Source: a virus (lineage: Duplodnaviria; Caudoviricetes). From it: a DNA stretch of 64,000 nucleotides. Position numbers and translations under genes: made by a program. The notes under the pieces were generated by a model. The model did not search any database, had not been told where the DNA came from, and was given only the letters and a program-made list of their open reading frames with translations. Where the stretch lies: IMG/VR virus record IMGVR_UViG_3300020577_007013. One strand, written 5' to 3'. How positions within the stretch are numbered: the first letter of the stretch is position 1; every line of letters starts with the position of its first letter. This document shows positions 1 to 64,000 of the stretch, in pieces.

Positions 1-297
1 ATGAGAACATTGGAAAAGTTGGTAACACAAATGTCTAAATACGGAAAGAATGAACCTCCTTATTGGAATGAGCTCATGGATGCCATTTATAATGGACTTG
101 ACTCTGATTTTGCAAGTGCACTTGACTATGTTCTAGGATCTCAAAAGTTTGACCATGCTCAAGCAGATCGTCGACTTAAAATTGGATTGGAAAGAGCTTC
201 TGAAAGAGCTGGAACAGAACCTAGAGCTGCTGTAGACAAAGCTGAAAGAGTCTTAAGTCGATTCATTGGAATAAGTGGACCAAACGGAAAGAAGTAA
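1..297 (+). CDS. hypothetical protein, probably 5'-truncated by the window edge
   Basis: ORF track; co-oriented with the downstream gene run. Confidence 0.6.
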   Translation: MRTLEKLVTQMSKYGKNEPPYWNELMDAIYNGLDSDFASALDYVLGSQKFDHAQADRRLKIGLERASERAGTEPRAAVDKAERVLSRFIGISGPNGKK

Positions 298-358
298 TGG
301 AAATCGGAATCGCAGTAGTTTGTTTTCTGTTGCTAGTAGAAATTGCATCGAGGTAAAA

Positions 359-589
359 ATGACTCCATATAAAAAATTATTTGAAGCTTCAGATAAAATT
401 TACCTCGATGGCTTAATGAGAGATCTTTGGGATGTTCAAGGTGACATCGAAGATATTGAGACTCAAATGTCTGATGCTAGAAGAGCTAAAGATGACAAAA
501 GACTTAAAGAACTTCATACTGAATTAAGAGAACTTAGAAAAGAGGAATCTGATTTGGAAGACGAAATAAACAAAGAGGAAAATAGATAA
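359..589 (+). CDS. YKxxF(x)E-tagged small coiled-coil protein
   Basis: Start revised to MTPYKKLFEAS with GAGG upstream; K/E-rich heptads. Confidence 0.75.
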   Translation: MTPYKKLFEASDKIYLDGLMRDLWDVQGDIEDIETQMSDARRAKDDKRLKELHTELRELRKEESDLEDEINKEENR

Positions 590-747
590 TGGAACAATAT
601 AAATCAAACTATTTGTCTCTATTCACTCCAAAAGGTGAGACGAAAGTATACATCGAGAGAGACGGACTTTATCTTCCTCCTTCAGTCTTTCCTCCTTATG
701 GAGAAAAATTTGGTACAGTAGATGAGTTAGTGAGGGCATTGGTATGA
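589..747 (+). CDS. 52-aa protein with weak tag (MEQYKSNY); not in ORF track
   Basis: Manual translation; TAATG and ATGA overlaps with both neighbours. Confidence 0.65.
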   Translation: MEQYKSNYLSLFTPKGETKVYIERDGLYLPPSVFPPYGEKFGTVDELVRALV

Positions 748-1151
748 CAAAATATAAACCACTTTTCGAAGATACAGACAAAAAACTGGTCATCAGACTC
801 CATGAACCAAGAAAATACAACGTAGACAATGTCGAAGCGATGTACAAAGAAATGGGTGAGCTGTCAAATTTTTACATAGTCTGGTATGATGATTCAGGAT
901 ATGACGGAGAAGGTGATACTGTCAAGATTTACAAGATGACAGGAGAATGGGAATTTGAAGATGACATTCTTACTTTTCAAGGAACCATGATCGTTAAAGG
1001 AACTGAATGTGATTTTGATGGTAAAGTCATTTCAACAGTTTTTTGGGGTGATTATTCGAACAACCTGAAGCAAGTAACAAAACAAATAAATCAAACCTAT
1101 CAAGAAGAAGGAATCAATTGGTATCTTTGTGAGAAATATGAAATCGTATAA
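744..1151 (+). CDS. tagged hypothetical protein (MTKYKPLFED)
   Basis: ORF plus N-terminal tag. Confidence 0.8.
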   Translation: MTKYKPLFEDTDKKLVIRLHEPRKYNVDNVEAMYKEMGELSNFYIVWYDDSGYDGEGDTVKIYKMTGEWEFEDDILTFQGTMIVKGTECDFDGKVISTVFWGDYSNNLKQVTKQINQTYQEEGINWYLCEKYEIV

Positions 1152-1467
1152 GTCAAAATTCTCCGAAGACTTCAGAACTGAAGAAGTGGATGTCCTAGAA
1201 AAAGTCAAGAGCTTCATTGAATCCTCAGAACAAGTGGGAATGTTTGTTTGCCCTAACAGAGATGAAGCAAAGAAAGTGGTTCTTGAAATTGGATATCCAT
1301 TCGTTTCATCATCAGATTCTGTTCTTGCTTTCGGAAAAATCATCACAGGAAGAAAAACTCATTACGTAGTGGAGCTCAATCCTAAGTCAGACCTACACAA
1401 ATTTTCCAAACTCATGGAAGTGGCTGATGAAAAAGAAATTGAGAAAGTGGTGGTACTCATAGTATGA
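1138..1467 (+). CDS. tagged hypothetical protein (MKSYKSKFSED)
   Basis: Start revised to the tag Met. Confidence 0.8.
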   Translation: MKSYKSKFSEDFRTEEVDVLEKVKSFIESSEQVGMFVCPNRDEAKKVVLEIGYPFVSSSDSVLAFGKIITGRKTHYVVELNPKSDLHKFSKLMEVADEKEIEKVVVLIV

Positions 1468-1727
1468 GTCCTTACAAACCGTTATTTGAAATGGCTATTA
1501 AGCATACTTTCTTAGACACTAAGGTCTCTCCTAAAGAAAAAGCTAAGTTAATCATTAACGATGCGTTAGAGAGATCATTCTATTGGTCTGAGAATGAAGA
1601 AGGAGAGGTCTCAGAAGAAGAGATAAGTCTTGTGAATGCTGAACTTGAAAAACTCGTTGACAAAATAAATTCAAAACTTAGAATCGGTAATATACATTCT
1701 AGAGCTGAAAAGAGAGCAGGAAAATGA
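1464..1727 (+). CDS. tagged hypothetical protein (MSPYKPLFEM)
   Basis: ORF, ATGA coupling, tag. Confidence 0.8.
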   Translation: MSPYKPLFEMAIKHTFLDTKVSPKEKAKLIINDALERSFYWSENEEGEVSEEEISLVNAELEKLVDKINSKLRIGNIHSRAEKRAGK

Positions 1728-2065
1728 TTCGTTATAAACGACTCTTTGAAAGTGGAGGACTCGTAGAAGGTGAGTCAGTCGAGACATTAGGAGTATTGAA
1801 ATATCTCGATGTAGGGAAGATTAGGAATAGACTTCCTAAACTGTACTCCAAAATAAAAAAGATGGATAGACCTATTAAAGTAAGGCAACATGACTGGGTA
1901 GATCCTAAAGGGTCTGACTCGGTGCACAGTCTTGACTTCTTGTCGACTAGTCATATATCCAATGTCGACAATCAAATGGTCTCAATCACATTAGAAAAAG
2001 ATAAAGACTTATATATTCAGTCTAAGCGACTTATATCAAAATTGCTTAATAAGGAAACTCCATGA
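1724..2065 (+). CDS. tagged hypothetical protein (MIRYKRLFES)
   Basis: ORF, ATGA coupling, tag. Confidence 0.8.
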   Translation: MIRYKRLFESGGLVEGESVETLGVLKYLDVGKIRNRLPKLYSKIKKMDRPIKVRQHDWVDPKGSDSVHSLDFLSTSHISNVDNQMVSITLEKDKDLYIQSKRLISKLLNKETP

Positions 2066-2304
2066 GATACAAATCTTTCTTCAGAGAGTTCAGAGAAGCT
2101 TATGCAGACGTTCAGACTGTAAAGAATGAACTCACTAATCTCCATACTCAACTCGAAGGTTTTCAAGCAGAATTGAAGACTACTCAGACTCTAGAATTAC
2201 GTGATGACTTAGAGCAGAAGATCACATACGTTCAAAACCAAATCTATGAACTCGAACAACAATTGGGAAAAATGAATGATAGCCAATCTCCTCAAGAAGG
2301 CTAA
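2062..2304 (+). CDS. tagged coiled-coil protein (MRYKSFFRE)
   Basis: ORF, tag, heptad pattern. Confidence 0.8.
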   Translation: MRYKSFFREFREAYADVQTVKNELTNLHTQLEGFQAELKTTQTLELRDDLEQKITYVQNQIYELEQQLGKMNDSQSPQEG

Positions 2305-3220
2305 AGCTAAGGTCGATAAGGCTATAGCAGAGAACCCAGACTTCGAGACCTTAACAATTCCAATAGGGCATTATCTAGATTCTATCTTCGAAAACTTAGA
2401 TCCACGATTTATTAAGAATGACAAACGCTATAGAGATCTAGGTATAGAACCTGAACTCGTTGAATATGATCCCAATATGTCACACTATTACCTTCCATTA
2501 GATGCTCCCTCTTCAATGAGAGAACGATGGAATGGGCTTGAACAAGAAGCAGAAAAAGCTATTGTTGACTTCAGAGAAGAAGTAGAGAAATATATCTTCA
2601 ATAAATATGATGTCTCGTATGCAGGATTTCACGATACAAGACCTTCAAGAGAAGGCTTTAACATGTCACTAATTATACAGAGGAAAAAGAGAATGAAAGA
2701 GAAATATACAAGACTGTTTGAAATGGAGAGACCGACTCCAAGAGCTTCTGAAAAAGAAAAGAAAACTCCAAAGTCTATAGAACTCCCACCTCAAGTAGAA
2801 AGGAATTTACAAAAATTTCTAAGAATGATTGACGAAGTCATCAAACAAAACAGAGACGTAGATGTACTGAAAATTCCAGTGGGAAGACTCTTCGAGTTGG
2901 CTGATAAGGTATATAGAGTCAGTGACATGAAAAGAGAAGATCTTATAAAAGCAGGTATTCCTGACAAGTATCTTAATAAAGATAATAGTCTCAAAGAAAG
3001 AGTTCCTTTGGAAATTTTTGAACATTGGAAAGACCTAAGGGATCTAGCTGGAAAGTATGAGTCAGAAATTAAAAGAAGACTTAAGAAAGAAGCGACTGAC
3101 GCAGGGTGGATTGCTTCAGTAAGTCAGATAGAAGATCACAGTCGATTGGCAGGAATAGAGCATTTAAGAATAAGAGATTCTTATTATTCTGTCACACATT
3201 TAATTCTCAAGAAACCATGA
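2276..3220 (+). CDS. family-A paralog with two domains; internal tag MKEKYTRLFE at 2693 (fusion of two genes)
   Basis: Two copies of the KA..xID..I...IP(I/V)G domain; second half resembles 3217..3729. Confidence 0.75.
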   Translation: MIANLLKKAKAKVDKAIAENPDFETLTIPIGHYLDSIFENLDPRFIKNDKRYRDLGIEPELVEYDPNMSHYYLPLDAPSSMRERWNGLEQEAEKAIVDFREEVEKYIFNKYDVSYAGFHDTRPSREGFNMSLIIQRKKRMKEKYTRLFEMERPTPRASEKEKKTPKSIELPPQVERNLQKFLRMIDEVIKQNRDVDVLKIPVGRLFELADKVYRVSDMKREDLIKAGIPDKYLNKDNSLKERVPLEIFEHWKDLRDLAGKYESEIKRRLKKEATDAGWIASVSQIEDHSRLAGIEHLRIRDSYYSVTHLILKKP

Positions 3221-3729
3221 AAAAATATAATCCACTTTTTGAAATGAGATCTCCTGCTCCTAAAGCTGGACAGATTAAGAAGACCATAGAGCTTCCTCCC
3301 GACATAGAGAACAATTTGAAAAAATGCATTCGTGTCGTAGACGGTGTTCTTAAATACGAGTCTAAAGTTTATTACATACCACTGGACCATTACATAGAGT
3401 CAATACGTCGGAACTTCAATCCCTATTATGTGAAAGACCTCAAGAAGCTCAGTATAGAGGATAATGAAGTGAGTTTCGCCCCCAACTCAGATCATCCATA
3501 TCCTAAAAATGATAAGACCAGAGAGAAGTTTAATAAGCTTGAAATGGAAGCAGATTACTTAACTGAAAAATTTAAAAGCAAATTATCAGGTCATTACATT
3601 AATTACAAGCCCAAATATAATAATGGCTATGTCTATCTTGATGTACCTCGTTACTTAGGTGATCTCAAGAAATGGATACCTGAAGGTAGCAACTATTCTC
3701 TAGTGACTCTTGTATTGGAGAAGCCATGA
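3217..3729 (+). CDS. tagged family-A paralog (MKKYNPLFEM)
   Basis: Start revised; shares IELPP..E.NL.K..R.(I/V)D with 2693-3220. Confidence 0.8.
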   Translation: MKKYNPLFEMRSPAPKAGQIKKTIELPPDIENNLKKCIRVVDGVLKYESKVYYIPLDHYIESIRRNFNPYYVKDLKKLSIEDNEVSFAPNSDHPYPKNDKTREKFNKLEMEADYLTEKFKSKLSGHYINYKPKYNNGYVYLDVPRYLGDLKKWIPEGSNYSLVTLVLEKP

Positions 3730-4064
3730 ACAGGTATAAGCCATTATTCGAGAGTGAAGACTTCGTAAACAAGACCTTTCAGAAGGCTGTGAGAACTATA
3801 GATGGAATACTTGCATCAGACACCGAGAAGCTCATTTGGCTGATACCAATAGGAGCTTTTATATGGACTATTAAAAGACATATCATGAAGACAGGAACAT
3901 CTATCAATGGGACTGAAGATGCAATGTGGAGATTCAAATCTAAGTTAATGAATTACTACGATGCTAAAAATTGGGATTCAACCATTGTTCCTTCCAGAGT
4001 TCCTAAAGATCTCAAACACTTGAGTGCTGGAGTCAACGTTACGTTGGAGCTTACAAGAAGATGA
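3726..4064 (+). CDS. tagged family-A paralog (MNRYKPLFES)
   Basis: QKAVRTIDGI..WLIPIGAF motif. Confidence 0.8.
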   Translation: MNRYKPLFESEDFVNKTFQKAVRTIDGILASDTEKLIWLIPIGAFIWTIKRHIMKTGTSINGTEDAMWRFKSKLMNYYDAKNWDSTIVPSRVPKDLKHLSAGVNVTLELTRR

Positions 4065-4405
4065 ATCGATACAGACCCCTATTCGAGAGTGAACATTCTG
4101 ATAGGATCCTTCAGAAGGCCATTCATACTATTGACAAGATCATAGCCACCGATCCTGACAAAGAAGTATGGAAGATACCAGTAGGTGCTTATGCAAAGTC
4201 GATTGAAATGGAGGTCAGAAAAAATTATAAAGACGGAAATATAAAAGATGCTGTTCAGACTGGAAGACTTCATAAATTTCAGCAAAACCTTATAAAACAC
4301 TATGTTGAAAAAGGATGGTCAGCGATTACCCATAACGGCTTCGATGATCATGATCCCGATCTTAAGCACATGGGTACTGACTATACATTGGTATTAGCAA
4401 AATGA
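4061..4405 (+). CDS. tagged family-A paralog (MNRYRPLFES)
   Basis: QKAIHTIDKI..WKIPVGAY motif. Confidence 0.8.
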   Translation: MNRYRPLFESEHSDRILQKAIHTIDKIIATDPDKEVWKIPVGAYAKSIEMEVRKNYKDGNIKDAVQTGRLHKFQQNLIKHYVEKGWSAITHNGFDDHDPDLKHMGTDYTLVLAK

Positions 4406-4837
4406 AGTACATATCACTATACGAGAACACAGACCCTCTTGTCGATAAGCTTTTAATAAAGTAAAGGGAATTATTGACGAAGAATTGAAGACTAGGGAAG
4501 AAATTACTTTTCCTTTGGTCGCCTTCATAAGATCAATTGAAAGAGCTTACAATCCACATTTCATGCAAGACAAGAGGCTGAAGGAACTCGGTCTCAGTAA
4601 GAATGATCTCGAAGAATATAATCAGGAGTCTCTAATGTAAGCGAGAAAATCGAAAACTTAATATCTAAATCAGGAAGACTTACTCTAGACTTCATAAACA
4701 GACTCACAAAATATTATCGAGAGAAAGGACATGGTCTTGTAGTCTTTGGTTATACGAGTAAAAGATCATTGGATCCAGATTTTAGACCTTATACTGTGAG
4801 CGGAACTGACTCTCAATTCTGCATTACTATACAATGA
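4402..4837 (+). pseudogene. frameshifted family-A paralog of 4834..5298 (two shifts; may be sequencing errors)
   Basis: Three consecutive segments in different frames (MKYISLYENTDPLVDKLL / KVKGIIDEELKTREEITFPL / LTKYYREKG..LDPDFRPY..FCITIQ) align with the next gene. Confidence 0.75.
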
Positions 4838-5298
4838 AAAAGTATAATCCCTTATTCGAGAACGCTGACCCCTACATAGAAAAGCTTCTAGGTAAAGTAA
4901 AGAAGACCATAGACGAAGCCCTTATTACAAGAAAGCGACTTCTGTTTCCAATCTCTTCTTATCTATCGTCTGTCTGGAAGAATTACTCACCTTTTTACAT
5001 GCAGTCTCATAGACTCGAGCAAGTAGGATTCGATCTAGAGTACATCGGATTCGATCTGAAAGATGAGAGATACAATTGGATAAAACCAGAAGCTCCTAAA
5101 TTTCTTCGTCAAAAATGGGATGCTATGCATGAGAATGCCAAGGAAGTGGAGAAATACTTTAGAGAGACTCTTATAAAATACTACAATAATAAAGGCTATC
5201 AAGTTTCTTTACACAATGAGACGAGAAGCTTTCTAGAACCAGAGTTTAGAAAATATGCACTAAGACAAGGATTCAATTTATGCATTCAGATTTCGTAG
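4834..5298 (+). CDS. tagged family-A paralog (MKKYNPLFEN)
   Basis: ORF, tag, family motif. Confidence 0.8.
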   Translation: MKKYNPLFENADPYIEKLLGKVKKTIDEALITRKRLLFPISSYLSSVWKNYSPFYMQSHRLEQVGFDLEYIGFDLKDERYNWIKPEAPKFLRQKWDAMHENAKEVEKYFRETLIKYYNNKGYQVSLHNETRSFLEPEFRKYALRQGFNLCIQIS

Positions 5299-6029
5299 AC
5301 AGACTCGTAGCCAAGGCGTCTAGGAATATAGACGAAGCTCTTAAGAAAAGAGATCATATTAAGTTTCCTTTAGATGCCTATGAAAATTCTATTCTAGTAA
5401 GTCTCAAAAAACAGGGAAAGGATGAACGAGAAATTTGGAACACAATATGGGAGTTCGAACATAGGCTTATGAGTAAGTACCCTAAGACTTCAGTACATTA
5501 TGTAGGAACCATTCACAAAGACTTGCAGGCATTCACACATAAGAATCCTGATAAATCACATAGAGTATTAGACTTCTATATAGAGTCGACTGACTCTTTC
5601 GTAGACAGACTCGTAAACAAAGCTTCTAGACACATAGAAGAAGCCCTTAAGAAAGGTAAGCTTGTCAGGTTTCCTCTGTATGCTTTTGAACAGTCTATAA
5701 CCGACAACTTCGACCCGTATCGCATGTCTAAAGAGAAGCTTGTCTCATTAGGTCTTCTGGCAAAATTTCTCCTCAGATCAAGTCGTCCTACAGAAAATTT
5801 TTATTTAAAGGACTCTACTCCACTAGATCTCAAAGACAAGTGGTCTGAACTCGAGAATGAAGCTTCTGATTTAGTCATAGAATTCAGAAACAAGCTTAAG
5901 AGAAAGTTTAAGGGCTCGAGATTAGAGATGGTGGATAAACTCAACCCTTCTGATTTCACAAAATTCTCTAATCCTGATTATGTTAATAGAACTCTAGTGG
6001 TTCCATATAAAAGCATTTACAAAAACTAA
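5280..6029 (+). CDS. family-A paralog with internal duplication; C-terminal tag-like YKSIYKN
   Basis: FVDRLV.KASR.I.EALKK occurs twice. Confidence 0.8.
   Translation: MHSDFVDRLVAKASRNIDEALKKRDHIKFPLDAYENSILVSLKKQGKDEREIWNTIWEFEHRLMSKYPKTSVHYVGTIHKDLQAFTHKNPDKSHRVLDFYIESTDSFVDRLVNKASRHIEEALKKGKLVRFPLYAFEQSITDNFDPYRMSKEKLVSLGLLAKFLLRSSRPTENFYLKDSTPLDLKDKWSELENEASDLVIEFRNKLKRKFKGSRLEMVDKLNPSDFTKFSNPDYVNRTLVVPYKSIYKN
5292..5654 (+). repeat. imperfect ~57-bp direct repeat (5292-5348 and 5598-5654)
   Basis: Both copies begin ttcgtagacagactcgta and end cttaagaaa. Confidence 0.8.
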
Positions 6030-6037
6030 TATTTATG
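6025..6037 (+). promoter_or_regulatory. ACTAA-N5-ATG candidate late promoter
   Basis: ACTAATATTTATG; here TAA is also the upstream stop codon. Confidence 0.45.
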
Positions 6038-6973
6038 CTACCATACCGTTTTTCAGAATTATACGAAGCAGTTGCTCCACAACTCAAAGGTAACTACAAA
6101 CAACTGTTTACCGACAGACTCTCTGAAGAGGAGTTTGAGGAATTGGCTAAATCAGTCGGTATCGGAGAACAAGATTACAAGTTTCTCCTTACATTCATAA
6201 ATAACAACCAGACATCTGTCAAAGGAAAGGAGCTTATCTCTGACTTAGAGCAACCTCTGAAAATGTATCTTTCTAAGAACTCAGTTCGAAGTTTAAGTGG
6301 AATGAATCTCGAGACTCTCAAGAAAGATTACGGTTCTGCTAACACGACTAAAGCAGTCGGAGATTCAAGTAAAGAGTTTCAGATAGTTCGTATAGATGAT
6401 GTCAATCAATGTGTCACTCTTACTAAAGACTCTGGATGGTGTGTACAGCAGAAGCATTATGCATCTGACTATCTTTCTAAAGGTCCTCTCTTTCTCATTC
6501 TAAGGAACGGTAAACGGTTCGCTCTTATCTCTTTCCCAACAAAACAATTTATGGATGTTCATGACAATCCACTTAAGAAAAAAGATCTTGATTGGATTGA
6601 CTCACATTGGCCAGACTTTAAATATGAAAGAATGCTTACTGGTAATGGTAGATTCAAAACAAAGCCGTCTGAAGCAGAGCTCAATAAAATGTTCACACTT
6701 AAAAAGGAATGGTATGGTGACCTTAATCTGTCAGGCATTCCTGTTAAAACACTTCCAGAAGGTTTTAAAGTAGACGGTACACTCGACCTTACAGGAACTC
6801 CAATCAAGTCTCTTCCAAAAGGTCTTAAAGCAAATGTACTCAACATACAAGAGACTTCCATATCAGAACTTCCTTCTGACTTAGACGTCGGAATTGTGTA
6901 TGTAGACTTCGGTTCACCAATGGCTGAATTCGAATATGAAAAGCCAGCTAAAGTTCATGAAATCTTGGAGTAA
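6035..6973 (+). CDS. leucine-rich-repeat protein with a central GWCV motif and a variant tag
   Basis: LNLSGIPVKTLPEG / LDLTGTPIKSLPKGL / LNIQETSISELPSDL repeats. Confidence 0.75.
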   Translation: MLPYRFSELYEAVAPQLKGNYKQLFTDRLSEEEFEELAKSVGIGEQDYKFLLTFINNNQTSVKGKELISDLEQPLKMYLSKNSVRSLSGMNLETLKKDYGSANTTKAVGDSSKEFQIVRIDDVNQCVTLTKDSGWCVQQKHYASDYLSKGPLFLILRNGKRFALISFPTKQFMDVHDNPLKKKDLDWIDSHWPDFKYERMLTGNGRFKTKPSEAELNKMFTLKKEWYGDLNLSGIPVKTLPEGFKVDGTLDLTGTPIKSLPKGLKANVLNIQETSISELPSDLDVGIVYVDFGSPMAEFEYEKPAKVHEILE

Positions 6974-7718
6974 ATACAATCGTCTTTTTAAAGAAGACGT
7001 CATCAAAGACTTTACTGATAAGCTAATCAAGAAAGCGATTGCAAAGTTTGATGCATTTATAGCAGAGCATCCAGACAATAAGATTTTTTCATTTAGGCTG
7101 GACCCTTATACGACTTCTATTTTAAAGAATTTTCACTATGACTATAGCAAGCCTGATAGAATCAGAGACAGTTCAGGTCGTCTTGGATTTGCTGCTGATT
7201 CTAAAGCTATGGAAGCTTATTCACGATTTAATGAGACTTTAAGAAAGTACTATGAAGATAAAGGAGACTTCTTTGTACAGGAAGCTGAAGGTGCACCAGC
7301 TAAAGATTCAATAGGTCCTTCATTTCCTAAGTCGACCCACAACTCACTTTTTCCCTATTATCTGAGTGTATCAAGAAAGACTCCCGGTGTAGAAGAGCTC
7401 TTAGATAAAACTGCTAGTAAAGCTATTAAGTATGTGAAAGGATTATTGTCCAAGTATCCAAACACCAAGCTTAAAATTGATATGTCAAAATTCTTCGTCT
7501 TCTTAGAAAAAAATATAGATAATGAGACTACAGAGTATACAGAGACTCTTCACAAGCTACAGATTAAAGTTGAAAAGGCTGTAGGTGGAGAATTTTCTAA
7601 TTGGAATTTTCATTCTCGTAGAAACCTTGAGTTATCAGATTTCAAGACCATAACTGATAGTTCAGGGGTCGAGCCAAGATATTTTGTCACATACTGGCTC
7701 TTTATTGGGGCAAAATGA
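6957..7718 (+). CDS. tagged family-A-like protein (MKSWSKYNRLFKED)
   Basis: DKLIKKAIAKFD..FRLDPY..SI motif; start revised. Confidence 0.7.
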   Translation: MKSWSKYNRLFKEDVIKDFTDKLIKKAIAKFDAFIAEHPDNKIFSFRLDPYTTSILKNFHYDYSKPDRIRDSSGRLGFAADSKAMEAYSRFNETLRKYYEDKGDFFVQEAEGAPAKDSIGPSFPKSTHNSLFPYYLSVSRKTPGVEELLDKTASKAIKYVKGLLSKYPNTKLKIDMSKFFVFLEKNIDNETTEYTETLHKLQIKVEKAVGGEFSNWNFHSRRNLELSDFKTITDSSGVEPRYFVTYWLFIGAK

Positions 7719-7999
7719 AACCTTATAAGAGCAAATTTTCGGAAGCTGAGGAGAATTTGACTACCTCCTACCTCAATCACTTCGTTGACAACGACTCTGA
7801 CATAAGAGAAGATCTCAAGGAATTTGTGAAGAAACATCAAGGCTATATTATATCTATTGGTAACAGGTTTATTGACAAGTATGAAGACCTCGACTACGAC
7901 GATGTCGAAAAGATTATGAGAGCTCTTAAAGAAAGAGTGGAAGCCCAACCTAACCAATTTCCACTCATCGTAAGATTATTTTTTGGAGATGAACTATGA
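7715..7999 (+). CDS. tagged hypothetical protein (MKPYKSKFSE)
   Basis: ORF plus tag. Confidence 0.8.
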   Translation: MKPYKSKFSEAEENLTTSYLNHFVDNDSDIREDLKEFVKKHQGYIISIGNRFIDKYEDLDYDDVEKIMRALKERVEAQPNQFPLIVRLFFGDEL

Positions 8000-8562
8000 C
8001 AGTAGAAATGGAATTCAGTATCGGCGATGCCGAATATGAGCTTACAGCAGAAGGAAATATAGAAGAAGGAGACTCTGGACATTCAGATGCACCAGACTAT
8101 CCAGATGCCTTCTATCCTGAAGACCTACAAATCAATCCACTTTCTCTAAGCAAGGTCTCTCATATTCCTACTCATGAGCTTGAGTTCGATTGGGATATGC
8201 TTTGGTTTGAAGCTCCTTTCAGTACAGATAAGATCGATACTTATCTCTCTAAGTTCAAAGGTGATTGCTTCAAAAAACTCATAGAGATCATGACTGATTG
8301 TCTCCCTTCTACCTTTACAGACAAATTCGAAGAAGGAATTTCAGAGACTGACTTTCTTAAACGTTGTATGTTAGAACTCTCTAATGATCTTCCTTCTCTT
8401 CTTGTAGACTACACTGTCGGAGAGTTTCTGACTCTTATCAAAAATGTTTACTTTCCTTGTGGTGGAAAGAAACTTGAAGCAGAAGTTATCAAAGACATGG
8501 ACGAGAAAGCTTTAAGTGCTTTTGAACAGCCAGAAGAAGACGAGTCTTACTCGTCCTACTAA
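7996..8562 (+). CDS. acidic hypothetical protein
   Basis: ORF, ATGA coupling. Confidence 0.75.
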   Translation: MTVEMEFSIGDAEYELTAEGNIEEGDSGHSDAPDYPDAFYPEDLQINPLSLSKVSHIPTHELEFDWDMLWFEAPFSTDKIDTYLSKFKGDCFKKLIEIMTDCLPSTFTDKFEEGISETDFLKRCMLELSNDLPSLLVDYTVGEFLTLIKNVYFPCGGKKLEAEVIKDMDEKALSAFEQPEEDESYSSY

Positions 8563-8567
8563 GCTAT

Positions 8568-9803
8568 ATGATCAAACTATTAGCCGGCTTTGTTATAGGA
8601 GCCATCTCTGCTGGGTTCTGGTTCAAGGAAGACGTTGAAGCTCTAATCGAAAAGAAAAGAGTCGTTCAATATGAAAAACAGAAAGAACTTCAAACAATTA
8701 GAGAGGAAGCTCCTAAAGAAGTCTACATCATTCAACCGGATGATTCCCATAGACTTCAAGATTGTACAGACGAAGATTATGAATATCACGGTGGTAGACT
8801 CAAGTCGCATCCATTCATGAAATTTTATGAAGGAAGGAAAGATCCTCTCAACGGTTTCCTTCTTTCAGACAAATCTCCTGTCTACAATTATCTACATGGA
8901 CTTTCGACCCTAGATGATGACACTGTAGTCTTAATGGGCTTCAGAGGAAATACTGCAGGACCTCATAGAAGTAGAGTCACAACAGGACTTGAAAAAATAA
9001 GAGATGAATACAACAATGTCCTTGTCTACATGCCATCCTCATTCTACAATAAAGATGGTACACCAATTGAAGATAAGAAGACTACTCTTCAATCTATCTG
9101 TCATAGAAGACGATATGAAGGAAAGTATATTGGATCTGCTTGGCCAGGAATGAATTATGGTTACAGTTGGAAAGTCTATGACAGACTACTTAAGAATAAA
9201 GCCCATGTCTTTGTGTTCTCATACAGCAATGGTCAAATAGTGAGAGAAGACATTCTTGATACAAAATTTTCTAGAGGATTCAGACCGAACTACGTCTCAA
9301 TAGCAAACTACTTCGAGTTTCTTGAACAATATTCTAAGAGAACTGAATTCATCCGTAAGGACAAAATCCCTTTGCTAGACGGAGCTGTAGACTTCGAAAC
9401 CAATTATTCAGGTGAAAAACCACTTTGGGATTTAGCTAAATTCATCAAGGAACAAGTAGATGGTAATCCTACCAGAATGTACTACGCTGCCTGTGGAATT
9501 GAATCAGTAGTAGCAATCAATCATATTAAACTCATCAAATCATTAGGACTTATTGGTGTAGAGCTTCCTAATGGAGTTGTGAGATACATGAACGATACAA
9601 GAAATGTGATTATAGATGTTCTTACCTTTAACAAGCCAGAGCCTTACGTTTATGCGAACGTGGATCTGATCAAACAGACCACCTTCCTTAAAGACAATAG
9701 AGTTGGAAAGAGACTTTCTCTTGGACACTATATGATAGTGCCTTACGCAGCAGATCAGTTTAAACAGCTTGCTGCTGAGAGAGGCTTGTTAAAATCGAAA
9801 TAG
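8568..9803 (+). CDS. N-terminally membrane-anchored protein, possible alpha/beta-hydrolase
   Basis: Hydrophobic N-terminus; VFSYSNG nucleophile-elbow-like motif; C-terminal GHY. Confidence 0.45.
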   Translation: MIKLLAGFVIGAISAGFWFKEDVEALIEKKRVVQYEKQKELQTIREEAPKEVYIIQPDDSHRLQDCTDEDYEYHGGRLKSHPFMKFYEGRKDPLNGFLLSDKSPVYNYLHGLSTLDDDTVVLMGFRGNTAGPHRSRVTTGLEKIRDEYNNVLVYMPSSFYNKDGTPIEDKKTTLQSICHRRRYEGKYIGSAWPGMNYGYSWKVYDRLLKNKAHVFVFSYSNGQIVREDILDTKFSRGFRPNYVSIANYFEFLEQYSKRTEFIRKDKIPLLDGAVDFETNYSGEKPLWDLAKFIKEQVDGNPTRMYYAACGIESVVAINHIKLIKSLGLIGVELPNGVVRYMNDTRNVIIDVLTFNKPEPYVYANVDLIKQTTFLKDNRVGKRLSLGHYMIVPYAADQFKQLAAERGLLKSK

Positions 9804-10726
9804 TTTCTATATCTCTTTAAAGCCCATTTACCGTAGGACTTAGCATATCGAAGGTCGTCTCTACAGACTGTGTAGACTTGAGCCTCATTGTCGATCATAA
9901 GCATTTTGTAAATAGCAAATGTGTTATGTCCACCAGTATGATAAATAATCCAAACAGTTTTGTTCCATCTATCGAAAAATTTAGCCAATCCACTGTAGAG
10001 TTGTAGGAACTGTTCTCTGTTGGTATACTCATCATCAATTGCATTTGAGACAAAGAGAACCAAATGCTTGGATTCATTTGGGTAGAAGACAGCTTCATGT
10101 AAAAAACTCAATTGAAAGTAAAGTCTCTTTTTCAGATCTGCTCTGATTGAGACAAAGCAGTCTCTTAGATCTTCTTTATGGCAAAAAGATTGCATTCCTC
10201 TATTTACTTCTCCAATCTTCAATTGTCCAATTTTACGTTTCGAATTTGGATTAAGGGAGCTATCGAATTGATAGTGTGCATGAAGTATTCTCCAATCGAT
10301 GTCGATGGAAGTAATAGAAGAACAATTCAGTATGGATGACATCATGTAGACTTGCATGAATCCCACAGTGTAGCATTCTGCAGATTCATGGTCAATTAAT
10401 TTGTCCATTTTTTGAAATGCTTCATAAGCTCTATGGTCGTTGAGCAGGAAAAAATTCAGACAGCCTTTCATAAGTCGATCAACAATCCAATTGACTTTCT
10501 TAAATCTAGGAGCTTTACAATTAATCGACATGTCGAGATATTCGAACAAATCAGAAGGGTGTAAATTTTGATCTCCGATATTATAGAGCTCTCTATGTAA
10601 ATTCGAGACTGTGATCAAAGGTCTTTCGATAGGATCTCTTTCATCTTTGAGATTTATAGGAACGAGCTCTTTAGGAGCTTCAATGCAAGACAAAAACGTG
10701 AACACTAGAATGAAATATTTTACCAT
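9755..10726 (-). CDS. putative lipoprotein
   Basis: MVKYFILVFTFLSC lipobox-like signal. Confidence 0.6.
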   Translation of the reverse strand: MVKYFILVFTFLSCIEAPKELVPINLKDERDPIERPLITVSNLHRELYNIGDQNLHPSDLFEYLDMSINCKAPRFKKVNWIVDRLMKGCLNFFLLNDHRAYEAFQKMDKLIDHESAECYTVGFMQVYMMSSILNCSSITSIDIDWRILHAHYQFDSSLNPNSKRKIGQLKIGEVNRGMQSFCHKEDLRDCFVSIRADLKKRLYFQLSFLHEAVFYPNESKHLVLFVSNAIDDEYTNREQFLQLYSGLAKFFDRWNKTVWIIYHTGGHNTFAIYKMLMIDNEAQVYTVCRDDLRYAKSYGKWALKRYRNYFDFNKPLSAASCLN

Positions 10727-10742
10727 GACTGACTATATTACG

Positions 10743-10994
10743 ATGCATGAATACAAGAGTAAATTCGCTGAAGATGTACCTGGACTCGTAACTCGAGAAA
10801 ACGATGTTCTCAAAGATAAAATCGGGAATGTCCAAAAGACGCTCGATACAATGTACTATGATATGGTGGAGATCCTTTCTGACACCCAAGAGATCGAAGC
10901 TTCTGAGTTCTTAGCAACAGTGCTTAAGAAATATAGAGACACATCAAATGATTTAAGGCGAATACTCGCAGAAATTAAGAGGAGCATAGACTAA
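10743..10994 (+). CDS. tagged helical protein (MHEYKSKFAED)
   Basis: Start revised; preceded by ACTAT-N6. Confidence 0.75.
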   Translation: MHEYKSKFAEDVPGLVTRENDVLKDKIGNVQKTLDTMYYDMVEILSDTQEIEASEFLATVLKKYRDTSNDLRRILAEIKRSID

Positions 10995-10999
10995 TCACT

Positions 11000-11989
11000 A
11001 TGGCAAAGTATAAATCTTTCTTCTCGGAGACGATCGTTTCCGATAAAAAATCAGACGAGTCAGATTCAACACTCGCAAAAGAACGTCAACCGAAACTATT
11101 TGATAAAATCGGAAGCACTGAAGACGAAGAGAACCTCAATTCCATATCACTCTCCTACGGTAGCACCAAAGACGCTACTGACAAGAAGTTCAATGGCAAA
11201 CTTGGAGAAGATACATCCAAAATTAAGTCAATGATAAAAAATGCAATTGGCGCTGACTTCGAGAAAGACTTCAATGATCATCCTAAACTCCCAGTAATCC
11301 CTGAACTCGACACTAAGCAACTCGGCAAATCCTTCTCTATTAAAGAGACTTATAAACCATTCTTTGAATCAGAAGTTCTCGATAGTGAAGATGACATAAA
11401 GAATCAAGAGAAACAAAAACTTCTCGGCTCAATGCATCCTGAAGTTATGTCACCTGAAAAAATCCATACTGACAACGTCGAGATCTCTTATGGCTACACT
11501 CATGAGACACCATACGGAGATCATCCAGTTAACTCTCCTGAAGAAGCTGCAACAGACCCCGTTGACGCAACTGATGAAGACTTTGACGGTAGACTTAATG
11601 AGGAACTTGTTGATGATACTCATTCTACAGTGAAACGTGCTATCAACTCAGATTTCTCTGACAACAAAGATTATAACAAAATCAAGAAGCTTCCAGATGC
11701 TCCTAAGTTTGGAGACAAAAAGAAGAGCAAGAAAAATGAATCTACTCTTGCCTACTTACAAACCAATTTTCGGAGTCTAATGAACCGGTATAAGAGCAAA
11801 TTTCAAGAGAACGATTTCGATGATGAGATCGAAGTAGATGCAGAAGAGTTCATAGGAAAAATTAAAAGACTAGATGATGAGGTCTCTGAATTTCCTACAG
11901 AGCAACTGTCTAATGAAAAACAAGAGGAGCTTAAAGAAGCACTAGAAGGTCTGAAATTTTCAATAGATCAAGCATTGGAGATGCTTTAA
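11000..11989 (+). CDS. acidic protein with three tags and an internal duplication
   Basis: YKSFFSE, YKPFFES, MNRYKSKFQE; repeated SYG..DATD..F.G.L.E..AI..DF..KLP. Confidence 0.8.
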   Translation: MAKYKSFFSETIVSDKKSDESDSTLAKERQPKLFDKIGSTEDEENLNSISLSYGSTKDATDKKFNGKLGEDTSKIKSMIKNAIGADFEKDFNDHPKLPVIPELDTKQLGKSFSIKETYKPFFESEVLDSEDDIKNQEKQKLLGSMHPEVMSPEKIHTDNVEISYGYTHETPYGDHPVNSPEEAATDPVDATDEDFDGRLNEELVDDTHSTVKRAINSDFSDNKDYNKIKKLPDAPKFGDKKKSKKNESTLAYLQTNFRSLMNRYKSKFQENDFDDEIEVDAEEFIGKIKRLDDEVSEFPTEQLSNEKQEELKEALEGLKFSIDQALEML

Positions 11990-12177
11990 TGAAAGCTTAT
12001 AAATCTAAATTCCAAGAAGCAGAGCAAATAGAAAGCAGAGAGAAAGATGCAGTATTGTTTGCTGATAAATGGGCCAAACGTATTAGAAAAGAGATCACCG
12101 ATCTTCATTTTTTCGATCATAAATCTATGAGAAAATTTTCAGATATGGTCGGATCCTATTTAAAGGAAATGGTCTAA
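11989..12177 (+). CDS. tagged small protein (MKAYKSKFQE)
   Basis: ORF plus tag. Confidence 0.8.
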   Translation: MKAYKSKFQEAEQIESREKDAVLFADKWAKRIRKEITDLHFFDHKSMRKFSDMVGSYLKEMV

Positions 12178-12521
12178 TGGAAAGCTATAAGTCAAAGTTC
12201 CAAGAAGCTGAAACAGCCGATCAAGAATTCGGTCAGGAAGAGACAGCTCTTCGTAATTTCAACGCTATCAGAGGTCAGATACCTTTTCCATTAGGCTCTA
12301 TGGTGAGAGTCGTTTTCGGTGATAAAGGATTTCAGTCTGACTTCGTCGGTAAGTTCAAACTCTCTGGTGGAATGATCACAATTCTTGGCAAGAAAAATGA
12401 CTCACAAAAGTTCATGGCCAATAGAATGAAAGACATCATGGTTGATCAAATCAACTTGAGCTTTAAGATTCGTTGCAGTGCGACATACAATATACCAGTA
12501 CAAATCCATGAAGAAATATAA
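12177..12521 (+). CDS. tagged hypothetical protein (MESYKSKFQE)
   Basis: ORF plus tag. Confidence 0.8.
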   Translation: MESYKSKFQEAETADQEFGQEETALRNFNAIRGQIPFPLGSMVRVVFGDKGFQSDFVGKFKLSGGMITILGKKNDSQKFMANRMKDIMVDQINLSFKIRCSATYNIPVQIHEEI

Positions 12522-12523
12522 AC

Positions 12524-13821
12524 GATTATTTTAAAGAACCATATAAGTAACATTTCTAGTTTAGTTAACTAATTATTAATATCAAAAATCCTAAGATAAG
12601 TGAAGGACTCAAGAAAACCAAGGAACGTCGGAAGACTCAGGAATGTAAAGTCTACAAGCTCAAGATTGATGAAAGTCGCTTGAATCGAGAGCAAAAAGAG
12701 TATCTCAAAATGGTCTTTGTGGAAGCGAAATGGTTCTACAATTATATTGTTTCTCTCGATGATCCATTTAATGGTCCTAAACTCAAAGTTATGAAGGAAG
12801 TCTCAGTCAAAGTTCTCGATAAATTTGAGAAAAGACTCTTTAAATTCCTTTCGACTAAAATGAAATCTGAGCTTAGAAAAAGAATTCAAGATGCCATTAA
12901 AGCACTTTCCACATTAAAGAAAAAGAACTTTAAAGTAGGTAGACTCAAATTCAAACCCCAAATAGACAGTGTGGAATTTCATAAGGTCAATATTAAAAAC
13001 AAAAAAATTATAGTTCCTTTCATAAATAAGCCATTCAAAGTCCATGGCTTTGATCAAATTCCAGAAGGAGTCGAGTTTGCCAATGGAACTCTAGAACGAA
13101 AAGCTTCTGGATATTATTTCCATGTCACGACTTTTCAAACTAAGATTCCTAAAGAAAAAACCGGTAAAGAAGTCGGAATCGACATGGGAATCAAGAACAC
13201 TGTCACGACTTCAGACGGAGAAATTTTCAAGGTTGAAGTCAAAGAGTCAGAAAAACTCAAGAGACTTCAAAGACATTTTGCTAAAAAGAAAAAGGGAAGT
13301 AAAAATCGCTTTAAAGTTCTGAAGAAAATCAAGAAAGAATATGAGAAGCTCTCGAATCAAAAGAGAGACAAGGCGAACAAAATCGTTTCTCATCTCAAGA
13401 ACTCTTTCGACAAAATTTACATTCAAGACGAAAATTTAAAAGGATGGCACAAAGGAATATTCGGAAGAGCAGTTCAAACGTCTGCTCTTGGGGCAATAAA
13501 AGCTAAGTTGAAGAGACTAGAAAGCACCCAAGTAATAGGACGATTTGAACCTACGACAAAACTTTGCTACAACTGTGGCAAAATAAATTCTCTATCTTTA
13601 TCGACTAGAATCTACAAATGCGATTGTGGACTCGAAGAAGACAGAGACATCAAAGCAGCAAAAACTATACTGTTAATTGGGCAGTCTAAAATCAATTCCA
13701 TTAGGGTCTCTAATGGTACACCTGAGGAGAAAAAGATCACTACTGCGGGTTCGTTAGAACTCGAAGCAAATCATGTTTCGTTGAGTCAGGAAGCAACTCT
13801 AGAAATAGAGTCGTAGGACAC
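12524..13821 (+). mobile_element. solo tnpB element (IS200/IS605 superfamily, no tnpA), copy 1; left end uncertain (12524 or 12570)
   Basis: tnpB ORF; right-end hairpin CTCTA-GAAA-TAGAG and GTAGGACAC shared with copy 2. Confidence 0.75.
12581..13816 (+). CDS. tnpB: RNA-guided endonuclease TnpB
   Basis: RuvC motifs GIDMG, IQDE, DRD; CxxC..CxC Zn finger; frame is open upstream of the TTG at 12680 (..TKERRKTQECKVYKLKID). Confidence 0.9.
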   Translation: MKNPKISEGLKKTKERRKTQECKVYKLKIDESRLNREQKEYLKMVFVEAKWFYNYIVSLDDPFNGPKLKVMKEVSVKVLDKFEKRLFKFLSTKMKSELRKRIQDAIKALSTLKKKNFKVGRLKFKPQIDSVEFHKVNIKNKKIIVPFINKPFKVHGFDQIPEGVEFANGTLERKASGYYFHVTTFQTKIPKEKTGKEVGIDMGIKNTVTTSDGEIFKVEVKESEKLKRLQRHFAKKKKGSKNRFKVLKKIKKEYEKLSNQKRDKANKIVSHLKNSFDKIYIQDENLKGWHKGIFGRAVQTSALGAIKAKLKRLESTQVIGRFEPTTKLCYNCGKINSLSLSTRIYKCDCGLEEDRDIKAAKTILLIGQSKINSIRVSNGTPEEKKITTAGSLELEANHVSLSQEATLEIES

Positions 13822-13840
13822 TAATATAATATGAGAGAAA
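13715..13840 (+). ncRNA. predicted TnpB omega/reRNA (3' part) plus flanking guide
   Basis: CCTGA/TCAGG stem and hairpins covarying with copy 2; 5' boundary unknown. Confidence 0.6.
13820..13833 (+). promoter_or_regulatory. ACTAA-N6-ATG candidate late promoter formed across the tnpB right junction
   Basis: ACTAATATAATATG. Confidence 0.55.
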
Positions 13841-14262
13841 CAGAACTTTTAAGACTGATCGAAGGCTACATCAAAGAATGTACAGACCTTGAATGCGAAT
13901 GTGAATGCAGCAACGAGGATGGAGACGAGCAAGGCTTTCAAGACGAGCCCATAGTCAAAGACGAAGAAATCGAATCATACGTTCCCTACATGAGAATGAC
14001 CCCTTCCTCTTCAATGGAAGAAGACCTTTCGAGTTCTCAGGAACTCGACGAGGAAAACCCTTGTGAACAGGGAGCTTCATACAATATGAGCCGTCATGGC
14101 TGTTTTGATAATATCAAAGGATCTAAAGCGAGATTTAAGCCAGGATACAGACCAGATGCAAAGAAAGGCTTCGTGAAAGTAAGCGATACAAAGACTGTAG
14201 CTCCTGGAGTTTCCGAGACCGAACACTGGCATGGTCAAGGCATGACAGCGGCACACTCTTAA
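13831..14262 (+). CDS. acidic Cys-containing hypothetical protein
   Basis: ORF track. Confidence 0.7.
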   Translation: MRETELLRLIEGYIKECTDLECECECSNEDGDEQGFQDEPIVKDEEIESYVPYMRMTPSSSMEEDLSSSQELDEENPCEQGASYNMSRHGCFDNIKGSKARFKPGYRPDAKKGFVKVSDTKTVAPGVSETEHWHGQGMTAAHS

Positions 14263-14277
14263 AATAAAATTTTATTT

Positions 14278-14301
14278 AGGCAGGAGCTTTTGTTCCTGCC
14301 T
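14278..14301. terminator. GC-rich intergenic hairpin (terminator or processing site)
   Basis: AGGCAGGAGC-TTTT-GTTCCTGCCT; no clear U-tract. Confidence 0.5.
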
Positions 14302-14309
14302 TAAAAATT

Positions 14310-15011
14310 ATGACACCATACAAATCAAAGTTTCAAGAAGGTGATCCTTACCTTGATAGAAATCCCGACGAGCCTTGGGTTCTTCCTCCTAGGTCTCAAG
14401 CAGCTGGAAGAGAAGACATATCACAATGGTCTGATGAAAAAGCAAAATTAGAGATCGAGAAATTAAAAATGTACATTTCTCGTCTCAGAACAAGAGGAGA
14501 TGACTCCTCAATACAAGACGAGATTAGAACAACCTATAGAAAAATCAGACACATTGAAGAAGTCAAATGGCCTGAAAAAGCAGCTAAGAAAAAAGCATCA
14601 GCAGCTAAAGCCAGTAATAAAGCTTACCATAAAAGACTCTCTGACAAAGAGAAAAAAGTAAACGATGAAGCAGAAGCATTCAATTCCTTCTCTGATAAGC
14701 AACAAGCTGAGCAGGCTTTTTGGGAGATTGCTAATAGAATCAGATTTATTCAAGATCAAATTCTGAGTACTAAAAGAGATAGATGGGGAACTGGAAAGTT
14801 CAAGACTGAAAACATTGAGAGACTTAGAAAAGAAGAAGAACAAGCAGTACAATTTAGAACTGAATTCAAACAACTTTTTCCAGGCATTGAGCCGAAAAGA
14901 AGACTCAGCTATAATTCATTAGATAGTTTGAAAGACAAAATAAAAAACAAAAAGCTTAAAGACTTCTTCGGAAAATACAGAGCTTGGATTGAGAAGAAAG
15001 ACAGACTATGA
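14310..15011 (+). CDS. tagged basic coiled-coil protein (MTPYKSKFQE)
   Basis: ORF plus tag. Confidence 0.8.
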   Translation: MTPYKSKFQEGDPYLDRNPDEPWVLPPRSQAAGREDISQWSDEKAKLEIEKLKMYISRLRTRGDDSSIQDEIRTTYRKIRHIEEVKWPEKAAKKKASAAKASNKAYHKRLSDKEKKVNDEAEAFNSFSDKQQAEQAFWEIANRIRFIQDQILSTKRDRWGTGKFKTENIERLRKEEEQAVQFRTEFKQLFPGIEPKRRLSYNSLDSLKDKIKNKKLKDFFGKYRAWIEKKDRL

Positions 15012-15289
15012 CTCCCTACAAATCAAGATTCACTGAAATAAAGTTCTCAGGCATAAAGACTCTTGAAGAGTTTTTTGATGTCTTGGCAGACCATATTGTG
15101 GAGCATCCTGACTTTGACTACGAGCTCGACAACATTGACATTGAAGAAGGTAAAATTGTTCTAAATTTTCCAGAAAATTATGACAAAATGGGAGAGCTTG
15201 CTGAGCATCTCACAAATGAATTCGAAGACATAAAGAACGGTTCATTCAAACTTAAAGTTGATGACCACTCTATCACTATTTCGGAGTAA
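15008..15289 (+). CDS. tagged acidic protein (MTPYKSRFTE)
   Basis: ORF plus tag. Confidence 0.8.
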   Translation: MTPYKSRFTEIKFSGIKTLEEFFDVLADHIVEHPDFDYELDNIDIEEGKIVLNFPENYDKMGELAEHLTNEFEDIKNGSFKLKVDDHSITISE

Positions 15290-15291
15290 AA

Positions 15292-15468
15292 ATGTTCATA
15301 GTAATTGATACCCATCTCACAACAGAGAAAAAATTTCGTGTAAAAATCAAGAACTTAGGAACTGGACGAATAGAAGAAGTCGTAGGATTCGTCAAGCTTT
15401 TTAAGTCAAAGCTTCCTGCAGTCAAATATATCAAAAGACTTCCTGGTTGTGAGGTAATCGAATTATGA
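15292..15468 (+). CDS. 58-aa hypothetical protein; not in ORF track
   Basis: Manual translation MFIVIDTHL..; GGAG upstream; ATGA overlap downstream. Confidence 0.65.
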   Translation: MFIVIDTHLTTEKKFRVKIKNLGTGRIEEVVGFVKLFKSKLPAVKYIKRLPGCEVIEL

Positions 15469-15722
15469 ATCTCTTCTCTTTAGCAAAAGACGTCTCTGAA
15501 CATTTCAGAGAGACAGAACTCATTGACAAGATCGAAAGTATCAAGTCATTCGAAGGAGAAGGAATCTACTCCATGATTAAGGTAATCCTAGCTCCTCCTC
15601 ATAATGACTACCTCGACGTCGACAAAAAACTCAGAACAGAGTTTCCTTCATTTCAGTTCCTAGATATGGAACCGTCTAGAGAAAATGGAGCTTTTGCTTT
15701 ACTCTACCACGAGAAAGCCTAA
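15465..15722 (+). CDS. hypothetical protein
   Basis: ORF track. Confidence 0.65.
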   Translation: MNLFSLAKDVSEHFRETELIDKIESIKSFEGEGIYSMIKVILAPPHNDYLDVDKKLRTEFPSFQFLDMEPSRENGAFALLYHEKA

Positions 15723-16043
15723 GGGTTTAACGACTTCTACAGCAAGAATTTCTTGTCTGAATTTTCTTTTTTGTCTAGGAGTCACGTAGAATCTTAATGT
15801 GGGCTTGTCGACTTCTTCCTTGATCTCACAAGTCTCATCTAATATTTCGACATTCTCTATATTCACTCCATCGAATTTTACAATTTCACTAGGATCCACC
15901 CTAAGAAAAGGTTCTTTTTTGTCTTTTCTCTTAGAACAATAGACCCAATTTGTCTTCCCATACTCACTTCTCTCTAAATAAACCGGATTTATTTCATGAG
16001 AACTTGAACGTTCTAACGGATTGATGAGAATTATGTGATGCAT
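15699..16043 (-). CDS. hypothetical protein
   Basis: ORF filling the gap between + strand genes. Confidence 0.6.
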   Translation of the reverse strand: MHHIILINPLERSSSHEINPVYLERSEYGKTNWVYCSKRKDKKEPFLRVDPSEIVKFDGVNIENVEILDETCEIKEEVDKPTLRFYVTPRQKRKFRQEILAVEVVKPLGFLVVE

Positions 16044-16097
16044 AATAGATAGTTGTGGACTAACTAGATATGAACTTTCGCTCGAATAGGAGATAAT

Positions 16098-17036
16098 ATG
16101 AAAAAATTCCTGGCACCATTTCTCTTGCTATCGCTTGTAGCAGCCGACGACCCGAACAAGCCTCTCAAAGATCGACTTCAAGAAGAGAGAATTCAGACTG
16201 AGCTTGAAAAACTCCGTATGGAAAAAGCCAAGGTTGAGCTTGAACTTAGAGAAAAACAAATGGAGTATCAACTCAAAGTATTGAAAGGTAAGATCCTCTA
16301 TTGGGAAATGCAGAGAGCGATCGATAAGATTAGATCATCCAACACAGAAAGAAGTCCTTACACTTATGAACCTGTAATCGAAGGAAAAATTAGAATCAGT
16401 GACCGTATAATCGATATGCCAATCATGATCACCAGTAAAGGTGCAAATGACATTATTAAAAAGATAGACTTCTACAACCGACAAAGTAACTATCCAATTT
16501 TTCTAGTCATCGACGTCTGCTATGGTGGTAGCGTTTTAGGTGGAGAGAAAATTATTAGAGCTATAGGTGGTAGCAATGCAAAAGTGTACATTGTAGTAAA
16601 GACTTTTGCTGCAAGCATGGCAGCAATCATTACAAGTACCTATGCTGAAAATTCTTATGTACTCAAGAATGCACTTATACTTCATCATGAGCTTTCTATG
16701 GGAGCAGAAGGAAATACTTCAAAGCATAAGGCGAGTCTAGCAGGAATGATCAGATGGCAAGAAGTTCTGTTTGCCCCTATCGCCAAACGTAAAGGAATTT
16801 CAGTAGATCAATTTGTCGACGGTCTCTACAAAATTAAGAGAGACGGTGATGCTGTCTTATTCGCAACAGACGCTGTAAAAGAACAATGGATTTTTAATAC
16901 AATCGACTCCATAGAGGATGGATCATTTACTGAGATTACTGCTACTATAGCTCAGCCTACCGTCAAGCAACTTCAAGATGAGGAGGACAGGTCTCCTGAA
17001 GATTTCTATCACATATATAGGAAAGCTTTCAAATGA
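16098..17036 (+). CDS. ClpP-like (S14) serine protease with signal peptide and coiled coil
   Basis: GGSV.GG..I, AASMAA (catalytic Ser), LILHH; N-terminus MKKFLAPFLLLSLVAA. Confidence 0.8.
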   Translation: MKKFLAPFLLLSLVAADDPNKPLKDRLQEERIQTELEKLRMEKAKVELELREKQMEYQLKVLKGKILYWEMQRAIDKIRSSNTERSPYTYEPVIEGKIRISDRIIDMPIMITSKGANDIIKKIDFYNRQSNYPIFLVIDVCYGGSVLGGEKIIRAIGGSNAKVYIVVKTFAASMAAIITSTYAENSYVLKNALILHHELSMGAEGNTSKHKASLAGMIRWQEVLFAPIAKRKGISVDQFVDGLYKIKRDGDAVLFATDAVKEQWIFNTIDSIEDGSFTEITATIAQPTVKQLQDEEDRSPEDFYHIYRKAFK

Positions 17037-17248
17037 ATTATAGACTTGAAATAAGAGAAATTGATTACGGAATTGTCTACAATGTTTGCAAAGACAAGAA
17101 TCATCCTTATTTCATGAAGATAACACAGACTTATGGCAATGTAAGATGGTGTGGAATTTGTGACGGAATGAAGCCTTTCCCTTATAATGATAAACCATCT
17201 AAAGAATCAATGGACAAACTCAAGGATCTTTTGGATGAGACCATATAG
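17033..17248 (+). CDS. small hypothetical protein (CxxC)
   Basis: ORF track. Confidence 0.6.
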   Translation: MNYRLEIREIDYGIVYNVCKDKNHPYFMKITQTYGNVRWCGICDGMKPFPYNDKPSKESMDKLKDLLDETI

Positions 17249-17570
17249 GTCATTGTTTGAATCAACAAAACAAAGACTTGAAAAGTCATTCCAGTGTACA
17301 GATGCTGATGAGAATGGTATTTTTCCTGAGACTTGTCCATTCGGAGAGATAGATACTAATGAGTTCTCTCAGTTCATACATGAGATTGAACAGTTTCCTC
17401 TTACTGAAGAAGAGTTTAGAAGACACTATAGTCTTCCTAAGTTTGATCCCATCTCAGTAGAACTTAGACAAAGAACTCCTGAATTTCGAATTTTCGGAGA
17501 TGTCAATAATAAAAAAGGATTTGTGGTACTCTTCGACGGAGATGTACATTATATTTATGAAAAAGTATAG
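17235..17570 (+). CDS. tagged hypothetical protein (MRPYRSLFES)
   Basis: Start revised to the tag Met. Confidence 0.75.
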   Translation: MRPYRSLFESTKQRLEKSFQCTDADENGIFPETCPFGEIDTNEFSQFIHEIEQFPLTEEEFRRHYSLPKFDPISVELRQRTPEFRIFGDVNNKKGFVVLFDGDVHYIYEKV

Positions 17571-18411
17571 GTCATTGTTTGAAGACAAAAAAGAGAGACC
17601 TCAGTTAGAGGAGTTCATTGATGTGTTCATGACTAAGTTTCCTTCAATGTTCGTTAGGGGACTTGGAATTGTTTTAGAAGTTGACGACTGTACAGTCTCT
17701 GTAGATCTCACTCCATTCGATGGTAGAATTCGAATAAGCTCTATCATGGTCTCTGAACCAGATAGAGGAAAAGGAATCGCATCTAAAGTCATGAAAGAAC
17801 TCATAAGTCTATCCAACGAGCTTCAAGTCGAACTTTCTCTTTTAGTAGAGCCATTCGGCAGAGTCAGAACGCTTAACAGACGAGCTCTTTCTAGTTGGTA
17901 TAGACGATTAGGATTTAAACAGAAAGGTGGCAACAAAGACAGTCTCGTCTATGAGCCCCCTATCAAGCTAAGTGGAAAATTCAAGGAGGAGTACTACTCC
18001 TCCGATCTCCAGCAGCATGGAGCAACTTTCGAAGTATTCAAAAATCCCGATAAAGGCGAATTTATGGAAATGAAGGATGTCTCCTTTGTGTACCTTAGAG
18101 GAGTTCTTGTCGGAGACGACGTCTACGTAACTTCAGAATTTTGTACAGACGGTGAGTCTCCTGTAGTGCATTCAGATATTTTAAGAGTTCTGAAAGAGAA
18201 AGGTGTCATAAACGAATATTCCAGAGCTCTCGTTCAAGACGACATGATTGAAAAATACTTCTGCTTCTATATAGAGCAAAATAACAAAGTCACAGTCTCT
18301 GGATCTTATAGCAATTCTTTTATGAGTGGAAACAAAATTGACTTGACACCTTACTTTGAGAAGATCAAGACTCGAATGCCTTGGTTGAGTTATTCTTCTT
18401 CATCTGTATAA
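17557..18411 (+). CDS. tagged GNAT-family acetyltransferase plus C-terminal domain (MKKYRSLFED)
   Basis: V....RGKGIAS..M motif A; WYRRLGF motif. Confidence 0.8.
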   Translation: MKKYRSLFEDKKERPQLEEFIDVFMTKFPSMFVRGLGIVLEVDDCTVSVDLTPFDGRIRISSIMVSEPDRGKGIASKVMKELISLSNELQVELSLLVEPFGRVRTLNRRALSSWYRRLGFKQKGGNKDSLVYEPPIKLSGKFKEEYYSSDLQQHGATFEVFKNPDKGEFMEMKDVSFVYLRGVLVGDDVYVTSEFCTDGESPVVHSDILRVLKEKGVINEYSRALVQDDMIEKYFCFYIEQNNKVTVSGSYSNSFMSGNKIDLTPYFEKIKTRMPWLSYSSSSV

Positions 18412-19034
18412 CGACTGAATGAAATGTCGGGATCGTTAGGATCTCTTGGAAGATCAGTAGGACTGTCGTCCCAGACTTCCTCGTAGAGTTCTTTCGATTT
18501 CTCATTGAAATGATTCTTTTCAGCATACTCTCTATCGAGCTTCCAATATCGAATTAATTCTTGAACATCCGCTAAGTCTTTACCTCGATTAGCATTTTTC
18601 CAAGTAAGAAGTTTATATTCGATGAACTTATTGAGAGACAAATAAGGAATGTCTCCTATAGTCTGACTCATAAATTTAGGTTTCTCATAAGTCAGAGACC
18701 CATTTTTACTTTCATAGTTGATGTCAGAAAAAAGAAAGTCTACATTTATCTTATCGTCTGCTATCCATTTGTACTGAATTTTAGAACCTTGATATTTCGG
18801 TTTGAAAGTATGATATCCTTTATCCACCAGTTCATCCAGAAACTTTTGTTTGTCCTTAATGTCGATTAGAATATCGAGATCCTCTGTGACTCTGTAAAGT
18901 TGATGAGCCCTTCCAGCAATTCCTCCGATTATTACGAATTCTATTCCATGTTTTTTTAGAGTCTCTGCTATTATAGGAAGCTCTTTAGAAATGTCCTTCA
19001 TTGAAGATTCGAAAATTCTTGTATATCTATCCAC
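18390..19034 (-). CDS. tagged pol-beta-superfamily nucleotidyltransferase (MDRYTRIFES)
   Basis: IIGGIA..H...R.TEDLDIL; C-terminal R.KD..DV. Confidence 0.8.
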   Translation of the reverse strand: MDRYTRIFESSMKDISKELPIIAETLKKHGIEFVIIGGIAGRAHQLYRVTEDLDILIDIKDKQKFLDELVDKGYHTFKPKYQGSKIQYKWIADDKINVDFLFSDINYESKNGSLTYEKPKFMSQTIGDIPYLSLNKFIEYKLLTWKNANRGKDLADVQELIRYWKLDREYAEKNHFNEKSKELYEEVWDDSPTDLPRDPNDPDISFSRYTDEEE

Positions 19035-19067
19035 GTTTATTTATAATAGACAGATCGAGACTCGATA

Positions 19068-19080
19068 ACTAATTTGTATG
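19068..19080 (+). promoter_or_regulatory. ACTAA-N5-ATG candidate late promoter at a divergent start
   Basis: ACTAATTTGTATG; no SD. Confidence 0.6.
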
Positions 19081-19329
19081 AATCCCTACAAAAGTCTCTT
19101 TACCGAAGATCTTATTCCTGGTGGTAAAGCTGACGATGTTAAGACAATCGAAGCTCTTACTTCTAGTGGAGACTCGGTATTTACGGTAGACATTGAACAA
19201 ATCAAAAAAGGTCTTAAAGTAGAGTCTGAGCATACTTCAGATCCTGCAGTCGCACTCGAAATTGTGTTTGATCATCTTACAGAGTTCGATGACTATTATG
19301 ATAGACTCGAAAAAGCAGAGGAAGCATAA
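19078..19329 (+). CDS. tagged DUF5661-like protein (MNPYKSLFTE)
   Basis: GGKAD..G.KVE.EH..D...A.EI..DHL.E..DYY.RL. Confidence 0.75.
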   Translation: MNPYKSLFTEDLIPGGKADDVKTIEALTSSGDSVFTVDIEQIKKGLKVESEHTSDPAVALEIVFDHLTEFDDYYDRLEKAEEA

Positions 19330-20084
19330 TGTATAGGAGCTACTTCACTGAGTCATTTCCTTACATTAAAGAACCGGCTCCCACTAAGTACGGTGAGGAA
19401 TTCAATGTAGAAAGACTTCTCTCACTTGATGAGAAGCAACTTCAGCATGAAGGTCTTCTCCTTACAGAAGCCGGAGTCATCGGTTCTCTCTTAGGTGGAG
19501 CTGCTAAAGCAGTAGGTAAAGGAGCTCTAGCAGTCGGTAAAGCTGTAGGAAAAGCTGCACTTGCTGGCATCAAAGCTGCAGTCACTTCCCTAGGAAAAGA
19601 TCTTGTGACTGGAATTAAAAAGACAGCAAATAAGTACACCCCTAATCTCATGAAGTTCTCAGCCAATGCTTATGAAGAAACAATGAAAAAGCTTCATGAC
19701 AAACTCGTCGCTCCTAAAGGTCTTCAACAGAATATCGTTCCTGTAGTAAATGAACTCTACAATGATATGAAGCCGACCCTTTCAAAGATCATGAGCAATC
19801 CTGAAATGAACGATCAAGCATGGGCAAACTTCATGGGAATTCTCGCTCTTGACTACTTACAAAAAGTCGCTGCTCCTGCTCTTGCTGATTCAGGACAACA
19901 AATCAATGCTAATGAACTCTCAACAATTAGTCAAGCATTTCAGAAAGCACTCCTTACTAAGATGAAACCACTCATGGATCAAGCAGAGAAAAAAGCAAAA
20001 AATCCAGTTCAGACTCCTACTACAACTACACAACAGCAGTTTGACTTCAAACCAGCAGTCACTACAACAGGAGCACAGAAATAA
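19329..20084 (+). CDS. tagged protein with Gly/Ala/Lys amphipathic helix (possible ejection protein)
   Basis: MYRSYFTES; GSLLGGAAKAVGKGALAVGKAVGKAALAGIKAAV. Confidence 0.65.
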   Translation: MYRSYFTESFPYIKEPAPTKYGEEFNVERLLSLDEKQLQHEGLLLTEAGVIGSLLGGAAKAVGKGALAVGKAVGKAALAGIKAAVTSLGKDLVTGIKKTANKYTPNLMKFSANAYEETMKKLHDKLVAPKGLQQNIVPVVNELYNDMKPTLSKIMSNPEMNDQAWANFMGILALDYLQKVAAPALADSGQQINANELSTISQAFQKALLTKMKPLMDQAEKKAKNPVQTPTTTTQQQFDFKPAVTTTGAQK

Positions 20085-20285
20085 ATGCCAGCACCGCTCG
20101 TTAAATCATTAGCTAAAAAATACCATAAGTCGCCTAAGACTGTGGACAAAAAATTCAAGAGACTGAAGAAAGGAATTGTCGACTCAGGAAAAGGTGGATA
20201 TGGATTGGTTGTTTCTCAACTGAAAAAAGGTCTCAAGAAAGAAGAAACTCAAGTTCCTTATAAGAGATTGTTCGATGGCAAATAA
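20085..20285 (+). CDS. small basic protein with C-terminal tag (YKRLFD)
   Basis: ORF track. Confidence 0.7.
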   Translation: MPAPLVKSLAKKYHKSPKTVDKKFKRLKKGIVDSGKGGYGLVVSQLKKGLKKEETQVPYKRLFDGK

Positions 20286-20682
20286 GTATACAGACCCAGT
20301 CGCTCAACTTTTTCTTCAAGGTCGGAAGATAACCACAGACCTTACATTTGAAGAAAATTTTTCCGTTAAAGGGAAGGATGAGCACACTCTAGTAATCAAA
20401 AATACTAATGGATTCGTCCCTGTCACCTATAACAATATCGGATCTTTAGCTAGAATCATTATTACAGTAACTCCACTCACTACCGTGACTGTAGATCCTA
20501 TTGTAACACTTAAATTCACTATCAATGACGGAATGAATCCAATCTACACTATCGATTTACCATTCCGTAAAATTTTCTATTATATGCCTGATACAGTCTT
20601 CAGTGCATACATTACGAACATACAACTCAGTACCACCTCAACAACAGATGTTGAAATCGACTTCAGAGCCTACGGAGAATAG
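20275..20682 (+). CDS. Thr-rich, beta-rich protein, possibly structural
   Basis: Amino-acid composition only. Confidence 0.55.
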   Translation: MANKYTDPVAQLFLQGRKITTDLTFEENFSVKGKDEHTLVIKNTNGFVPVTYNNIGSLARIIITVTPLTTVTVDPIVTLKFTINDGMNPIYTIDLPFRKIFYYMPDTVFSAYITNIQLSTTSTTDVEIDFRAYGE

Positions 20683-20792
20683 AACACAACCAGACGAGTC
20701 TGGTGTGAATGCCCTCATTGAGAGAGCTTTACAGAAGCGAAATTTCAAAACAGACTCTGAAATTGATGATGAATGGGAAATTCTGAAGAGAG

Positions 20793-21047
20793 CTAACAAT
20801 CTTTCAGAAGATTCTTGACTTTGTTCATATACTTTTCACCAGGAATCATTGGCATGACTTCTTCTAGCTCTTCACCTGAAATCCAAAAACTTCCATAGTC
20901 AGGTAGACCGACGACCACATGTCGTCCATCTACTCTTTTGACTTCCAAGTAATCAAGTCTTCTTATAATCTCTCTTGGTTTTTTTAGAGTCTCTGATAGT
21001 CCACTCAAATAAACTTCCTTATTTTTCAGTCTAACGTACAAGATCAA
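20793..21047 (-). CDS. family-B protein (C-term EKYMNKVKNLL)
   Basis: Shared C-terminal motif. Confidence 0.75.
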   Translation of the reverse strand: MILYVRLKNKEVYLSGLSETLKKPREIIRRLDYLEVKRVDGRHVVVGLPDYGSFWISGEELEEVMPMIPGEKYMNKVKNLLKDC

Positions 21048-21312
21048 CCACCTTTTGTTTGTATTCTGACTCTAATTTGGTCTCTTCTTTGAAAAGATCA
21101 AGGTCCTTAGGAGACAATCTCGGTTTTAATCCTTCATATTCTAGAGTAATAATAATTTGTTGAATCGCTTCATCGAACTCTGAAGTACAATAGAAGTCTT
21201 TTCCTCTGTCGATTGCTGCTTGAAATCTTTTTACAGAGGTAGTATTTCCGTATATAGATTGAAGATATCGTTTAACCGGGACTTCGGAGTTAGGTTTTAT
21301 TTTAGCTCTCAT
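21031..21312 (-). CDS. family-B protein (C-term SEYKQKVVDLV)
   Basis: Shared C-terminal motif. Confidence 0.75.
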   Translation of the reverse strand: MRAKIKPNSEVPVKRYLQSIYGNTTSVKRFQAAIDRGKDFYCTSEFDEAIQQIIITLEYEGLKPRLSPKDLDLFKEETKLESEYKQKVVDLVR

Positions 21313-21578
21313 AATTTAAGAACCTTGTTGACGTACTTTTCTTTGAGCTTCTCATTTACTTTTTCATTAATGACAAAATGTTTAGGCAAATTGAAGACAG
21401 CTTCTCCTATGCTTAAGATGTAGTCTCCGTCAGTCCCTTCACTCATTGCGAACCAATCATTGTCTTCTTCACTGAGTCTGTTTCCGACGTACTCTTGAAT
21501 AAGCTCACTGCTAATATGTCTAGTCTTGTCAAGAAGGTAGTCTATTCCTGCACTAGAGATTTGCTTCTTTACGAGCAT
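21309..21578 (-). CDS. family-B protein (C-term EKYVNKVLKL)
   Basis: Shared C-terminal motif. Confidence 0.75.
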   Translation of the reverse strand: MLVKKQISSAGIDYLLDKTRHISSELIQEYVGNRLSEEDNDWFAMSEGTDGDYILSIGEAVFNLPKHFVINEKVNEKLKEKYVNKVLKL

Positions 21579-21820
21579 AGATCTAAGACCTTTTCCTTGT
21601 AACTTTTCTCGGAGTCTTTATTCACTTCAGTGAGAAGATTGACGTCTAGATAAACTGAGACTGCATCGGCTTGAATATAGCTTCTTCCCATAAAGCCTGC
21701 TTCTGACATTAGAAATTCTTCATTGTCTTGAATGTATTTGAGAGTCTTGATGTTGAACTTACTGAAGTTGTCTTCTATGAACTTTTGCTTACAACCGATT
21801 TTGAATCTGACTGTCTTCAT
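21569..21820 (-). CDS. family-B protein (C-term KSYKEKVLDL)
   Basis: Shared C-terminal motif. Confidence 0.75.
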   Translation of the reverse strand: MKTVRFKIGCKQKFIEDNFSKFNIKTLKYIQDNEEFLMSEAGFMGRSYIQADAVSVYLDVNLLTEVNKDSEKSYKEKVLDLCS

Positions 21821-22083
21821 AGAATTTGTAAGAGCTTTTCCTTATACTCTGTCTCGATTTCAGACTCGACTATATGCACTTGATCTAGGAAAAGACTCAT
21901 GACTCCTGGATTTAGACTGTTCAAAGGATCACTAGGAAAGAGTATGGTGATCAGCTTTCTATTATTAATAGATCTTCCTCTATCTTCAGCTTTGAAATAA
22001 GGGGTTGTTCTGAGTACTCTACTCATACCAGGATAAGCGTCAATGCAATTTTGGAGCATATTTCTTTTAATCATTACCGTCAT
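21817..22083 (-). CDS. family-B protein (C-term TEYKEKLLQIL)
   Basis: Shared motif; start revised to MTVMIK. Confidence 0.7.
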   Translation of the reverse strand: MTVMIKRNMLQNCIDAYPGMSRVLRTTPYFKAEDRGRSINNRKLITILFPSDPLNSLNPGVMSLFLDQVHIVESEIETEYKEKLLQIL

Positions 22084-22384
22084 TCGAAAGATCCTGAACT
22101 TTCTTCTTGTATTCTTCAAACTTTTCTGAATGGACTACCTCATAGGTTCCTTCAGAGAAGTCTATAGACTCTCCCATAAATTCTACCAAAGGTTCTGGAA
22201 TTTTTACAGTGGCTCCACCTTCAATTTTTTCAGCTTCCATATAAGGATTATCGATTAAGAAGTCTCTTAAGACTTTCAAAAGCTTTGTCTCCTGTTTGGT
22301 GAACGGTGAGTCTTTCTTTTTAATCTCATCTTCTAAGAATTCCTTGAATTGGCTTTTGATTCTGTGATCGAGGTTAATTCGCAT
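22067..22384 (-). CDS. family-B protein (C-term EEYKKKVQDL)
   Basis: Shared C-terminal motif. Confidence 0.75.
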   Translation of the reverse strand: MRINLDHRIKSQFKEFLEDEIKKKDSPFTKQETKLLKVLRDFLIDNPYMEAEKIEGGATVKIPEPLVEFMGESIDFSEGTYEVVHSEKFEEYKKKVQDLSNDGND

Positions 22385-22671
22385 ATCAACTTAGTCTTGT
22401 ATTTATCCATAATAGATGATTTATAGAGTACAAAATAATTAGGATCTATTGGAACAAATCCAGGAACAGAAAGCTCTTCAGGAAGAACCATTTCTACTCC
22501 GGTAGAAGACTTGGAGTTGGTCTCGACTTCGAAGACAGTTACAGAGTCTATGTATTTTAATATGTCTAGTTTTTTCTGATCATCGATGATATTAGACTTT
22601 ACTTTTTTGAAAACTTCTACCAAATGGTCTCTGAACTCTGTTCTTCCATTTCTCAAGAAGACCGCTCTCAT
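22333..22671 (-). CDS. family-B protein (DKYKTKLICEL)
   Basis: MRAVF N-terminus plus C-terminal motif. Confidence 0.75.
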   Translation of the reverse strand: MRAVFLRNGRTEFRDHLVEVFKKVKSNIIDDQKKLDILKYIDSVTVFEVETNSKSSTGVEMVLPEELSVPGFVPIDPNYFVLYKSSIMDKYKTKLICELTSITESKANSRNS

Positions 22672-22979
22672 AAAAGCTCTCTGACTTTTTTCAAATAGTC
22701 TTCCTCAACCCTAGACTTGATTATTTCTATCCACTCTTCTCGTAGAGGAAATTTTCCGGTATGCTTCTTGTTCAGTTTGTTAAGTGACTCTTTAGGAATA
22801 ATCATTGAGTAGGATCCAACACCCAGTCCCTCGACTACTTCAAATCTCTGTGCATCGACGATCAAATTTATGAAGACCAATTTTTCTTCTTTAGAAAAAG
22901 AGAATTGAAGGTTTTCCAAAGAACTTGTAAGCCATTCCAAACATAGAGTCTTGGCTCCTTCTTTGAAGACTGCTTTCAT
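22668..22979 (-). CDS. family-B protein (EDYLKKVRELL)
   Basis: MKAVFKEGAK N-terminus plus motif. Confidence 0.75.
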   Translation of the reverse strand: MKAVFKEGAKTLCLEWLTSSLENLQFSFSKEEKLVFINLIVDAQRFEVVEGLGVGSYSMIIPKESLNKLNKKHTGKFPLREEWIEIIKSRVEEDYLKKVRELL

Positions 22980-23257
22980 AATTGGAGAATTTTTTCTTTG
23001 TATTCTTCTTCTATCTTAGAAATCCAAGGAATAGTGGAGTCTGCTTCCACTTTCACTCTTTGTTGACCTATGTTAAGAGTCTCGACTATTACAAAAGATC
23101 CTTCGGAAGTCTTCTCGAAGAGTCTTTCTTTCTTCAGTCCTTCAATTATAGATGTGAAATCAGATGGCTTGACCCCTAATCCTAAAGCTGTGGTGGACAT
23201 TCCCTCTAATTTGGAGATGAGTCTTTCCTTGGCTCCTGGTTTGAAGACCACTTTCAT
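22976..23257 (-). CDS. family-B protein (EEYKEKILQL)
   Basis: MKVVFKPGAK N-terminus plus motif. Confidence 0.75.
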   Translation of the reverse strand: MKVVFKPGAKERLISKLEGMSTTALGLGVKPSDFTSIIEGLKKERLFEKTSEGSFVIVETLNIGQQRVKVEADSTIPWISKIEEEYKEKILQL

Positions 23258-23559
23258 AGTAAGTCCTTCAAACGTTCACTGTAAATGAGTTTGGATTCCT
23301 TTTCCTTGACTACCTTCATAAAAGTCGGATCGACAGGAAACCATTCTGCTTCAAGTTCTTCTCTGAATTGTTTAGGAACGAACAAATCGAAGCCGTCTTC
23401 TGATATGACCCCTTTGAAGTAAGGGGACTTGCCCAAAAATTCTCTCAAAGCTTTAAGCTTCTTACTGTTATTCTTTCTCTCCTTCATTTCAGAGAGAATC
23501 TGTTCTATGTATCTCTCTTTAGAGAGACCATCAAATTGAAGTAGTCTTACGTCATTCAT
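23254..23559 (-). CDS. family-B protein (LIYSERLKDLL)
   Basis: Similar to 22067..22384. Confidence 0.75.
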   Translation of the reverse strand: MNDVRLLQFDGLSKERYIEQILSEMKERKNNSKKLKALREFLGKSPYFKGVISEDGFDLFVPKQFREELEAEWFPVDPTFMKVVKEKESKLIYSERLKDLL

Positions 23560-23932
23560 AGTCTGTATTCAAAGCCATGTCGATCCAAAATTTAAGAGCT
23601 TCTCTGATGGTAGGCTTCCAACCCTTTTTGTCTTCGATTATGAAGGACATATTTTCTATGATTCCTTCATTTCCTTTTTCATCTACAGGGATTGATTGGA
23701 AACCTGTGTCTTGAATAATCCAAAGTCCATTGTCATCATAGAGAATGGAAGGACTGAAGCCTAGCTTTGTAAAGGACTCTATAATGAAGTCAACTGTAAG
23801 TGTATCGAAGCGATCTGTTAGATACCCTATGATCTCCACTGTCAGCTTGTCTGCTTCAGGATCGTCGTAGTTCAAGTCGAGAAGTTTAGATCTCTTTTCG
23901 ATGAGTTCTGCAATGTGGTTCTGATCGATCAT
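23552..23932 (-). CDS. hypothetical phage protein
   Basis: ORF track. Confidence 0.75.
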   Translation of the reverse strand: MIDQNHIAELIEKRSKLLDLNYDDPEADKLTVEIIGYLTDRFDTLTVDFIIESFTKLGFSPSILYDDNGLWIIQDTGFQSIPVDEKGNEGIIENMSFIIEDKKGWKPTIREALKFWIDMALNTDYE

Positions 23933-24123
23933 TTAAAGAGCTCCTTTACATTCTCCCCATTGTTCCAGATATAAGCGACTTTATTCGTCTCTGTATTCTC
24001 TAGAATAATGGTAGCTTCTCCATTCCGAATCTCTCTTACTCTCATCCAGACTCCTCGATTAGACTCATGCTTAGGGTCTCTTAATCTGATTGATCGTCCT
24101 ATATGAGTTTTGTCAAGAATCAC
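23929..24123 (-). CDS. small SH3/KOW-like protein, paralog of the N-domain of 24120..24788
   Basis: IG...LRD....N.GVW.RV shared. Confidence 0.7.
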   Translation of the reverse strand: MILDKTHIGRSIRLRDPKHESNRGVWMRVREIRNGEATIILENTETNKVAYIWNNGENVKELFK

Positions 24124-24788
24124 TTAGAGTATTTTTTAAGAGCTTCTTCCAGAACAGTTTTTCGTTCGGTCGATTTCTTGATAGATAAATTGACTTCTTC
24201 GAGCTCGTTCAGAATCTCTTTATAGATCTGAGATGCTCGTTCTTGTTGTCTCGTTGCAAGCTCTTTGTCAGCGAGCTCCTTAGCTTTAATAAGATTTTCG
24301 CTTTCAATGTCCCCTAATTCCTTAAGTTGATTTTCGCTTATCATTTTTGTCTCCTTTAGTTCTTCAATTATAGTATGACTTGATAGAGTTGGGTCGAACT
24401 CTGAGATGTCTTCAATTTCTCGTTCATCCCAAAAATATCCATCAGAACAAGGTCTTCTGGTCGAAGGTCCTAAGCTATCGACTCTTAGCCATTTTCCTAC
24501 ATTTTTTTGTAGAAGAGTAGAGTCGAAACGGAGACTTGACTTTATTTTAATCCACATTCCGACTTCTATGTCTGAAAATTCTAGTTTTTTCTTAGTGGTC
24601 ACTTCGCATAGATCTGTAACTCTATTTTGGTAGTCTGCAATTGCCCATGAGTTCCTAGTATTGGGATTCTCTATGATTATATGGTCACTACCAACGGATA
24701 ATATTCTAAGCCAGACACCTTCATTCTCTACTTGAAGAGAATCTCTTATCTTAACGAAGTGTCCAATATTTTTGCTTGTTAATTTCAT
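24120..24788 (-). CDS. tandem SH3/KOW-like domains plus coiled coil
   Basis: N.G.WLR(I/V) occurs twice; C-terminal heptads. Confidence 0.7.
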   Translation of the reverse strand: MKLTSKNIGHFVKIRDSLQVENEGVWLRILSVGSDHIIIENPNTRNSWAIADYQNRVTDLCEVTTKKKLEFSDIEVGMWIKIKSSLRFDSTLLQKNVGKWLRVDSLGPSTRRPCSDGYFWDEREIEDISEFDPTLSSHTIIEELKETKMISENQLKELGDIESENLIKAKELADKELATRQQERASQIYKEILNELEEVNLSIKKSTERKTVLEEALKKYSK

Positions 24789-25202
24789 TTATTCTTCCTC
24801 AAAATCTGGATCATAGTCCTCATTTGAACTACTTGTTTCAATGTTCAACTGATCGAAGAAGAAGTCTCCTTCATCATATCGTATTTCAATACCATTTTTG
24901 ATCTCTATGGTGAGTCCTAATCTTTCCTCAACCGATTCTCCTGGAAGAAGCTCAGTGATACCTATGAGACCGGCGTCAACAGGAAAAGAATGTGAGTATT
25001 CCTTTCCTTCAATGTAACCGTCTCCATTGTAGACCCCATCTCCGTAAGCAGTTCCAGCAGCCCAGACTGTTCGTCCTTTGAAATTATGAACCTTTGATTC
25101 ATCTTCGAACATATCTACATGATCGAGAAGATCTGACCAATCCTCGTCAGGAATTGCATAACAAGGATCTCCAATAAAGTATTTTCCTGGTTTAATTTTC
25201 AT
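24789..25202 (-). CDS. conserved phage protein (GDPCY / TAYGDG / VDAGLIG; DUF4241-like)
   Basis: Motifs recognised by eye. Confidence 0.65.
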   Translation of the reverse strand: MKIKPGKYFIGDPCYAIPDEDWSDLLDHVDMFEDESKVHNFKGRTVWAAGTAYGDGVYNGDGYIEGKEYSHSFPVDAGLIGITELLPGESVEERLGLTIEIKNGIEIRYDEGDFFFDQLNIETSSSNEDYDPDFEEE

Positions 25203-25567
25203 CTTGATTCTCCTTCCATAATTTTGTGAAGTACGTGAGTCTTAGATAACTCGAATATATCAGGTCTTTTGTTTCTGAAGTGATTCACTTTTCTGATCTC
25301 TTTAATCATGAATTTGTGAATAGGATTTCTCAATTCGTTTATGTCAAGTTGATCTCTTCCGTAATTGAAAATTGTTCTGATAATAGCATGATTAGGTTGC
25401 TTGATTGACCAACCTTTTATGTTGTCAATTATCATTTTCCTTAAGAACCAAGCTCCGAAAAATGAATCGAGAAGTGTGAACTTATTCGTTAGATTTTTTA
25501 CATTATAGGAAGGAAATGAAAGTCCTCTGTATTTTGTGAGAAAGACGAAGCATCTTAGGAATAACAT
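25199..25567 (-). CDS. hypothetical protein (start uncertain)
   Basis: Trimmed from 25762 to avoid the divergent + gene; AAGGA upstream. Confidence 0.5.
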   Translation of the reverse strand: MLFLRCFVFLTKYRGLSFPSYNVKNLTNKFTLLDSFFGAWFLRKMIIDNIKGWSIKQPNHAIIRTIFNYGRDQLDINELRNPIHKFMIKEIRKVNHFRNKRPDIFELSKTHVLHKIMEGESR

Positions 25568-25699
25568 TTCAAAGATTTCCTTTGAATAACTATAATAGAC
25601 TTCGAGAATCTCAGCTCCTAAATTTTTCCACTTATCGATCGTTTCTCTTAAATCTGTATTATACCATAATTCATGGCAGACAGAAAGTTCCTTAAACAC

Positions 25700-25713
25700 A
25701 CTAACCTTGTATG
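25700..25713 (+). promoter_or_regulatory. ACTAA-N6-ATG candidate late promoter at a divergent start
   Basis: ACTAACCTTGTATG. Confidence 0.6.
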
Positions 25714-25941
25714 GAACGATATGAAAGCTTTTATGAAAAGAAAGGAAAGAAGAAGAAATCAACGTCGAAGAGCAAGGAGAAACCCTTGAAAGTCGGAGAT
25801 CGAGTGGTACAGAAAACTTCAGGAATCGAAGGTACTGTTCTAGTAAAACCGACCAAAGACAAGAAATATATTCCCATTAAATGGGACGGAAGCTCTCAAA
25901 CTACACAACATGTAGACTCTATCAAAAAGGTGGAAAAATGA
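25711..25941 (+). CDS. tagged basic KOW/SH3-like protein (MERYESFYE)
   Basis: LKVGDRV....G..GTV motif. Confidence 0.7.
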   Translation: MERYESFYEKKGKKKKSTSKSKEKPLKVGDRVVQKTSGIEGTVLVKPTKDKKYIPIKWDGSSQTTQHVDSIKKVEK

Positions 25942-26399
25942 ATCCCTTAATCAAATCAATCTCTAAGACTTACAATTTAATCGAAGAAGATGTAGCAGCT
26001 GAATGGGAAGAAATTAGAGAGGAGCTTGGAGTGACCGATGAAAAGATCGGTGCTTCTGTTATCCTTAAAGAATTCAAAGCTAGATACTCCGATGCTACTT
26101 ATAAGTCTCAATTCAATGAAGCAAAAGACATCGTAAAATTTACTTCAGAACAAAAGAAAAAGCTTCTCAAATATTGCTCAGTAAAAGTCGGTGCAATCTT
26201 TCATCAGGCTCTTCTTACTACAGGAACAAGTCCAGAAGGTGAAGCAGAGCTCTTAAATCAAGTCATTGAAAAATTTATCAAAGAAGAGCCTATGAACTTC
26301 AAAGAAGAGCCTAAAGAAGAACCTAAAAAAGAGAAACAAGAAGAGAGCTTCTTTGAAGGAGAAAGCTTCTCAGGAATTTACAAGAAATTGTTTAAGTAA
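25938..26399 (+). CDS. protein with internal (YKSQFNE) and C-terminal (YKKLFK) tags
   Basis: Start revised to MNPLIK. Confidence 0.7.
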   Translation: MNPLIKSISKTYNLIEEDVAAEWEEIREELGVTDEKIGASVILKEFKARYSDATYKSQFNEAKDIVKFTSEQKKKLLKYCSVKVGAIFHQALLTTGTSPEGEAELLNQVIEKFIKEEPMNFKEEPKEEPKKEKQEESFFEGESFSGIYKKLFK

Positions 26400-26420
26400 A
26401 GCTTCAGTAGAACCTAGACA

Positions 26421-26582
26421 ATGGAGTACGACCTCGAACAACTCTGGGATGAATGTAAAGAAGAAGCATCTGAAGAAGGGAGAGAAGAGGACTTCAAATA
26501 TCTTCGAGACAAAGTCGCTGAGAAGTTAGGTGAAGAGCCTTTGACAGAGTCTGTCACTAAATACAAACCGTTGTTTACATGA
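26421..26582 (+). CDS. 53-aa acidic protein ending TKYKPLFT; not in ORF track
   Basis: Manual translation. Confidence 0.7.
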   Translation: MEYDLEQLWDECKEEASEEGREEDFKYLRDKVAEKLGEEPLTESVTKYKPLFT

Positions 26583-26592
26583 GGAACTCAAC

Positions 26593-27153
26593 TTGAAATT
26601 CATAAAAGAAAAAGGAAGACTCCCTATCTACTCACTCTACATCAAGAATATTGTTCGTAAAGGATTTATAGACCTTAGTGCTGTATTCAACGATCTTTTC
26701 TCACATGAAAAGCGAGACCCAATTTTCAGAGCAGCTGGCTTTATAGGTGCTGTAGCTTGTGAAGTAGGTGAAAGAGACTTTATGAATAATGTCGCTCAAT
26801 ATGCTAAGTCATATTCTGAAGGTAACTTTCAACGATATGTCCCTCTATTCGAAGGAATTGATCCTGTTGAAAAGAGTGCTCCTATTAACAAAGATAAGTT
26901 AGGAAGAGGCAAGGATAAAAAGAAAGTCCTTCCTCTTGATTCAGAAAAGAGTAATGTACCGTTTGATCTTCTTCTTCAAGCTCAAGAGTTGAAAGCTAAA
27001 GGAAAAACATTCGAAGAAGTTCGTAATCATTTCAAGTTAACTCATGATCAAATGAGACAGATATTTTCAGACTATTCAGTGCCGCATGATTTAGAAGCTT
27101 CGTTTAAGAGATCTGACCGACACAGAGATAGAGTTCTTTCACAAAAGCCCTAA
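26593..27153 (+). CDS. hypothetical protein with internal tag (RYVPLFE)
   Basis: ORF; GAGG before TTG. Confidence 0.7.
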   Translation: MKFIKEKGRLPIYSLYIKNIVRKGFIDLSAVFNDLFSHEKRDPIFRAAGFIGAVACEVGERDFMNNVAQYAKSYSEGNFQRYVPLFEGIDPVEKSAPINKDKLGRGKDKKKVLPLDSEKSNVPFDLLLQAQELKAKGKTFEEVRNHFKLTHDQMRQIFSDYSVPHDLEASFKRSDRHRDRVLSQKP

Positions 27154-27447
27154 GATCTTCTCTACATAAGAGTCCATGTCCCAATTGACAGGACCTAAAA
27201 TATGAACACTATTTTTAGGAACGATCTTTCCGAATCTATGCATAGGGTGAACGCATACCACGTAATAGTCCCTTTGATTTTTGAAGTTCTTCAATGAGAG
27301 TTGATCATTACAATAAAGTATCTGATCATCTTCCACTGTCAATTTAGGAAGATTTTTTCTGACCACAGATCTGAAAAAGCTCATCTGCATTCTGTCGACT
27401 ATTCGACATTTAAACCAAGTCACTTTTAAGTTTCTTTTTGTACTCAT
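27139..27447 (-). CDS. family-B protein (DSYVEKILGLL)
   Basis: C-terminal motif; start uncertain. Confidence 0.7.
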   Translation of the reverse strand: MSTKRNLKVTWFKCRIVDRMQMSFFRSVVRKNLPKLTVEDDQILYCNDQLSLKNFKNQRDYYVVCVHPMHRFGKIVPKNSVHILGPVNWDMDSYVEKILGLL

Positions 27448-27664
27448 CTAAAAGATCATTGACTTCCACAACGTCTCTTGCATCTATCGATGTAAAAGAT
27501 TTTATTCCGAACTTGTCCATAGAAAGCCTTATATAATCGACTCCATTTTTAGGTCCTTGCCACTCCATGACGACATAGAAGACTGTCTGAGAATGATAGA
27601 CTGAAGGCTCATTAGCAAGTCTCCATTTTCTTTCTTCTTCATTCTTAAATCTGACTCTTTTCAT
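27410..27664 (-). CDS. family-B protein (DEYKKKLKSDL)
   Basis: MKRVRFK start plus motif. Confidence 0.7.
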   Translation of the reverse strand: MKRVRFKNEEERKWRLANEPSVYHSQTVFYVVMEWQGPKNGVDYIRLSMDKFGIKSFTSIDARDVVEVNDLLDEYKKKLKSDLV

Positions 27665-27926
27665 AGATGAGTCCATACAAAGTTTCTAAATACTTTAAGG
27701 GAACTAACATAGTCTCGTCTAAATTTGATCCCAATTCGTGTCCGATTGAGAACTTACAGTCTTTATCGTTGTAAATTACATACCAAGTCTCTGGAAAAAT
27801 TTTATGACCTAGAGTAGAGATGTAGAAAGCTCTAGGTCTGTCTTTAGTCTTATCGATAATTTTTTCTCTCATTAAGAATGCTTTTTCAAGCACTAAGGTT
27901 TTGAATCTAATTTTCTTAACCATCAC
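27645..27926 (-). CDS. family-B protein (LKYLETLYGLI)
   Basis: KKIRFK start; similar to 27916..28188. Confidence 0.7.
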   Translation of the reverse strand: MMVKKIRFKTLVLEKAFLMREKIIDKTKDRPRAFYISTLGHKIFPETWYVIYNDKDCKFSIGHELGSNLDETMLVPLKYLETLYGLIYEKSQI

Positions 27927-28188
27927 TTAAGAGCTCATCCAACTTGTCGAAGTATTCTATAGAGACTTGTTTATCTTTGTCTTCTGTCAAATCTTTTCCC
28001 GTCCACATTCCGAGTTTATGTCGACAGTCTTGATCTAAATGAATCGTATAGTCGACTGGGTCCATGAGATATCTTGTAGTAGACTGTACAAAGTAGTCCC
28101 TCAATCCAGTCCTGATATCTCTAATTCCGAGACTTATCAGAAAGTCTTCCTCAGACTGACGATCCTTAAATTTGACTTTTATCGTCAT
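27916..28188 (-). CDS. family-B protein (IEYFDKLDELL)
   Basis: IKVKFK start plus motif. Confidence 0.7.
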   Translation of the reverse strand: MTIKVKFKDRQSEEDFLISLGIRDIRTGLRDYFVQSTTRYLMDPVDYTIHLDQDCRHKLGMWTGKDLTEDKDKQVSIEYFDKLDELLSDG

Positions 28189-28294
28189 CTTTATGTTTCT
28201 TCTTTCTTGTGTATGTCTTCTTGTCTTTGATGACCTTTGTCGGCTTGAGTTTGAATTGCTTTCGAGAGAGTTTTTTGATTGTCTTAGACTTCAT
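28166..28294 (-). CDS. 42-aa very basic peptide with an ArfA-like motif; not in ORF track
   Basis: MKSKTIKKLSRKQFKLKPTKVIKDKKTYTRKKKHKDDDKSQI. Confidence 0.55.
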   Translation of the reverse strand: MKSKTIKKLSRKQFKLKPTKVIKDKKTYTRKKKHKDDDKSQI

Positions 28295-28502
28295 TTACTA
28301 GAGTCAGTACATCACATTGATATCGAAGTCTCATAATATTCTTCTTTTTCTTTTTCTCATAAATCGTCTCACAATATCTGACCTCGGTTGGGCTCAAGTA
28401 ATTTTCTGATACAAGTCTTAGAGTCTTTCTATCTGACTCAATTTCAAATAGCCTTACTCCGAGAGAAGTATTGAAAGAGATACCTAGACAGTCCGTAATC
28501 AT
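28284..28502 (-). CDS. hypothetical protein
   Basis: ORF track. Confidence 0.55.
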   Translation of the reverse strand: MITDCLGISFNTSLGVRLFEIESDRKTLRLVSENYLSPTEVRYCETIYEKKKKKNIMRLRYQCDVLTLVNEV

Positions 28503-28723
28503 TCGTGTATGAATCCTTCGATCCCTTCATATTGAATTCCAACATACTGATAGTTACAGAGTCCATTTAGGCAAGAACAATTTTTAGCACCTTCGTAGGT
28601 CTTTGCTTTACCACCAATCTTTGCAGTAATGTTACATTCAGGAACTTGCCATTCTCTCTTGACAACGTAAGCAACTGTAAAGAAGAATCCAATTGCCAAT
28701 AGACTCAGTATTGCTGACTTCAT
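28499..28723 (-). CDS. small membrane-anchored Cys-containing protein
   Basis: Hydrophobic N-terminus. Confidence 0.65.
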   Translation of the reverse strand: MKSAILSLLAIGFFFTVAYVVKREWQVPECNITAKIGGKAKTYEGAKNCSCLNGLCNYQYVGIQYEGIEGFIHE

Positions 28724-29070
28724 AAGTCTCTCTCAGATCCGTCGACTACGTGCCATTCCCCTTTGTAAAATATTTTCTGTACAGTTTTGACTGGAACATA
28801 CTCGTTGAAAGTTTTATGTTTGTATGTAGTCTTCTTATCTGTCCATTCACAAGGAACTTCTACAACGTCTCCTTGTAAAGGCCAGAAGTTCATCCTTATA
28901 AATGCCGCTACGAAGAAGCCATAACTTGAGTAGTGGACTATATCTTTATTTCTTGTAAAGTACGCTATGAGAAAGACTACAGCTATGGAAGTAATGAGAA
29001 TAATGACAAGCTCAGACCAATCCCAGTTGAAAGGGTTAAGTCTACTTACCCTTCTTGTTGTCTTTTTCAA
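28720..29070 (-). CDS. two-TM membrane protein
   Basis: Hydrophobic segments; C-terminal (F/Y)..G(E/D)W shared with 29042..29407. Confidence 0.65.
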   Translation of the reverse strand: MKKTTRRVSRLNPFNWDWSELVIILITSIAVVFLIAYFTRNKDIVHYSSYGFFVAAFIRMNFWPLQGDVVEVPCEWTDKKTTYKHKTFNEYVPVKTVQKIFYKGEWHVVDGSERDL

Positions 29071-29407
29071 GTTTGACTCCTTCGATTATTTCTCTCCAGT
29101 CACCGTTATGATAGACTTCTCTTATGACTTTATCTGGAACATCATCTTTAAATTTAAGTCCGTAAGCTGAGACTATGCCTTTCTTAGTTGAGACCACTCT
29201 TTTTCTAGTGTCACCATCAAATTCCTCTATAGCCATAGATAGGAGGTAGATGAGAATGTCGACTATGATAAAAGCTATGAGAAAATTGCCAACACTGACA
29301 TTAGAGACAAAACAGACGAGTCCGACAATGAAGGAGACAATGAGAGAGATTGCAAGAAAATGACTTAGAGTGAACCTTCTGAGACTATAAGTTTCTTTAA
29401 ATGTCAT
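29042..29407 (-). CDS. two-TM membrane protein
   Basis: Hydrophobic segments. Confidence 0.65.
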   Translation of the reverse strand: MTFKETYSLRRFTLSHFLAISLIVSFIVGLVCFVSNVSVGNFLIAFIIVDILIYLLSMAIEEFDGDTRKRVVSTKKGIVSAYGLKFKDDVPDKVIREVYHNGDWREIIEGVKLEKDNKKGK

Positions 29408-29422
29408 GTTAAAATATAATAC

Positions 29423-29614
29423 TCATTCGAGTACCTTCTTCACAATTTCTCTACAAAAGTCTCTTCTTTTCTTAAGTTTTTCGATCTCTCTCTTTGTAGA
29501 AAGATAAAAAGCAACTTGTGACGGTGGTAAATGGTCTAAGTTAGAAGGATTAGACACATTGTAGTAATAGTCAAGAAGAGATTCTCTTTCTTCTAATGTG
29601 GAAGTCAATTCCAT
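29423..29614 (-). CDS. hypothetical protein
   Basis: ORF track. Confidence 0.6.
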   Translation of the reverse strand: MELTSTLEERESLLDYYYNVSNPSNLDHLPPSQVAFYLSTKREIEKLKKRRDFCREIVKKVLE

Positions 29615-29874
29615 ACTTCGACATCCATTAAGTCTGTATCATCTACTTCATGAAGAGATCTCATGAAGTCTTCATAATGTCCTTTTTCTTGTTCCAAGTT
29701 TTCATAGAACTTGTTGGGATTCTCTAGACAGAGCTTCATTTCCGAATGACTCAGTCCTAAAAATTCATGAAGTTCTCCGTCACCGAATTCATGCCATTGC
29801 TGAACGTAAAAGGAAAAGTCTTCTCTAGTAGCTTTACTGTCGAGAAATTTTTGTTTAAAACAATTTTCTCTCAT
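29605..29874 (-). CDS. hypothetical phage protein (WH..LHEFLG motif)
   Basis: ORF track. Confidence 0.65.
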   Translation of the reverse strand: MRENCFKQKFLDSKATREDFSFYVQQWHEFGDGELHEFLGLSHSEMKLCLENPNKFYENLEQEKGHYEDFMRSLHEVDDTDLMDVEVWN

Positions 29875-30143
29875 TACTTTCTACAAGTATAGGGCTTTCC
29901 TGTATCTGCATTGAGAGCTGGAACTGCAATGTTCCCTTCTAAATTTCGTTGAAGATAATGTTGTACATTTCTGATGCAGACGACTGAGACAACGAAACAT
30001 TTCCTAGGACCATAAGCGACTTCTTTAGAAATATGATCAACTTTCTTTTCTAATTCTGAGCATTTAGCTTCATACTCGTTAGCCCAATCTTCTCTTTCAG
30101 GTGCACAACTTAGTAGAAACAGTAGAGGAAAGAACCATTTCAT
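29874..30143 (-). CDS. putative lipoprotein
   Basis: MKWFFPLLFLLSC. Confidence 0.7.
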   Translation of the reverse strand: MKWFFPLLFLLSCAPEREDWANEYEAKCSELEKKVDHISKEVAYGPRKCFVVSVVCIRNVQHYLQRNLEGNIAVPALNADTGKPYTCRK

Positions 30144-30480
30144 TTCGTACCTCTCAAAAAGGCAAGTATTCTCTGTTTAGGGAAGGCTGCTGATACTCTT
30201 TATTCTCTCCATCATTAATTCTCCCTATGAATACCGTTATAGAGTCCCGACTTCTATTCTTTTCAAATCCCAGAATTGTTTTCAACTTTGAAAAAATTGC
30301 TTTTTCTTGTTCATCTGAATTATTGTTATTCGCTCCAATATGCCCCAATGCACAGTAAGCTCCATAACTTTCAGTATGGAATTTGTCGATAGTCCATTTC
30401 TTTTCAGGAATAGACTCATAATATTTGATTAGATCTTCTTTGGTCTCTATATTTTTTACGAAATTTTCTACTTTTCTCAT
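30140..30480 (-). CDS. hypothetical phage protein with a probable 1-nt frameshift near 30180
   Basis: Adding one C gives ..YQQPSPKQRILAFLRGTK* with ATGA coupling to the next gene. Confidence 0.6.
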
Positions 30481-30749
30481 ATTACTCCTAACTCCTTTGC
30501 CACCATTCTTACTTCTCCGAATGCTGCTCCACAATTATCATCACTCATGCTAGCAACTTTTCTGTGTAGATCAGCACATTCGATGCATATTTTATAATGT
30601 CGCCATTGATTATGCCAAAGCCCAGAATGATTCTCATAGAGAGTCTTCTTCGGAATAGGCTTTCTACATTCATAGCAGATATGGTCTTTTCTAGCGACCA
30701 CCATTTTGTCTTTGTAGATCGTAGGAAGATCATATCCACAGTCACACAT
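30477..30749 (-). CDS. Zn-finger phage protein
   Basis: CDC..ARKDHICYEC..CIEC. Confidence 0.7.
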   Translation of the reverse strand: MCDCGYDLPTIYKDKMVVARKDHICYECRKPIPKKTLYENHSGLWHNQWRHYKICIECADLHRKVASMSDDNCGAAFGEVRMVAKELGVI

Positions 30750-30981
30750 CTTTCTCTTCTCTCACAATATGAACCATTTTAAACAGTCGATTTGCTCTTA
30801 GCAATTCCTTGACTTCATGCTCGTTTAAAGTATTTAAAGCTAAAGCAGCTGTCTCACATTTTTCCTTAAGGGTGCAATCTTCAGGAACCGAGACTGTGAG
30901 TTGATTTCCGTATTCATTTAGCCTAATCGTGATAGGTCTCACATCTACAAGTTCATGGTCATCTGCATATCCACTATCCAT
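30742..30981 (-). CDS. hypothetical protein
   Basis: ORF track. Confidence 0.6.
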   Translation of the reverse strand: MDSGYADDHELVDVRPITIRLNEYGNQLTVSVPEDCTLKEKCETAALALNTLNEHEVKELLRANRLFKMVHIVREEKDV

Positions 30982-31234
30982 TGGTCCTCAACAGGGAGTG
31001 AATGAAATCCATTGCTTTTATTACTACGAAGTAAACGAGAACGAGATATCCTATGAAGGAAGACACATAGACAGATCCCATCACAAATGATAAGACTCTT
31101 CCATACTTCTTATGATACTCAAGTTTGTTTATGCTTCTATCTAATTTGGATAGAGACTCTCCTATCAGATATCCTAGATAAAAAGCAAGTATAGTAACGG
31201 TTACGAGTATCACTAGTGAAAGTAAATAGTTCAT
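30974..31234 (-). CDS. small two-TM membrane protein
   Basis: Hydrophobicity. Confidence 0.65.
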   Translation of the reverse strand: MNYLLSLVILVTVTILAFYLGYLIGESLSKLDRSINKLEYHKKYGRVLSFVMGSVYVSSFIGYLVLVYFVVIKAMDFIHSLLRTNG

Positions 31235-31470
31235 AATCCTCCAATGAAAAAGAAGAATAAATTAAGATAATCAGACATGGCCTCTATAAAGCAGAACATG
31301 AAAGCCACATAAATAAGAAGAACTCCTACTCTTATGATGATCTCTTCATGAGGTCTGACTTTAATGAGAGCTCTCATCATAGTTCCTAAAAATCTTGTAA
31401 AGAAATAGGAAACAAAGAAAACGATCAGGAGAAAGAATGAAAGATCTATGATGTTACTCTGAGTCACCAT
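31231..31470 (-). CDS. small two-TM membrane protein
   Basis: Hydrophobicity. Confidence 0.65.
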   Translation of the reverse strand: MVTQSNIIDLSFFLLIVFFVSYFFTRFLGTMMRALIKVRPHEEIIIRVGVLLIYVAFMFCFIEAMSDYLNLFFFFIGGL

Positions 31471-32372
31471 TCGTGTATGTCACCTGTTCTCAAAATTCCT
31501 TTGTATTGTGACTCGTCAATAGGAGGTTCTTCATTGTAGTGATACAGGTAGAGCTTCTTTTTGATATCTTCAGGAGCCTGGTCTACTTCAGTCCAGTGGC
31601 TATGCACCCCAGATTTCGGTCCAGTCTCAGTATCTTGATAAATGATGTCTGCTTTATCGTAAAAAATTTTCATTGTGGGAGGCATCATAAACATTGTATC
31701 TGTCGGGAAATAAATGCATTTTCCATCTGAAGATTCAAACATCAGACCGTAAGACGGCATTGATCCCATTCCTGACATAACATGAGTACTTTCTATGGTA
31801 TAGAATTTCCAAGTCCTTTTTCCATCTTGAATTGTTTTCGCAATATTTGTCGTCATAGACCTTATAGTAAAGTATGTAGATAAATTGACTTTCATCATAC
31901 CTTGAATGGTATTTAAACCAGGAGACGTTGCAGTCCAAAGATCTTTCAGAACTTCTTTATGTCCGAACAGTTCAGGCTTACAGTCATCTGGAAGTTCTTC
32001 TTTGAGACAAGCATCTGCAACAGCTAATCTTCCAGGAGTAATTTTTTCCAACCAGTCTTTTTTCCATGATCTCCAATATGGATTAAAGAATGTCGAAAGA
32101 GCTATGCATTCACAAGATCCTTGGTGATCAGAGTGATTATGTGAAAGGAAAAATGCATCAAGCTCATGAATTTTAAGTCCAGTAGAATACAGAAGGGAGT
32201 GTCTCAGATCAGAACCGAAGTCTAGAACAAATCTGTAAGGTCTCTCTTTTCCTATGTCAAACTCTAACAAAAAATTAGACTGAAACTTAGGTTTGTAACA
32301 TTTCCCTTTATCTGTTTCGACTACTTCCCCAGTAGCGAAAGCGCTGTTAACTCCAAGAGCTGTGACTTTCAT
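31464..32372 (-). CDS. MBL-fold hydrolase, Apyc1-like (anti-Pycsar cyclic nucleotide phosphodiesterase)
   Basis: LG..SAF, SHNHSDH, LSTYFTIRS, THV, DT, SGVH, LYHY. Confidence 0.75.
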   Translation of the reverse strand: MKVTALGVNSAFATGEVVETDKGKCYKPKFQSNFLLEFDIGKERPYRFVLDFGSDLRHSLLYSTGLKIHELDAFFLSHNHSDHQGSCECIALSTFFNPYWRSWKKDWLEKITPGRLAVADACLKEELPDDCKPELFGHKEVLKDLWTATSPGLNTIQGMMKVNLSTYFTIRSMTTNIAKTIQDGKRTWKFYTIESTHVMSGMGSMPSYGLMFESSDGKCIYFPTDTMFMMPPTMKIFYDKADIIYQDTETGPKSGVHSHWTEVDQAPEDIKKKLYLYHYNEEPPIDESQYKGILRTGDIHEW

Positions 32373-32433
32373 TAAATCTCCATTTTACAAGATCTTTCAA
32401 TAGTTAGATATAATAATGAAAAGAGACTTTCAG

Positions 32434-32446
32434 ACTAATTACTATG
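32434..32446 (+). promoter_or_regulatory. ACTAA-N5-ATG candidate late promoter
   Basis: ACTAATTACTATG at a divergent start. Confidence 0.6.
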
Positions 32447-33829
32447 GACAATGTGAGAGACATATCTGAAATAGAAATAGAGAAATTAAAAGATCTCATT
32501 AGAAATGAGATAATGACAGAAAATGAAAAGATGAGAAATCCAAATTTTTGGAAAGACTCTAAGTATGAAAAAGTGAGAGAGCAAATAAAAGGTCTCACTG
32601 ATTTTATGGAAGAAGAATTTGGATATTCAATTAGATGCAGCCATGTTCTGAACGACTCTAAAGAATGGAGAAAATGTGGAGGATGTAAAAAAGAGCTTAA
32701 GAAAAAATTCAAGATAGACTATTGCAGTAAAAAATGTAGACTCATAGGAGATCCTGAGTATAAAAAAGCTTATGGAAAGAGCATAAGTGAAGGAAAGAAA
32801 AAATCATTTAAAGAAATGCCTTATAGACAGTTTACTCTTGACTGGTTTACTTGGAAGTATGGAGAAGAAGAAGGATCAAGAAGATACCAAAAAAGAAACT
32901 CTAAAGTAGGTCTTACTAAAGAGAATCTCATTAAAAAATACGGAGAAGAAGAAGGTTTGAAAAAACACGAGGTATATCGTTTTAATTGGGTTGCGTCTTT
33001 AGAAAAATCGATTAAAAAATACGGAGAAGAGGAGGGGACGAAAAGATATAATGAGACCTTAAGGAAGAGAAGTCAAAGCTTAGAAAGATTCATAGAAGTC
33101 TATGGAGAAAAGGAAGGAAGAAAAAGGTTTCAACAATTTTTAGATAACTTAAGTCATTCTAACTCATTGGAAGGGAAAATAGAAAAATTTGGTTTAGAAG
33201 AAGGAACAAGAAAGTATAATGAGTTCATAGAAAAGAAAGCTATGACCCCTGAATTATTTATAAACAAATACGGACCTGAAGAAGGATTAAAAAGATATGA
33301 AGATTGGAAAAGTCTTTCAGGCTTTAAAATCAAGTCCTATATAGAAAAATATGGAAAAGAGGAAGGGACGAAGAGATTCTTTGAAATGGTCAATAAATCG
33401 AGAGGAAATGCTAAAATTACGGTCTCAAAAAGTTCTCAAAAGTTCTTTAATAGACTCTACAAAAAGTTAAATAAGAGCTTAAGAGATCAAGTCAGATATC
33501 ATTCACTTAATGGAGAAAAAGAAGTTATTGAGTCTTCTATAAAGTATTATTTATTAGACTTCTGTTTGACAGAAAAGAGACTTGTTATAGAGTACAATGG
33601 AAGTTATTGGCATGCAAATCCAGAAAAATATGATGAGACATTCGTAAATAAGACTACAGGAAAAACTGCAGAAGAAATTTGGGAATCAGACAAAAGAAAA
33701 ATTGAGTTCTTAGAGTCTGAGGGATATAAAGTAAAAATAATTTGGGAATCAGATTGGATGAAAAAGAAAGACAGAAAATACAATCAAAAGAGAATTATTC
33801 AAGAATGTCTCAAATTCCTAGAATCTTAA
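32444..33829 (+). CDS. Hef-like homing endonuclease: seven KYGEEEG-type repeats plus a C-terminal Vsr/DUF559-type nuclease
   Basis: LDF...K.LVIEYNGSYWH..D..K...L...GYKV.IIWESDW; CxxC..CSxxC. Confidence 0.75.
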   Translation: MDNVRDISEIEIEKLKDLIRNEIMTENEKMRNPNFWKDSKYEKVREQIKGLTDFMEEEFGYSIRCSHVLNDSKEWRKCGGCKKELKKKFKIDYCSKKCRLIGDPEYKKAYGKSISEGKKKSFKEMPYRQFTLDWFTWKYGEEEGSRRYQKRNSKVGLTKENLIKKYGEEEGLKKHEVYRFNWVASLEKSIKKYGEEEGTKRYNETLRKRSQSLERFIEVYGEKEGRKRFQQFLDNLSHSNSLEGKIEKFGLEEGTRKYNEFIEKKAMTPELFINKYGPEEGLKRYEDWKSLSGFKIKSYIEKYGKEEGTKRFFEMVNKSRGNAKITVSKSSQKFFNRLYKKLNKSLRDQVRYHSLNGEKEVIESSIKYYLLDFCLTEKRLVIEYNGSYWHANPEKYDETFVNKTTGKTAEEIWESDKRKIEFLESEGYKVKIIWESDWMKKKDRKYNQKRIIQECLKFLES

Positions 33830-34503
33830 GATTTTAACACAGAAGCTAGATCGACTCTACAAAATTCGAAGATAAATCGAAATAAATCATCATATTGACA
33901 CATTACTTCGAAGGTCTTATGAGTAGAGAATTTGAACATACGATTGAGTTCTTCATAGATTCTCTCTCTTGAAATGTTGCTTATAAGAGCATAATCAGTG
34001 AGAAGTACTCGTTCGATGTCTTCAGTGAGGATAAAGTCTTTAGTAATGGAGAATCTTAAAGCTCTTAACATTCGAAGAGAGTCTTCTTTAAGTCGGTCAG
34101 TCGAACCCACGCAACGTATGATTCGATCTTCGATATCCTGTCTACCATTGAATGGATCAAGTACTTCTCTTGTCTCTATATCAATAGCAATGGCATTCAT
34201 AGTAAAGTCTCGTCTAGCTAAATCATCTTGAATGGTTCCGATTTCTACAGTGTCAGGCCTACGGCCGTCTGAATAGTGACTATCCTTTCTACAAAGAACG
34301 AAGTCAGCATCTTCACCGTTTAGATTTCCTCTAATTGTGAGATACTTTTCACTGTTCGGAATCTGATAGATTTTGACTCCCATTTTTTCAAGAGTCTCTT
34401 TCATCTCTCCAAAGGAGTTTGCTTCTACAGAGTAGTCGATATCTTTAGACTCTAGACCGAGAATTTGATCTCTGACACAGCCACCTACTTTATAGAGCTT
34501 CAT
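33826..34503 (-). CDS. cca: CCA-adding enzyme / poly(A) polymerase-family tRNA nucleotidyltransferase
   Basis: VGGCVRD..LG...KDIDY; DLARRDFTMNA; EDSLRMLRALRF. Confidence 0.9.
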   Translation of the reverse strand: MKLYKVGGCVRDQILGLESKDIDYSVEANSFGEMKETLEKMGVKIYQIPNSEKYLTIRGNLNGEDADFVLCRKDSHYSDGRRPDTVEIGTIQDDLARRDFTMNAIAIDIETREVLDPFNGRQDIEDRIIRCVGSTDRLKEDSLRMLRALRFSITKDFILTEDIERVLLTDYALISNISRERIYEELNRMFKFSTHKTFEVMCQYDDLFRFIFEFCRVDLASVLKS

Positions 34504-34811
34504 ATTTCATCTGCTGGTTCTGGAGGAAAAGCATATCCAGAGATCATTGCATATTTTGCTGGATGCATATAGAAGCCTACAGGCTGCTCTTCGTCTTCTT
34601 TTTTCAGTCGTTCAATGTGTTTCCTTATCCATTTCATGAACAACATTGCTCTGTCTTCTGACAAGAACTTAGCTCCCTCTGTGTCTGCTACAGGAACAGG
34701 GAATTCAAATCCTGAAGTCGTTTTGTACCAAAGCTCGTTGTTCTGAAGATAGATGAAGTTCACTCTCTTGTCTTCACCTACGACTTCATCCTTAAGGTTA
34801 GATATTATCAT
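34500..34811 (-). CDS. conserved phage protein (FEFPVP..D..A.F..D.A..FMKWIRK)
   Basis: ORF track. Confidence 0.7.
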   Translation of the reverse strand: MIISNLKDEVVGEDKRVNFIYLQNNELWYKTTSGFEFPVPVADTEGAKFLSEDRAMLFMKWIRKHIERLKKEDEEQPVGFYMHPAKYAMISGYAFPPEPADEI

Positions 34812-35475
34812 TTTTAAAGTTCCTTAATTTTGTCGCTGCAGATTGATAATTCCACTTCGTGTCTTTAAGAACAGAAGAACAGAGAAGTCTTTCCATTCCT
34901 ATCTCTTTGTGGAGTTTTTCGATCATCTGAGTCTTCTTAATCTGAGTCAGAGGAGTTTTCTTCTTCTTAATGAATGCATTTAAATCTGTCGTAATTTTTA
35001 CAAGAGTCGATTTGTCAAGAGTCTTTAGCTCATCGAATTTCTTATAGATCTCTTGCCTTAATCCCGTAAATTTCTTTTTAAGCTCTTTCAATTCTTCAAT
35101 AATTTTTTCATTCTCTTCACATTTTGGAAAAAACTTATTTTCTTCTACTGAGTCATGGTTTGAAGAAGTAAGATTTAGTCTTCCAGGTCTGTAAAAATCA
35201 TCTTTTACTTTAAATAACTTCGGATCAAGTCCTTCTCTGTAGAACGACGAACGATTTTGATCAATGAAAAAATCAAGTGACAGACAGTAACCTTCAATTG
35301 GCTCATAGTTACTGACTTGAAGAGCTTCATCAATTTTCTTCTTGACTTCATGGAGTTGACTTTCACTTATTCGCTTCGACCCTTTTCCAGAGACCTTTAT
35401 CTCACAATTCCAAGAAGCACTATACGGACTTTCATAGTAAGTAATTGTGAATCCTTTGTATTTTTCTTTTATCAT
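34798..35475 (-). CDS. protein with C-terminal EF-Ts N-domain (UBA)-like helices
   Basis: IEKLHKEIGMERLLCSSVLKDTKWNYQSAATKLR. Confidence 0.5.
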   Translation of the reverse strand: MIKEKYKGFTITYYESPYSASWNCEIKVSGKGSKRISESQLHEVKKKIDEALQVSNYEPIEGYCLSLDFFIDQNRSSFYREGLDPKLFKVKDDFYRPGRLNLTSSNHDSVEENKFFPKCEENEKIIEELKELKKKFTGLRQEIYKKFDELKTLDKSTLVKITTDLNAFIKKKKTPLTQIKKTQMIEKLHKEIGMERLLCSSVLKDTKWNYQSAATKLRNFKNDNI

Positions 35476-36494
35476 TCTTTTTCTCCTAAGAGAAACTTGT
35501 TACTGATCACCTTAAACTTGACCATTTCTCCATTGAACTTCTCTGTTGATCTGAAAACGAGTCCTTCTCTTACTTTATTGTTCAATGACTCTCCGTCTGC
35601 GTATTCAAGTAGAGACTGCATGGTAAAGTCTTTCAGTCTAATGCGACCGAGAATAGGAACTGTTCTGATTGTAGGCTCCTTTTCCTGTAAGACTTTAAAG
35701 AATTTTTCTCTGTCATCTGGAAGCAAATATTCCCTTTTGCTTATGTCGAATACATCGAAGAGAAAGAGTTCATTCTGAGTAAGTCCTTCTCTATTTCCTT
35801 GAATTCCAGTTCCCATCAGTTCACCTTGAACTGCAAAACCTTCTGGAAGAATGTCAAGTATCTTGTATTTTCTAGCAGCTTGCCAGAATTTGTTTCCTTC
35901 TGTCTCTTTTAGGTCAATATTCCTAGAACAGACACCTAGAGCTTGTTCCCAATTGTAGCTTGTAAATGAAGAGCCGTCTAACTTAAGAGTCGCTTCAAAT
36001 TCAAGCTCCTGAATTTTGGGCCACAACTTTGTCATGTTCTGAATTCTTTCAGCGTCTGTCTTAATAATGAATGAAGGAAAATTACCTTTAGCTTCACCAG
36101 ATAGTTGACCTGGAATAGGAGCTTCATATTTGACGACGTTGAGAATTTCAGTTACGTCCATATCTTCTTCAGGTACAATTCCTTCTGGAAGAATAGAGAT
36201 TGGAAAGATCATTCCTTGAGAAAGTTCTCCACGTAATTTGATTGTCTTAATACGGAATCCTTCTCTGCCATCAGCAAGAATCTTGAAGCAATTTTTTCTC
36301 AGGAATTCGTATTCAGGAGAAACCGGAAGATGTGAGTCTATCTCGAAGTATATGCAAAGATCACCGGTTTTGAAGCCATTTGTTTTTGCAGTCACGCATT
36401 GCCACCCACCTATAACAGCTATATCTAAGCTATCAGCATTATTGTGCTTCTTTATTTCGTCGATCCTTCTTATTGACGCTAATTTACGTTCCAT
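35472..36494 (-). CDS. ATP-dependent RNA ligase, DRB0094 family (Rnl2-like)
   Basis: N-terminal OB-like RKLASI..H.NAD; KLDGSS, QGEL.G, FD, REGLVF, FKVIS..FL. Confidence 0.9.
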   Translation of the reverse strand: MERKLASIRRIDEIKKHNNADSLDIAVIGGWQCVTAKTNGFKTGDLCIYFEIDSHLPVSPEYEFLRKNCFKILADGREGFRIKTIKLRGELSQGMIFPISILPEGIVPEEDMDVTEILNVVKYEAPIPGQLSGEAKGNFPSFIIKTDAERIQNMTKLWPKIQELEFEATLKLDGSSFTSYNWEQALGVCSRNIDLKETEGNKFWQAARKYKILDILPEGFAVQGELMGTGIQGNREGLTQNELFLFDVFDISKREYLLPDDREKFFKVLQEKEPTIRTVPILGRIRLKDFTMQSLLEYADGESLNNKVREGLVFRSTEKFNGEMVKFKVISNKFLLGEKE

Positions 36495-36495
36495 A

Positions 36496-37464
36496 TTATT
36501 CCTTAATGTTAAACTTTTCTCTTAGTATCATCATACAGAGAGAATCAATCTGAGGTATATTAGGTGAGTGGGAAACAACATAAGCTTTTTCCTCGTAGAT
36601 TTTATTACAGAGTTCGTCTAGACTTTCGGCTTCGAACATTAGTTTGTCATAGTCCCATGCTCCAGCTCTTATAGACTTTAGCTCTTCAGCATCAGATCTT
36701 TTGACTTCTACCCTACCTTCAGTAAGAATTTCCTTACCCATTCGAAGTAATCGAATTAAATGCATCGCATGTTTCGTATCGTACCCAAACTTTGTCTCTA
36801 CACCGTGTCGTTCTTTATTACGATTCTTCTTCCACTCTTCATAGTTGGAATAATCTCTAAGAGCGAGTCTGTATTTTTTCTCAAGATAATAATTGGTTGC
36901 TGTCTCATCTCCAAACTTTTGAGCGATGAGTTCTCTTACATCAGAAGAAGGATTCTTGTCCTTATTGAAACCGAACTGCATATCGATTGCGTTTATTCTT
37001 GAGTGGTCCATTAGGGATTTGTGTTCAGGAAGTCCATAGTCTGTTCTCTTAGGATGTTCAGGAGGAAAGTCATTCCATTTCTTATGGTTCTTCAGACGTA
37101 TCATTTGTGAATGAGCATATCCTGTAAAGGTATGCTTCGCTTTTGCAGAGAGAAAGATTTCTTTATTATTCCTTAGCATCTCTCCAAATCCGTCCATAAA
37201 GAGAATGTCTTCGTCAACTACGTTGAGGACTTCAATAATATTCGGATTGCAATCTGAAGCAAGCTTTATGAACTTCTTAAATTCATAGATAGCAATGTCA
37301 GGGTCTTTTGATTCATGTTGTTCAAACTTCTTGTGGAATGAAAGGTAATATTCAAGAGGAGGGATCGCTATCCCCTTGACGTCAAGATCTGATGTTGGGA
37401 GATTCGTTCCATACGCTTGACTTCCAGACTTAACTTTGTAAATTGTCCAAGATTCGTCGAACAT
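36496..37464 (-). CDS. RlaP/YcgL-like nucleotidyltransferase (RNA-repair pol-beta family)
   Basis: GSQAYGTNLPTSDLD; NPNIIE; YDTKHAMHLIRL. Confidence 0.85.
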   Translation of the reverse strand: MFDESWTIYKVKSGSQAYGTNLPTSDLDVKGIAIPPLEYYLSFHKKFEQHESKDPDIAIYEFKKFIKLASDCNPNIIEVLNVVDEDILFMDGFGEMLRNNKEIFLSAKAKHTFTGYAHSQMIRLKNHKKWNDFPPEHPKRTDYGLPEHKSLMDHSRINAIDMQFGFNKDKNPSSDVRELIAQKFGDETATNYYLEKKYRLALRDYSNYEEWKKNRNKERHGVETKFGYDTKHAMHLIRLLRMGKEILTEGRVEVKRSDAEELKSIRAGAWDYDKLMFEAESLDELCNKIYEEKAYVVSHSPNIPQIDSLCMMILREKFNIKE

Positions 37465-38228
37465 TAGTCTTCCTGCTCCACTGCTAAGTATTTATTAATG
37501 AAGTCTCTGTCTTGTGTAAAAATCGGTATCTCATAGTCAATATGCATCTTTGTTCTGCCGATATTTTCAGGATCTGGAATTTTGTAGACACAGCTTCCTC
37601 TTTTGAATTTGGTCTCTACATCATTCCAATTCTTTCCTTTCTGAAATGTGAGCTCCTGAAGTTCAGAAGTATTTTTATTGTTCAATTCTTTCTGAGAGTA
37701 GAGCGACTGAGCAAGCATTTGAATGCTATTCCTAGTAGCGTCTTGTTGTCTCCAAATAAAGTAATTACAAAGCTCTGCTTCAGGAAGCACAAAAGCTCTA
37801 CAATCGAAGTGAGCTATCTTGCAATCGTTGACCAATGGTTCTCCTATGTCTAAGTCTTCAAACAACTTGTGACTATTCAGAGAGAAAAATGAAGCAGCAA
37901 TAGACGCAGCAACAGAGACAATCTTCTGAACGTTCTTGTCGAACCAAGCATCAGAGTTGAGTCTCTTGTAATCGTGAACAAATATAGAGATCTCGTCAGA
38001 TTGAGTGTATCCAATTTGAGCTGCTTGAATTTCTTCCATGAGATATTTAGTCGTTTCGCACATGAGTTCATGAAGTTTAGCATCATAAGGCTTTGTCATT
38101 CTTCTAGTGTAGGTATGAAAAGCTTTGCCGTCTAGACGAAGTATAAGAGGCATTCGTCTCGGAAGAAAAGTCTTTGCTCGATCTTCATAATTGGATTTTA
38201 GCCTGTCGCCCAGTGAGTCTCCTTTCAT
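37464..38228 (-). CDS. thg1: tRNA(His) guanylyltransferase Thg1-like protein
   Basis: RLDGKAFH, YTQSDEIS, FDCR, WRQQDA.RNS. Confidence 0.92.
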   Translation of the reverse strand: MKGDSLGDRLKSNYEDRAKTFLPRRMPLILRLDGKAFHTYTRRMTKPYDAKLHELMCETTKYLMEEIQAAQIGYTQSDEISIFVHDYKRLNSDAWFDKNVQKIVSVAASIAASFFSLNSHKLFEDLDIGEPLVNDCKIAHFDCRAFVLPEAELCNYFIWRQQDATRNSIQMLAQSLYSQKELNNKNTSELQELTFQKGKNWNDVETKFKRGSCVYKIPDPENIGRTKMHIDYEIPIFTQDRDFINKYLAVEQED

Positions 38229-38434
38229 CTTCCCCTCTTGATTCTATATTCTTTTATTACTTCTTCTATTCCATGCTCTTTAAATTGTTTCTCAGTTGTC
38301 AATGTAACATGTCCATTTCCAGTCCACATTATTGTTGACAAACAATCGGTGCAAATGAATATAGGATTTCCTACAGTGGGAAAGAAAGCTGAGTGGAACA
38401 TTTTCATTTCTGTTCTACACTCCTTACAGACCAT
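38225..38434 (-). CDS. small Zn-ribbon protein
   Basis: CxxC..CxxC. Confidence 0.65.
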   Translation of the reverse strand: MVCKECRTEMKMFHSAFFPTVGNPIFICTDCLSTIMWTGNGHVTLTTEKQFKEHGIEEVIKEYRIKRGR

Positions 38435-38849
38435 ACTGAGTCTTCCCTTCCATCAAAAGTTTTCCTCTATAACAGAGTGTAACACTGTCTTCAGCAACAT
38501 TGATGAGTCCTTTCTTATGAAGGAACCTTAAATAGTTTTTCTGAATTGGGTCGAGTGTCTCAACTGAAACGTATCTTCCATCTTCTGATTTTTCAAATAC
38601 TGACTGCATCATTTGAGGAATTGTCTTTCCTTGAATTATTTCGAATATTTTGAAGTGCCAAGGTTCAGTCGGCTCCTCTATGAAATCGCTTAAGACTTCC
38701 GAAAGAGTCTCCCATCTCAAGTACATAGCTTCAGGTGCTGAATATTGAGCACTACTTATAATTTTGTCAAGAGACCTATTCATTTCTTCAAGTTGAGAGA
38801 CTTCCTTGATCTGCTCTATGACTGAAATGATATCCCTATCAGTGGACAT
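38424..38849 (-). CDS. hypothetical protein
   Basis: Start revised to MSTDRD. Confidence 0.65.
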   Translation of the reverse strand: MSTDRDIISVIEQIKEVSQLEEMNRSLDKIISSAQYSAPEAMYLRWETLSEVLSDFIEEPTEPWHFKIFEIIQGKTIPQMMQSVFEKSEDGRYVSVETLDPIQKNYLRFLHKKGLINVAEDSVTLCYRGKLLMEGKTQYGL

Positions 38850-39018
38850 GTTCGGTGGCTCTGTAATTGATGTCCTGTACTTCAATAATTTGTTTCTTAC
38901 CACATGAAGGACATTTATGTTCGTAGGTTCCTGGATCCAATTTAACGAACATCGGTGGCTTGTGTTCAGGATCTTTGCAGAGATCTTTTCCATTGAAATC
39001 TTTGATTTTCTTTAGCAT
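38839..39018 (-). CDS. 59-aa Zn-binding phage protein; not in ORF track
   Basis: AGGAGG SD; CKDPEHKPP..LDPGTYEHKCPSCG. Confidence 0.75.
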   Translation of the reverse strand: MLKKIKDFNGKDLCKDPEHKPPMFVKLDPGTYEHKCPSCGKKQIIEVQDINYRATEHVH

Positions 39019-39026
39019 GATTCCTC

Positions 39027-39221
39027 CTAAAAATGAAGTCTCTCCATTTGCTGATCAATCCAGCTTTTGTTTGTCACGGTTAATTCTCGTCTTTTCTCAT
39101 GTTTGTACATAGAGATTAGATTTTTCATTTCGTTCAAGTGAAGATCAAAGCTCTCATCAGAAGAGACTTCCAACACAGAGAGCTTGTCTTTAAGTTCCTG
39201 TATTAGAATTTCTTTTCGCAT
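39027..39221 (-). CDS. hypothetical protein
   Basis: Start revised to MRKEIL. Confidence 0.55.
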   Translation of the reverse strand: MRKEILIQELKDKLSVLEVSSDESFDLHLNEMKNLISMYKHEKRRELTVTNKSWIDQQMERLHF

Positions 39222-39378
39222 CTTCAAAAACCTGTACAACAAAGAATGATGATGAGAGAAAGATTCCCACCATAAGTCCGAAATGTTGATAAGAAAAGTT
39301 CGTCTCAATTTCAGGTCTTTCCACAATTAATAGAAAGAGAAAGAATGAGAGTCCTATAAGTGACATAATCTTACTCAT
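39190..39378 (-). CDS. small two-TM membrane protein
   Basis: Hydrophobicity; directly follows the promoter motif. Confidence 0.65.
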   Translation of the reverse strand: MSKIMSLIGLSFFLFLLIVERPEIETNFSYQHFGLMVGIFLSSSFFVVQVFEDAKRNSNTGT

Positions 39379-39412
39379 GAATAATTATATTAGACTCTCG
39401 GTGTTTCGAAAA
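39379..39412 (-). promoter_or_regulatory. candidate early promoter
   Basis: TTTTCGAA-N10-TCTA-A-TATAAT-TATTC-ATG. Confidence 0.65.
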
Positions 39413-39420
39413 CCGAAAAT

Positions 39421-40308
39421 CTAAATATCTGAGTCTGGATCACCTACTCTGAAAAGAGGAAGTCCTTCTGAATGCCACATCCTGCAGACAGAGAGTCTAT
39501 CATCAAACACAGCATTAATGTTATACTTCCCTTTGATGTGAGTCTCGTAAAGCTCTTTCTTTACTATAGAGTCTTTTCTCTTATCTCCAGTTTTTCTCAT
39601 GAAGAGATCACCGTCAAGTTTTGCTTTTTCTCTTATGAATCTGAGAGTCTCAGTATGACAACTATCAGTTCTACCTGAAACAAAAATGAGTTTGATTCCT
39701 TTAGAGACTTGAGGATGTAAGATAGCTACAAGTTTTTCGTTTACTTTGTCATGATAGACTTTGTCCTCATCATACCATCCTCTATGACCATCATTAATAG
39801 CCAATGTTCCATCAAGGTCTACAAGAATAGCTTCAGGAAGTCCTGCAACGAAGTCTACCTTCTTGACTTCAGTATCTTTCTTTGCTAGGTATTGCTCAAA
39901 CATTCTGTGAATCACATGGTCAGGAACTTTATTGGGTCGAAGAGAGTTTCTTCTCAGACATTCATCAATAGAGACATCAGTGAAATCTTTCACTTTGATC
40001 TGGATCTCTCTATCAGGAAAATTTGACTCGACTATCTCTCTTACAGTTCTCTCATGAGAAGGGTCTAGGTTTGTGTCATCGATAATTACAGACTTATCCA
40101 TAGAGAGAATTTTCTTTATAGCTTCATTTCTCATGTGAAGAACGAGCTTTTCCTTCTGTTTAGTCCATATTGAACAGAACATCATTTCTCTCAGATCGTC
40201 TTTATTCACCCTAAAGTATTTATCAGGATTGAGCCTCACTTGCTCCTTAGCCCATGTCGACTTTCCACTTGCCGGAAGGCCTTTAGTCAGAATTACTTCT
40301 AATGCCAT
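39421..40308 (-). CDS. pseT: polynucleotide 5'-kinase/3'-phosphatase (T4 PseT/Pnkp-like)
   Basis: GLPASGKST P-loop; DLDGT HAD motif; SGR; FDDR. Confidence 0.92.
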   Translation of the reverse strand: MALEVILTKGLPASGKSTWAKEQVRLNPDKYFRVNKDDLREMMFCSIWTKQKEKLVLHMRNEAIKKILSMDKSVIIDDTNLDPSHERTVREIVESNFPDREIQIKVKDFTDVSIDECLRRNSLRPNKVPDHVIHRMFEQYLAKKDTEVKKVDFVAGLPEAILVDLDGTLAINDGHRGWYDEDKVYHDKVNEKLVAILHPQVSKGIKLIFVSGRTDSCHTETLRFIREKAKLDGDLFMRKTGDKRKDSIVKKELYETHIKGKYNINAVFDDRLSVCRMWHSEGLPLFRVGDPDSDI

Positions 40309-40311
40309 AGT

Positions 40312-40554
40312 TTACTCCAATATTTTTCTTGTCTCTGGTTTCTTAACCCAACCAGTTTTCACCACTTCTGATTTTTCTAGAAGTTGATTCATATACTTTT
40401 TCGATTCTTCTTTCGAAAGTCCTCTCATTCCAAGCTTATTGAAGTCGACTCCCATAGAGATCTCATTTTCTTTTCTCATAAACTCAGAGATCTGAATTTC
40501 TATTTCTTTCCAGATGAATTTATGTAACCGTTTTCTTAGCCAATTCATAGCCAT
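40312..40554 (-). CDS. hypothetical protein
   Basis: ORF track. Confidence 0.6.
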   Translation of the reverse strand: MAMNWLRKRLHKFIWKEIEIQISEFMRKENEISMGVDFNKLGMRGLSKEESKKYMNQLLEKSEVVKTGWVKKPETRKILE

Positions 40555-41645
40555 GACAATACACTCTCTAATCTAGCATCCTTCATACACTCATCTAGAG
40601 TCTTTCCTTTTCTCATTGCAAAGAGAATGGAGGAGAATTTAAAGTCCTTAACTGCAAGAGCAAAGTCTTTTTGAGTTACGAGAGTTTTGTTTGCTTCATA
40701 TTCTTTTGCGATGTCTTCCTTAAGCAGGTCATACTTACTCTTGACCTCTTCTATCTCTTTCTTAAATTCAGGAAAGTAAGCTACGACTTCCTCTATTTCC
40801 CCTTTCATTACAATTTCAAGAGCTCTTTTCTCGTTGAAATATTCTCCTCTGAGTTGGTGTAAAGCGACATAATGAGGAGCTTTTACCTTTACTCTATTGA
40901 AGTCAGCATCACAAAGAACAAATCCTTCTCCTTCAATTCCATTCATTTTCTCAACATACTCTAGAACTTGTTCCTTCGTCCTAAGATCATAAGTCTTGAC
41001 TAGCTCGTATCCTAAGTGAGAAAAATCTTCAATTGGATATTCTTTTCCTGTAGAGTTATCACGAACTCCAGTAAGAACCAGTCTCTGTTGGTCTCCATAT
41101 TGGACGACTATCTTATTCCATTTTGTTATGAGTTCAAAAGCAAATGAATAGGTTATGTACTCGTCTGGTGGGTATTTGTATCCATTCAGTTCAAAGGTCT
41201 GTCTCATAAGTTCATTGAATGTAAATCCAGCTCCATGAGCTTCTCCTCCAGCATCAGGAGATCCAGAAGATGAAAAATGCCATTCGTTATCATGAAACCA
41301 GAGTTGTGCAAGAGATCCATCAAGTTTCTCAAAAGCCCTTACAGTCTTCCAATCCAACTGAGCTGCATGTCCTTCATGCAAATTGAAAAATTTGTCAAAA
41401 GTTCTGTTAACGATATTCCAATTGTTTTTTTCATCGAGAATTATCCCTCTGCATTCTCTGACAAATTGTTCAGTCATAGGAGAGAATATTCCATACTTAA
41501 ACATTACTAGGTTCTCGTATTTTGGATGTCTTTTGACTCCAATATCATAAGTCTTCGAGATGGAGTCTAGAGTGAGTTCTCCGTTTCTTAGTTTTTCTTG
41601 TAACTGTGTCATCTTGCTTAGATATAATTTCTTCCGGAGAGTCAC
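40545..41645 (-). CDS. T4 Rnl1-family RNA ligase
   Basis: ECRGIIL, FDKFFN, EKLDGS, FEL, EGFV, RVKVK..Y. Confidence 0.9.
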   Translation of the reverse strand: MTLRKKLYLSKMTQLQEKLRNGELTLDSISKTYDIGVKRHPKYENLVMFKYGIFSPMTEQFVRECRGIILDEKNNWNIVNRTFDKFFNLHEGHAAQLDWKTVRAFEKLDGSLAQLWFHDNEWHFSSSGSPDAGGEAHGAGFTFNELMRQTFELNGYKYPPDEYITYSFAFELITKWNKIVVQYGDQQRLVLTGVRDNSTGKEYPIEDFSHLGYELVKTYDLRTKEQVLEYVEKMNGIEGEGFVLCDADFNRVKVKAPHYVALHQLRGEYFNEKRALEIVMKGEIEEVVAYFPEFKKEIEEVKSKYDLLKEDIAKEYEANKTLVTQKDFALAVKDFKFSSILFAMRKGKTLDECMKDARLESVLSWL

Positions 41646-41665
41646 GAATTAATAGATTAGAAGGA

Positions 41666-41678
41666 ACTAAATTGTATG
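41666..41678 (+). promoter_or_regulatory. ACTAA-N5-ATG candidate late promoter
   Basis: ACTAAATTGTATG at a divergent start. Confidence 0.6.
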
Positions 41679-41921
41679 TATAAATCATTTTTTGAGAGAG
41701 ATCTTTCAAACTTGAATGCTGAAAAATATCGAGACTTTGACTTCGAGAAGCAACAAATTCTCCATCACATAAAAGAGCTGGAAAATCAAATCAACGAAGA
41801 AAACAATATGGAAGAAAATCAAAAGGATTATCAAGCTATCGGTAAACTCGAAAAAATGTTGAGTGACCTAAAAATAGAACTCAATACATTGGAGATTGAC
41901 ATGGAAGGATTGGATGCTTAG
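41676..41921 (+). CDS. tagged coiled-coil protein (MYKSFFE)
   Basis: ORF plus tag. Confidence 0.75.
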   Translation: MYKSFFERDLSNLNAEKYRDFDFEKQQILHHIKELENQINEENNMEENQKDYQAIGKLEKMLSDLKIELNTLEIDMEGLDA

Positions 41922-42432
41922 ATATCAAAAATTGTTCGAGTATTACAACGGTGATGATACGATCAAGAGCTCTGAGACTCCAGACCAGACAAAACAGTTT
42001 ATCGAACGAATTAATAACACGATCAAACTCATAAAGGATCGTTATGAGTCCACTGATTTCATGAGAACTGTCAAGGGAAGGTCTGTCTCTCTTGTTACTT
42101 ATCTTCCTGAACTTCAGAAACTCTTGACCCCTGATTATCAGGTCTTTACTCAATACTCAGATGAAACAGAAGGTGGAGATTACTTTGCAGGATTCTTCAT
42201 TCCGTCTGTAGAGAAATTCAAACAAGCTATGGATATTGTAGACAAGTCAGAAACTGCAACTTTTCATCCTCAGATCTTATTCGAGTCATTTAAAGTAGAT
42301 GGACTTGGAAAAGTCATTGATCCTAGACGTAAAGAGAAGTTTGGAAGTGACTCTGCTTATATAGGAAAAAAGACAACTTCAGAAATTCCAGATCAAGATG
42401 TCGAGAGAATGTTCAGAGATGACTCCTTATAA
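41914..42432 (+). CDS. tagged hypothetical protein (MLRYQKLFE)
   Basis: Start revised. Confidence 0.75.
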   Translation: MLRYQKLFEYYNGDDTIKSSETPDQTKQFIERINNTIKLIKDRYESTDFMRTVKGRSVSLVTYLPELQKLLTPDYQVFTQYSDETEGGDYFAGFFIPSVEKFKQAMDIVDKSETATFHPQILFESFKVDGLGKVIDPRRKEKFGSDSAYIGKKTTSEIPDQDVERMFRDDSL

Positions 42433-43345
42433 GTCGCTCTTTCAAGAACTCGGACCAGGAGATATTTCCGATACACAACTAGAAGGGATTAAGACTTCCA
42501 AAGATATTTTCGAATACAAAATAAAGTTCTCACTCAACAACAAGTACCTCAGCCCACTCTTTTCAGGAACTGATGAGATTAGAGTCAATATAGACTTTAA
42601 AGACTTTTTAGTCTCTGTCGGAGATAAGACTTATGAAATTGAGATCGACGAAAATCTAGAGATTTCTTTCAAAGAGAAAGGTAGAACAGTCACTGGATTC
42701 TCTGAGTTAGACAGAGACTCTCTAATAGAACTCTTCTCTAGAGTAAAAGCAGTCTGCCAATTAAAGACTCTTTCAGTCATCTATCCATTTATGTCATTAG
42801 AAGAAATCTCCAATTTATCAAAGCCTGATTATTACTCTAAACTCCTAGATTCAAAAGAGGAAATGAGAGGTCTGATCTTCAAGTTCTATCCAATAAAGAC
42901 TGTCCCTAAACTTTCAGACGAAGATCTCATAGGTCTAAAGCTAGACCAGACTTACGGAGATCTCTACATTGATGGGAACTATTATGGAGTTGTTCTCAAA
43001 ACCAAGTCTAAAGAAGAACCATTGAGAGCATTTATCTACAGTCTGAAAAATAAACTCTTCTATAGAGACCTTACTAAGACTATTTCTGACTCCAAGCTTA
43101 AGACCAACGAAGACGGATATGGATTTTTCATAGAGCCTGACAAGAAAAATGAGCTTATGAAAAGGATATCTAATATAGAAAATAAATTCTCCAAATATTC
43201 GAGAATTAGAGAGAGACTTTATACTAAAATAATTCAAAGTCTTGGTCTTGAAATGAAAGGAACAGATCAATTCGTATTTCCTAGAAATGAGATCAAGAAG
43301 CTTGAACAGAAATTTGAAGAGACAATAGAGAGGAAACTAAGTTGA
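42419..43345 (+). CDS. tagged hypothetical protein (MTPYKSLFQE)
   Basis: Start revised. Confidence 0.75.
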   Translation: MTPYKSLFQELGPGDISDTQLEGIKTSKDIFEYKIKFSLNNKYLSPLFSGTDEIRVNIDFKDFLVSVGDKTYEIEIDENLEISFKEKGRTVTGFSELDRDSLIELFSRVKAVCQLKTLSVIYPFMSLEEISNLSKPDYYSKLLDSKEEMRGLIFKFYPIKTVPKLSDEDLIGLKLDQTYGDLYIDGNYYGVVLKTKSKEEPLRAFIYSLKNKLFYRDLTKTISDSKLKTNEDGYGFFIEPDKKNELMKRISNIENKFSKYSRIRERLYTKIIQSLGLEMKGTDQFVFPRNEIKKLEQKFEETIERKLS

Positions 43346-43647
43346 CTGCAGACCAGGGAAAAATGTGGTGTCATAATTTTTCGATACCCTTAAAAGAATT
43401 TAAAGACTATCAAGAAATGATAGATGTAATGGAAGAACAACTTATCTCTTCAGGGTTTTCTATCTTTGGAAAATTAGAAAAAAAGTTTGGCGAGACAGAC
43501 ATCACTGTAATGTGGGGACTATGTGAATCGCATTTAGCTTGCCACTCCTTCTCAGAAATTGGGGAAATCCAATTTCAACTCGCTTCTTGCAACTATGAAA
43601 AGTATCGCAACTTTCTAGACTTGAATGCTAAAGAGTTCGGCTGCTAA
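43342..43647 (+). CDS. speD: S-adenosylmethionine decarboxylase proenzyme-like protein
   Basis: T....L.ESH...H.F.E.G.....ASC. Confidence 0.7.
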   Translation: MTADQGKMWCHNFSIPLKEFKDYQEMIDVMEEQLISSGFSIFGKLEKKFGETDITVMWGLCESHLACHSFSEIGEIQFQLASCNYEKYRNFLDLNAKEFGC

Positions 43648-43935
43648 CTTAGATTTGTAAGATTCAGGGATTGGAGGAAATTTACTGATTTCCTTAATTA
43701 CTGAACTATTGAAGACACATTTTCTTACACTTGACTTTACAATAATATATGCTTCAATTTTGATTGAGTCGTTGTAAGGACTTTCATCTTCTAATATTCT
43801 GAATGAGACAATACGGTAGTATTTGTCTTTAGCAAGAACCCAAGTATAGTTCTCTTTATCTTTTCCTAGAACCCCATTTGAAAATAAAACATATCTTCCA
43901 GGCTTAAGAGTCCTTTTGACTTCTTCTACGACCAT
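43615..43935 (-). CDS. family-B protein, LKxG subtype (ESYKSKLAAEL)
   Basis: EVKRTLKPGRYVLF plus C-terminal motif. Confidence 0.7.
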   Translation of the reverse strand: MVVEEVKRTLKPGRYVLFSNGVLGKDKENYTWVLAKDKYYRIVSFRILEDESPYNDSIKIEAYIIVKSSVRKCVFNSSVIKEISKFPPIPESYKSKLAAELFSIQV

Positions 43936-44233
43936 TGGAGTACTTCCAGAAGTTTTTCTTTGTAGTCTAATGGAATTTCAAAAAGTCTGTCAGTAACAAT
44001 AGAGTCGACTATTCGACTGGAAAAATTGGAGCCAATAAAGTCTTCCCGATATAAAGCTTGATTTGGACTTCGAGCTTATTGTCGATAAATCTAGATTGTT
44101 GGTCTTCAATTCTAAAAAATTGATTATTTGGAATAAGGAAAGATTCCCCTACAGAGCTTTCACAGTAAAGAGTCCCTGAAAACTTGATGTAGTTTCCGAT
44201 CTTAAGCTTGTCTAAAATCTCAGTCTGTGTCAT
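43926..44233 (-). pseudogene. family-B paralog with a 1-nt frameshift near 44043
   Basis: Shifted frame continues DFIGSNFSSRIVDSI..IPLDYKEKLLEVLQWS*. Confidence 0.7.
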
Positions 44234-44553
44234 TAGATAGAGCTCAATTCTGAGAGAAGTCTTTCTTTTATTTCTTTTCTTATAATTGTGTTGTGATTGA
44301 CCGCAAATGAGTCAATCTCAGTATGTAGAAACTTAATTGTGTCTATAGAAGATAGAGGTCCTCCTCTTCTCGTTTTAATGGTAATTTCCAAAGCTGTGGT
44401 TATCCTTCTATAGCTTACATCTAATATCTCATATTCCTGAGTCGGATGAACTTTTACTTTAAAAGCTTTCCCTTCACAGTCGACTCGAATAGGTTTTTTG
44501 AAAGTAAGCCTATTTCCGACTTTTAAGTTGGCTTTGATCTCACCTATTGTCAG
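44233..44553 (-). CDS. family-B paralog with probable CTG start; not in ORF track
   Basis: (M)TIGEIKANLKVGNRLTF..EIKERLLSELSSI; AGGAG upstream; in-frame TAG just upstream. Confidence 0.65.
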   Translation of the reverse strand: MTIGEIKANLKVGNRLTFKKPIRVDCEGKAFKVKVHPTQEYEILDVSYRRITTALEITIKTRRGGPLSSIDTIKFLHTEIDSFAVNHNTIIRKEIKERLLSELSSI

Positions 44554-44710
44554 AAGAGTCTCCTACGATCTTCACTTCGACTTTTCCTCTAGGAATGGTC
44601 TTTCTCAAATGATGGGCAAGAAATTTTATAGTAGGCTTGAGCTGGTCTTTGAACTTCCCATTTCTGACTCTCCAGTAAGTTCGAAATCTTTGAATAAGTA
44701 GCTTGTTCAT
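44540..44710 (-). CDS. 56-aa basic protein; not in ORF track
   Basis: GGAGGAG SD; MNKLLIQRFRTYW.. Confidence 0.65.
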   Translation of the reverse strand: MNKLLIQRFRTYWRVRNGKFKDQLKPTIKFLAHHLRKTIPRGKVEVKIVGDSSDNR

Positions 44711-44725
44711 AGTTGACTCCTCCCT

Positions 44726-45211
44726 TTATTGAGACTTTCTTCTTTTCTTCCTATAAATCCAAGGAGCTTCAGGGTCAGAATCTTGCCAAAGCCCATCTCT
44801 TTGTATGAAAGCGAATGATTGGTGTCGTAAATAAGTCCTCAACTCTTCCTTATCTTTTTTAAGATATTGAACATAAGCCCATGCAAATCCCTTAAGAACC
44901 ATTTCTTCATTGACGGAGTATCCACTTCCTTCGTAGATCAGACAGACTGATCTTCCGTAATGATCGATTGACTTGACTTTATAGTCGACTACTTTGTCAA
45001 GAATCCTATCAGACAGGTACTCTTTTGCTTCTATTCCGAACGGTTGCTTTTTTTCAGGAGCGTCTATTCCGTAAAGTCGACAGTTCAGTTTCTTATTCTC
45101 TTTTGTTAAGATGACAACAGTGTCTCCGTCCTTGACTCTAGTGACAGTTCCATTGTCTTTGGGTCTAGAAGTACAAGAAAAAAGTAAAAGAATAAGTGAG
45201 AGTCTTTTCAT
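44726..45211 (-). CDS. thermonuclease (SNase) family lipoprotein
   Basis: LLFSC lipobox; DGDT, RLYGIDAPE, D.YGR. Confidence 0.9.
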   Translation of the reverse strand: MKRLSLILLLFSCTSRPKDNGTVTRVKDGDTVVILTKENKKLNCRLYGIDAPEKKQPFGIEAKEYLSDRILDKVVDYKVKSIDHYGRSVCLIYEGSGYSVNEEMVLKGFAWAYVQYLKKDKEELRTYLRHQSFAFIQRDGLWQDSDPEAPWIYRKKRRKSQ

Positions 45212-46047
45212 AAAAGCTCCTTGATCATTTGTAAATTTTTCTGATAATCAGGAATGAGATGATAAGAGTTCCCTATCGCATAGTGATAGACTGTATGAAG
45301 TAAGGAATATTTTTGGTATTGAGCAAAAGTCTTGCACTCCACAGGATCGGAATCGAGAATATACTTGACCACCCTTGTATTGATAATGTATTCTTCATTT
45401 TTGAGAATTTTGTCAAGGTCCACCAGATTCTTTACGAAATAGTAATTGAGGTAATTCTCTATAGAAGGATCGGTCTTCTCATCTATCAGCTCGGCATAGT
45501 AAATGAAGTAGGGCTCTATGCAATGTTCGAATTCTTTAATCGATTCCTTTACTCTATGCTCATGAGCTCCTGTAATTCGTATGTCATCGAGGAATAGACA
45601 AATTCTTCCTTTGAGAAAGTTTTGGTCGAGATAGAAAAAGTCTCCTTTCATGACTGACATTCTTTGTTCTTTTGTCATCTCTCCGTATTCTTCTTTGTAG
45701 GAAGATCTTCTGTAAACTTTCGACTCTTGAACTGGACTGCACCCCTTGTCCACAAGAATTGAATTGAGAGTTCTTACGAAGTAGTCCTTCATTGCAAAGG
45801 TTGCTGTAGGAATGTGGAGATAAGGGGAAGAGAGAACGACTATGGTCTTATCTGATTTGATGATCTCCTTAAATATGTCAGAACTTGAGAATCCGTTTGC
45901 TAAATCATGACCGAATTCTCTTGCTGTAGTCTTGCAACCGAACTTGAATTTAGAATAGTCAATCGGTTGGAGACAAGCATAATGATCTTGAGTTGCCTCT
46001 ATGTCTTCAATCGATCTGAACTTCTTAAGGCTGAATCGATTTTCCAT
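45208..46047 (-). CDS. phosphoribosyltransferase-family protein (PRTase_2-like)
   Basis: YSKFKFG; LFLDDIRITGAHE. Confidence 0.8.
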   Translation of the reverse strand: MENRFSLKKFRSIEDIEATQDHYACLQPIDYSKFKFGCKTTAREFGHDLANGFSSSDIFKEIIKSDKTIVVLSSPYLHIPTATFAMKDYFVRTLNSILVDKGCSPVQESKVYRRSSYKEEYGEMTKEQRMSVMKGDFFYLDQNFLKGRICLFLDDIRITGAHEHRVKESIKEFEHCIEPYFIYYAELIDEKTDPSIENYLNYYFVKNLVDLDKILKNEEYIINTRVVKYILDSDPVECKTFAQYQKYSLLHTVYHYAIGNSYHLIPDYQKNLQMIKELL

Positions 46048-46621
46048 TTTTAAGTCCTTTCATAAATTTTAGCATCTCTTTCGAAGAATTCTCTTTTAAA
46101 TATTTCTCGACTTCCTTGACAGTGTCATCGATCTCTTTTCTGAGCTTGTCGACTTCATTTTTGTATCTGGCTTTTGTGAGTGTCCTTAAAAGCTCAGAGT
46201 CAATCATGTCTAAAGACTTCAATTGAAAGTCGAGACTCTTTATTTCGGAGCTCTTTCTGGTGACATGATCTCCTAGGTGTGTGACTATAGAGTCCAAATG
46301 CCATTTCTGGGTTATCCTCTTTTCTTTCTCTACCATTCTCCTTTGATCAGTAAAAACATGGCTTGGTATACCCATAATCCTTAAAGAGAGAATGTGAATA
46401 TCTCTAGGTCGCCATTCAGAGAATACTCCAGATCTAATCGATAGAGCTGAAAGCCCTTCTTGAAGAATGACATCCTCTACTCTGAAGTACCTTGATGTAG
46501 CTGAGCTTGTACTGGGAATTTTAGTATCAATATGGAATCCTATTGATGATATTTCACCCATCTCGTCTGTGTTAATTCTAAAAAGTTCAATGAACTCTGA
46601 TTCTTTTTTACTCCTGAACAT
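46025..46621 (-). CDS. hypothetical protein
   Basis: ORF track. Confidence 0.65.
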   Translation of the reverse strand: MFRSKKESEFIELFRINTDEMGEISSIGFHIDTKIPSTSSATSRYFRVEDVILQEGLSALSIRSGVFSEWRPRDIHILSLRIMGIPSHVFTDQRRMVEKEKRITQKWHLDSIVTHLGDHVTRKSSEIKSLDFQLKSLDMIDSELLRTLTKARYKNEVDKLRKEIDDTVKEVEKYLKENSSKEMLKFMKGLKNGKSIQP

Positions 46622-47330
46622 TTAATACATCCTTTACGAAAGTTTTTTGTTGATCAACAAGATAAAAGTCAAGATGCAGTCTCTTGCATCCTTCTCCGTC
46701 AGTAGACTGATCATCTCCCACATGAAGAATGTCTTCTTTTAGAAGCTTAGACTTCAAGAGTTCAGTCATTCTCATTTCGTTTACTGAAATCATCATTTTA
46801 CGAAATGCTACCGTGGAAGGTTTAGAATGTCCGATCTCATCGGAGAAAAAGAAAGCATCGACCAACGGAGCTAAGTTTTCTTTTACGGACGGGGACGTTC
46901 GTATGATCTCTCCATCTAAGATCGCTGTATTAGAGAGAATCGAGATTGTACAGTCTCTCTCTTTAAGTTGCTTAAGTGTAGAGACCGCATCATCGATCAG
47001 AATCGGTGGATACATGTGAAACAGATTGTCGCACCATCTTTTCATTTCTGAAAGAGACTCTGAAGTAATTTCCTTCTCTATTACCCACATTTTATTCATC
47101 GTCTCCATGAAAGAGTAAAAGATTTCTAAAGAGTGAACTTGTCTTCCGACAAGTTTATTTATTATGTTAGCTCTTTCTTCACATCCTGAAAGAACTTTTC
47201 TGATGGTGTCTTCGGAAGCTGTCTCATAGAACTTTTTCTTGATCAAACTAGCTCTCTCCTCTTTATAACGAGGATCTGGCTTGATCAAAGTTCTCCAAAG
47301 ATCAAACGAATAATGTTTGTACTTCTTCAT
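46608..47330 (-). CDS. HAD-family hydrolase
   Basis: SFDLWRTL, LSN, SKP, HVGDD..TD. Confidence 0.85.
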   Translation of the reverse strand: MKKYKHYSFDLWRTLIKPDPRYKEERASLIKKKFYETASEDTIRKVLSGCEERANIINKLVGRQVHSLEIFYSFMETMNKMWVIEKEITSESLSEMKRWCDNLFHMYPPILIDDAVSTLKQLKERDCTISILSNTAILDGEIIRTSPSVKENLAPLVDAFFFSDEIGHSKPSTVAFRKMMISVNEMRMTELLKSKLLKEDILHVGDDQSTDGEGCKRLHLDFYLVDQQKTFVKDVLNVQE

Positions 47331-48403
47331 TTTTTGTCAAGCTTCACTGAATTGTCAACGAACTTGATCGTTGGGCACATTGTCTTGTTCCATACAGCTT
47401 TCAGCATGTCCCAATTTTCTGCTCGTTTCTTTCTCTTTTCTGCTTTGATTTTTTCCTTGAATTCTCTCAGTTCAGCTCTCTTTCTCAGACTGTCAAGGTC
47501 AGACAATGCTTTCTTAGAGAATTCTGAATCGATGAATAGACCGATAATGATCTCGAGTTTGTCCTTCTTAATCTTATTGCCAATATTCCCGTAGTAAAAA
47601 GTCTCTCGTAAGAGATCTTGGACGACTTTCTCTGAATTCTCTATGAGTCTATCGACAATTTCTCTTACTGAGTATGCAGAGACTCTAGGAATGATTCCGT
47701 CTTTGATGTCCTTGAAAAAGGCTTCGACCGCCTTCTGCTCTTGGGAAGCATATTCAGAGTTATTCTCTCTAATTCTTTTCCTGATCTTAGTCATATCGAT
47801 CTTGATTTCCTTCCCGACTTTCCCTTTGAGAAGTTCCTCATATTTAAGCTTATGTTTTTCAAGCTGTCGTTCATTGAATTTTTCATGCATTTCAATAATC
47901 CATTTACCGAATGCACCTAGATGGACAGCTACATTTTTACCGACGAAGTAAAATCCAAATCCAATTCCGAATAGAATGAATCCTATTATAAGAAGAGGGG
48001 TTGCAGCTGCGAGTCCGATTATTACAAATGGAAGTAAAACTGTAGTGGAAAGTAGATGACTCCAAAAGAGTCCACATAATGAAGTCTCTCGACTTGCATA
48101 ATAATGAGCATCAATAATGACCCTCTTAATATACGGACACCAACATCTTTCTCCCCAATCCTTTGTTGGGTGTTTTGCGTAAGCTGTAGATCCGTTATGT
48201 TTACGGAACCCATGAAGGGTAGACCAAGGAAGCATTGTCAGAAATCGTATTCGATAAAATGTAGAAGACCGATTGATCACAATGAGTCCGTCTTCTTTTA
48301 CGAACATAGAGATCACAAGAGTGAGGAACATGAGACATCCTATTCCTCCCAACACAGTAAAGGTCCAGTATAGAATTGGACTCGTTAAAATTTTTGCTAT
48401 CAT
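47327..48403 (-). CDS. membrane protein
   Basis: Multiple TM segments followed by a charged helical region. Confidence 0.7.
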   Translation of the reverse strand: MIAKILTSPILYWTFTVLGGIGCLMFLTLVISMFVKEDGLIVINRSSTFYRIRFLTMLPWSTLHGFRKHNGSTAYAKHPTKDWGERCWCPYIKRVIIDAHYYASRETSLCGLFWSHLLSTTVLLPFVIIGLAAATPLLIIGFILFGIGFGFYFVGKNVAVHLGAFGKWIIEMHEKFNERQLEKHKLKYEELLKGKVGKEIKIDMTKIRKRIRENNSEYASQEQKAVEAFFKDIKDGIIPRVSAYSVREIVDRLIENSEKVVQDLLRETFYYGNIGNKIKKDKLEIIIGLFIDSEFSKKALSDLDSLRKRAELREFKEKIKAEKRKKRAENWDMLKAVWNKTMCPTIKFVDNSVKLDKK

Positions 48404-48714
48404 TTTTTCATTCCTTCCTTGAGCTCATCGACATAGATCTTTGCTTCCATGAGCTCTAATTTGAGATGCTCTTTACAAAACTTGATTGACTCAATATATC
48501 TCCTTCTTTTGAGAAGAGCTTTCAGCCTATTGTTCACTTGAAGTTGAGTCAATCTTTTTGGTATCTTTCCTTCTTTTGCTTTGTCGATCTTATCTTTGAG
48601 TTCGAAGAGTTGATTCGCTGAAAGCTTTTTGTTCTTGTAGAATGCTATCCAAGCATTGTGACGTTTCTTAGCATCATAGATAACGTCAAGACCCTTATAC
48701 TTGGTTTTTAGCAT
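48400..48714 (-). CDS. protein with ribosomal L7/L12 CTD-like C-terminus
   Basis: YIESIKFCKEHLKLELMEAKIYVD. Confidence 0.55.
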   Translation of the reverse strand: MLKTKYKGLDVIYDAKKRHNAWIAFYKNKKLSANQLFELKDKIDKAKEGKIPKRLTQLQVNNRLKALLKRRRYIESIKFCKEHLKLELMEAKIYVDELKEGMKK

Positions 48715-48905
48715 TATTCTATCTCGTGTGAAGTGAGAAGTTTGTAAGTATCACCGTTGATGAAGACTGAATCAGAGCATCGATCCATTGGATCTTTGTA
48801 AACTTTGATCTTGACTCCATTTTGATTACGATAGTGACAATTCTCACCTTGACAGTTCATCGATGATGCAGAGATAAGAAGTAGGAGAATCATGTACTTC
48901 TTCAT
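48714..48905 (-). CDS. small secreted protein or lipoprotein
   Basis: Signal peptide ending ..SMNC. Confidence 0.6.
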   Translation of the reverse strand: MKKYMILLLLISASSMNCQGENCHYRNQNGVKIKVYKDPMDRCSDSVFINGDTYKLLTSHEIE

Positions 48906-49231
48906 TTAAGCTCCTTGACTTCTGTAATTCTGTATTGTGAGTCTCCTGAACAGCTTGTTGTAAGCTTCTTCTGAGTGTAGTTGAGTCGAACTTTCATTCC
49001 AGCAGATGACTGAATCTGTTTCGCAACATTTTCATCTTCAACTGAGAATTTGAAAAGACGAGATTTACCGTATGAACCTTGACCGTCCATGACGAGTTGT
49101 CCTTCCCAAGTCTTACAGACAATTCCCTTCTTAGAGAATTTGTCAACGACTCCGATTCGAAAGCCTTCTGAATAATCATAGGCCGTTAGTGAAGCAGTCA
49201 ATATGACTGCCAATGTAATGAGTTTTTTCAT
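48902..49231 (-). CDS. conserved exported protein (YSEG.R.G...KFS.KG...KTWEG)
   Basis: Signal peptide plus motif. Confidence 0.75.
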   Translation of the reverse strand: MKKLITLAVILTASLTAYDYSEGFRIGVVDKFSKKGIVCKTWEGQLVMDGQGSYGKSRLFKFSVEDENVAKQIQSSAGMKVRLNYTQKKLTTSCSGDSQYRITEVKELK

Positions 49232-49278
49232 TTGTATCTCCCTTAACTTGATTGATGAAACCTTGATGGTTCCTACAA

Positions 49279-49312
49279 GTTAATTATAATAGAGTTGGGA
49301 GATTTTCGAAGA
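49279..49312 (-). promoter_or_regulatory. candidate early promoter
   Basis: TCTTCGAA-N11-TCTA-T-TATAAT-TAAC. Confidence 0.65.
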
Positions 49313-49320
49313 CGAAATTT

Positions 49321-50874
49321 CTAAAGTTTGTATCTACCGTCAGGAGCTATCCAAATCATTTGTCTAACACCGTTTCTATAGATAACGCAATTCATATTTT
49401 GATGAGAACTTGAACCTTTCTGGTATTCTAATTCAAGAGCTAAAGTTCCGACTCTAAACACTTTTCTCAAGACTGAAGGACTATGAGAATGAGCCAATAC
49501 ACAAGCTTGTAAAGAATATTCAGCATTAACATTTGTAGATCTAGTTCCGTTCGGACCATTGTCGCCATGTTCAGAGACTAGAATTTTTTTAGTGGAGACA
49601 TATTTTATGGTTTTTCTAGTAAGCCAATTTAGTCCTTTTCTCAAATCAGGATAGTGCTTTTCAATATAGTACTGAATGATATTTTTATCGTCTAAATCTG
49701 CAAGTGCCAATTCCAAAGCAATTCTATAATTAGGGACATCATTGAAGAATCTTTGTTCATGGAGGTATCTGTCTAAATGCTCATGATGGTTGGAAGCTAT
49801 GAGATCAATTTCGATTCCTTCTTTAAGTCCTTCTTTCCAAGTGGAAAGTTCTTTTGCTAGAAATTTTAGTTCATTTTCAAGAGTAGCAACATGACCTTTT
49901 TCTTCCATTTTCTTGACTTTAAGCTTCATGTTGTAATTGTGATGATGAGATACTGAGTATCCATCCATCCAATCACCGCCACCTACTGTCTTGACATTTA
50001 AAGCATTAGCCATGTCTATGGAAGCTTTTCTAGCATATTCATCGGTGAATCCTGAATGAACGTCTCCTACCACTAAATATTCTGCTGAGACTTTTTTCAC
50101 AGTTCCGTCTGGGCAATATTGTTTGTCGAGATCATAAAAAGATCCGTCGTAATTTGCTCTTACAAATCTCCAAAAGAATGTATCAGTCTTTCTATCAATC
50201 TCGACTATGACACCGCCAATGACAGCATCTTTTTCTGCTAGAAAGCCTGAATGAGTCTTTGCATATTTTCTGGTAGTAATAGTTCCTGTGCTTATGACTG
50301 ATTTAGGTTTAGAACGATCTATCACAGCCACAGATCTGAAGTTTTGTTTAGGGCTTGCAATTATGATACTTCCGTCATCTGTATGATGGAGACCTTTAAG
50401 AGTCGCATCTGGAGATTGTGGGGGCTCTTGAATATCTAAAGCTTTTAAATTGGAGCAGAGATGAAATTCAGTAGCATAGTATTTGTAAAGTTCCTGAACT
50501 TCAGGAGTATAGAATTTATGCTCATGATGAACTCCACGCATAGTGAGAAGAACAATTTCAGCATTCCGTTTTTTCTCCAATGTCTTGACTGACTGCCAGA
50601 ATGGTTTATTGAGATTGCTTTCAGGAAGAATTGAAGTAATGAAAATTACATCTTTTTCAGAGTCATTTTTTCGAATGATCTCTAAGCCAGTTCTTTGAAA
50701 TTTGATTCCCTCTTCTCTTAGCTTAACGAATGAGCCATCCCAATATTCATCTAAAACTTTTTGTGAGAATTTTGTTTTTTCGAGCCAATGGTCTCTGGTA
50801 ATTCGAGACCCTTTTTTGTAGTTTTTCTGGATGATCTTGATTTCTTCTAATACTTCTTTCTTCTTGGCTTCCAT
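49321..50874 (-). CDS. large-phage metallophosphoesterase-fold protein
   Basis: GDVH, GGD..D, SNH, EHGD.G.NG, AHSHSP. Confidence 0.75.
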   Translation of the reverse strand: MEAKKKEVLEEIKIIQKNYKKGSRITRDHWLEKTKFSQKVLDEYWDGSFVKLREEGIKFQRTGLEIIRKNDSEKDVIFITSILPESNLNKPFWQSVKTLEKKRNAEIVLLTMRGVHHEHKFYTPEVQELYKYYATEFHLCSNLKALDIQEPPQSPDATLKGLHHTDDGSIIIASPKQNFRSVAVIDRSKPKSVISTGTITTRKYAKTHSGFLAEKDAVIGGVIVEIDRKTDTFFWRFVRANYDGSFYDLDKQYCPDGTVKKVSAEYLVVGDVHSGFTDEYARKASIDMANALNVKTVGGGDWMDGYSVSHHHNYNMKLKVKKMEEKGHVATLENELKFLAKELSTWKEGLKEGIEIDLIASNHHEHLDRYLHEQRFFNDVPNYRIALELALADLDDKNIIQYYIEKHYPDLRKGLNWLTRKTIKYVSTKKILVSEHGDNGPNGTRSTNVNAEYSLQACVLAHSHSPSVLRKVFRVGTLALELEYQKGSSSHQNMNCVIYRNGVRQMIWIAPDGRYKL

Positions 50875-50879
50875 AAAGG

Positions 50880-51110
50880 TTAGTCAATAATGTCCATCAA
50901 CTTTTCTTTGTATTCATCAATATAAAATGTTTTTAGTATGGATTCCATCGCTGTTCGTCCTGAAAGTAAGAGCACACTCACTCTATCGCAATAGTCACAT
51001 CTAAGAGTCAAGGTCGTCACTCCTACTGTGAGAATAGAATTCCACTGGGGCCTTTTGCAGAACTGACATTTGAAGTGGATGGACTTCTGGTCGCTTTTCC
51101 ATTTTATCAA
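50880..51110 (-). CDS. Zn-ribbon protein with family-B C-terminal motif (DEYKEKLMDII)
   Basis: CQFC..CDYC plus motif. Confidence 0.7.
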   Translation of the reverse strand: MIKWKSDQKSIHFKCQFCKRPQWNSILTVGVTTLTLRCDYCDRVSVLLLSGRTAMESILKTFYIDEYKEKLMDIID

Positions 51111-51121
51111 AGGGTGATAGT

Positions 51122-51628
51122 TTATGAAAGATTAGTGTGACTAGTGTGCCATTTGCTAAATGGCATTTGGGCTAGAGATGTATTTAGGTACCTTCTGTCT
51201 TCTGTGACTTCTTTACCTAACCAATTCGGTGCATCAAAATCATCGAATGTCTCTGACGGAAGTTCTATCTCAGCTATTGAGAGACCTTGATTCACTCCTT
51301 TGAATTCGTCGATATCCCAGTAAAACTTCTTTCCTGTGAAAACCCTAAATCTTTCTTTCTCGATGACATTATATTTGCAAGAAGAGAGAAGTTGAAGGCC
51401 GTCTTCAGTAGGAACTTTATATTCGAACTCTTTTCTTGTCAAGTCTGATAGAGAAATCTTTAAGCAAAGTGTATAAAATGTCTCTCTCGGAGTTATGTCT
51501 TCCCTTATTCTTAGACATCTTTCTTTGTCAATGATTAGAAATCCCTGTCGTATTTTCCAATGCTCAGATGCTTTCTCTTTATAACCATCATTTTTGACAA
51601 GAAATTTTCTTTCAATTTCGATATTCAC
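51122..51628 (-). CDS. CYTH-domain (triphosphate tunnel) protein
   Basis: EIERKFLV, R.EFEY, K.R, AEIEL, EVT.D.RY.N. Confidence 0.9.
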   Translation of the reverse strand: MNIEIERKFLVKNDGYKEKASEHWKIRQGFLIIDKERCLRIREDITPRETFYTLCLKISLSDLTRKEFEYKVPTEDGLQLLSSCKYNVIEKERFRVFTGKKFYWDIDEFKGVNQGLSIAEIELPSETFDDFDAPNWLGKEVTEDRRYLNTSLAQMPFSKWHTSHTNLS

Positions 51629-52233
51629 AACAATTCCTTCAGAGACTTAATAGAGTCCCTAACACCTTTGTGTTTTCCTTTTCGGTCAATTAAAATTGCA
51701 TTCATTCCTAATTTCTTAGGGATTAAATAGTCAGAGCTCATAGAGTCTCCAACAAAAAGTATTTCTTCAAGAGAAAGATCTTCAAAGACTTCCAATATTC
51801 TTTTGTAGATTGTCAGATTCGGTTTCCTAACCCCTAATTCGCAAGAGAAGATAGGGAAGTCTAGATAGCTTTCTAAACCGAAGTCACAATATGGATCTAT
51901 ATATTTCGTAGAGAGATTTGAAACACATGACATTGAGATCTTTTTATCGTTGAGAGCTGAAAGAACTTCCATTGTCTCGTCAAAAAGTTTGACTTCCTTT
52001 ACATCTTCCTCAACAAGCTTCTCATAATATTCTCTATCAAAGTCTTTGGTGAAAAGAAGTTCAGGTCTTCTTAAGAATTCAAAAGCATCAGTAGTAAGAC
52101 AAGCTTCTGTCATGGTGTAGAGAAGAGAATTGTCTTTGAGTTTTGACTTGAGATAATTGAAAGGATTTTCCCTATCTGATCTATGAATGAGAGTATCGTA
52201 GAGATCAAAGACTATGAGCCTAATATTGTCCAT
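51625..52233 (-). CDS. HAD-family hydrolase
   Basis: VFDLYDTL, VSN, RKP, FVGDS..SD. Confidence 0.88.
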   Translation of the reverse strand: MDNIRLIVFDLYDTLIHRSDRENPFNYLKSKLKDNSLLYTMTEACLTTDAFEFLRRPELLFTKDFDREYYEKLVEEDVKEVKLFDETMEVLSALNDKKISMSCVSNLSTKYIDPYCDFGLESYLDFPIFSCELGVRKPNLTIYKRILEVFEDLSLEEILFVGDSMSSDYLIPKKLGMNAILIDRKGKHKGVRDSIKSLKELL

Positions 52234-52724
52234 TAGAAAGAAAGGAAGCCTCTTCTCACAGGTTTTTCATATATAGGTGACTGATGGTAGATATTTTCTT
52301 CACCGTCATTAATGAGATGATTGAGCTTTATTTTATCACTGTCTCGTTCATATTCATCTTTCATTCCGAAATGTTCAAGATCAAAAATGACATAGATCAT
52401 TATCTCTGCAGTTGCTAAGCTGTGGGTTTTCCAAACCTTGTATCCTAAATGTTCGAAGAGTCTTTGGAAGTCCAGAAGTTTCTCATTGAGAAATTCACAA
52501 TGCTCTCCTATGAATCCTACTGCAGGAATATTTCTTTCAATTGCATCTTCTATGGTCTCTTTTATCTCTACTGAAAGCCTATCTGACCTTTCTTTTTCTT
52601 GAGCTTTTATTAACTCTGAAATTTTCTTATTGACTTCAGATGCTTTAGGAAGATCAGAAAATTTTGAGAAGAGGTCTTCAGGAACCTCTTCACTTGAGTT
52701 TTGTTTGTCTAAAGAGACTTTCAT
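52233..52724 (-). CDS. hypothetical protein
   Basis: ORF track. Confidence 0.65.
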   Translation of the reverse strand: MKVSLDKQNSSEEVPEDLFSKFSDLPKASEVNKKISELIKAQEKERSDRLSVEIKETIEDAIERNIPAVGFIGEHCEFLNEKLLDFQRLFEHLGYKVWKTHSLATAEIMIYVIFDLEHFGMKDEYERDSDKIKLNHLINDGEENIYHQSPIYEKPVRRGFLSF

Positions 52725-53122
52725 TTCAGTTCAGAAAGTTTGAATTCCAGAAACTTGATAGAGTTCTGAAAGTTTTTATGGAATAATTCCTGATCAATGT
52801 CTCTGAAAGATTTAAAGAGAACTGTCTCGATTTCTTTCCAATCCATTTCAGTTCCTGTTACCAGATCATGATCTCCGTGAACAAGTCTAGAGAGAAGCTT
52901 TTGTCTTGCTACTTTCTTAGAGTATTGATCTCTAGGATGAACAAGCACTTTAGCAAAGTGAACGTCCTTTCCATCTTTAGTAAGAGCAATCGCCAAAGCT
53001 CCTTTTGCTCTTTTCTCTTTGTCTTTTGATTTGACAACCTTGAAAAGTTCAAGGTATTCGTATCTATTCTCTACTGCTGTCTTAAGTCCTTCATGTATTC
53101 CGTTAAACAGTTCTGTTTTCAT
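52721..53122 (-). CDS. hypothetical protein, possibly an Acb4-like nucleotide sponge
   Basis: FA....HPRDQYSKKVAR....RL motif. Confidence 0.35.
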   Translation of the reverse strand: MKTELFNGIHEGLKTAVENRYEYLELFKVVKSKDKEKRAKGALAIALTKDGKDVHFAKVLVHPRDQYSKKVARQKLLSRLVHGDHDLVTGTEMDWKEIETVLFKSFRDIDQELFHKNFQNSIKFLEFKLSELK

Positions 53123-53345
53123 TTTGTGCTCCTTTTAAAACTCGACTCCACCAACTGAAAAAACTTTTTTCTACCATCTGCATTGCTGTCATTTCAGAAT
53201 CAGCAATTGGTATTAGATCTCCTTTGAAAAATTTTGATTCCCATCTCCAAATTCCACCAGAGCTACTGACCTTTCCTATCCTCAGATTCTCCACTCTCGC
53301 TTCCTTGTTTCTTTGTCCTTTCCAAGTTATCTTTGGTTTTTTCAT
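53103..53345 (-). CDS. hypothetical protein
   Basis: Start revised to MKKPKI; AGGAG upstream. Confidence 0.6.
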   Translation of the reverse strand: MKKPKITWKGQRNKEARVENLRIGKVSSSGGIWRWESKFFKGDLIPIADSEMTAMQMVEKSFFSWWSRVLKGAQNENRTV

Positions 53346-54069
53346 TTGAGTCTCCTTTAATGTATTCTTGAAGTATTTCATTCACAAAAGTATTAAACGA
53401 CTTACAGTCTTTCTTAGAGACTTCTTTCAGAAATTCGTAATCAGCATCTTGTAGTTCTACTTCGACTTGTTGCCTTCTGTCATTGTAGATGACTTCAGGT
53501 TCTTTACAGTATGTCTTCTTAATCCAGATTTTTGTGAACTCTGTGATCTGAGCTCTATTGGTAAACTTCTCAATAGGACAAAGCATATTCCAGATTTCTC
53601 TTTCATTGATGTCTAGATCATACATCTTGTTTTCTTCTTGAATGAACTTCTCCATCTCTAGACTATCAAGAGTAATGACCCAATCTATCCAACAAAACTT
53701 TTTGCAAGCTTCCTTGATATGATGGAAGAAATCTCTGAAAGCATCTTTGATGCAATATTTCCAAGAGAAGTATATGACCTTAGAATTGGTTAATCCCAAA
53801 AAATCTGAAGCCTCTTCCCCACCAAACGGGTATTTGATAGAAGCATTACCTAATGCATCCCAAAAAGCAATAGGACCTTGATAGAAGACTCTCCAAAGTC
53901 TCTGAGAGAATGTCTGATAGAGCTTCATGGAAACATCGACTCCATAGAGACATTCATCAGGTTGATCTTCAATGGCAGCGTCAGATTTTATCTCAAGTTT
54001 ATTGAACTTGTTTAGGTGTCGTTCTAGAGCATTAAGAGAGCGTTCTTGAAATCGTCTATAAAAAATCAT
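53263..54069 (-). CDS. protein with C-terminal ribbon-helix-helix-like segment
   Basis: VEVELQDADYEFLKEVSKKDCKSFNTFVNEIL. Confidence 0.55.
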   Translation of the reverse strand: MIFYRRFQERSLNALERHLNKFNKLEIKSDAAIEDQPDECLYGVDVSMKLYQTFSQRLWRVFYQGPIAFWDALGNASIKYPFGGEEASDFLGLTNSKVIYFSWKYCIKDAFRDFFHHIKEACKKFCWIDWVITLDSLEMEKFIQEENKMYDLDINEREIWNMLCPIEKFTNRAQITEFTKIWIKKTYCKEPEVIYNDRRQQVEVELQDADYEFLKEVSKKDCKSFNTFVNEILQEYIKGDSNEKTKDNLERTKKQGSESGESEDRKGQ

Positions 54070-54072
54070 TGA

Positions 54073-54441
54073 TTACCACAAATAAAGTATATTACTGAAT
54101 TCAGCAAGATCCTTTTTTATGTTGGGCTCTATAATCTTTTCCCAAATATGATATTTGTTGGCAAGTCCAGCACCTAATCTAGAAATGAGAAAAGTCTTAT
54201 CAGGACTCTTCTCTATCTCTTTCTTAAGTCGTTTGATCTCTATTTCATATTTGCTTGCATATTCTTCAGGAGTATATGAGTCAGAAGGATTATGTGTTGG
54301 AGCTTTCTTTGTGATGAATCCATACACATTTCTCTCATTCCTAAGAGCAGCAGCTCCACCATATCCTTTTCTTAAAAGGTTGTCACCGAAGACAAAAACG
54401 TGTTTTGGATTTTGTCTGAGATAATGTTTGTCGATTTCCAT
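54073..54441 (-). CDS. macro-like (A1S_2505-type) phage protein
   Basis: VFVFGDNL...G.GGAA; LGAGLA. Confidence 0.6.
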   Translation of the reverse strand: MEIDKHYLRQNPKHVFVFGDNLLRKGYGGAAALRNERNVYGFITKKAPTHNPSDSYTPEEYASKYEIEIKRLKKEIEKSPDKTFLISRLGAGLANKYHIWEKIIEPNIKKDLAEFSNILYLW

Positions 54442-54733
54442 CCATCCTCTTTTTGAAAACAGTCTTTCTAAATTCTAAAGGAAGCTGATAGACAGTAATG
54501 AGACATTTATCTCTGAAAAAGAAAATGACTTCTCCGTAAATTCTGACTTCATCTGCTACTTTATGCCTTTCAAATAGATCATCGAGATGTTTTCCTAGCG
54601 AGCCTGTTTTGAAGTCTTGTCTCTTAAGACCTTTTTCATAGGCACGTTGTGCAACTTTTGTTATTGACTCTCTTGTTAGAGAGAAACGTTCTTCTGCTCT
54701 TTGGATAGCATGATTACTTACGATCACTCTCAT
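54383..54733 (-). CDS. small protein with an HA..R..ER motif (RelE-like/BECR fold candidate)
   Basis: VSNHAIQRAEERF; LITVY. Confidence 0.5.
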   Translation of the reverse strand: MRVIVSNHAIQRAEERFSLTRESITKVAQRAYEKGLKRQDFKTGSLGKHLDDLFERHKVADEVRIYGEVIFFFRDKCLITVYQLPLEFRKTVFKKRMDGNRQTLSQTKSKTRFCLR

Positions 54734-55013
54734 ACGCTTTGATTGAATCCCCTAGAGATTTTCTAAGTTTTTTCATATTGTCGAGATCGAGAATAATTGT
54801 GTCAAACTCACCGTAGCGAGATTTATGACCAATAAGAAACTTGACAGCAAGAACAAGCCTATGCCAGAATGTATGACCATTGAGGTGAATATTGAGATAG
54901 ATCTCCTTTTCTTCCCATTCACTATAATCAACTGGCTTAGTGATTATAAGCTGATGGGAAGTGTCTTCACAGTTACAGACAAAGAGTTCGTGATCGAAGA
55001 TCTTAGTCCTCAT
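54714..55013 (-). CDS. conserved phage protein (C.C....H; FW.RL..A.K..G..S.YG.FD)
   Basis: Start revised to MRTKIF. Confidence 0.65.
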   Translation of the reverse strand: MRTKIFDHELFVCNCEDTSHQLIITKPVDYSEWEEKEIYLNIHLNGHTFWHRLVLAVKFLIGHKSRYGEFDTIILDLDNMKKLRKSLGDSIKAYESDRK

Positions 55014-56193
55014 CTTCATCCTCCGGTTGTTCTTCATTTTCTTCTTCAATTTTCTCAAGTCCTTTAGCTAGAACGTCTTGAAGAAACTCTTGAGTATTGA
55101 CATCTCCTGGATTCCAGCTCACATTAGAGTTCTGTTTGTGAGAGTCTTTGTAGAATTGTACCACATTCTGAAGAGATTTTTTCAGAGACATTTTGTAGAC
55201 GATATGATTGACGAGAATTTGAATGACACCGTCTATCGGCATTCCTTTGTAATCTTTCACGATTATGTTGAGAACTTCGTCAGTGATGGAGGGAAGCTTC
55301 TTTCTGATAATCGTCTTGTAAGCTTCTGCATCAACCTCATCGACACGAATACGATGACGAATTCTTCCTGGTCTTCTGATAAGAGAATCAGAAAGACGGA
55401 GAGTATTGTTCGTAGTGTAGAGTGTCATGACTCCGTTGAGAGGAACAGGACCGGCAAGAAAGCTGCTTAAAGTTTTGTCATTGTAACGGATTTTATCGAG
55501 TTCATCTATGAGAAGAAGGATGTTTGAGTCTGTGTCATTCGACCTTATGAAGTCTACAGCTGTCTGAAACAGATCTGGAGTCTTACACCAAATCGCAATT
55601 CCACCACGTTTGATAAAATGCTTTGAAGCAGCTGAAGCAAGAGTTGTTTTACCTGTACCAGGAGGACCGTCTAAGATGACTCCTTCATGATGAGAAACAC
55701 CGATTTGTTTGTATTTGTCTTTATTGTCGAAGAAGTTATCCATAATTGAGACGAGATGCTTGTAGTTCTCAGTCTCAGTAAAGTCGACTTCATCATCTTC
55801 TAAGGTAAGTAGGTAAGGTTGAGGGGCCAATCCTCCTGTGAAGTTCAACTCATAAATTCCAGGAACTACTAAGTCTCTCTTTTCACCTGGATTAAATCCT
55901 AAATGAAATTCAGCTCCTCTTTGAAAGTATCCTGATCCTTCAGAAGGTCTTGTCCCTGTCAATTGAATAAAATTTTTCTGAAAGTCTCTTCCCCAATTCC
56001 AGAGATTATTCTCATGTTCAGATGGCTTTTTATTGTCAGCGATCTTCAGTGTAGCATGGTACTTGCTGCCTCTGTGAAAATCAACACATTCGAGAACCTT
56101 ATATCCGAAGACATAAGTCATTTCCTTGTTCCAACCGTCTTGAAGTTCTTGTGGACCTATGTAAATGTATTTTGCACCTTTTGTAAATTTCAT
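55003..56193 (-). CDS. AAA+ ATPase
   Basis: GPPGTGKT, LLIDELD, TTN, RPGR. Confidence 0.9.
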   Translation of the reverse strand: MKFTKGAKYIYIGPQELQDGWNKEMTYVFGYKVLECVDFHRGSKYHATLKIADNKKPSEHENNLWNWGRDFQKNFIQLTGTRPSEGSGYFQRGAEFHLGFNPGEKRDLVVPGIYELNFTGGLAPQPYLLTLEDDEVDFTETENYKHLVSIMDNFFDNKDKYKQIGVSHHEGVILDGPPGTGKTTLASAASKHFIKRGGIAIWCKTPDLFQTAVDFIRSNDTDSNILLLIDELDKIRYNDKTLSSFLAGPVPLNGVMTLYTTNNTLRLSDSLIRRPGRIRHRIRVDEVDAEAYKTIIRKKLPSITDEVLNIIVKDYKGMPIDGVIQILVNHIVYKMSLKKSLQNVVQFYKDSHKQNSNVSWNPGDVNTQEFLQDVLAKGLEKIEEENEEQPEDEDED

Positions 56194-56208
56194 GGTTATG
56201 TATATTAT

Positions 56209-56382
56209 CTACTTTCGATTTTCCGTCTTCTTTTTATAAGAATTCCCACACCAAGGATTTAAACAGTGCCGACCTTTTTTATAGAAAATCCATAGGAAAT
56301 AGTGTCTTACTAAAGAAGATCCACATTCTTTGCAGAACGGTTTCTTGTCTCCTGTATATTGGAAGACTTTATTTCGTCTCAT
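56209..56382 (-). CDS. 57-aa Zn-finger protein; not in ORF track
   Basis: CKECG..CLNPWC. Confidence 0.65.
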   Translation of the reverse strand: MRRNKVFQYTGDKKPFCKECGSSLVRHYFLWIFYKKGRHCLNPWCGNSYKKKTENRK

Positions 56383-56596
56383 AAATTTCCCAATCAGTTC
56401 TCTCTAAGTCTTTTAACCTTAAAGTAAGATCTGCAAACTCATGTCCATACTGCTTTAGTCCATCATTCTTTTCATAGAATGTATCGAGAGTTTTGTCATA
56501 TCCGACTCTATAATGTCTCTTGACAAGGAATTCATCATTAGGGTGATGTATCTCTCCACCATTTTTTAAATGGTCTATAAAGTCTGAGAGTCTCAT
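56369..56596 (-). CDS. hypothetical protein
   Basis: ORF track; ends DL...DWE. Confidence 0.65.
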   Translation of the reverse strand: MRLSDFIDHLKNGGEIHHPNDEFLVKRHYRVGYDKTLDTFYEKNDGLKQYGHEFADLTLRLKDLERTDWEIYETK

Positions 56597-56823
56597 TCAC
56601 AAGGTCCTAGATAAGTTGTTTCTTCACCGAGACTCATATATTCTTTTCCATGTTTACGGTCACAGACAGTAACAATGTAACGTCGATACCAACTAGGTGT
56701 GTCGTGTCTTTCCATAGAGAATCTTCCATTCTCTATTTTGTCTTTAGTGATTGCTCCTGAATTGCTTACATGACACTCACAATTTGAAAGTATCAAACAA
56801 AGAAATGGTAATAATTTTTTCAC
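56593..56823 (-). CDS. putative lipoprotein
   Basis: MKKLLPFLCLILSNC. Confidence 0.65.
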   Translation of the reverse strand: MKKLLPFLCLILSNCECHVSNSGAITKDKIENGRFSMERHDTPSWYRRYIVTVCDRKHGKEYMSLGEETTYLGPCE

Positions 56824-57239
56824 ATTAACTCCAAATGACCTGTAATTTTATCTATGTCTTCTGACCAATTAGGTCCTATAGCACAACAAGTATGAGTAGG
56901 AACTCCATTAAACTCTGTCTTTCCACTATCTTGAATGAGAGACGTCATGAGTCCTGCTTCCTTTGCTTTGTTATGCAACTCTAAAAGTTGCTCTTCTGAG
57001 TCTACTTTGAGAACCACTTTAGTAAATGATCCATTAACCCATCTATCGATTGGGTCATCCTTTTCAAAGTAAAGAGTCTTGGATTTTTTAGACGGAAAGA
57101 GTCTGACAAACTTACTCTCTCCATACATTCTGTCAAGAAGAACTTTGAGAGAAGCATGTGCCACTTGACTTGCAATTTTTCCTTTCCGAACTTTTAAATA
57201 GTTTGCCCACAGAATGACTTGCTTGACTTCCTTTACCAT
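56820..57239 (-). CDS. pth2: peptidyl-tRNA hydrolase, Pth2 family
   Basis: GKIASQVAHA, KVVLKV, IQDSGKTE, AIGP, ITGHL. Confidence 0.92.
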   Translation of the reverse strand: MVKEVKQVILWANYLKVRKGKIASQVAHASLKVLLDRMYGESKFVRLFPSKKSKTLYFEKDDPIDRWVNGSFTKVVLKVDSEEQLLELHNKAKEAGLMTSLIQDSGKTEFNGVPTHTCCAIGPNWSEDIDKITGHLELM

Positions 57240-57727
57240 TCGCTTCTCCTTTCTCTGAATAGGTCTGCTATCCAGTTAAAAATTCGTTTACTAAGCTTTT
57301 CTTTTTTAGGATGCTCACCATGAATGGGATTCTCTATGATGACCCTACCTCCGACTATTCCTTTAGAGAAAGTAATTCTGACTAAATGAACTCCTCTTTC
57401 AGAATTTATGCACTCAAGTTCACCGTCGTAGTGTTCTCTATCCCATTTGTCGAAGACAATTTTGTATCTTTCCTTTTTAGGTGGATCGAAAAGCTCTTTT
57501 TGGCTAGAAGGAATCTTCGAATATTTCATGACCTCGTCTGTGTAGTCAGTGAGAATCTCGTCTTTGGATTTCTCAACTTTCTTATGAACAGCTTTGTAAA
57601 GCTTTCCTGTCTTACTCACTCTGTAGATTCCTTCTACTTTGTTTCTTCTCTTGACAAGAAAAGGTTCTCTTAAATTGAGAGAAGTAATCTCTGGAAGTTG
57701 GATCGTAATCTTATCGAACTCAGTCAT
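57233..57727 (-). CDS. hypothetical protein
   Basis: ORF track. Confidence 0.6.
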   Translation of the reverse strand: MTEFDKITIQLPEITSLNLREPFLVKRRNKVEGIYRVSKTGKLYKAVHKKVEKSKDEILTDYTDEVMKYSKIPSSQKELFDPPKKERYKIVFDKWDREHYDGELECINSERGVHLVRITFSKGIVGGRVIIENPIHGEHPKKEKLSKRIFNWIADLFRERRSEW

Positions 57728-57996
57728 TTTTCAATTTCCTCATTGAGAACCTTATTGTTGAGGTATTGGATGACATTGTTGTAGTCAATGTTCTCATCTC
57801 TTATCATTGTGAGATTCAGTACCTTCGAGAAATCATCTATGTATTTCTTACCGAAGAGAAGTCTGAACTTTCCGTCCTTCCCTTTCTCAATAGAGAGAAC
57901 GGTATTGTCAGTATCTATGCAAGCTGCTTTGCTTATCTCAAAGTCTTTGCAATTATTGTCAGAGAAGTTGATTCGAATTGTTCTCTTAGGATCCAC
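57724..57996 (-). CDS. hypothetical protein
   Basis: Start revised to GTG (VDPKRTI); the longer track start is a shadow of the Ser/Gly tail. Confidence 0.55.
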   Translation of the reverse strand: MDPKRTIRINFSDNNCKDFEISKAACIDTDNTVLSIEKGKDGKFRLLFGKKYIDDFSKVLNLTMIRDENIDYNNVIQYLNNKVLNEEIEK

Positions 57997-58318
57997 AGCC
58001 AGCGCCACCACAACTACTTCCACATGACGAGCCACTGCTCGAAGAGCCGCCACATGATGAGCCACATGAAGAACTTGAACTAGAACTACTGCTTCCACTA
58101 TCAGAAGAACTGTATGATGAGTCGGCTAATCCGATGTAAGCAGAGATCATTGAATTGGAATTGGACTCATAAATAGCTATTCCATTCTTGTCAGTAGACG
58201 TTTTGGTGAGCTTGACTTTCTTAAGCCCTTTAAGCTTTGTAAAATGCTTCCTACAGAAAGCATGCCCTTTCACTTTAAAGGCTACAGTATTTCCACATTT
58301 TTTCACAGTGCATTTCAT
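57986..58318 (-). CDS. Zn-finger protein with Ser/Gly/Cys low-complexity tail
   Basis: C....C..FCRKH; SSCGSSCGG repeats. Confidence 0.7.
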   Translation of the reverse strand: MKCTVKKCGNTVAFKVKGHAFCRKHFTKLKGLKKVKLTKTSTDKNGIAIYESNSNSMISAYIGLADSSYSSSDSGSSSSSSSSSCGSSCGGSSSSGSSCGSSCGGAGCGS

Positions 58319-58329
58319 ATTGTCCTTCC

Positions 58330-58581
58330 TTAAATTAAAATGTTGATAACTTTGAAACTGTCTTTAGTGCGGAAGCTGAAGAAAGAGAATGGCTCGCTAG
58401 CGATCATCTTCTCTAAAGAAGACTCGTCAATTTCGCAGACCGCCATCATGTCTTTCTCTTCATTATAAGAAGACACAATGTAGTATCTTCCTTCTCCGTC
58501 ATTTATCAGACTTTTGCTTTTCATCTTGAGTGTATCCCAAGCTCTGTTTAATCTTTCTCTCGTGTTTCTTTTGTTCATCAC
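58330..58581 (-). CDS. hypothetical protein
   Basis: ORF track. Confidence 0.6.
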   Translation of the reverse strand: MMNKRNTRERLNRAWDTLKMKSKSLINDGEGRYYIVSSYNEEKDMMAVCEIDESSLEKMIASEPFSFFSFRTKDSFKVINILI

Positions 58582-58583
58582 CT

Positions 58584-59657
58584 TTAGCAGTTGACTATCC
58601 TTCCTTCAGTAGAGAAACTGCAAGTTCCTCTATGCAAAATATTGATGGCAGCATTGTGATCTGCGTCCATCTCGATCCCACAAACACATTTATAAAGTTC
58701 TCCTTTACGGTTCTCTTTATCAACGGTTCCACAATTTGAACAAGTCTGGCTTGTATAAGCTGCTTCGACTTTCTGAAAAAGAAAACCTTTCTCTTCAGAA
58801 AGTCTCTCTAGCTTACCTAGAGCTTGTCTGTAACTCCAATATTGCAATTTATTTAAAGATTTCGTTGAGAGCTTTGATTTATGCTTGACATTCTTGAGGT
58901 CTTCAACAAAAAGCTCTTTTGGTTGGGTCTGCTTTTCAAATTCATTGCAGACTCTATTGATCTCATTTTTCTTATGGACATTCAGTCGTTTGAATTTTTT
59001 GCTTCCTCTTTTCTTTTTTGAGAGTCTGAGGTAGAAGTCTTCGAGATTTTTTCCATGAAAATTTCCTTCTGAATCTGAAATTAGCTTTTTGTACCCGATA
59101 TCAATTCCGATCGTCGGTCCATCTGTCCTTTCAATTTTTTCAGATTTTTCCCAAAAAAGTTGAACATAATAATTGTTATTATTTTTTATAATCTGAAAAG
59201 TCTTTTTTAAAGTCCAACCATTCTCTGAGTATTTTCTCGAATGTCTATGAAATTTAATTGGAAGGAATATTTTTGATTTAATTTTCATTCCATAAGGAAG
59301 TCTGACCCTAAAAAACCCATCGAAATCTTCTGTCTTTTCTTCTAGAAAGTCTACGGAATATAGATCAATCAAAACTTTTTTTACTTTTGGATAATTGTAT
59401 CCTTCCGGATCTTTCGAGAGACAAGATCTGACAATTCCAGAAGCTTGTTTATAAGTCTTTGTGAGCCATCTAGAGTCTCTAAAGACTTTTCCTTCTAAAT
59501 TTTTGGAACTAGCTAATTTCTTAGTTGAAATTACATCGGTCCACATTAGGTGAATCATACTCTGCAATTCGACTTTGTAGTCTTCGAAAAGTCTATCAAG
59601 CCACTTCAGTTTTCCTTTATTGGCGAATTTGAGAGTATGTCTAGAAGTACGAATCAT
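58584..59657 (-). CDS. tnpB: RNA-guided endonuclease TnpB (second subfamily, solo)
   Basis: GIDIG, VEDL, YTSQTCS.CG..C.CG, DAD.NAA.NI. Confidence 0.9.
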   Translation of the reverse strand: MIRTSRHTLKFANKGKLKWLDRLFEDYKVELQSMIHLMWTDVISTKKLASSKNLEGKVFRDSRWLTKTYKQASGIVRSCLSKDPEGYNYPKVKKVLIDLYSVDFLEEKTEDFDGFFRVRLPYGMKIKSKIFLPIKFHRHSRKYSENGWTLKKTFQIIKNNNNYYVQLFWEKSEKIERTDGPTIGIDIGYKKLISDSEGNFHGKNLEDFYLRLSKKKRGSKKFKRLNVHKKNEINRVCNEFEKQTQPKELFVEDLKNVKHKSKLSTKSLNKLQYWSYRQALGKLERLSEEKGFLFQKVEAAYTSQTCSNCGTVDKENRKGELYKCVCGIEMDADHNAAINILHRGTCSFSTEGRIVNC

Positions 59658-59664
59658 CTATATT

Positions 59665-59829
59665 TTAAGCGTCTAGGAAATGTTTCCCTGTCCACTTGTG
59701 CACTATAACTATAATATTCCTTTTATCGAACTCTTCCTTAAGTGGAAGCTCTGGAAGATTTCTACTCTTCAAATAGCGATTGATCTCTTCTAAGAGCTCT
59801 AGGTTGTCTAGTCGATCTTCTTCGTCCAT
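59665..59829 (-). CDS. 54-aa hypothetical protein; not in ORF track
   Basis: MDEEDRLDNLEL..; TGATG coupling. Confidence 0.55.
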   Translation of the reverse strand: MDEEDRLDNLELLEEINRYLKSRNLPELPLKEEFDKRNIIVIVHKWTGKHFLDA

Positions 59830-60302
59830 CAGATAAATGACTCCAAGGCTTCCTTGGCTTTCTTTTCTTTTTCAAGTCTAATGTCTCTATAGAGTTTGGA
59901 AGTTCTTTCCTTAGACTCTTTGAGAATAATCTCGAATAAAGCGAAGCATAATTTATATTGAGAATGAGTCTTCTTTACGTAAGTGCTGAACTCACAATTG
60001 TAGGATCTGAGAAGTGACTCTTTGTCAACTGAAGATAAGTCAGTCCATTTCTTTCTTATTGCTAACAGAATATTAGGATTGTCACCTACCATCTGAAGAC
60101 AGAAGACTTTATTTCCTGAAGGTTGCTCCATCCAGACAGTGGTAGTCTTTTTCTTAGAGTGACTATGATATTCATGACCACCGACTTTTGATTTGTTCTT
60201 ATCAAATGAAAGGAAGATTTTATCTAGAGTAGAATCCAGAATCTCTCCGTATTCATGAGGAACGATTTCTTCCTTCTTTTTAAAACTTCCGAAAGGGTAC
60301 AT
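59829..60302 (-). CDS. hypothetical protein
   Basis: ORF directly after the promoter motif. Confidence 0.7.
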   Translation of the reverse strand: MYPFGSFKKKEEIVPHEYGEILDSTLDKIFLSFDKNKSKVGGHEYHSHSKKKTTTVWMEQPSGNKVFCLQMVGDNPNILLAIRKKWTDLSSVDKESLLRSYNCEFSTYVKKTHSQYKLCFALFEIILKESKERTSKLYRDIRLEKEKKAKEALESFI

Positions 60303-60337
60303 GGTTAATTATCCTAGACTGTGTTTCTATTCGAAAA
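60303..60337 (-). promoter_or_regulatory. candidate early promoter
   Basis: TTTTCGAA-N11-TCTA-G-GATAAT-TAACC-ATG. Confidence 0.65.
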
Positions 60338-60607
60338 TTAAGGATAGAGCTTCACTAAACTCTTGATATATTCTGCACCCTTTTGGTAGTCTTCATCTTC
60401 TCTCTGAAACAGATAATTGTAGTAGATTCGAGTCAAGAGGAAACGTATCCAGTCACTGTTATTGAAGTTAGGGTCATCAAGGTATTGGAGAAGCTTGGAT
60501 AATGAAGCTGATATTGAAAGATGGGAGAGCTTCTGATTCTTTATTGCTAGCTTAAGGGTCTCCACTTCATTCTCAAGTTCTTTGATTCTCTTTTGGTCCT
60601 CTTTCAT
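60338..60607 (-). CDS. hypothetical protein
   Basis: ORF; GAGGA SD. Confidence 0.65.
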   Translation of the reverse strand: MKEDQKRIKELENEVETLKLAIKNQKLSHLSISASLSKLLQYLDDPNFNNSDWIRFLLTRIYYNYLFQREDEDYQKGAEYIKSLVKLYP

Positions 60608-60734
60608 ATGTCCTCAGTTAACTCGTGTGTTACTTGGCTAGGTATAATAATACCTATTGATATGATCTTTAAACAATCAAGGAGTGACTCGTGTGATCCC
60701 TAGTAATCTTGTAGGAAGTGATTAGGTAAAGCTT

Positions 60735-61073
60735 CTAGAAATCTCGTTCATTTGAACCATACTCTAGAATCTCTCGTATTCGAAGAGTCGGGAATATTCT
60801 TTTGTCATTAGGATCTTTTCTATTCTTGTTAATGGCGAGTTGAGCTTTGATCTTGATAGAATCCCCTTTCTTAAGTTTCTCTTTTATCTGATCTGCATCT
60901 TTTCCGAAGTAGTCACAACCGATTGTATTGGTCTGAACTGAATGATTCGCTCCCCATGTTTCAAAGCTAAGTAGAAATTTCAAAAGTTTATTTCCTTCTT
61001 CGAAGGATCTTATTTCAGGATCGTTGAGAACCTTTCCTTCTCCTGTTAAGAGCATATTTTCTGAGAGATTCAT
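60735..61073 (-). CDS. ssb: single-stranded DNA-binding protein (OB fold)
   Basis: G....DPE.R; C..FGK.A.....L.KG. Confidence 0.75.
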   Translation of the reverse strand: MNLSENMLLTGEGKVLNDPEIRSFEEGNKLLKFLLSFETWGANHSVQTNTIGCDYFGKDADQIKEKLKKGDSIKIKAQLAINKNRKDPNDKRIFPTLRIREILEYGSNERDF

Positions 61074-61504
61074 AACACTTCCTTGAGGACTCTTCTTAAA
61101 TTCTTCGGGCAGTAGTCTTCGATATCTTTAATCTTACAAAACATAAATCTATCAAACTCAAGAACCTTATCACCATTGTCTCTATTAAAGAATGATTTGC
61201 ACTTAAGCTTAGAAAGATCGATTTCTTCTTTGAGGTCTTTAAAATTGATTCTGTAAAGAAATAGGTCTTTGTGTTTGTTAAGCTCGTGTTGTCCCACGAC
61301 TTCAAAACGTTTTCTATTGAAAGCTAATCCAGTTTCTTCAAGAAGCTCACGTTCAGCTGTCTCTATGTTTGACTCACCTTCTTCTTGACGTCCTTTAGGA
61401 ATATCCCAATTTTTAGTTCCTGTTGCATGTCCTAACAGAATGTATTTCCCATCTGTCAGAATCGTTCCTACAGAAAGTTGCTTGAATTTAGGTTTATATT
61501 TCAT
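61070..61504 (-). CDS. NUDIX hydrolase (T4 NudE-like)
   Basis: WDIPKG...EGES..ETAEREL.EETG. Confidence 0.9.
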   Translation of the reverse strand: MKYKPKFKQLSVGTILTDGKYILLGHATGTKNWDIPKGRQEEGESNIETAERELLEETGLAFNRKRFEVVGQHELNKHKDLFLYRINFKDLKEEIDLSKLKCKSFFNRDNGDKVLEFDRFMFCKIKDIEDYCPKNLRRVLKEVL

Positions 61505-62310
61505 ATTGCCTTAGGACACATCTTATTGTATGCGCAAAATTTGCAAGTCGTTTCTTCAGGAGTGTACTCGATATTTCCTTCATTTGCTAGCTTGATCTTC
61601 TCAGTGAGACTTGAGATCTTTTCATCGATATATGAAAACCTATCCTTCTGAATCTCATGATGATTCTTAAGAAATGAGTCTTCCTTAGAGGATTGAGCAT
61701 AATAAGTAAATGAGTGAACCTTCTGTTTGAGATTTTTCTTGACTAGATACTCATACATAATACTTTGGAAATCTTTCTCGAAGTCTTTGTGAAGAAATTT
61801 GTCAAGGTTAGCTGTTGTCTTATAGTCAAAGATTCTGTATGTCCCGTCTTTCAACTCTACAAGAAGGTCAATGGTTCCGTCAAGAGAGTAGTCTGTATTG
61901 TAGTCTGATTTGAGATTCGTTTCAGGATGGAGAGTTTTCCAATCTTCTTTCCTCAAGTCTAAGAGAACTTCCTTGATAAGATTCAGAGTTCGAAGATTCC
62001 CTTCATGTAAGAAGGTCTCTTTATTGTAATATCTCGTTCTCTGAAATTTACCGTCTCTAGCTACTTGTTTTTCAAGTTCAGTGTCAAAAAGTTTTGCAAA
62101 GCCACCGTCCACTTTAATGAGAACTTCTCTATCAGAAGCTCCACTATTTTTGATCACCATCGCAGTTTCAGCGACTGAATGTGCAATTGAACCGAATAAA
62201 GTTCCTGGCCAAATTATCCAAGGAACCTTAATCTTCTGAATGTCTGAATAGTAGAATTGTCCGAAACATGACTCAATCTTGTTGAGTCGACTTTGAGATA
62301 GTGTGAGCAA
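61501..62310 (-). CDS. PD-(D/E)XK RecB-family / Cas4-like exonuclease
   Basis: LSQS.L...C; GS..H; GTIDL..IFDYKT; Q...Y; CxxC.Y...C. Confidence 0.85.
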   Translation of the reverse strand: MLTLSQSRLNKIESCFGQFYYSDIQKIKVPWIIWPGTLFGSIAHSVAETAMVIKNSGASDREVLIKVDGGFAKLFDTELEKQVARDGKFQRTRYYNKETFLHEGNLRTLNLIKEVLLDLRKEDWKTLHPETNLKSDYNTDYSLDGTIDLLVELKDGTYRIFDYKTTANLDKFLHKDFEKDFQSIMYEYLVKKNLKQKVHSFTYYAQSSKEDSFLKNHHEIQKDRFSYIDEKISSLTEKIKLANEGNIEYTPEETTCKFCAYNKMCPKAI

Positions 62311-62360
62311 CTTCGGTTCCTTAGTAGAATTTACTATCTAAGGTATAATAAGGAAAAAAG

Positions 62361-62891
62361 CTATTTCCGATATTTGCTAATCGTCTTAGCTCTTTTTATT
62401 TTCTTTGCAGGAGAGTTTTTCTTAGGTTTGGGTTCAGGTTTCACAGGCTTCACTGGTTCAGGTTCTACAACAGGTTCGATTTCTCTAGGTTTGTAAGTTT
62501 TCTGAACTCTCAAGCTGTCGGGATTTTCATCAATGTACTTTACGAAGTTCATCATCTTTCCCTTGTCTACAGCTCTCATCTTTTTCCATTTAGCATTGAG
62601 CAGAGGGTTATTAAATTCTGATTGGAGGATTTCAGTAAAAGTCAGACCTTTCTGACCTGAGTTATTTTCGTAGTATTTCTTCACTTGCTTGAGATAATCA
62701 ACAAAGTTTGCCCAGCCTCTACCTTTGAGGTAGTCTTCGTCTTTGTTGTACTTTGCAATGAGAGGAATTAAATAGTTAGAGAGACCGTTGGTGAGAGCGA
62801 CTTCGAGAAGTGTCGTGGTTTTACCACCAATTGTCTTAGTGGTAAGCATGTTTTTAGGTTGAGAGAAGAAGGATTTATAACGTTCTGCCAT
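62361..62891 (-). CDS. tagged protein with Pro/Lys-rich tail (MAERYKSFFSQ)
   Basis: ORF plus tag. Confidence 0.75.
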   Translation of the reverse strand: MAERYKSFFSQPKNMLTTKTIGGKTTTLLEVALTNGLSNYLIPLIAKYNKDEDYLKGRGWANFVDYLKQVKKYYENNSGQKGLTFTEILQSEFNNPLLNAKWKKMRAVDKGKMMNFVKYIDENPDSLRVQKTYKPREIEPVVEPEPVKPVKPEPKPKKNSPAKKIKRAKTISKYRK

Positions 62892-62892
62892 C

Positions 62893-63291
62893 TTAATACT
62901 TCTGATCCTCGCTATTGTATAGCTGGAACTCTGTGTCAGTCTTCATTCTTCGAAGTGGCACATAGTATTTGTAATCATCCGTTTGGGTTACTTGTTTTTT
63001 ATGGATTCTCTTAAGATCGAATAGAACATCGAGATCATACATTTTGACAGCTTTAGAGATTTCAGTATCATACTGACTTCCACCGACTACCTGTATGCAA
63101 AGACCTTTGCTAGGAATCTGTGTCATATAAACGTCTCTTACTTTGATTCCTCTGCTCTTGAGATACTCCGAAATAAGTGGAATTTTTTCTTCAAGAGTTC
63201 TATCATCTTCGAGTCTATCTGAAGCTCTATCAGCTGGAAGATTGTCATGAGCCGTAAACTCTTGGAATTTTGATTTGTAGGGAGTGATCAT
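62893..63291 (-). CDS. tagged hypothetical protein (MITPYKSKFQE)
   Basis: ORF plus tag. Confidence 0.8.
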   Translation of the reverse strand: MITPYKSKFQEFTAHDNLPADRASDRLEDDRTLEEKIPLISEYLKSRGIKVRDVYMTQIPSKGLCIQVVGGSQYDTEISKAVKMYDLDVLFDLKRIHKKQVTQTDDYKYYVPLRRMKTDTEFQLYNSEDQKY

Positions 63292-63302
63292 AGATGATTA
63301 GT
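63289..63302 (-). promoter_or_regulatory. ACTAA-N6-ATG candidate late promoter
   Basis: Reverse complement reads ACTAATCATCTATG. Confidence 0.6.
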
Positions 63303-63307
63303 TGAGG

Positions 63308-63335
63308 TCTGATTCGAGAATATCAGATTTTTTTT
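63308..63335 (+). terminator. hairpin followed by T8 (possible intrinsic terminator)
   Basis: TCTGAT..ATCAGA-TTTTTTTT. Confidence 0.4.
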
Positions 63336-63344
63336 GCTTCTTTA

Positions 63345-64000
63345 GTGTCCTACATCTCTATTTCTAGAGTTGCTTCCTGACTCAACGAAACATGACTTGG
63401 AACGAGTTCGAAAGAACTCGAGACAGTGGTCTTTTTCTCCTCAGGTGTACCATTAGAGACCCTAATGGAATTGATTTTAGACTGCCCAATTAACAGTATA
63501 GTTTTTGCTGCTTTAATATCTCTGTCTTCCTCAAGTCCACATTCGCATTTGTAGAGCCGAGTTTTCAAGCCTATGGAATTTATTTTTCCACAAGCGTAAC
63601 AGAGTTTTGTAGTCGGTTCAAATCGCCCTATTACTTGAGTGCTTTCGAGATTTTTAAGTCTTGCTTTTATTGCCCCAAGAGCTGACGTCTGAACTGCTCT
63701 TCCGAATATTCCTTTGTGCCATCCTTTTAAATTTTCGTCTTGAATATAAATTTTGTCGTATGAGCTCTTGAGATGTGAAACGATTTTGTTTGCTTTGTCT
63801 CTTTTTTTATTCGAAAGACTCTCATATTCTTTCTTAACTTTCTTCAGAACTTTGAAGCGATTTTTACTTCCCTTTTGTTTTCTAGAGAAGTGTCTTTGAA
63901 GTCTCTTAAGCTTTTCAGACTCTTTCACTTCTACTCTGAAAGTCTCTCCGTCTGAAGTCGTGACAGTGTTCTTGATTCCCATGTCGATTCCGACTTCTTT
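63345..64000 (-). mobile_element. solo tnpB element copy 2 (partial; runs off the window)
   Basis: Close paralog of 13166-13821, including the right end GTAGGACAC. Confidence 0.85.
63350..64000 (-). CDS. tnpB: TnpB C-terminal part (5' end outside the window)
   Basis: GIDMG, IQDE, DRD, Zn finger; near-identical to copy 1. Confidence 0.9.
   Translation of the reverse strand, partial: KEVGIDMGIKNTVTTSDGETFRVEVKESEKLKRLQRHFSRKQKGSKNRFKVLKKVKKEYESLSNKKRDKANKIVSHLKSSYDKIYIQDENLKGWHKGIFGRAVQTSALGAIKARLKNLESTQVIGRFEPTTKLCYACGKINSIGLKTRLYKCECGLEEDRDIKAAKTILLIGQSKINSIRVSNGTPEEKKTTVSSSFELVPSHVSLSQEATLEIEM

Follow-up and report, generated by a model that had tools for sequence, protein, structure and literature searches.

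A modular N-terminal peptide tag on about 30 phage proteins, a candidate capsid-targeting leader

We describe a tag of 9-10 residues common to about 30 otherwise unrelated small proteins, encoded in a 64-kb stretch (the window) of an uncultured 254-kb phage whose head module lies outside the window. The tag is nearly always N-terminal, is modular and is present in several phage lineages. At a probability of roughly 0.58, we read M-x-x-Y-K-x-x-F-(x)-E as a counterpart of the T4 capsid-targeting sequence (CTS): a portable leader that would direct proteins to the capsid and serve in their processing. Because the tag is built like the T4 head-loading tag, its carriers probably make up a head cargo of unusually large scale.

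Form and distribution of the tag

The initial annotation had listed 29 ORFs sharing an N-terminal motif, and all 29 starts indeed open ORFs of 62-329 aa with M-x(0-5)-Y-[KR..]-x-x-F-(x)-E. A strict regular expression (M, followed within 6 residues by Y[KRNQ]xxFx?E; minimum ORF length 40 aa) returned 27 N-terminal matches in the window; 50 shuffles averaged 0.02 matches and never gave more than 1, and 80 other Rnl1-bearing phage loci (1.44 Mb) contained a single spurious one. Elsewhere in the window, the core motif has only four more matches in six frames, three of the four within real ORFs. Two sub-forms were distinguished, Y-x-x-[LFI]-F-E (n = 14) and Y-K-S-x-F-x-E (n = 15); a paralogue pair, MSPYKPLFE of the 87-aa ORF at 1464..1727 and MTLYKSLFVE in the relative L112, indicates that the two forms interconvert via a one-residue indel. 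Of the 29 tags, 23 have Tyr as residue 4 and all have L, F or I at P3; the closing residue (P1) is Glu in 28 and Gln in one.

Along the window (plus strand unless stated), the tagged genes open at 1..297 with the 3' part of one that begins, 47 nt upstream of the window edge, with MTPYKKIFKE (L024:9210-9554); a further tagged gene beyond the window edge, 2.2 kb upstream, begins with MYNRLFSE. Then come ORFs of 76 aa (359..589, MTPYKKLFE), 135 aa (744..1151, MTKYKPLFE), 109 aa (1138..1467, MKSYKSKFSE), the 87-aa ORF mentioned above, 113 aa (1724..2065, MIRYKRLFE) and 80 aa (2062..2304, MRYKSFFRE, with only weak, coiled-coil-type hits), as well as a degenerate weak variant of 52 aa at 589..747 (MEQYKSNYLSLF). 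The ORFs at 3217..3729 (170 aa) and 4834..5298 (154 aa) both start with MKKYNPLFE, and those at 3726..4064 (112 aa) and 4061..4405 (114 aa) with MNRYKPLFE and MNRYRPLFE. A weak variant of 312 aa (6035..6973, MLPYRFSELYE) is followed by ORFs of 253 aa (6957..7718, MKSWSKYNRLFKE), 94 aa (7715..7999, MKPYKSKFSE) and 83 aa (10743..10994, MHEYKSKFAE), and by an acidic protein of 329 aa and net charge -26 (11000..11989, MAKYKSFFSE). Next are ORFs of 62 aa (11989..12177, MKAYKSKFQE) and 114 aa (12177..12521, MESYKSKFQE), a basic protein of 233 aa and net charge +15 (14310..15011, MTPYKSKFQE), which also ends in a loose tag-like YRAWIE at its C-terminus, and an ORF of 93 aa (15008..15289, MTPYKSRFTE). 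The 111-aa ORF at 17235..17570 begins with MRPYRSLFE, its orthologue in L116, a relative at about 65%, with MNKYKRLFE. Recognizable domains stand behind the tags of a 284-aa protein (17557..18411, MKKYRSLFE; GNAT acetyltransferase, residues 49-122), a 214-aa protein on the minus strand (18390..19034, (M)DRYTRIFE; AbiEii/MNT-like nucleotidyltransferase) and an 83-aa protein (19078..19329, MNPYKSLFTE; DUF5661, residues 36-82). The remaining plus-strand ORFs are of 251 aa (19329..20084, MYRSYFTE), 76 aa (25711..25941, variant tag MERYESFYE), 81 aa (41676..41921, MYKSFFE), 172 aa (41914..42432, MLRYQKLFE) and 308 aa (42419..43345, MTPYKSLFQE), and the minus strand carries ORFs of 176 aa (62361..62891, variant tag MAERYKSFFSQ) and 132 aa (62893..63291, MITPYKSKFQE).

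While every listed start carries the motif, several details of the list required correction. Tyr is residue 7 at 6957, the tag at 25711 reads Y-E-S-F-Y-E, the one at 62891 closes with Gln for Glu, and the start codon at 19034 (minus strand) is GTG, the same start being kept in a relative despite five synonymous changes. The weak match at 4402..4833 does have a tag-like head of 20 codons (MKYISLYEN), but belongs to a frameshifted pseudogene copy of the 4834 gene.

A modular peptide under protein-level selection

Alignment confirmed that similarity among the tagged proteins stops at the Glu. The claim of a modular label on unrelated proteins also stood, since BLASTP of the bodies linked only 3217 with its weak paralogue 4834, and 4061 with its paralogues 3726 and 6957. 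Behind the tag, the first domain residue is about 13 in the nucleotidyltransferase and 49 in the GNAT protein, and the AlphaFold model of the DUF5661 protein puts residues 1-20, which have low confidence, apart from the fold. No TM-like segment occurs in the 29 tagged proteins, and the tag is absent both from about 20 annotated RNA-repair, nucleotide or DNA enzymes of the window and from the window's proteins with lipoprotein-like N-termini. One could suppose that the tag is a relic of common descent, the N-terminus without present function of one old family with diverged bodies, and local duplication did produce the two small paralogue groups and the pseudogene copy. We consider this very unlikely: it would leave a disordered end of ten residues as the most conserved part, ahead of GNAT, nucleotidyltransferase, DUF5661 and methyltransferase-like folds, whereas Pfam indicates unrelated folds for four bodies and the same domains occur untagged elsewhere (e.g., P0136).

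Copies of the motif also occur away from the N-terminus. Internal copies were found at aa 118 (ETYKPFFESE) and aa 264 (MNRYKSKFQE) of the 11000..11989 protein, at aa 73 of 25881-26399 and in a DUF5661 protein of the phage lineage L198; C-terminal tag-like copies close a 391-aa protein of the lineage L200 (...PYKPLFERSK*) and a 603-aa protein of L198 (...DYKFKFGE*). The C-terminal copies show that a removable leader at the N-terminus is not the only form the motif can take. A second tag, the C-terminal Y-K-x-K-[VL]-x-x-L-L, is carried by another set of this phage's small proteins.

The tag is under protein-level selection. Synonymous codons differ among tags (Ser from both the TCN and AGY families, five Leu codons), and in orthologues at 91-96% identity the tag codons show 19 synonymous versus 5 non-synonymous changes, with Tyr, Phe and Glu unchanged; because synonymous sites vary while these three residues are fixed, selection acts on the peptide. 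The tag is found in L116, where gene order is different, and in the two additional lineages L200 (40% GC) and L198 (28% GC), and gene order among tagged genes varies between relatives while the tag persists. This variable order would suit a signal at the nucleotide level (a translation enhancer, a leaderless-mRNA element or a cassette recombination linker) of which the peptide is a by-product, and the conserved CTS-coding DNA of T-even phages may also aid cassette exchange at internal-protein (IP) loci. Such a signal is nevertheless hardly credible here, being largely refuted by the codon variation, and the tag persists from 28% to 40% GC.

A nucleotide motif was also examined. ACTAA-N5-ATG precedes the tagged units at 6035, 11000, 19078 (where it is also kept in L116) and 41676, and ACTAA-N6-ATG those at 25711 and 63291 (minus strand). 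The proposal that tagged genes sit almost only in islands headed by this motif thus holds in part, for these six units, but "almost only" is too strong because ACTAA-N5/6-ATG also heads the untagged genes at 8568, 13831, 32444, 50874 (minus) and 22384 (minus); a homing endonuclease and a T5 A1-like gene are among the untagged genes it precedes. In several cases, the TAA is the stop codon of the upstream gene.

Likeness to the T4 capsid-targeting sequence

The T4 reference set comprises the CTS of IPII and IPIII together with the propeptides of IPI, Alt, gp24, gp22, gp67 and gp68, all removed by gp21. IPII and IPIII start with MKTYQEFIAE, as the initial annotation had stated, and gp24, gp22 and gp21 with MAKINELLRE, MLKEQLIAE and MNEPQLLIE (NC_000866). 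In the CTS of IPIII, targeting depends on residues 4 and 7 and processing on residues 8 and 10; gp21 cleaves after L/I-x-E, and Asp at position 10 prevents processing (PMC9026906). Set against these sequences and this mutational map, the layout of the tag matches residue by residue: it is a portable N-terminal leader of 9-10 residues ahead of unrelated folds, in which position 4 is aromatic, 7/8 (P3) is hydrophobic and P1 is Glu, never Asp. Unlike the CTS, the consensus is Y-K-S-x-F-x-E or Y-x-x-L-F-E, the carriers number about 30 per 64 kb versus a handful in T4 and they include enzymes and acidic proteins besides small basic ones. Ten residues cannot by themselves establish homology with the T4 CTS.

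A comparison with the T4-like vibriophage KVP40 connects the two leader types. The methyltransferase-like protein L200:16517-17140 carries the tag MHPYVRLFE, and its residues 21-194 are 46% identical to KVP40.0066, which opens at the same place with MKQFCNFLAE, a T4-type 10-residue leader. KVP40.0066 adjoins KVP40.0065 (MLGNFDSFLSE), directly after gp24 and gp55; both are annotated as hypothetical, their leaders are of T4 type and not of Y-K type, and they are the only two such ORFs in the first 50 kb of KVP40. From this leader we infer that KVP40.0066 is packaged, which the literature searched does not document. Relatives of the DUF5661 protein, judging from their gene neighborhoods, sit in head modules: a homologue lies between two terminase genes in Synechococcus phage B3, and Vibrio phage VPs20 has the domain as part of a DUF2213 fusion protein encoded beside a DUF2184 gene. 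The homologue of Flavobacterium phage immuto and the neighboring protein start with MKKSQLRQIIKE and MKKLIRIVE, leaders closing I-x-E.

The tag could instead be a general docking motif (short linear motif), never removed by proteolysis, for one shared partner other than the head core, for example another virion part, a phage hub or chaperone, or a host protein. We regard this as possible but doubtful. The internal and C-terminal copies in the 11000-11989 protein, L200 and L198 are positions at which such a motif works in principle, and the C-terminal second tag, with its similar start, suggests a wider use of peptide docking. A plain binding helix, however, would be expected to accept Asp for Glu (28 Glu and 0 Asp were counted), and a protease site is matched by the phi-x-E close and by the fixed positions, with Tyr as residue 4 and the last residue being 9 or 10; the T4-type leader of the KVP40 homologue likewise argues for the capsid-targeting reading.

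A candidate head-loading system

Under the capsid-targeting reading, the tagged proteins would be synthesized during prohead assembly and would dock on the scaffolding core through the Tyr4/Phe8 face of the leader (i, i+4 in a short helix). Cleavage after the invariant Glu, by a prohead protease that is Glu-specific like T4 gp21, would then leave the mature proteins within the head; Leu or Phe at P3 fits the L/I-x-E rule. As a counterpoint, early host-takeover regions, too, typically contain long operons of small orphan genes. Our PHROGs and Pfam searches gave no internal-protein family match for the tagged proteins searched.

Proteolysis of another kind is conceivable, the tag being an N-terminal degron for timed destruction by a phage or host AAA+/ClpP machine. 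An untagged ClpP-fold serine protease gene (16098..17036, plus strand) lies within a tagged island and is kept in relatives, and an AAA+ ATPase gene is found at 55003-56193. The signal-peptide-like N-terminus of the ClpP-like protein nevertheless suggests export, a ClpP gene is not special here because T4-like KVP40 also has one, and internal and C-terminal copies are unlike a degron that needs a free N-terminus; we know of no ClpX N-motif that the tag resembles. We therefore judge a degron improbable.

The arrangement is close to two further known systems. T-even internal-protein loci encode diverse defense-countering proteins with only the CTS in common (PMC3012670), and here too fast-changing cargo genes share one conserved leader while order and content vary among close relatives, although on a larger scale and in several islands spread over the genome. 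In phiKZ, 201phi2-1 and SPN3US, gp21-like proteases cleave the propeptides of head and ejection proteins after S/A-x-E (PMC9026906, PMC5694885). As would hold for our phage, the head proteins there number in the dozens, include paralogue families and mature by Glu-specific cleavage (PMC9026906, PMC5694885); their propeptides are mostly longer than 100 residues, without a described shared short consensus, whereas here there is one 10-residue tag. Within the literature searched, the statement that no system on this scale has been described holds. Freed in the head, the tagged proteins would enter the next cell along with the DNA, as a fast-changing cargo of about 30 proteins in the window that would include a GNAT acetyltransferase, a nucleotidyltransferase and a DUF5661 protein.

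An N-terminal peptide shared by otherwise unrelated proteins

The initial annotation had listed 29 open reading frames (ORFs) with a shared N-terminal motif; its general form, 9-10 residues reading M-x-x-Y-K-x-x-F-(x)-E, is hereafter called the tag. All 29 starts lead into ORFs of 62-329 aa that open M-x(0-5)-Y-[KRNQTE]-x-x-F-(x)-E, and this part of the list holds. Its weaker entry at 4402 does not: positions 4402-4833 (+) are a frameshifted pseudogene copy, readable in three frames, of the adjoining tagged gene 4834-5298, and two more tagged genes lie just upstream of the window. The pseudogene indicates gene birth and death within the tagged island. The strict form of the pattern gives 27 N-terminal matches in the window versus a mean of 0.02 in 50 shuffles, and a single spurious one across the 1.44 Mb of 80 further phage loci bearing RNA ligase 1 (Rnl1); on these counts chance and annotation artefact were rejected.

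The tag occurs in two sub-forms, Y-x-x-[LFI]-F-E (n = 14) and Y-K-S-x-F-x-E (n = 15), and in one paralogue pair (MSPYKPLFE-M versus MTLYKSLFVEM) a one-residue indel converts one form to the other. Of the 29 tags, 23 have Tyr at residue 4 and 28 have Phe four residues after the Tyr. If P1 and P3 denote the residues just before and third before a putative cut after the Glu, P3 reads as L, F or I without exception and P1, the closing residue, as Glu in 28, Gln in one and Asp in none. Similarity had been said to end right after this Glu, which is borne out; BLASTP with the protein bodies joins only 3217 with 4834 and 3726 with 4061 and 6957 (genes are named by start coordinate). Pfam domains were found for a GNAT protein (17557), an AbiEii/MNT-type nucleotidyltransferase (19034, - strand) and a DUF5661 protein (19078), the remainder being orphans. 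No tagged protein (0/29) has a TM-like segment. Searches of the ESM Atlas with two tagged proteins gave no usable match, and tblastn with the 329-aa tagged protein gave none. AlphaFold models the DUF5661 protein with low confidence over residues 1-20, a stretch that includes a short helix (residues 5-9); the folded part begins at about residue 22.

Codon choice at the fixed residues varies freely (TAT/TAC, AAA/AAG, TTT/TTC, GAA/GAG), Ser codons in the tag are both TCN and AGY, and Leu codons are of five kinds. This variation argues against a signal at the DNA level, a reading that we find scarcely credible. In nine pairs of orthologues from the window and its 91-96% relatives, the first ten codons hold 19 synonymous and 5 non-synonymous changes, the latter all (5/5) at variable positions, and the tag of the nucleotidyltransferase, which has a GTG start, is retained in a relative despite five synonymous changes. 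Because of the codon variation and the synonymous excess in orthologues, a nucleotide motif is excluded as the main explanation; the signal resides in the peptide. The tag is real, under peptide-level selection, modular and nearly always N-terminal, and we regard it as very improbable that it is a functionless relic.

Genomic setting of the tagged genes

The window proteins sit on a 253,865-bp contig in the protein collection, and the source is a large uncultured phage. An identical sequence is present in Logan assembly SRR32380193 and relatives of 91-96% identity were found in several JGI samples; a megablast search with 40 kb of the window found no match among 50,697 phage records, and no cultured phage is near at the DNA level. 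Along with a T4-type Rnl1 gene (40545-41645, - strand), the window encodes RNA ligase 2, RlaP nucleotidyltransferase, polynucleotide kinase, Thg1-like and CCA-adding-type enzymes, a T5 A1-like metallophosphatase, an AAA+ ATPase, a homing endonuclease and three TnpB (OrfB_IS605/Cas12f-like TNB) genes at 12680-13816 (+), 58584-59657 (-) and 63350-64000 (-). In the 91% relative, a tagged paralogue of gene 1464 replaces the first TnpB gene and gene 13831. Lipoprotein-like signal peptides ending ...FSC, ...LSC, ...SNC or ...MNC are read at 44726-45211, 48714-48905, 56593-56823, 29874-30143 and 9755-10726, all on the - strand, and these N-termini hint at a host that may be a member of the Bacteroidota or a spirochaete. 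Among cellular sequences, filamentous cyanobacteria have the nearest Rnl1 homologues (43-45% identity), and the Rnl1 search of GTDB genomes returned cyanobacterial chromosomal homologues only, at 45% identity or less.

On the + strand, tagged genes are arranged in tightly coupled operons between 0.36 and 20.1 kb and between 41.7 and 43.3 kb, plus a lone gene at 25.7 kb; the - strand has a pair at 62.4-63.3 kb and a single gene at 18.4-19.0 kb. Long operons of small orphans are typical of early regions too. None of the 37 genes of 43.6-62.3 kb carries the tag, nor do any of the approximately 20 recognisable RNA-repair, nucleotide or DNA enzymes of the window or its proteins with lipoprotein-like N-termini. 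The tagged blocks share their strand with an upstream tail-fibre-like gene, and the RNA-repair genes run on the opposite one.

ACTAA occurs 38 and 44 times on the two strands of the window, about a third of the approximately 115 copies expected for each, and stands 5-6 nt upstream of starts that lack a Shine-Dalgarno (SD) site, at 6025, 8558, 10990, 13820, 19068, 25700, 32434 and 41666 (+) and at 63302, 50884 and 22395 (-). ACTAA-N5/6-ATG is found at the head of six tagged units, and untagged genes are also headed by ACTAA: 8568, 13831, 32444 (the homing endonuclease), 50874 (the A1-like gene) and 22384. Its TAA doubles as the stop codon of the preceding gene in several cases. In four short divergent intergenic regions ACTAA is the sole conserved element, at the position expected of a -10 box for a leaderless mRNA; it is retained in a relative of about 65% identity (L116) although the remaining spacer differs, and more distant Rnl1-bearing relatives (L017, L109 and L111) have TATAAT-N5/6-ATG at comparable positions. 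These positions suggest that the transcripts are leaderless, ACTAA serving as an alternative -10-like element. The upstream tail-fibre-like genes covered by the analysis have SD-like sites, not ACTAA, and scans for sigma-70 promoters and terminators did no better than on shuffles.

Comparison with phage head leaders, and other possible roles for the tag

In T4, the first ten residues of internal protein (IP) III are enough for head incorporation, residues 4 and 7 serving targeting and residues 8 and 10 processing; the gp21 protease cleaves after L/I-x-E, and Asp at position 10 stops processing, not targeting (PMC9026906). The T4 record gives the N-termini MKTYQEFIAE (IPII/IPIII), MAKINELLRE (gp24), MLKEQLIAE (gp22), MNEPQLLIE (gp21), MEGLIE (gp67) and MLLIPE (gp68). 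The tag resembles the T4 capsid targeting sequence (CTS) in its length, in Tyr at residue 4, in Leu/Phe at P3 and in a Glu that is never Asp. As read from the sequences, its Tyr4 and Phe8 (and Leu7 in one form) share a helix face, comparable to Tyr4, Phe7 and Ile8 of T4. A match over ten residues cannot prove homology to the CTS; T4 head proteins as queries found no match in the window or in L025, part of the 20 kb upstream of it, and no similarity of the mature parts to IP families was detected in the tagged ORFs scanned with PHROGs, Pfam or both.

A further connection comes from L200, a contig of another tag-carrying lineage (JGI 3300045333, 40% GC). Its protein at 16517-17140 starts MHPYVRLFE, carries LDYGAGKYGRN, a motif typical of class I methyltransferases, and belongs to phrog_14016. 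Residues 21-194 are 46% identical to KVP40.0066 and to its homologues in about 50 KVP40-like vibriophages. KVP40.0066 begins MKQFCNFLAE and the adjoining KVP40.0065 begins MLGNFDSFLSE, and both lie directly downstream of gp24 (head vertex) and gp55 (late sigma). Members of this methyltransferase-like family thus open differently at the same place, with the T4-type leader in a true relative of T4 and with the Y-K-type tag in a relative of the present phage. In the literature searched, no documentation of KVP40.0066 as a virion protein was found. The DUF5661 family points in a similar direction: in Synechococcus phage B3 its homologue is flanked by the two terminase genes, and Vibrio phage VPs20 has the domain fused within a DUF2213 protein adjoining a DUF2184 gene, families which we take to be head-assembly and capsid families. 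In Flavobacterium phage immuto the DUF5661 homologue starts MKKSQLRQIIKE and its neighbour MKKLIRIVE, both leaders ending I-x-E. The pairs immuto gp079/gp080 and KVP40.0065/0066, each made up of adjacent hypothetical proteins from a large myovirus in culture and with leaders ending hydrophobic-x-Glu, are candidate CTS-bearing head proteins.

As far as primary structure goes, then, the tag matches the architecture of the T4 CTS, it is kept across lineages while the cargo shuffles, and a T4-like homologue has a T4-type leader. We consider it somewhat more likely than not that the tag is a capsid-targeting and processing leader working like the CTS. Carrier proteins would be synthesized late and docked to the scaffold by the tag, which would be cleaved off after its Glu; they would be packaged in the head and then injected.

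The tag might instead be an uncleaved docking motif for another partner, which we think unlikely. In favour of such a role are the C-terminal and internal copies of the tag, as well as a second tag family in the same phage, a C-terminal helix Y-K-x-K-[VL]-x-x-L-L on another set of small proteins (e.g., ...EYKEKLLQIL*, ...EYKEKLLAIL* and ...DYKDRVSSLL*). This helix is found on 8 proteins in the window (20793-28188 and 50880-51110, - strand) and on at least 12 in the 20 kb upstream (L024/L025); none of its carriers has the N-terminal tag, and both tags begin Y-K-x-K-hydrophobic. The strictness of the Glu speaks against an uncleaved motif. A degron is a quite improbable third role. It would be linked to a ClpP-fold serine protease at 16098-17036 (+), whose gene lies inside the tagged island, is conserved in three near relatives (L112-L114), and encodes Ser in FAASMAA, His in LHH, a 100-aa N-terminal extension and a signal-peptide-like N-terminus. 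The protein appears exported, however, KVP40 has ClpP too, and an N-degron of the ClpXP type needs a free N-terminus, yet intact internal and C-terminal copies occur in the window, L198 and L200.

Distribution among lineages and implications for the proposed head loading

Scans for the DNA pattern of M-x-x-YKSKFQE found one IMG/VR locus and 14 in JGI metagenomes with a single match each, and matches heading an ORF had no second tagged ORF close by, which is the background level. A related-locus search with one tagged protein found none, and a profile of the first 40 residues reached E ≤ 10 among 5.8 billion proteins only for the window's own proteins and near relatives. No tags were seen near Rnl1 in 80 IMG/VR loci or in three relatives of 50-60% identity (four loci: L017, L109-L111). 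A profile of the DUF5661 protein was run against 1.84 billion representatives; the tag is absent from most of the best 150 matches, among which tagged 50%-identity clusters open MKPYKSIFRE, MKPYKSLFSE, MKKYKPKFTE, MSNVYRSRFQE, MKKYKLFIE and MKYKHVFIE.

L200 has three N-tagged genes and many ACTAA-N6/7-ATG starts; its large ACTAA-headed proteins gave no match in PHROGs, nor did two of these in a PDB sequence search. In L198 (NCBI GCA_046128215.1, 28% GC), from a further lineage, neighbouring unrelated genes start MERYKKRFKE, MKKYKPKFTE (with an additional internal copy) and MERYKRKLQE. Untagged proteins of both contigs end in tag-like sequence: the 391-aa protein at L200:17133-18308 in ...PYKPLFERSK and the 603-aa protein at L198:11029-12840 in ...DYKFKFGE, with the stop directly after the Glu, like a cleaved-off tag still attached. 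In L116, two orthologues keep their tags; the gene order is changed and the nucleotidyltransferase between them is missing. From the tag-bearing lineages and this gene order we infer that tagged genes are gained, lost and moved while the label persists.

The leader principle was already known from T4 and from the variable IP loci of T-even phages (PMC3012670). Propeptides known to date from giant phages are long, and no short consensus common to them is described in the literature searched (PMC5694885). What is new is the tag consensus, its approximately 30 carriers in 64 kb including enzymes, its lineages spanning 28-40% GC and its C-terminal copies. A broader proposal, for which we would give somewhat less than even odds, is that one 10-residue address-and-cut label, M-x-x-Y-K-x-x-F-x-E, loads an exchangeable head library of 30-40 proteins, enzymes among them, for delivery with the DNA in at least three lineages of uncultured large phages (28-40% GC). 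The system would resemble that of the T4 CTS enlarged about ten-fold, and the ends ...YKFKFGE-COOH and ...PYKPLFERSK-COOH would be non-released copies competing for, or organising, the same docking site.

Because T4, KVP40, immuto and the present group each use their own leaders of the hydrophobic-x-Glu type on the same protein family, our results suggest that leader-based head loading is older and wider in large myoviruses than the T-even cases show. The T4 CTS has already been used for packaging foreign proteins, and a short, conserved, portable tag would be a tool for doing so in large capsids. If the tag is indeed a head-loading label, the genome itself would list the injected arsenal, some 30-40 proteins, orphans for the most part, acting within the very first seconds of infection, and among which new anti-defence and host-takeover functions would naturally be sought.

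Follow-up and report, generated by a model that had tools for sequence, protein, structure and literature searches.

A selected C-terminal helix shared by at least 22 small proteins of an uncultured giant phage: a possible docking handle

In F-box proteins and in the poxvirus ankyrin proteins with a PRANC, the constant part is a folded domain of 40–50 residues, and the partner is Skp1. Docking elements can also be much shorter: the p53 activation peptide bound by MDM2 is a helical docking motif with hydrophobic residues at i, i+4 and i+7, and the protease adaptor SspB has a C-terminal docking tail for ClpX. Among phage proteins, the T-even capsid targeting sequence (CTS) occupies the N terminus of internal proteins, from which the head protease cleaves it (Rao and Black 2010, PMC3012670). 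In the hyperplastic regions of T4-type phages, small early genes are shuffled via intergenic promoter/stem-loop DNA repeats (PMC2839356, PMC4122927). Peptide-tagged protein sets are thus already known, but a literature search returned no description of the helix family presented here, which, as far as we found, appears not to have been described previously.

A C-terminal helix (hereafter referred to as the tail) recurs in an uncultured giant phage on 22 or more small proteins, whose bodies are of several types. In the window (the whole 64-kb stretch of DNA analysed), 15 minus-strand ORFs end in (E/D)-(E/x)-Y-K-x-K-(L/V/I)-x-x-L. A broader pattern, Y-x-x-[KR]-[LVI]-x-x-[LIV], closes every one of the ten ORFs at 20793-23559, three out of four at 27139-28188, and the ORFs 43615-43935 and 50880-51110. 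The motif lies 0–14 residues from the stop codon in all clear members. Three further minus-strand ORFs have variant tails, giving a total of 18, in agreement with the first-pass annotation, which had claimed about 18 small proteins with a shared tail. The strict pattern was found 12 times at the last positions of 441 ORFs, where its rate elsewhere predicts 1.0 (an approximately 12-fold excess; Poisson ~1e-9). Seven more tail bearers are encoded on the plus strand, in the 9 kb upstream, interleaved with genes carrying an N-terminal capsid-targeting-like tag (hereafter the N-tag).

Array 1 (20793..23559, minus strand) is composed of ten overlapping genes of 83–112 aa (20793-21047, 21031-21312, 21309-21578, 21569-21820, 21817-22083, 22067-22384, 22333-22671, 22668-22979, 22976-23257 and 23254-23559), every one of which has a terminal tail, as originally claimed. 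The extent 21817-22083 is counted from an ATG start; the longest ORF reaches 22119. Orthologues of array 1 are under purifying selection. The array 1 operon also includes an SH3-like pair (23929..24788, minus strand) with degenerate helix copies: 24120-24788 contains an internal D-Y-Q-N-R-V-T-D-L at residue 52, between two barrels, and 23929-24123 has a terminal E-N-V-K-E-L-F-K. Array 2 (27139..28188, minus strand), which has orthologues in L006, comprises 27139-27447, 27410-27676, 27645-27926 and 27916-28188. All four genes had been listed as bearers; three have clear tails, whereas 27645-27926 has only the variant Y-L-E-T-L-Y-G-L-I, in which T replaces K. Of these, 27645 and 27916 have paralogous bodies (E ~1e-9).

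A third minus-strand group begins with an SH3-like barrel protein (43615..43935), in which a Pro-rich linker, F-P-P-I-P-E-S, leads into the tail Y-K-S-K-L-A-A-E-L. Its paralogue at 43926..44233 (minus strand; body ORF 44009-44233; body E 0.003 against 43615 in a small database) has the tail D-Y-K-E-K-L-L-E-V-L-Q-W-S at 43926-43967, in the -1 frame after a T5 run at 44017-44029; either the gene copy is broken or the assembly is wrong here. A third paralogue (44233..44553, minus strand) has the variant tail I-K-E-R-L-L-S-E-L, with I replacing Y, and lacks an ATG, GTG or TTG start before 44391. The earlier description of three tailed genes at 43615-44553 thus holds for the first, whereas the tails of the other two are frame-shifted or variant. 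The Cys4 protein (50880..51110, minus strand), a 76-aa CxxC...CxxC protein encoded directly upstream of a T5 A1-like gene (49321-50874), does end in the tail attributed to it, Y-K-E-K-L-M-D-I. The AAA+ gene at 55003-56193, which the first-pass annotation pointed to when it suggested a protease/AAA unfoldase as a hub, encodes a Cdc48/VAT-like single AAA module and is at most a candidate partner of the tail. Scans for promoter and terminator consensus sequences performed no better than on shuffles; the label 'early' therefore rests only on strand, operon context and the lack, in the arrays, of the ACTAA-N4-8-ATG signal found ahead of many N-tag genes, and it may not fit all bearers, since seven lie on the plus strand among N-tag genes.

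The tail consensus, E/D-E-Y-K-E/K-K-(V/L/I)-x-(D/E/Q)-L-L, places hydrophobic residues at i, i+4 and i+7/8. The Tyr is kept in 94% of tails, and positions +3 (K/R) and +4 (L/V/I) agree in 95% each. Acidic residues occupy positions -2 and -1, and the conserved Lys lies beside the hydrophobic face. Among the 15 tails, +6 is D or E in ~45% and D, E or Q in ~58%. The hydrophobic moment of the tail helix ranges from 0.15 to 0.69. As judged from sequence, the combination of the conserved Lys with acidic -2/-1 positions looks like that of a recognition helix exposed on the surface and not of a helix that serves core packing only. The net charge of the tail varies between -3 and +3 (mean ~0), its acidic residues being at -2, -1 and +6; a membrane-targeting amphipathic helix of the MinD/FtsA type is ruled out by this lack of net positive charge. 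The residues beyond the motif (0–14) vary in number and sequence, also between orthologues, which indicates that the helix is kept, not a free C terminus. An ssrA-like C-terminal degradation tag is ruled out, as the distance from motif to end is variable and the end residues differ between orthologues.

The tail is selected as a peptide. Its codons differ synonymously among copies, and in 12 orthologue pairs from metagenome contigs the tail dN/dS is 0.15 at a dS of 1.0 (pS ~0.55), next to a body dN/dS of 0.135 at a dS of 1.25 in the same pairs. The synonymous changes and the low tail dN/dS locate the conservation at the level of the protein, not of a DNA signal. We therefore regard as barely credible a reading in which a nucleotide signal is conserved, be it for ribosome binding or re-initiation at the downstream gene that overlaps, or as a recombination joint. 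The tail codons are indeed purine-rich and lie 15–30 nt upstream of the next ATG, and one cassette deletion has its junction inside two tails. However, tails are also present on operon-final genes (20793 and 27139) and on singletons, and the synonymous-site data contradict the ribosome-binding or DNA-signal reading directly.

The tail is the sole element common to the whole set. Mean pairwise identity is 38% over the 10-residue tail, 26% between bodies and 28% between shuffled bodies; once the tails are removed, the average similarity of the bodies does not exceed that of shuffled sequence. Body-only leave-one-out HMMs linked none of the groups significantly, and body-only hhalign between groups gave probabilities of at most 2%. 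The bodies had been called very divergent, and by HMM, hhalign and shuffle comparison their similarity is undetectable. They divide into singletons and small subfamilies, for which two or more topologies are predicted. The tail-bearing types are family B (with an M-K-x-V-x-F-K start), SH3/KOW-like barrels, Cys-rich proteins and a 135–139-aa family, and the predicted topologies that bear the tail are b-a-a-b-b-b-b-a, an all-beta Cys4 body, an SH3-like barrel behind a Pro-rich linker and proteins of 135–141 aa; the tail is found on more than one body type, in line with the earlier proposal. The Cys4 protein had been described as an unrelated Zn-ribbon. Its CxxC...CxxC body does carry the tail, but its N-terminal phi-x-F-K strand is shared with family B, so it is not wholly unrelated.

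Predicted structures were of moderate (pLDDT 80) or low (65) confidence. In the AlphaFold2 model of 22668-22979 (pLDDT 80), the order is b-a-a-b-b-b-b-a, and the tail forms helix 90–102, only two residues after the last strand. The AlphaFold2 single-sequence model of 50880..51110 has four strands (pLDDT 75–79), a helix at 52–61 and a separate tail helix at 68–75 (~50). In both models the tail, the best-conserved segment, is nevertheless less confident than the body (~70 versus 80–88 for 22668; ~50 versus 75–79 for 50880). Structure searches detected no significant relative (best Z 5.1; Foldseek E at least 0.08). Within this noise lie the SH3 rows for 22668 (Z 3.2–3.5), the Tudor and KOW rows for the Cys4 protein (E 0.2–0.7) and the neighbours of the 43615 ESM Atlas model (pLDDT 0.72), which have WYL and UvrD_C_2 barrels (TM 0.5–0.63). 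On these weak fold matches most bodies may belong among the small beta-barrels and may have a common deep origin.

Among 1.84 billion representative proteins, the tail family is confined to this phage lineage: a family profile search gave 12 matches, all near-identical orthologues. For 20 members, Pfam searches (E up to 0.1–1) returned no family and no F-box-like domain and PHROGs nothing above noise, consistent with the initial remark that the family was not recognised. Comparison with GenBank phages by DNA and tblastn gave no match for the arrays, 22668 or the Cys-rich protein, and a word search found no homologue of the Cys4 protein. Small proteins of T4-like Aeromonas phages matched weakly in BFVD, but the phage 65 genome, searched with a profile in all six frames, yielded nothing. 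From the T5 A1-like gene, the only lead was to a phage with 33% identity, in which the tail is missing. For one Cys-rich body, homologues of 53–54% identity exist in other uncultured phages; they end 8–9 residues after the last conserved Tyr and have no tail; no such tail was found on their genomic neighbours either. The tail on the Cys-rich body is thus a lineage-specific addition. Between near-identical phages, the flanks are 99.7% identical and the array 76%, with whole cassettes gained and lost.

We propose, with a probability of roughly 45%, that the tail is a common protein–protein interaction handle for one shared partner. The tail would be a self-stabilised amphipathic helix of 11–13 residues that the phage lineage placed or retained at the C terminus in 22 or more small proteins with several kinds of body. 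The helix would dock into one shared partner, of phage or host, and the variable bodies would supply different targets or activities. A shared, selected tail on dissimilar bodies lends partial support to the first-pass notion of a constant tail and variable head. The tail is real, selected as a peptide, the only shared element and absent from homologues of one body outside the lineage; that it binds, that it has a single hub as partner and what the bodies do are our inference. A more specific version, in which a dedicated reader protein of phage or host serves a modular library of at least 22 bearers whose bodies bind different targets, is a tentative and somewhat doubtful extension.

Several observations bear against the docking handle. 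Arrays 1 and 2 (14 genes) encode proteins of similar length that begin with a common strand motif; most bearers could therefore be diverged paralogues of a single family, with the helix simply inherited. The short strand–helix gap of the 22668 model is as in an integral capping helix, and, given the weak matches of most bodies to small beta-barrels, the bearers may descend from one ancient 'barrel plus helix' module. In its full form, which we judge unlikely, this alternative makes the helix an integral element of one fast-diverging paralogue superfamily, a small beta-barrel with a C-terminal cap, kept for folding and with no shared partner. Tandem overlapping genes with a common M-K-x-V-x-F-K strand, SH3, Tudor and KOW-like rows recurring for three body types, and cassette loss by recombination within tails, a typical behaviour of paralogue arrays, are all consistent with it. 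By contrast, charged residues are conserved besides the core hydrophobics, the Cys-rich body folds without a tail in other phages, the 135–141-aa bearers are ill-suited to a single small barrel, and the fold matches themselves are within noise.

It is improbable that the tail is instead an oligomerisation module, in which the helices bind one another in homo- or hetero-oligomers and the hub is the family itself. The helix is amphipathic, and many members are co-transcribed and translationally coupled and would be co-produced. However, three turns are short for a stable coiled coil, the conserved Lys at +3 falls on a would-be core 'd' position, and the bearers are dispersed over both strands and several operons.

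More improbable still is that the tail serves as another capsid-loading signal, which would stay uncleaved and mirror at the C terminus the N-terminal Y-K-S-K/L-F-x-E tag, with the bearers packaged in the head and injected. Both tags have Y-K-x-K and commonly an acidic residue near +6; two N-tags are among the four best non-member matches of the C-tag matrix (~33,000 positions); genes of the two kinds are interleaved and adjoin the head protease gene; and the arrays are hypervariable between near-identical phages, like T-even internal-protein loci (PMC3012670). The agreement between the tags is nevertheless limited to Y, K+1 and K+3. The N-tag matrix places just 3 of 15 tails in the top 60 of 33,183 positions, +4 is Phe (rarely Tyr) in N-tags, as required by the pattern used to collect them, but L/V/I in every tail scored, and the flanks are basic in N-tags and acidic in tails. 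In addition, +6 is acidic in only about half of the tails, and the ACTAA-N4-8-ATG of many N-tag genes is missing from the arrays.

Small ORFans make up most genes of large phages and offer experiments no starting point. A shared, selected peptide carried by over 20 of them is a direct experimental entry, as one tail bait could reveal a partner common to about one-tenth of the genes of the region. Variable bodies in hypervariable arrays are also good candidates for host-takeover or counter-defence factors.

Like the T-even CTS, the tail is a short peptide that is the sole feature common to diverse, fast-evolving small phage proteins from polymorphic loci, and a CTS-like N-terminal tag is present in the same genome. 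However, the CTS is N-terminal and cleaved at a head-protease site (hydrophobic-x-Glu) that follows it, whereas the tail is C-terminal and appears to lack a consistent cleavage site. As in T4-type hyperplastic regions, arrays of small ORFans differ sharply between otherwise near-identical phages; unlike in those regions, the genes here run into one another with no spacer between them, and what they have in common is a peptide, not a conserved DNA sequence. The resemblance to short helical docking motifs, with the same spacing of three hydrophobic residues on one helix face in a terminal appendage on otherwise unrelated proteins, is by analogy and geometric only, as there is no sequence relationship. 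The F-box and PRANC families are likewise large sets of paralogues that vary in the part which binds the target and keep a C-terminal element constant, in their case for plugging into a single hub; there the constant part is a domain, whereas here it is an 11–13-residue helix without a Pfam match. If the proposal is correct, the reader and its library would correspond, in a phage, to adaptor sets of the F-box/PRANC kind, or would add a second address system to the capsid-targeting tag.

A C-terminal motif of the form Y-x-x-[KR]-[LVI]-x-x-[LIV] (hereafter the tail) lies near the stop codon of all ten overlapping minus-strand genes of 20793–23559 (array 1), three of the four minus-strand genes of 27139–28188 (array 2), gene 43615–43935 and a 76-aa CxxC...CxxC protein (50880–51110; the Cys4 protein). 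Consensus frequencies, computed from 15 tails, are E/D at position −2 (63%), E at −1 (44%), Y at 0 (94%), K at +1 (57%), K at +3 (88%; R, 7%), L/V/I at +4 (95%), D/E/Q at +6 (58%) and L/I at +7 (76%). A strict version of the pattern matched the last positions of 12 ORFs, against 1.0 expected (Poisson, about 1e-9). Three further genes carry variants: in 27645–27926, T replaces K; in a paralogue of 43615 (44009–44233), the tail follows the SH3-like body in the −1 frame, past a T5 run at 44017–44029; and in the third paralogue (44233–44553), which lacks a canonical start, I stands for Y. The gene may be broken, or the frame break may stem from an assembly error or slippage. With 15 clear tails and 3 variants, the total of 18 bears out the first-pass annotation, which had put about 18 bearers in three minus-strand arrays plus a Zn-ribbon protein. 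Degenerate copies, one of them internal, occur on two SH3-like genes upstream in the array 1 operon (23929–24788).

Identical tail residues use different codons in different copies. Orthologous arrays are present on five metagenome contigs (L001–L004 and L006), and across 12 orthologous gene pairs dN/dS is 0.135 at dS 1.25 in the bodies (the remainder of each protein) and 0.15 at dS 1.0 in the tails. These genes are thus all genuine, and purifying selection acts on them. Because tail DNA drifts at synonymous sites, a ribosome-binding or recombination signal is ruled out as the cause, and it is very improbable that tail conservation reflects any signal at the DNA level.

The bodies had been described as very divergent, and this holds: their mean pairwise identity is 26%, versus 28% for shuffled bodies, whereas tails in fixed register are 38% identical. 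Pairwise BLAST of bodies connects only small sets (22668/22976/22333, 22067/23254, 27645/27916, the SH3-like trio 43615–44553 and 23929/24120; genes named by start coordinate). Leave-one-out profiles built without tails ranked the omitted member no higher than unrelated ORFs, and profile–profile comparison of six body groups gave probabilities of ≤2%. An N-terminal phi-x-F-K strand is nonetheless common to arrays 1 and 2 and the Cys4 protein. The Zn-ribbon protein, reported as unrelated, does end in the tail but has this strand in common with both arrays. From the sequences it is thus plausible, although not demonstrable, that these roughly 15 genes share an ancestor.

An AlphaFold2 model of 22668–22979, run with 21 paralogues and orthologues (pLDDT 80, pTM 0.62), consists of a strand followed by two helices, then four strands, and finally the tail helix (residues 90–102), with pLDDT of about 67–73 in the tail block versus 80–88 in most of the body. 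For this model, neither the PDB nor the viral models contain a significant relative (Foldseek E ≥0.08), and its best VIA Z, 5.1, is under the usual noise level of 7–8. SH3 matches, also below noise (Z 3.2–3.5), cover residues 1 to about 90 and exclude the tail. The best viral-model matches are several small uncharacterised proteins of the T4-like Aeromonas phages 65.2, Ah1, Aes508 and phiAS5 (E 0.08–0.4, TM 0.4–0.6); in the phage 65 genome, the family profile had no match. A single-sequence model of the Cys4 protein (pLDDT 65) has four strands, a helix and a separate tail helix (pLDDT about 50), with Elf1, Tudor and KOW as weak matches. For 43615, the ESM Atlas model is similar to WYL and UvrD_C_2 barrels (TM 0.5–0.63), with a Pro-rich linker between barrel and tail. 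From these three models, at least two predicted topologies carry the tail. The claim that the same tail sits on a different fold is consistent with this prediction, but shared small-barrel ancestry could still underlie the set. The reading in which the bearers form one diverged barrel family, with the tail as its integral capping helix, we hold to be doubtful.

Contig L007 (35 kb) extends across the start of the window, whose position 1 is L007 9258, and supplies 9.3 kb upstream, where seven plus-strand genes carry this tail at their ends: a 69-aa KOW-like protein (12–221), three paralogues of 135–139 aa (1771–2982), a 141-aa Cys-rich protein (5987–6412), a 78-aa SH3-like protein (6769–7005) and a 101-aa protein (7602–7907). 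They are interleaved with genes that have an N-terminal, capsid-targeting-like Y-K-x-x-F-x-E tag (N-tag). All 18 bearers in the window are minus-strand, as had been noted of these 'early' proteins, but the upstream seven place the tail beyond such arrays. Homologues of the Cys-rich protein in other uncultured phages (53–54% identity for P0014 and P0015, 44% for P0016) align solidly as far as an invariant Tyr at residue 122. Past it, P0014 and P0015 end within 8–9 residues without the motif, and the window lineage has 19 more, ending K-Y-E-E-K-V-S-E-L-L-Q; no such tails were seen in the neighbours of P0014 or P0015. On this body, the alignment thus identifies the tail as a lineage-specific addition outside the fold. 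A more distant phage that encodes a homologue of the Cys-rich protein (contig ERR5523446_2937) has about 27 tandem minus-strand genes (893–9088; 82–114 aa) whose products have an N-terminal helix in common (..N-L-L-T-K-I-I-L-E-T-A-T..) and beta-rich ends that vary; this is a second set with a constant helix and a variable body, the constant part being at the opposite end. About 5 kb away from this array is an AAA_5 (MoxR-like)/DUF2201 gene pair (14019–16622).

Y-K-x-K is common to the tail and the N-tag, and two N-tags are among the four best non-member matches of the tail matrix. The reverse test is weak (3 of 15 tails in the top 60 of the N-tag matrix), flank charge is opposite, and at position +4 tails have L/V/I where N-tags have Phe (rarely Tyr), a condition of the pattern by which N-tags were collected. 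We regard the two as separate motifs that may be distantly related, and think it quite unlikely that the tail is a second capsid-loading signal. Minus-strand genes 61070–61504, 62361–62891 and 62893–63291 also have N-terminal Y-K-x-x-F tags, and one such tag sits internally, 24 residues into 31464–32372. The Cys-rich protein begins S-S-Y-K-K-F-L-E-F, a sequence similar to the N-tag, and may carry both tags.

We favour, at a probability of roughly 45%, a tail that would form a self-stable helix docking into a partner, because hydrophobics recur at i, i+4 and i+7/8 with conserved flanking Lys and an acidic N-cap, and because post-motif residues vary, bodies are several and out-of-lineage homologues lack the tail. 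That the tails oligomerise with one another is unlikely. A membrane anchor is unlikely because the tail is not cationic, as is a terminal degron because its distance to the end is not fixed. Nothing was found connecting the tail to the Cdc48/VAT-like single-module AAA+ gene (55003–56193). The family had not been recognised at first reading, and bearers indeed match no Pfam or PHROG family and have no relatives outside this phage lineage among 1.84 billion representative proteins; full-text literature searches found no paper describing the tail.

The window has 36–38% G+C, no tRNA genes found, a head maturation protease gene (16098–17036), genes for two RNA ligases, Thg1, PNKP and RlaP, and two TnpB (OrfB_IS605/Cas12f-like TNB) genes inside the phage genome (12680–13816 and 58584–59657); on a relative's contig, another TnpB gene adjoins the orthologue of 62893–63291. 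Gene 49321–50874 encodes a homologue of A1, the 'DNA transfer' metallophosphatase of phage T5 (phrog_1745, E 2e-69), and is ≤31% identical to any GenBank phage. This homologue is preceded by the Cys4 gene (the pair spans 49321–51110), and its ATG follows ACTAA-N6, the signal before many N-tagged late-type genes. Just past the last array 1 gene, between convergent operons, a minus-strand hairpin and T-rich stretch (20689–20704) form a plausible terminator.

Contigs L001–L003 are 99.4–99.7% identical to the window over 26332–23942 and 76% over the array (23906–21575); L004 has the same drop, with a short flank at 97.8%. This switch at the array 1 edge identifies a recombination mosaic in the aligned sequences. 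At the switch point (23906–23942), L001–L003 have an extra 77-aa gene lacking the tail (L001 2401–2634). In the relatives, an extra 81-aa cassette that has a tail of its own also separates the orthologues of 21569 and 21309. Window gene 21569 has that cassette's final residues (L-D-L-C-S, not I-D-L-C-G-L-F), which points to loss of the whole cassette through recombination inside two tails. Such mosaicism is reminiscent of hyperplastic regions in T4-type phages (PMC2839356, PMC4122927) and of polymorphic internal-protein loci (PMC3012670).
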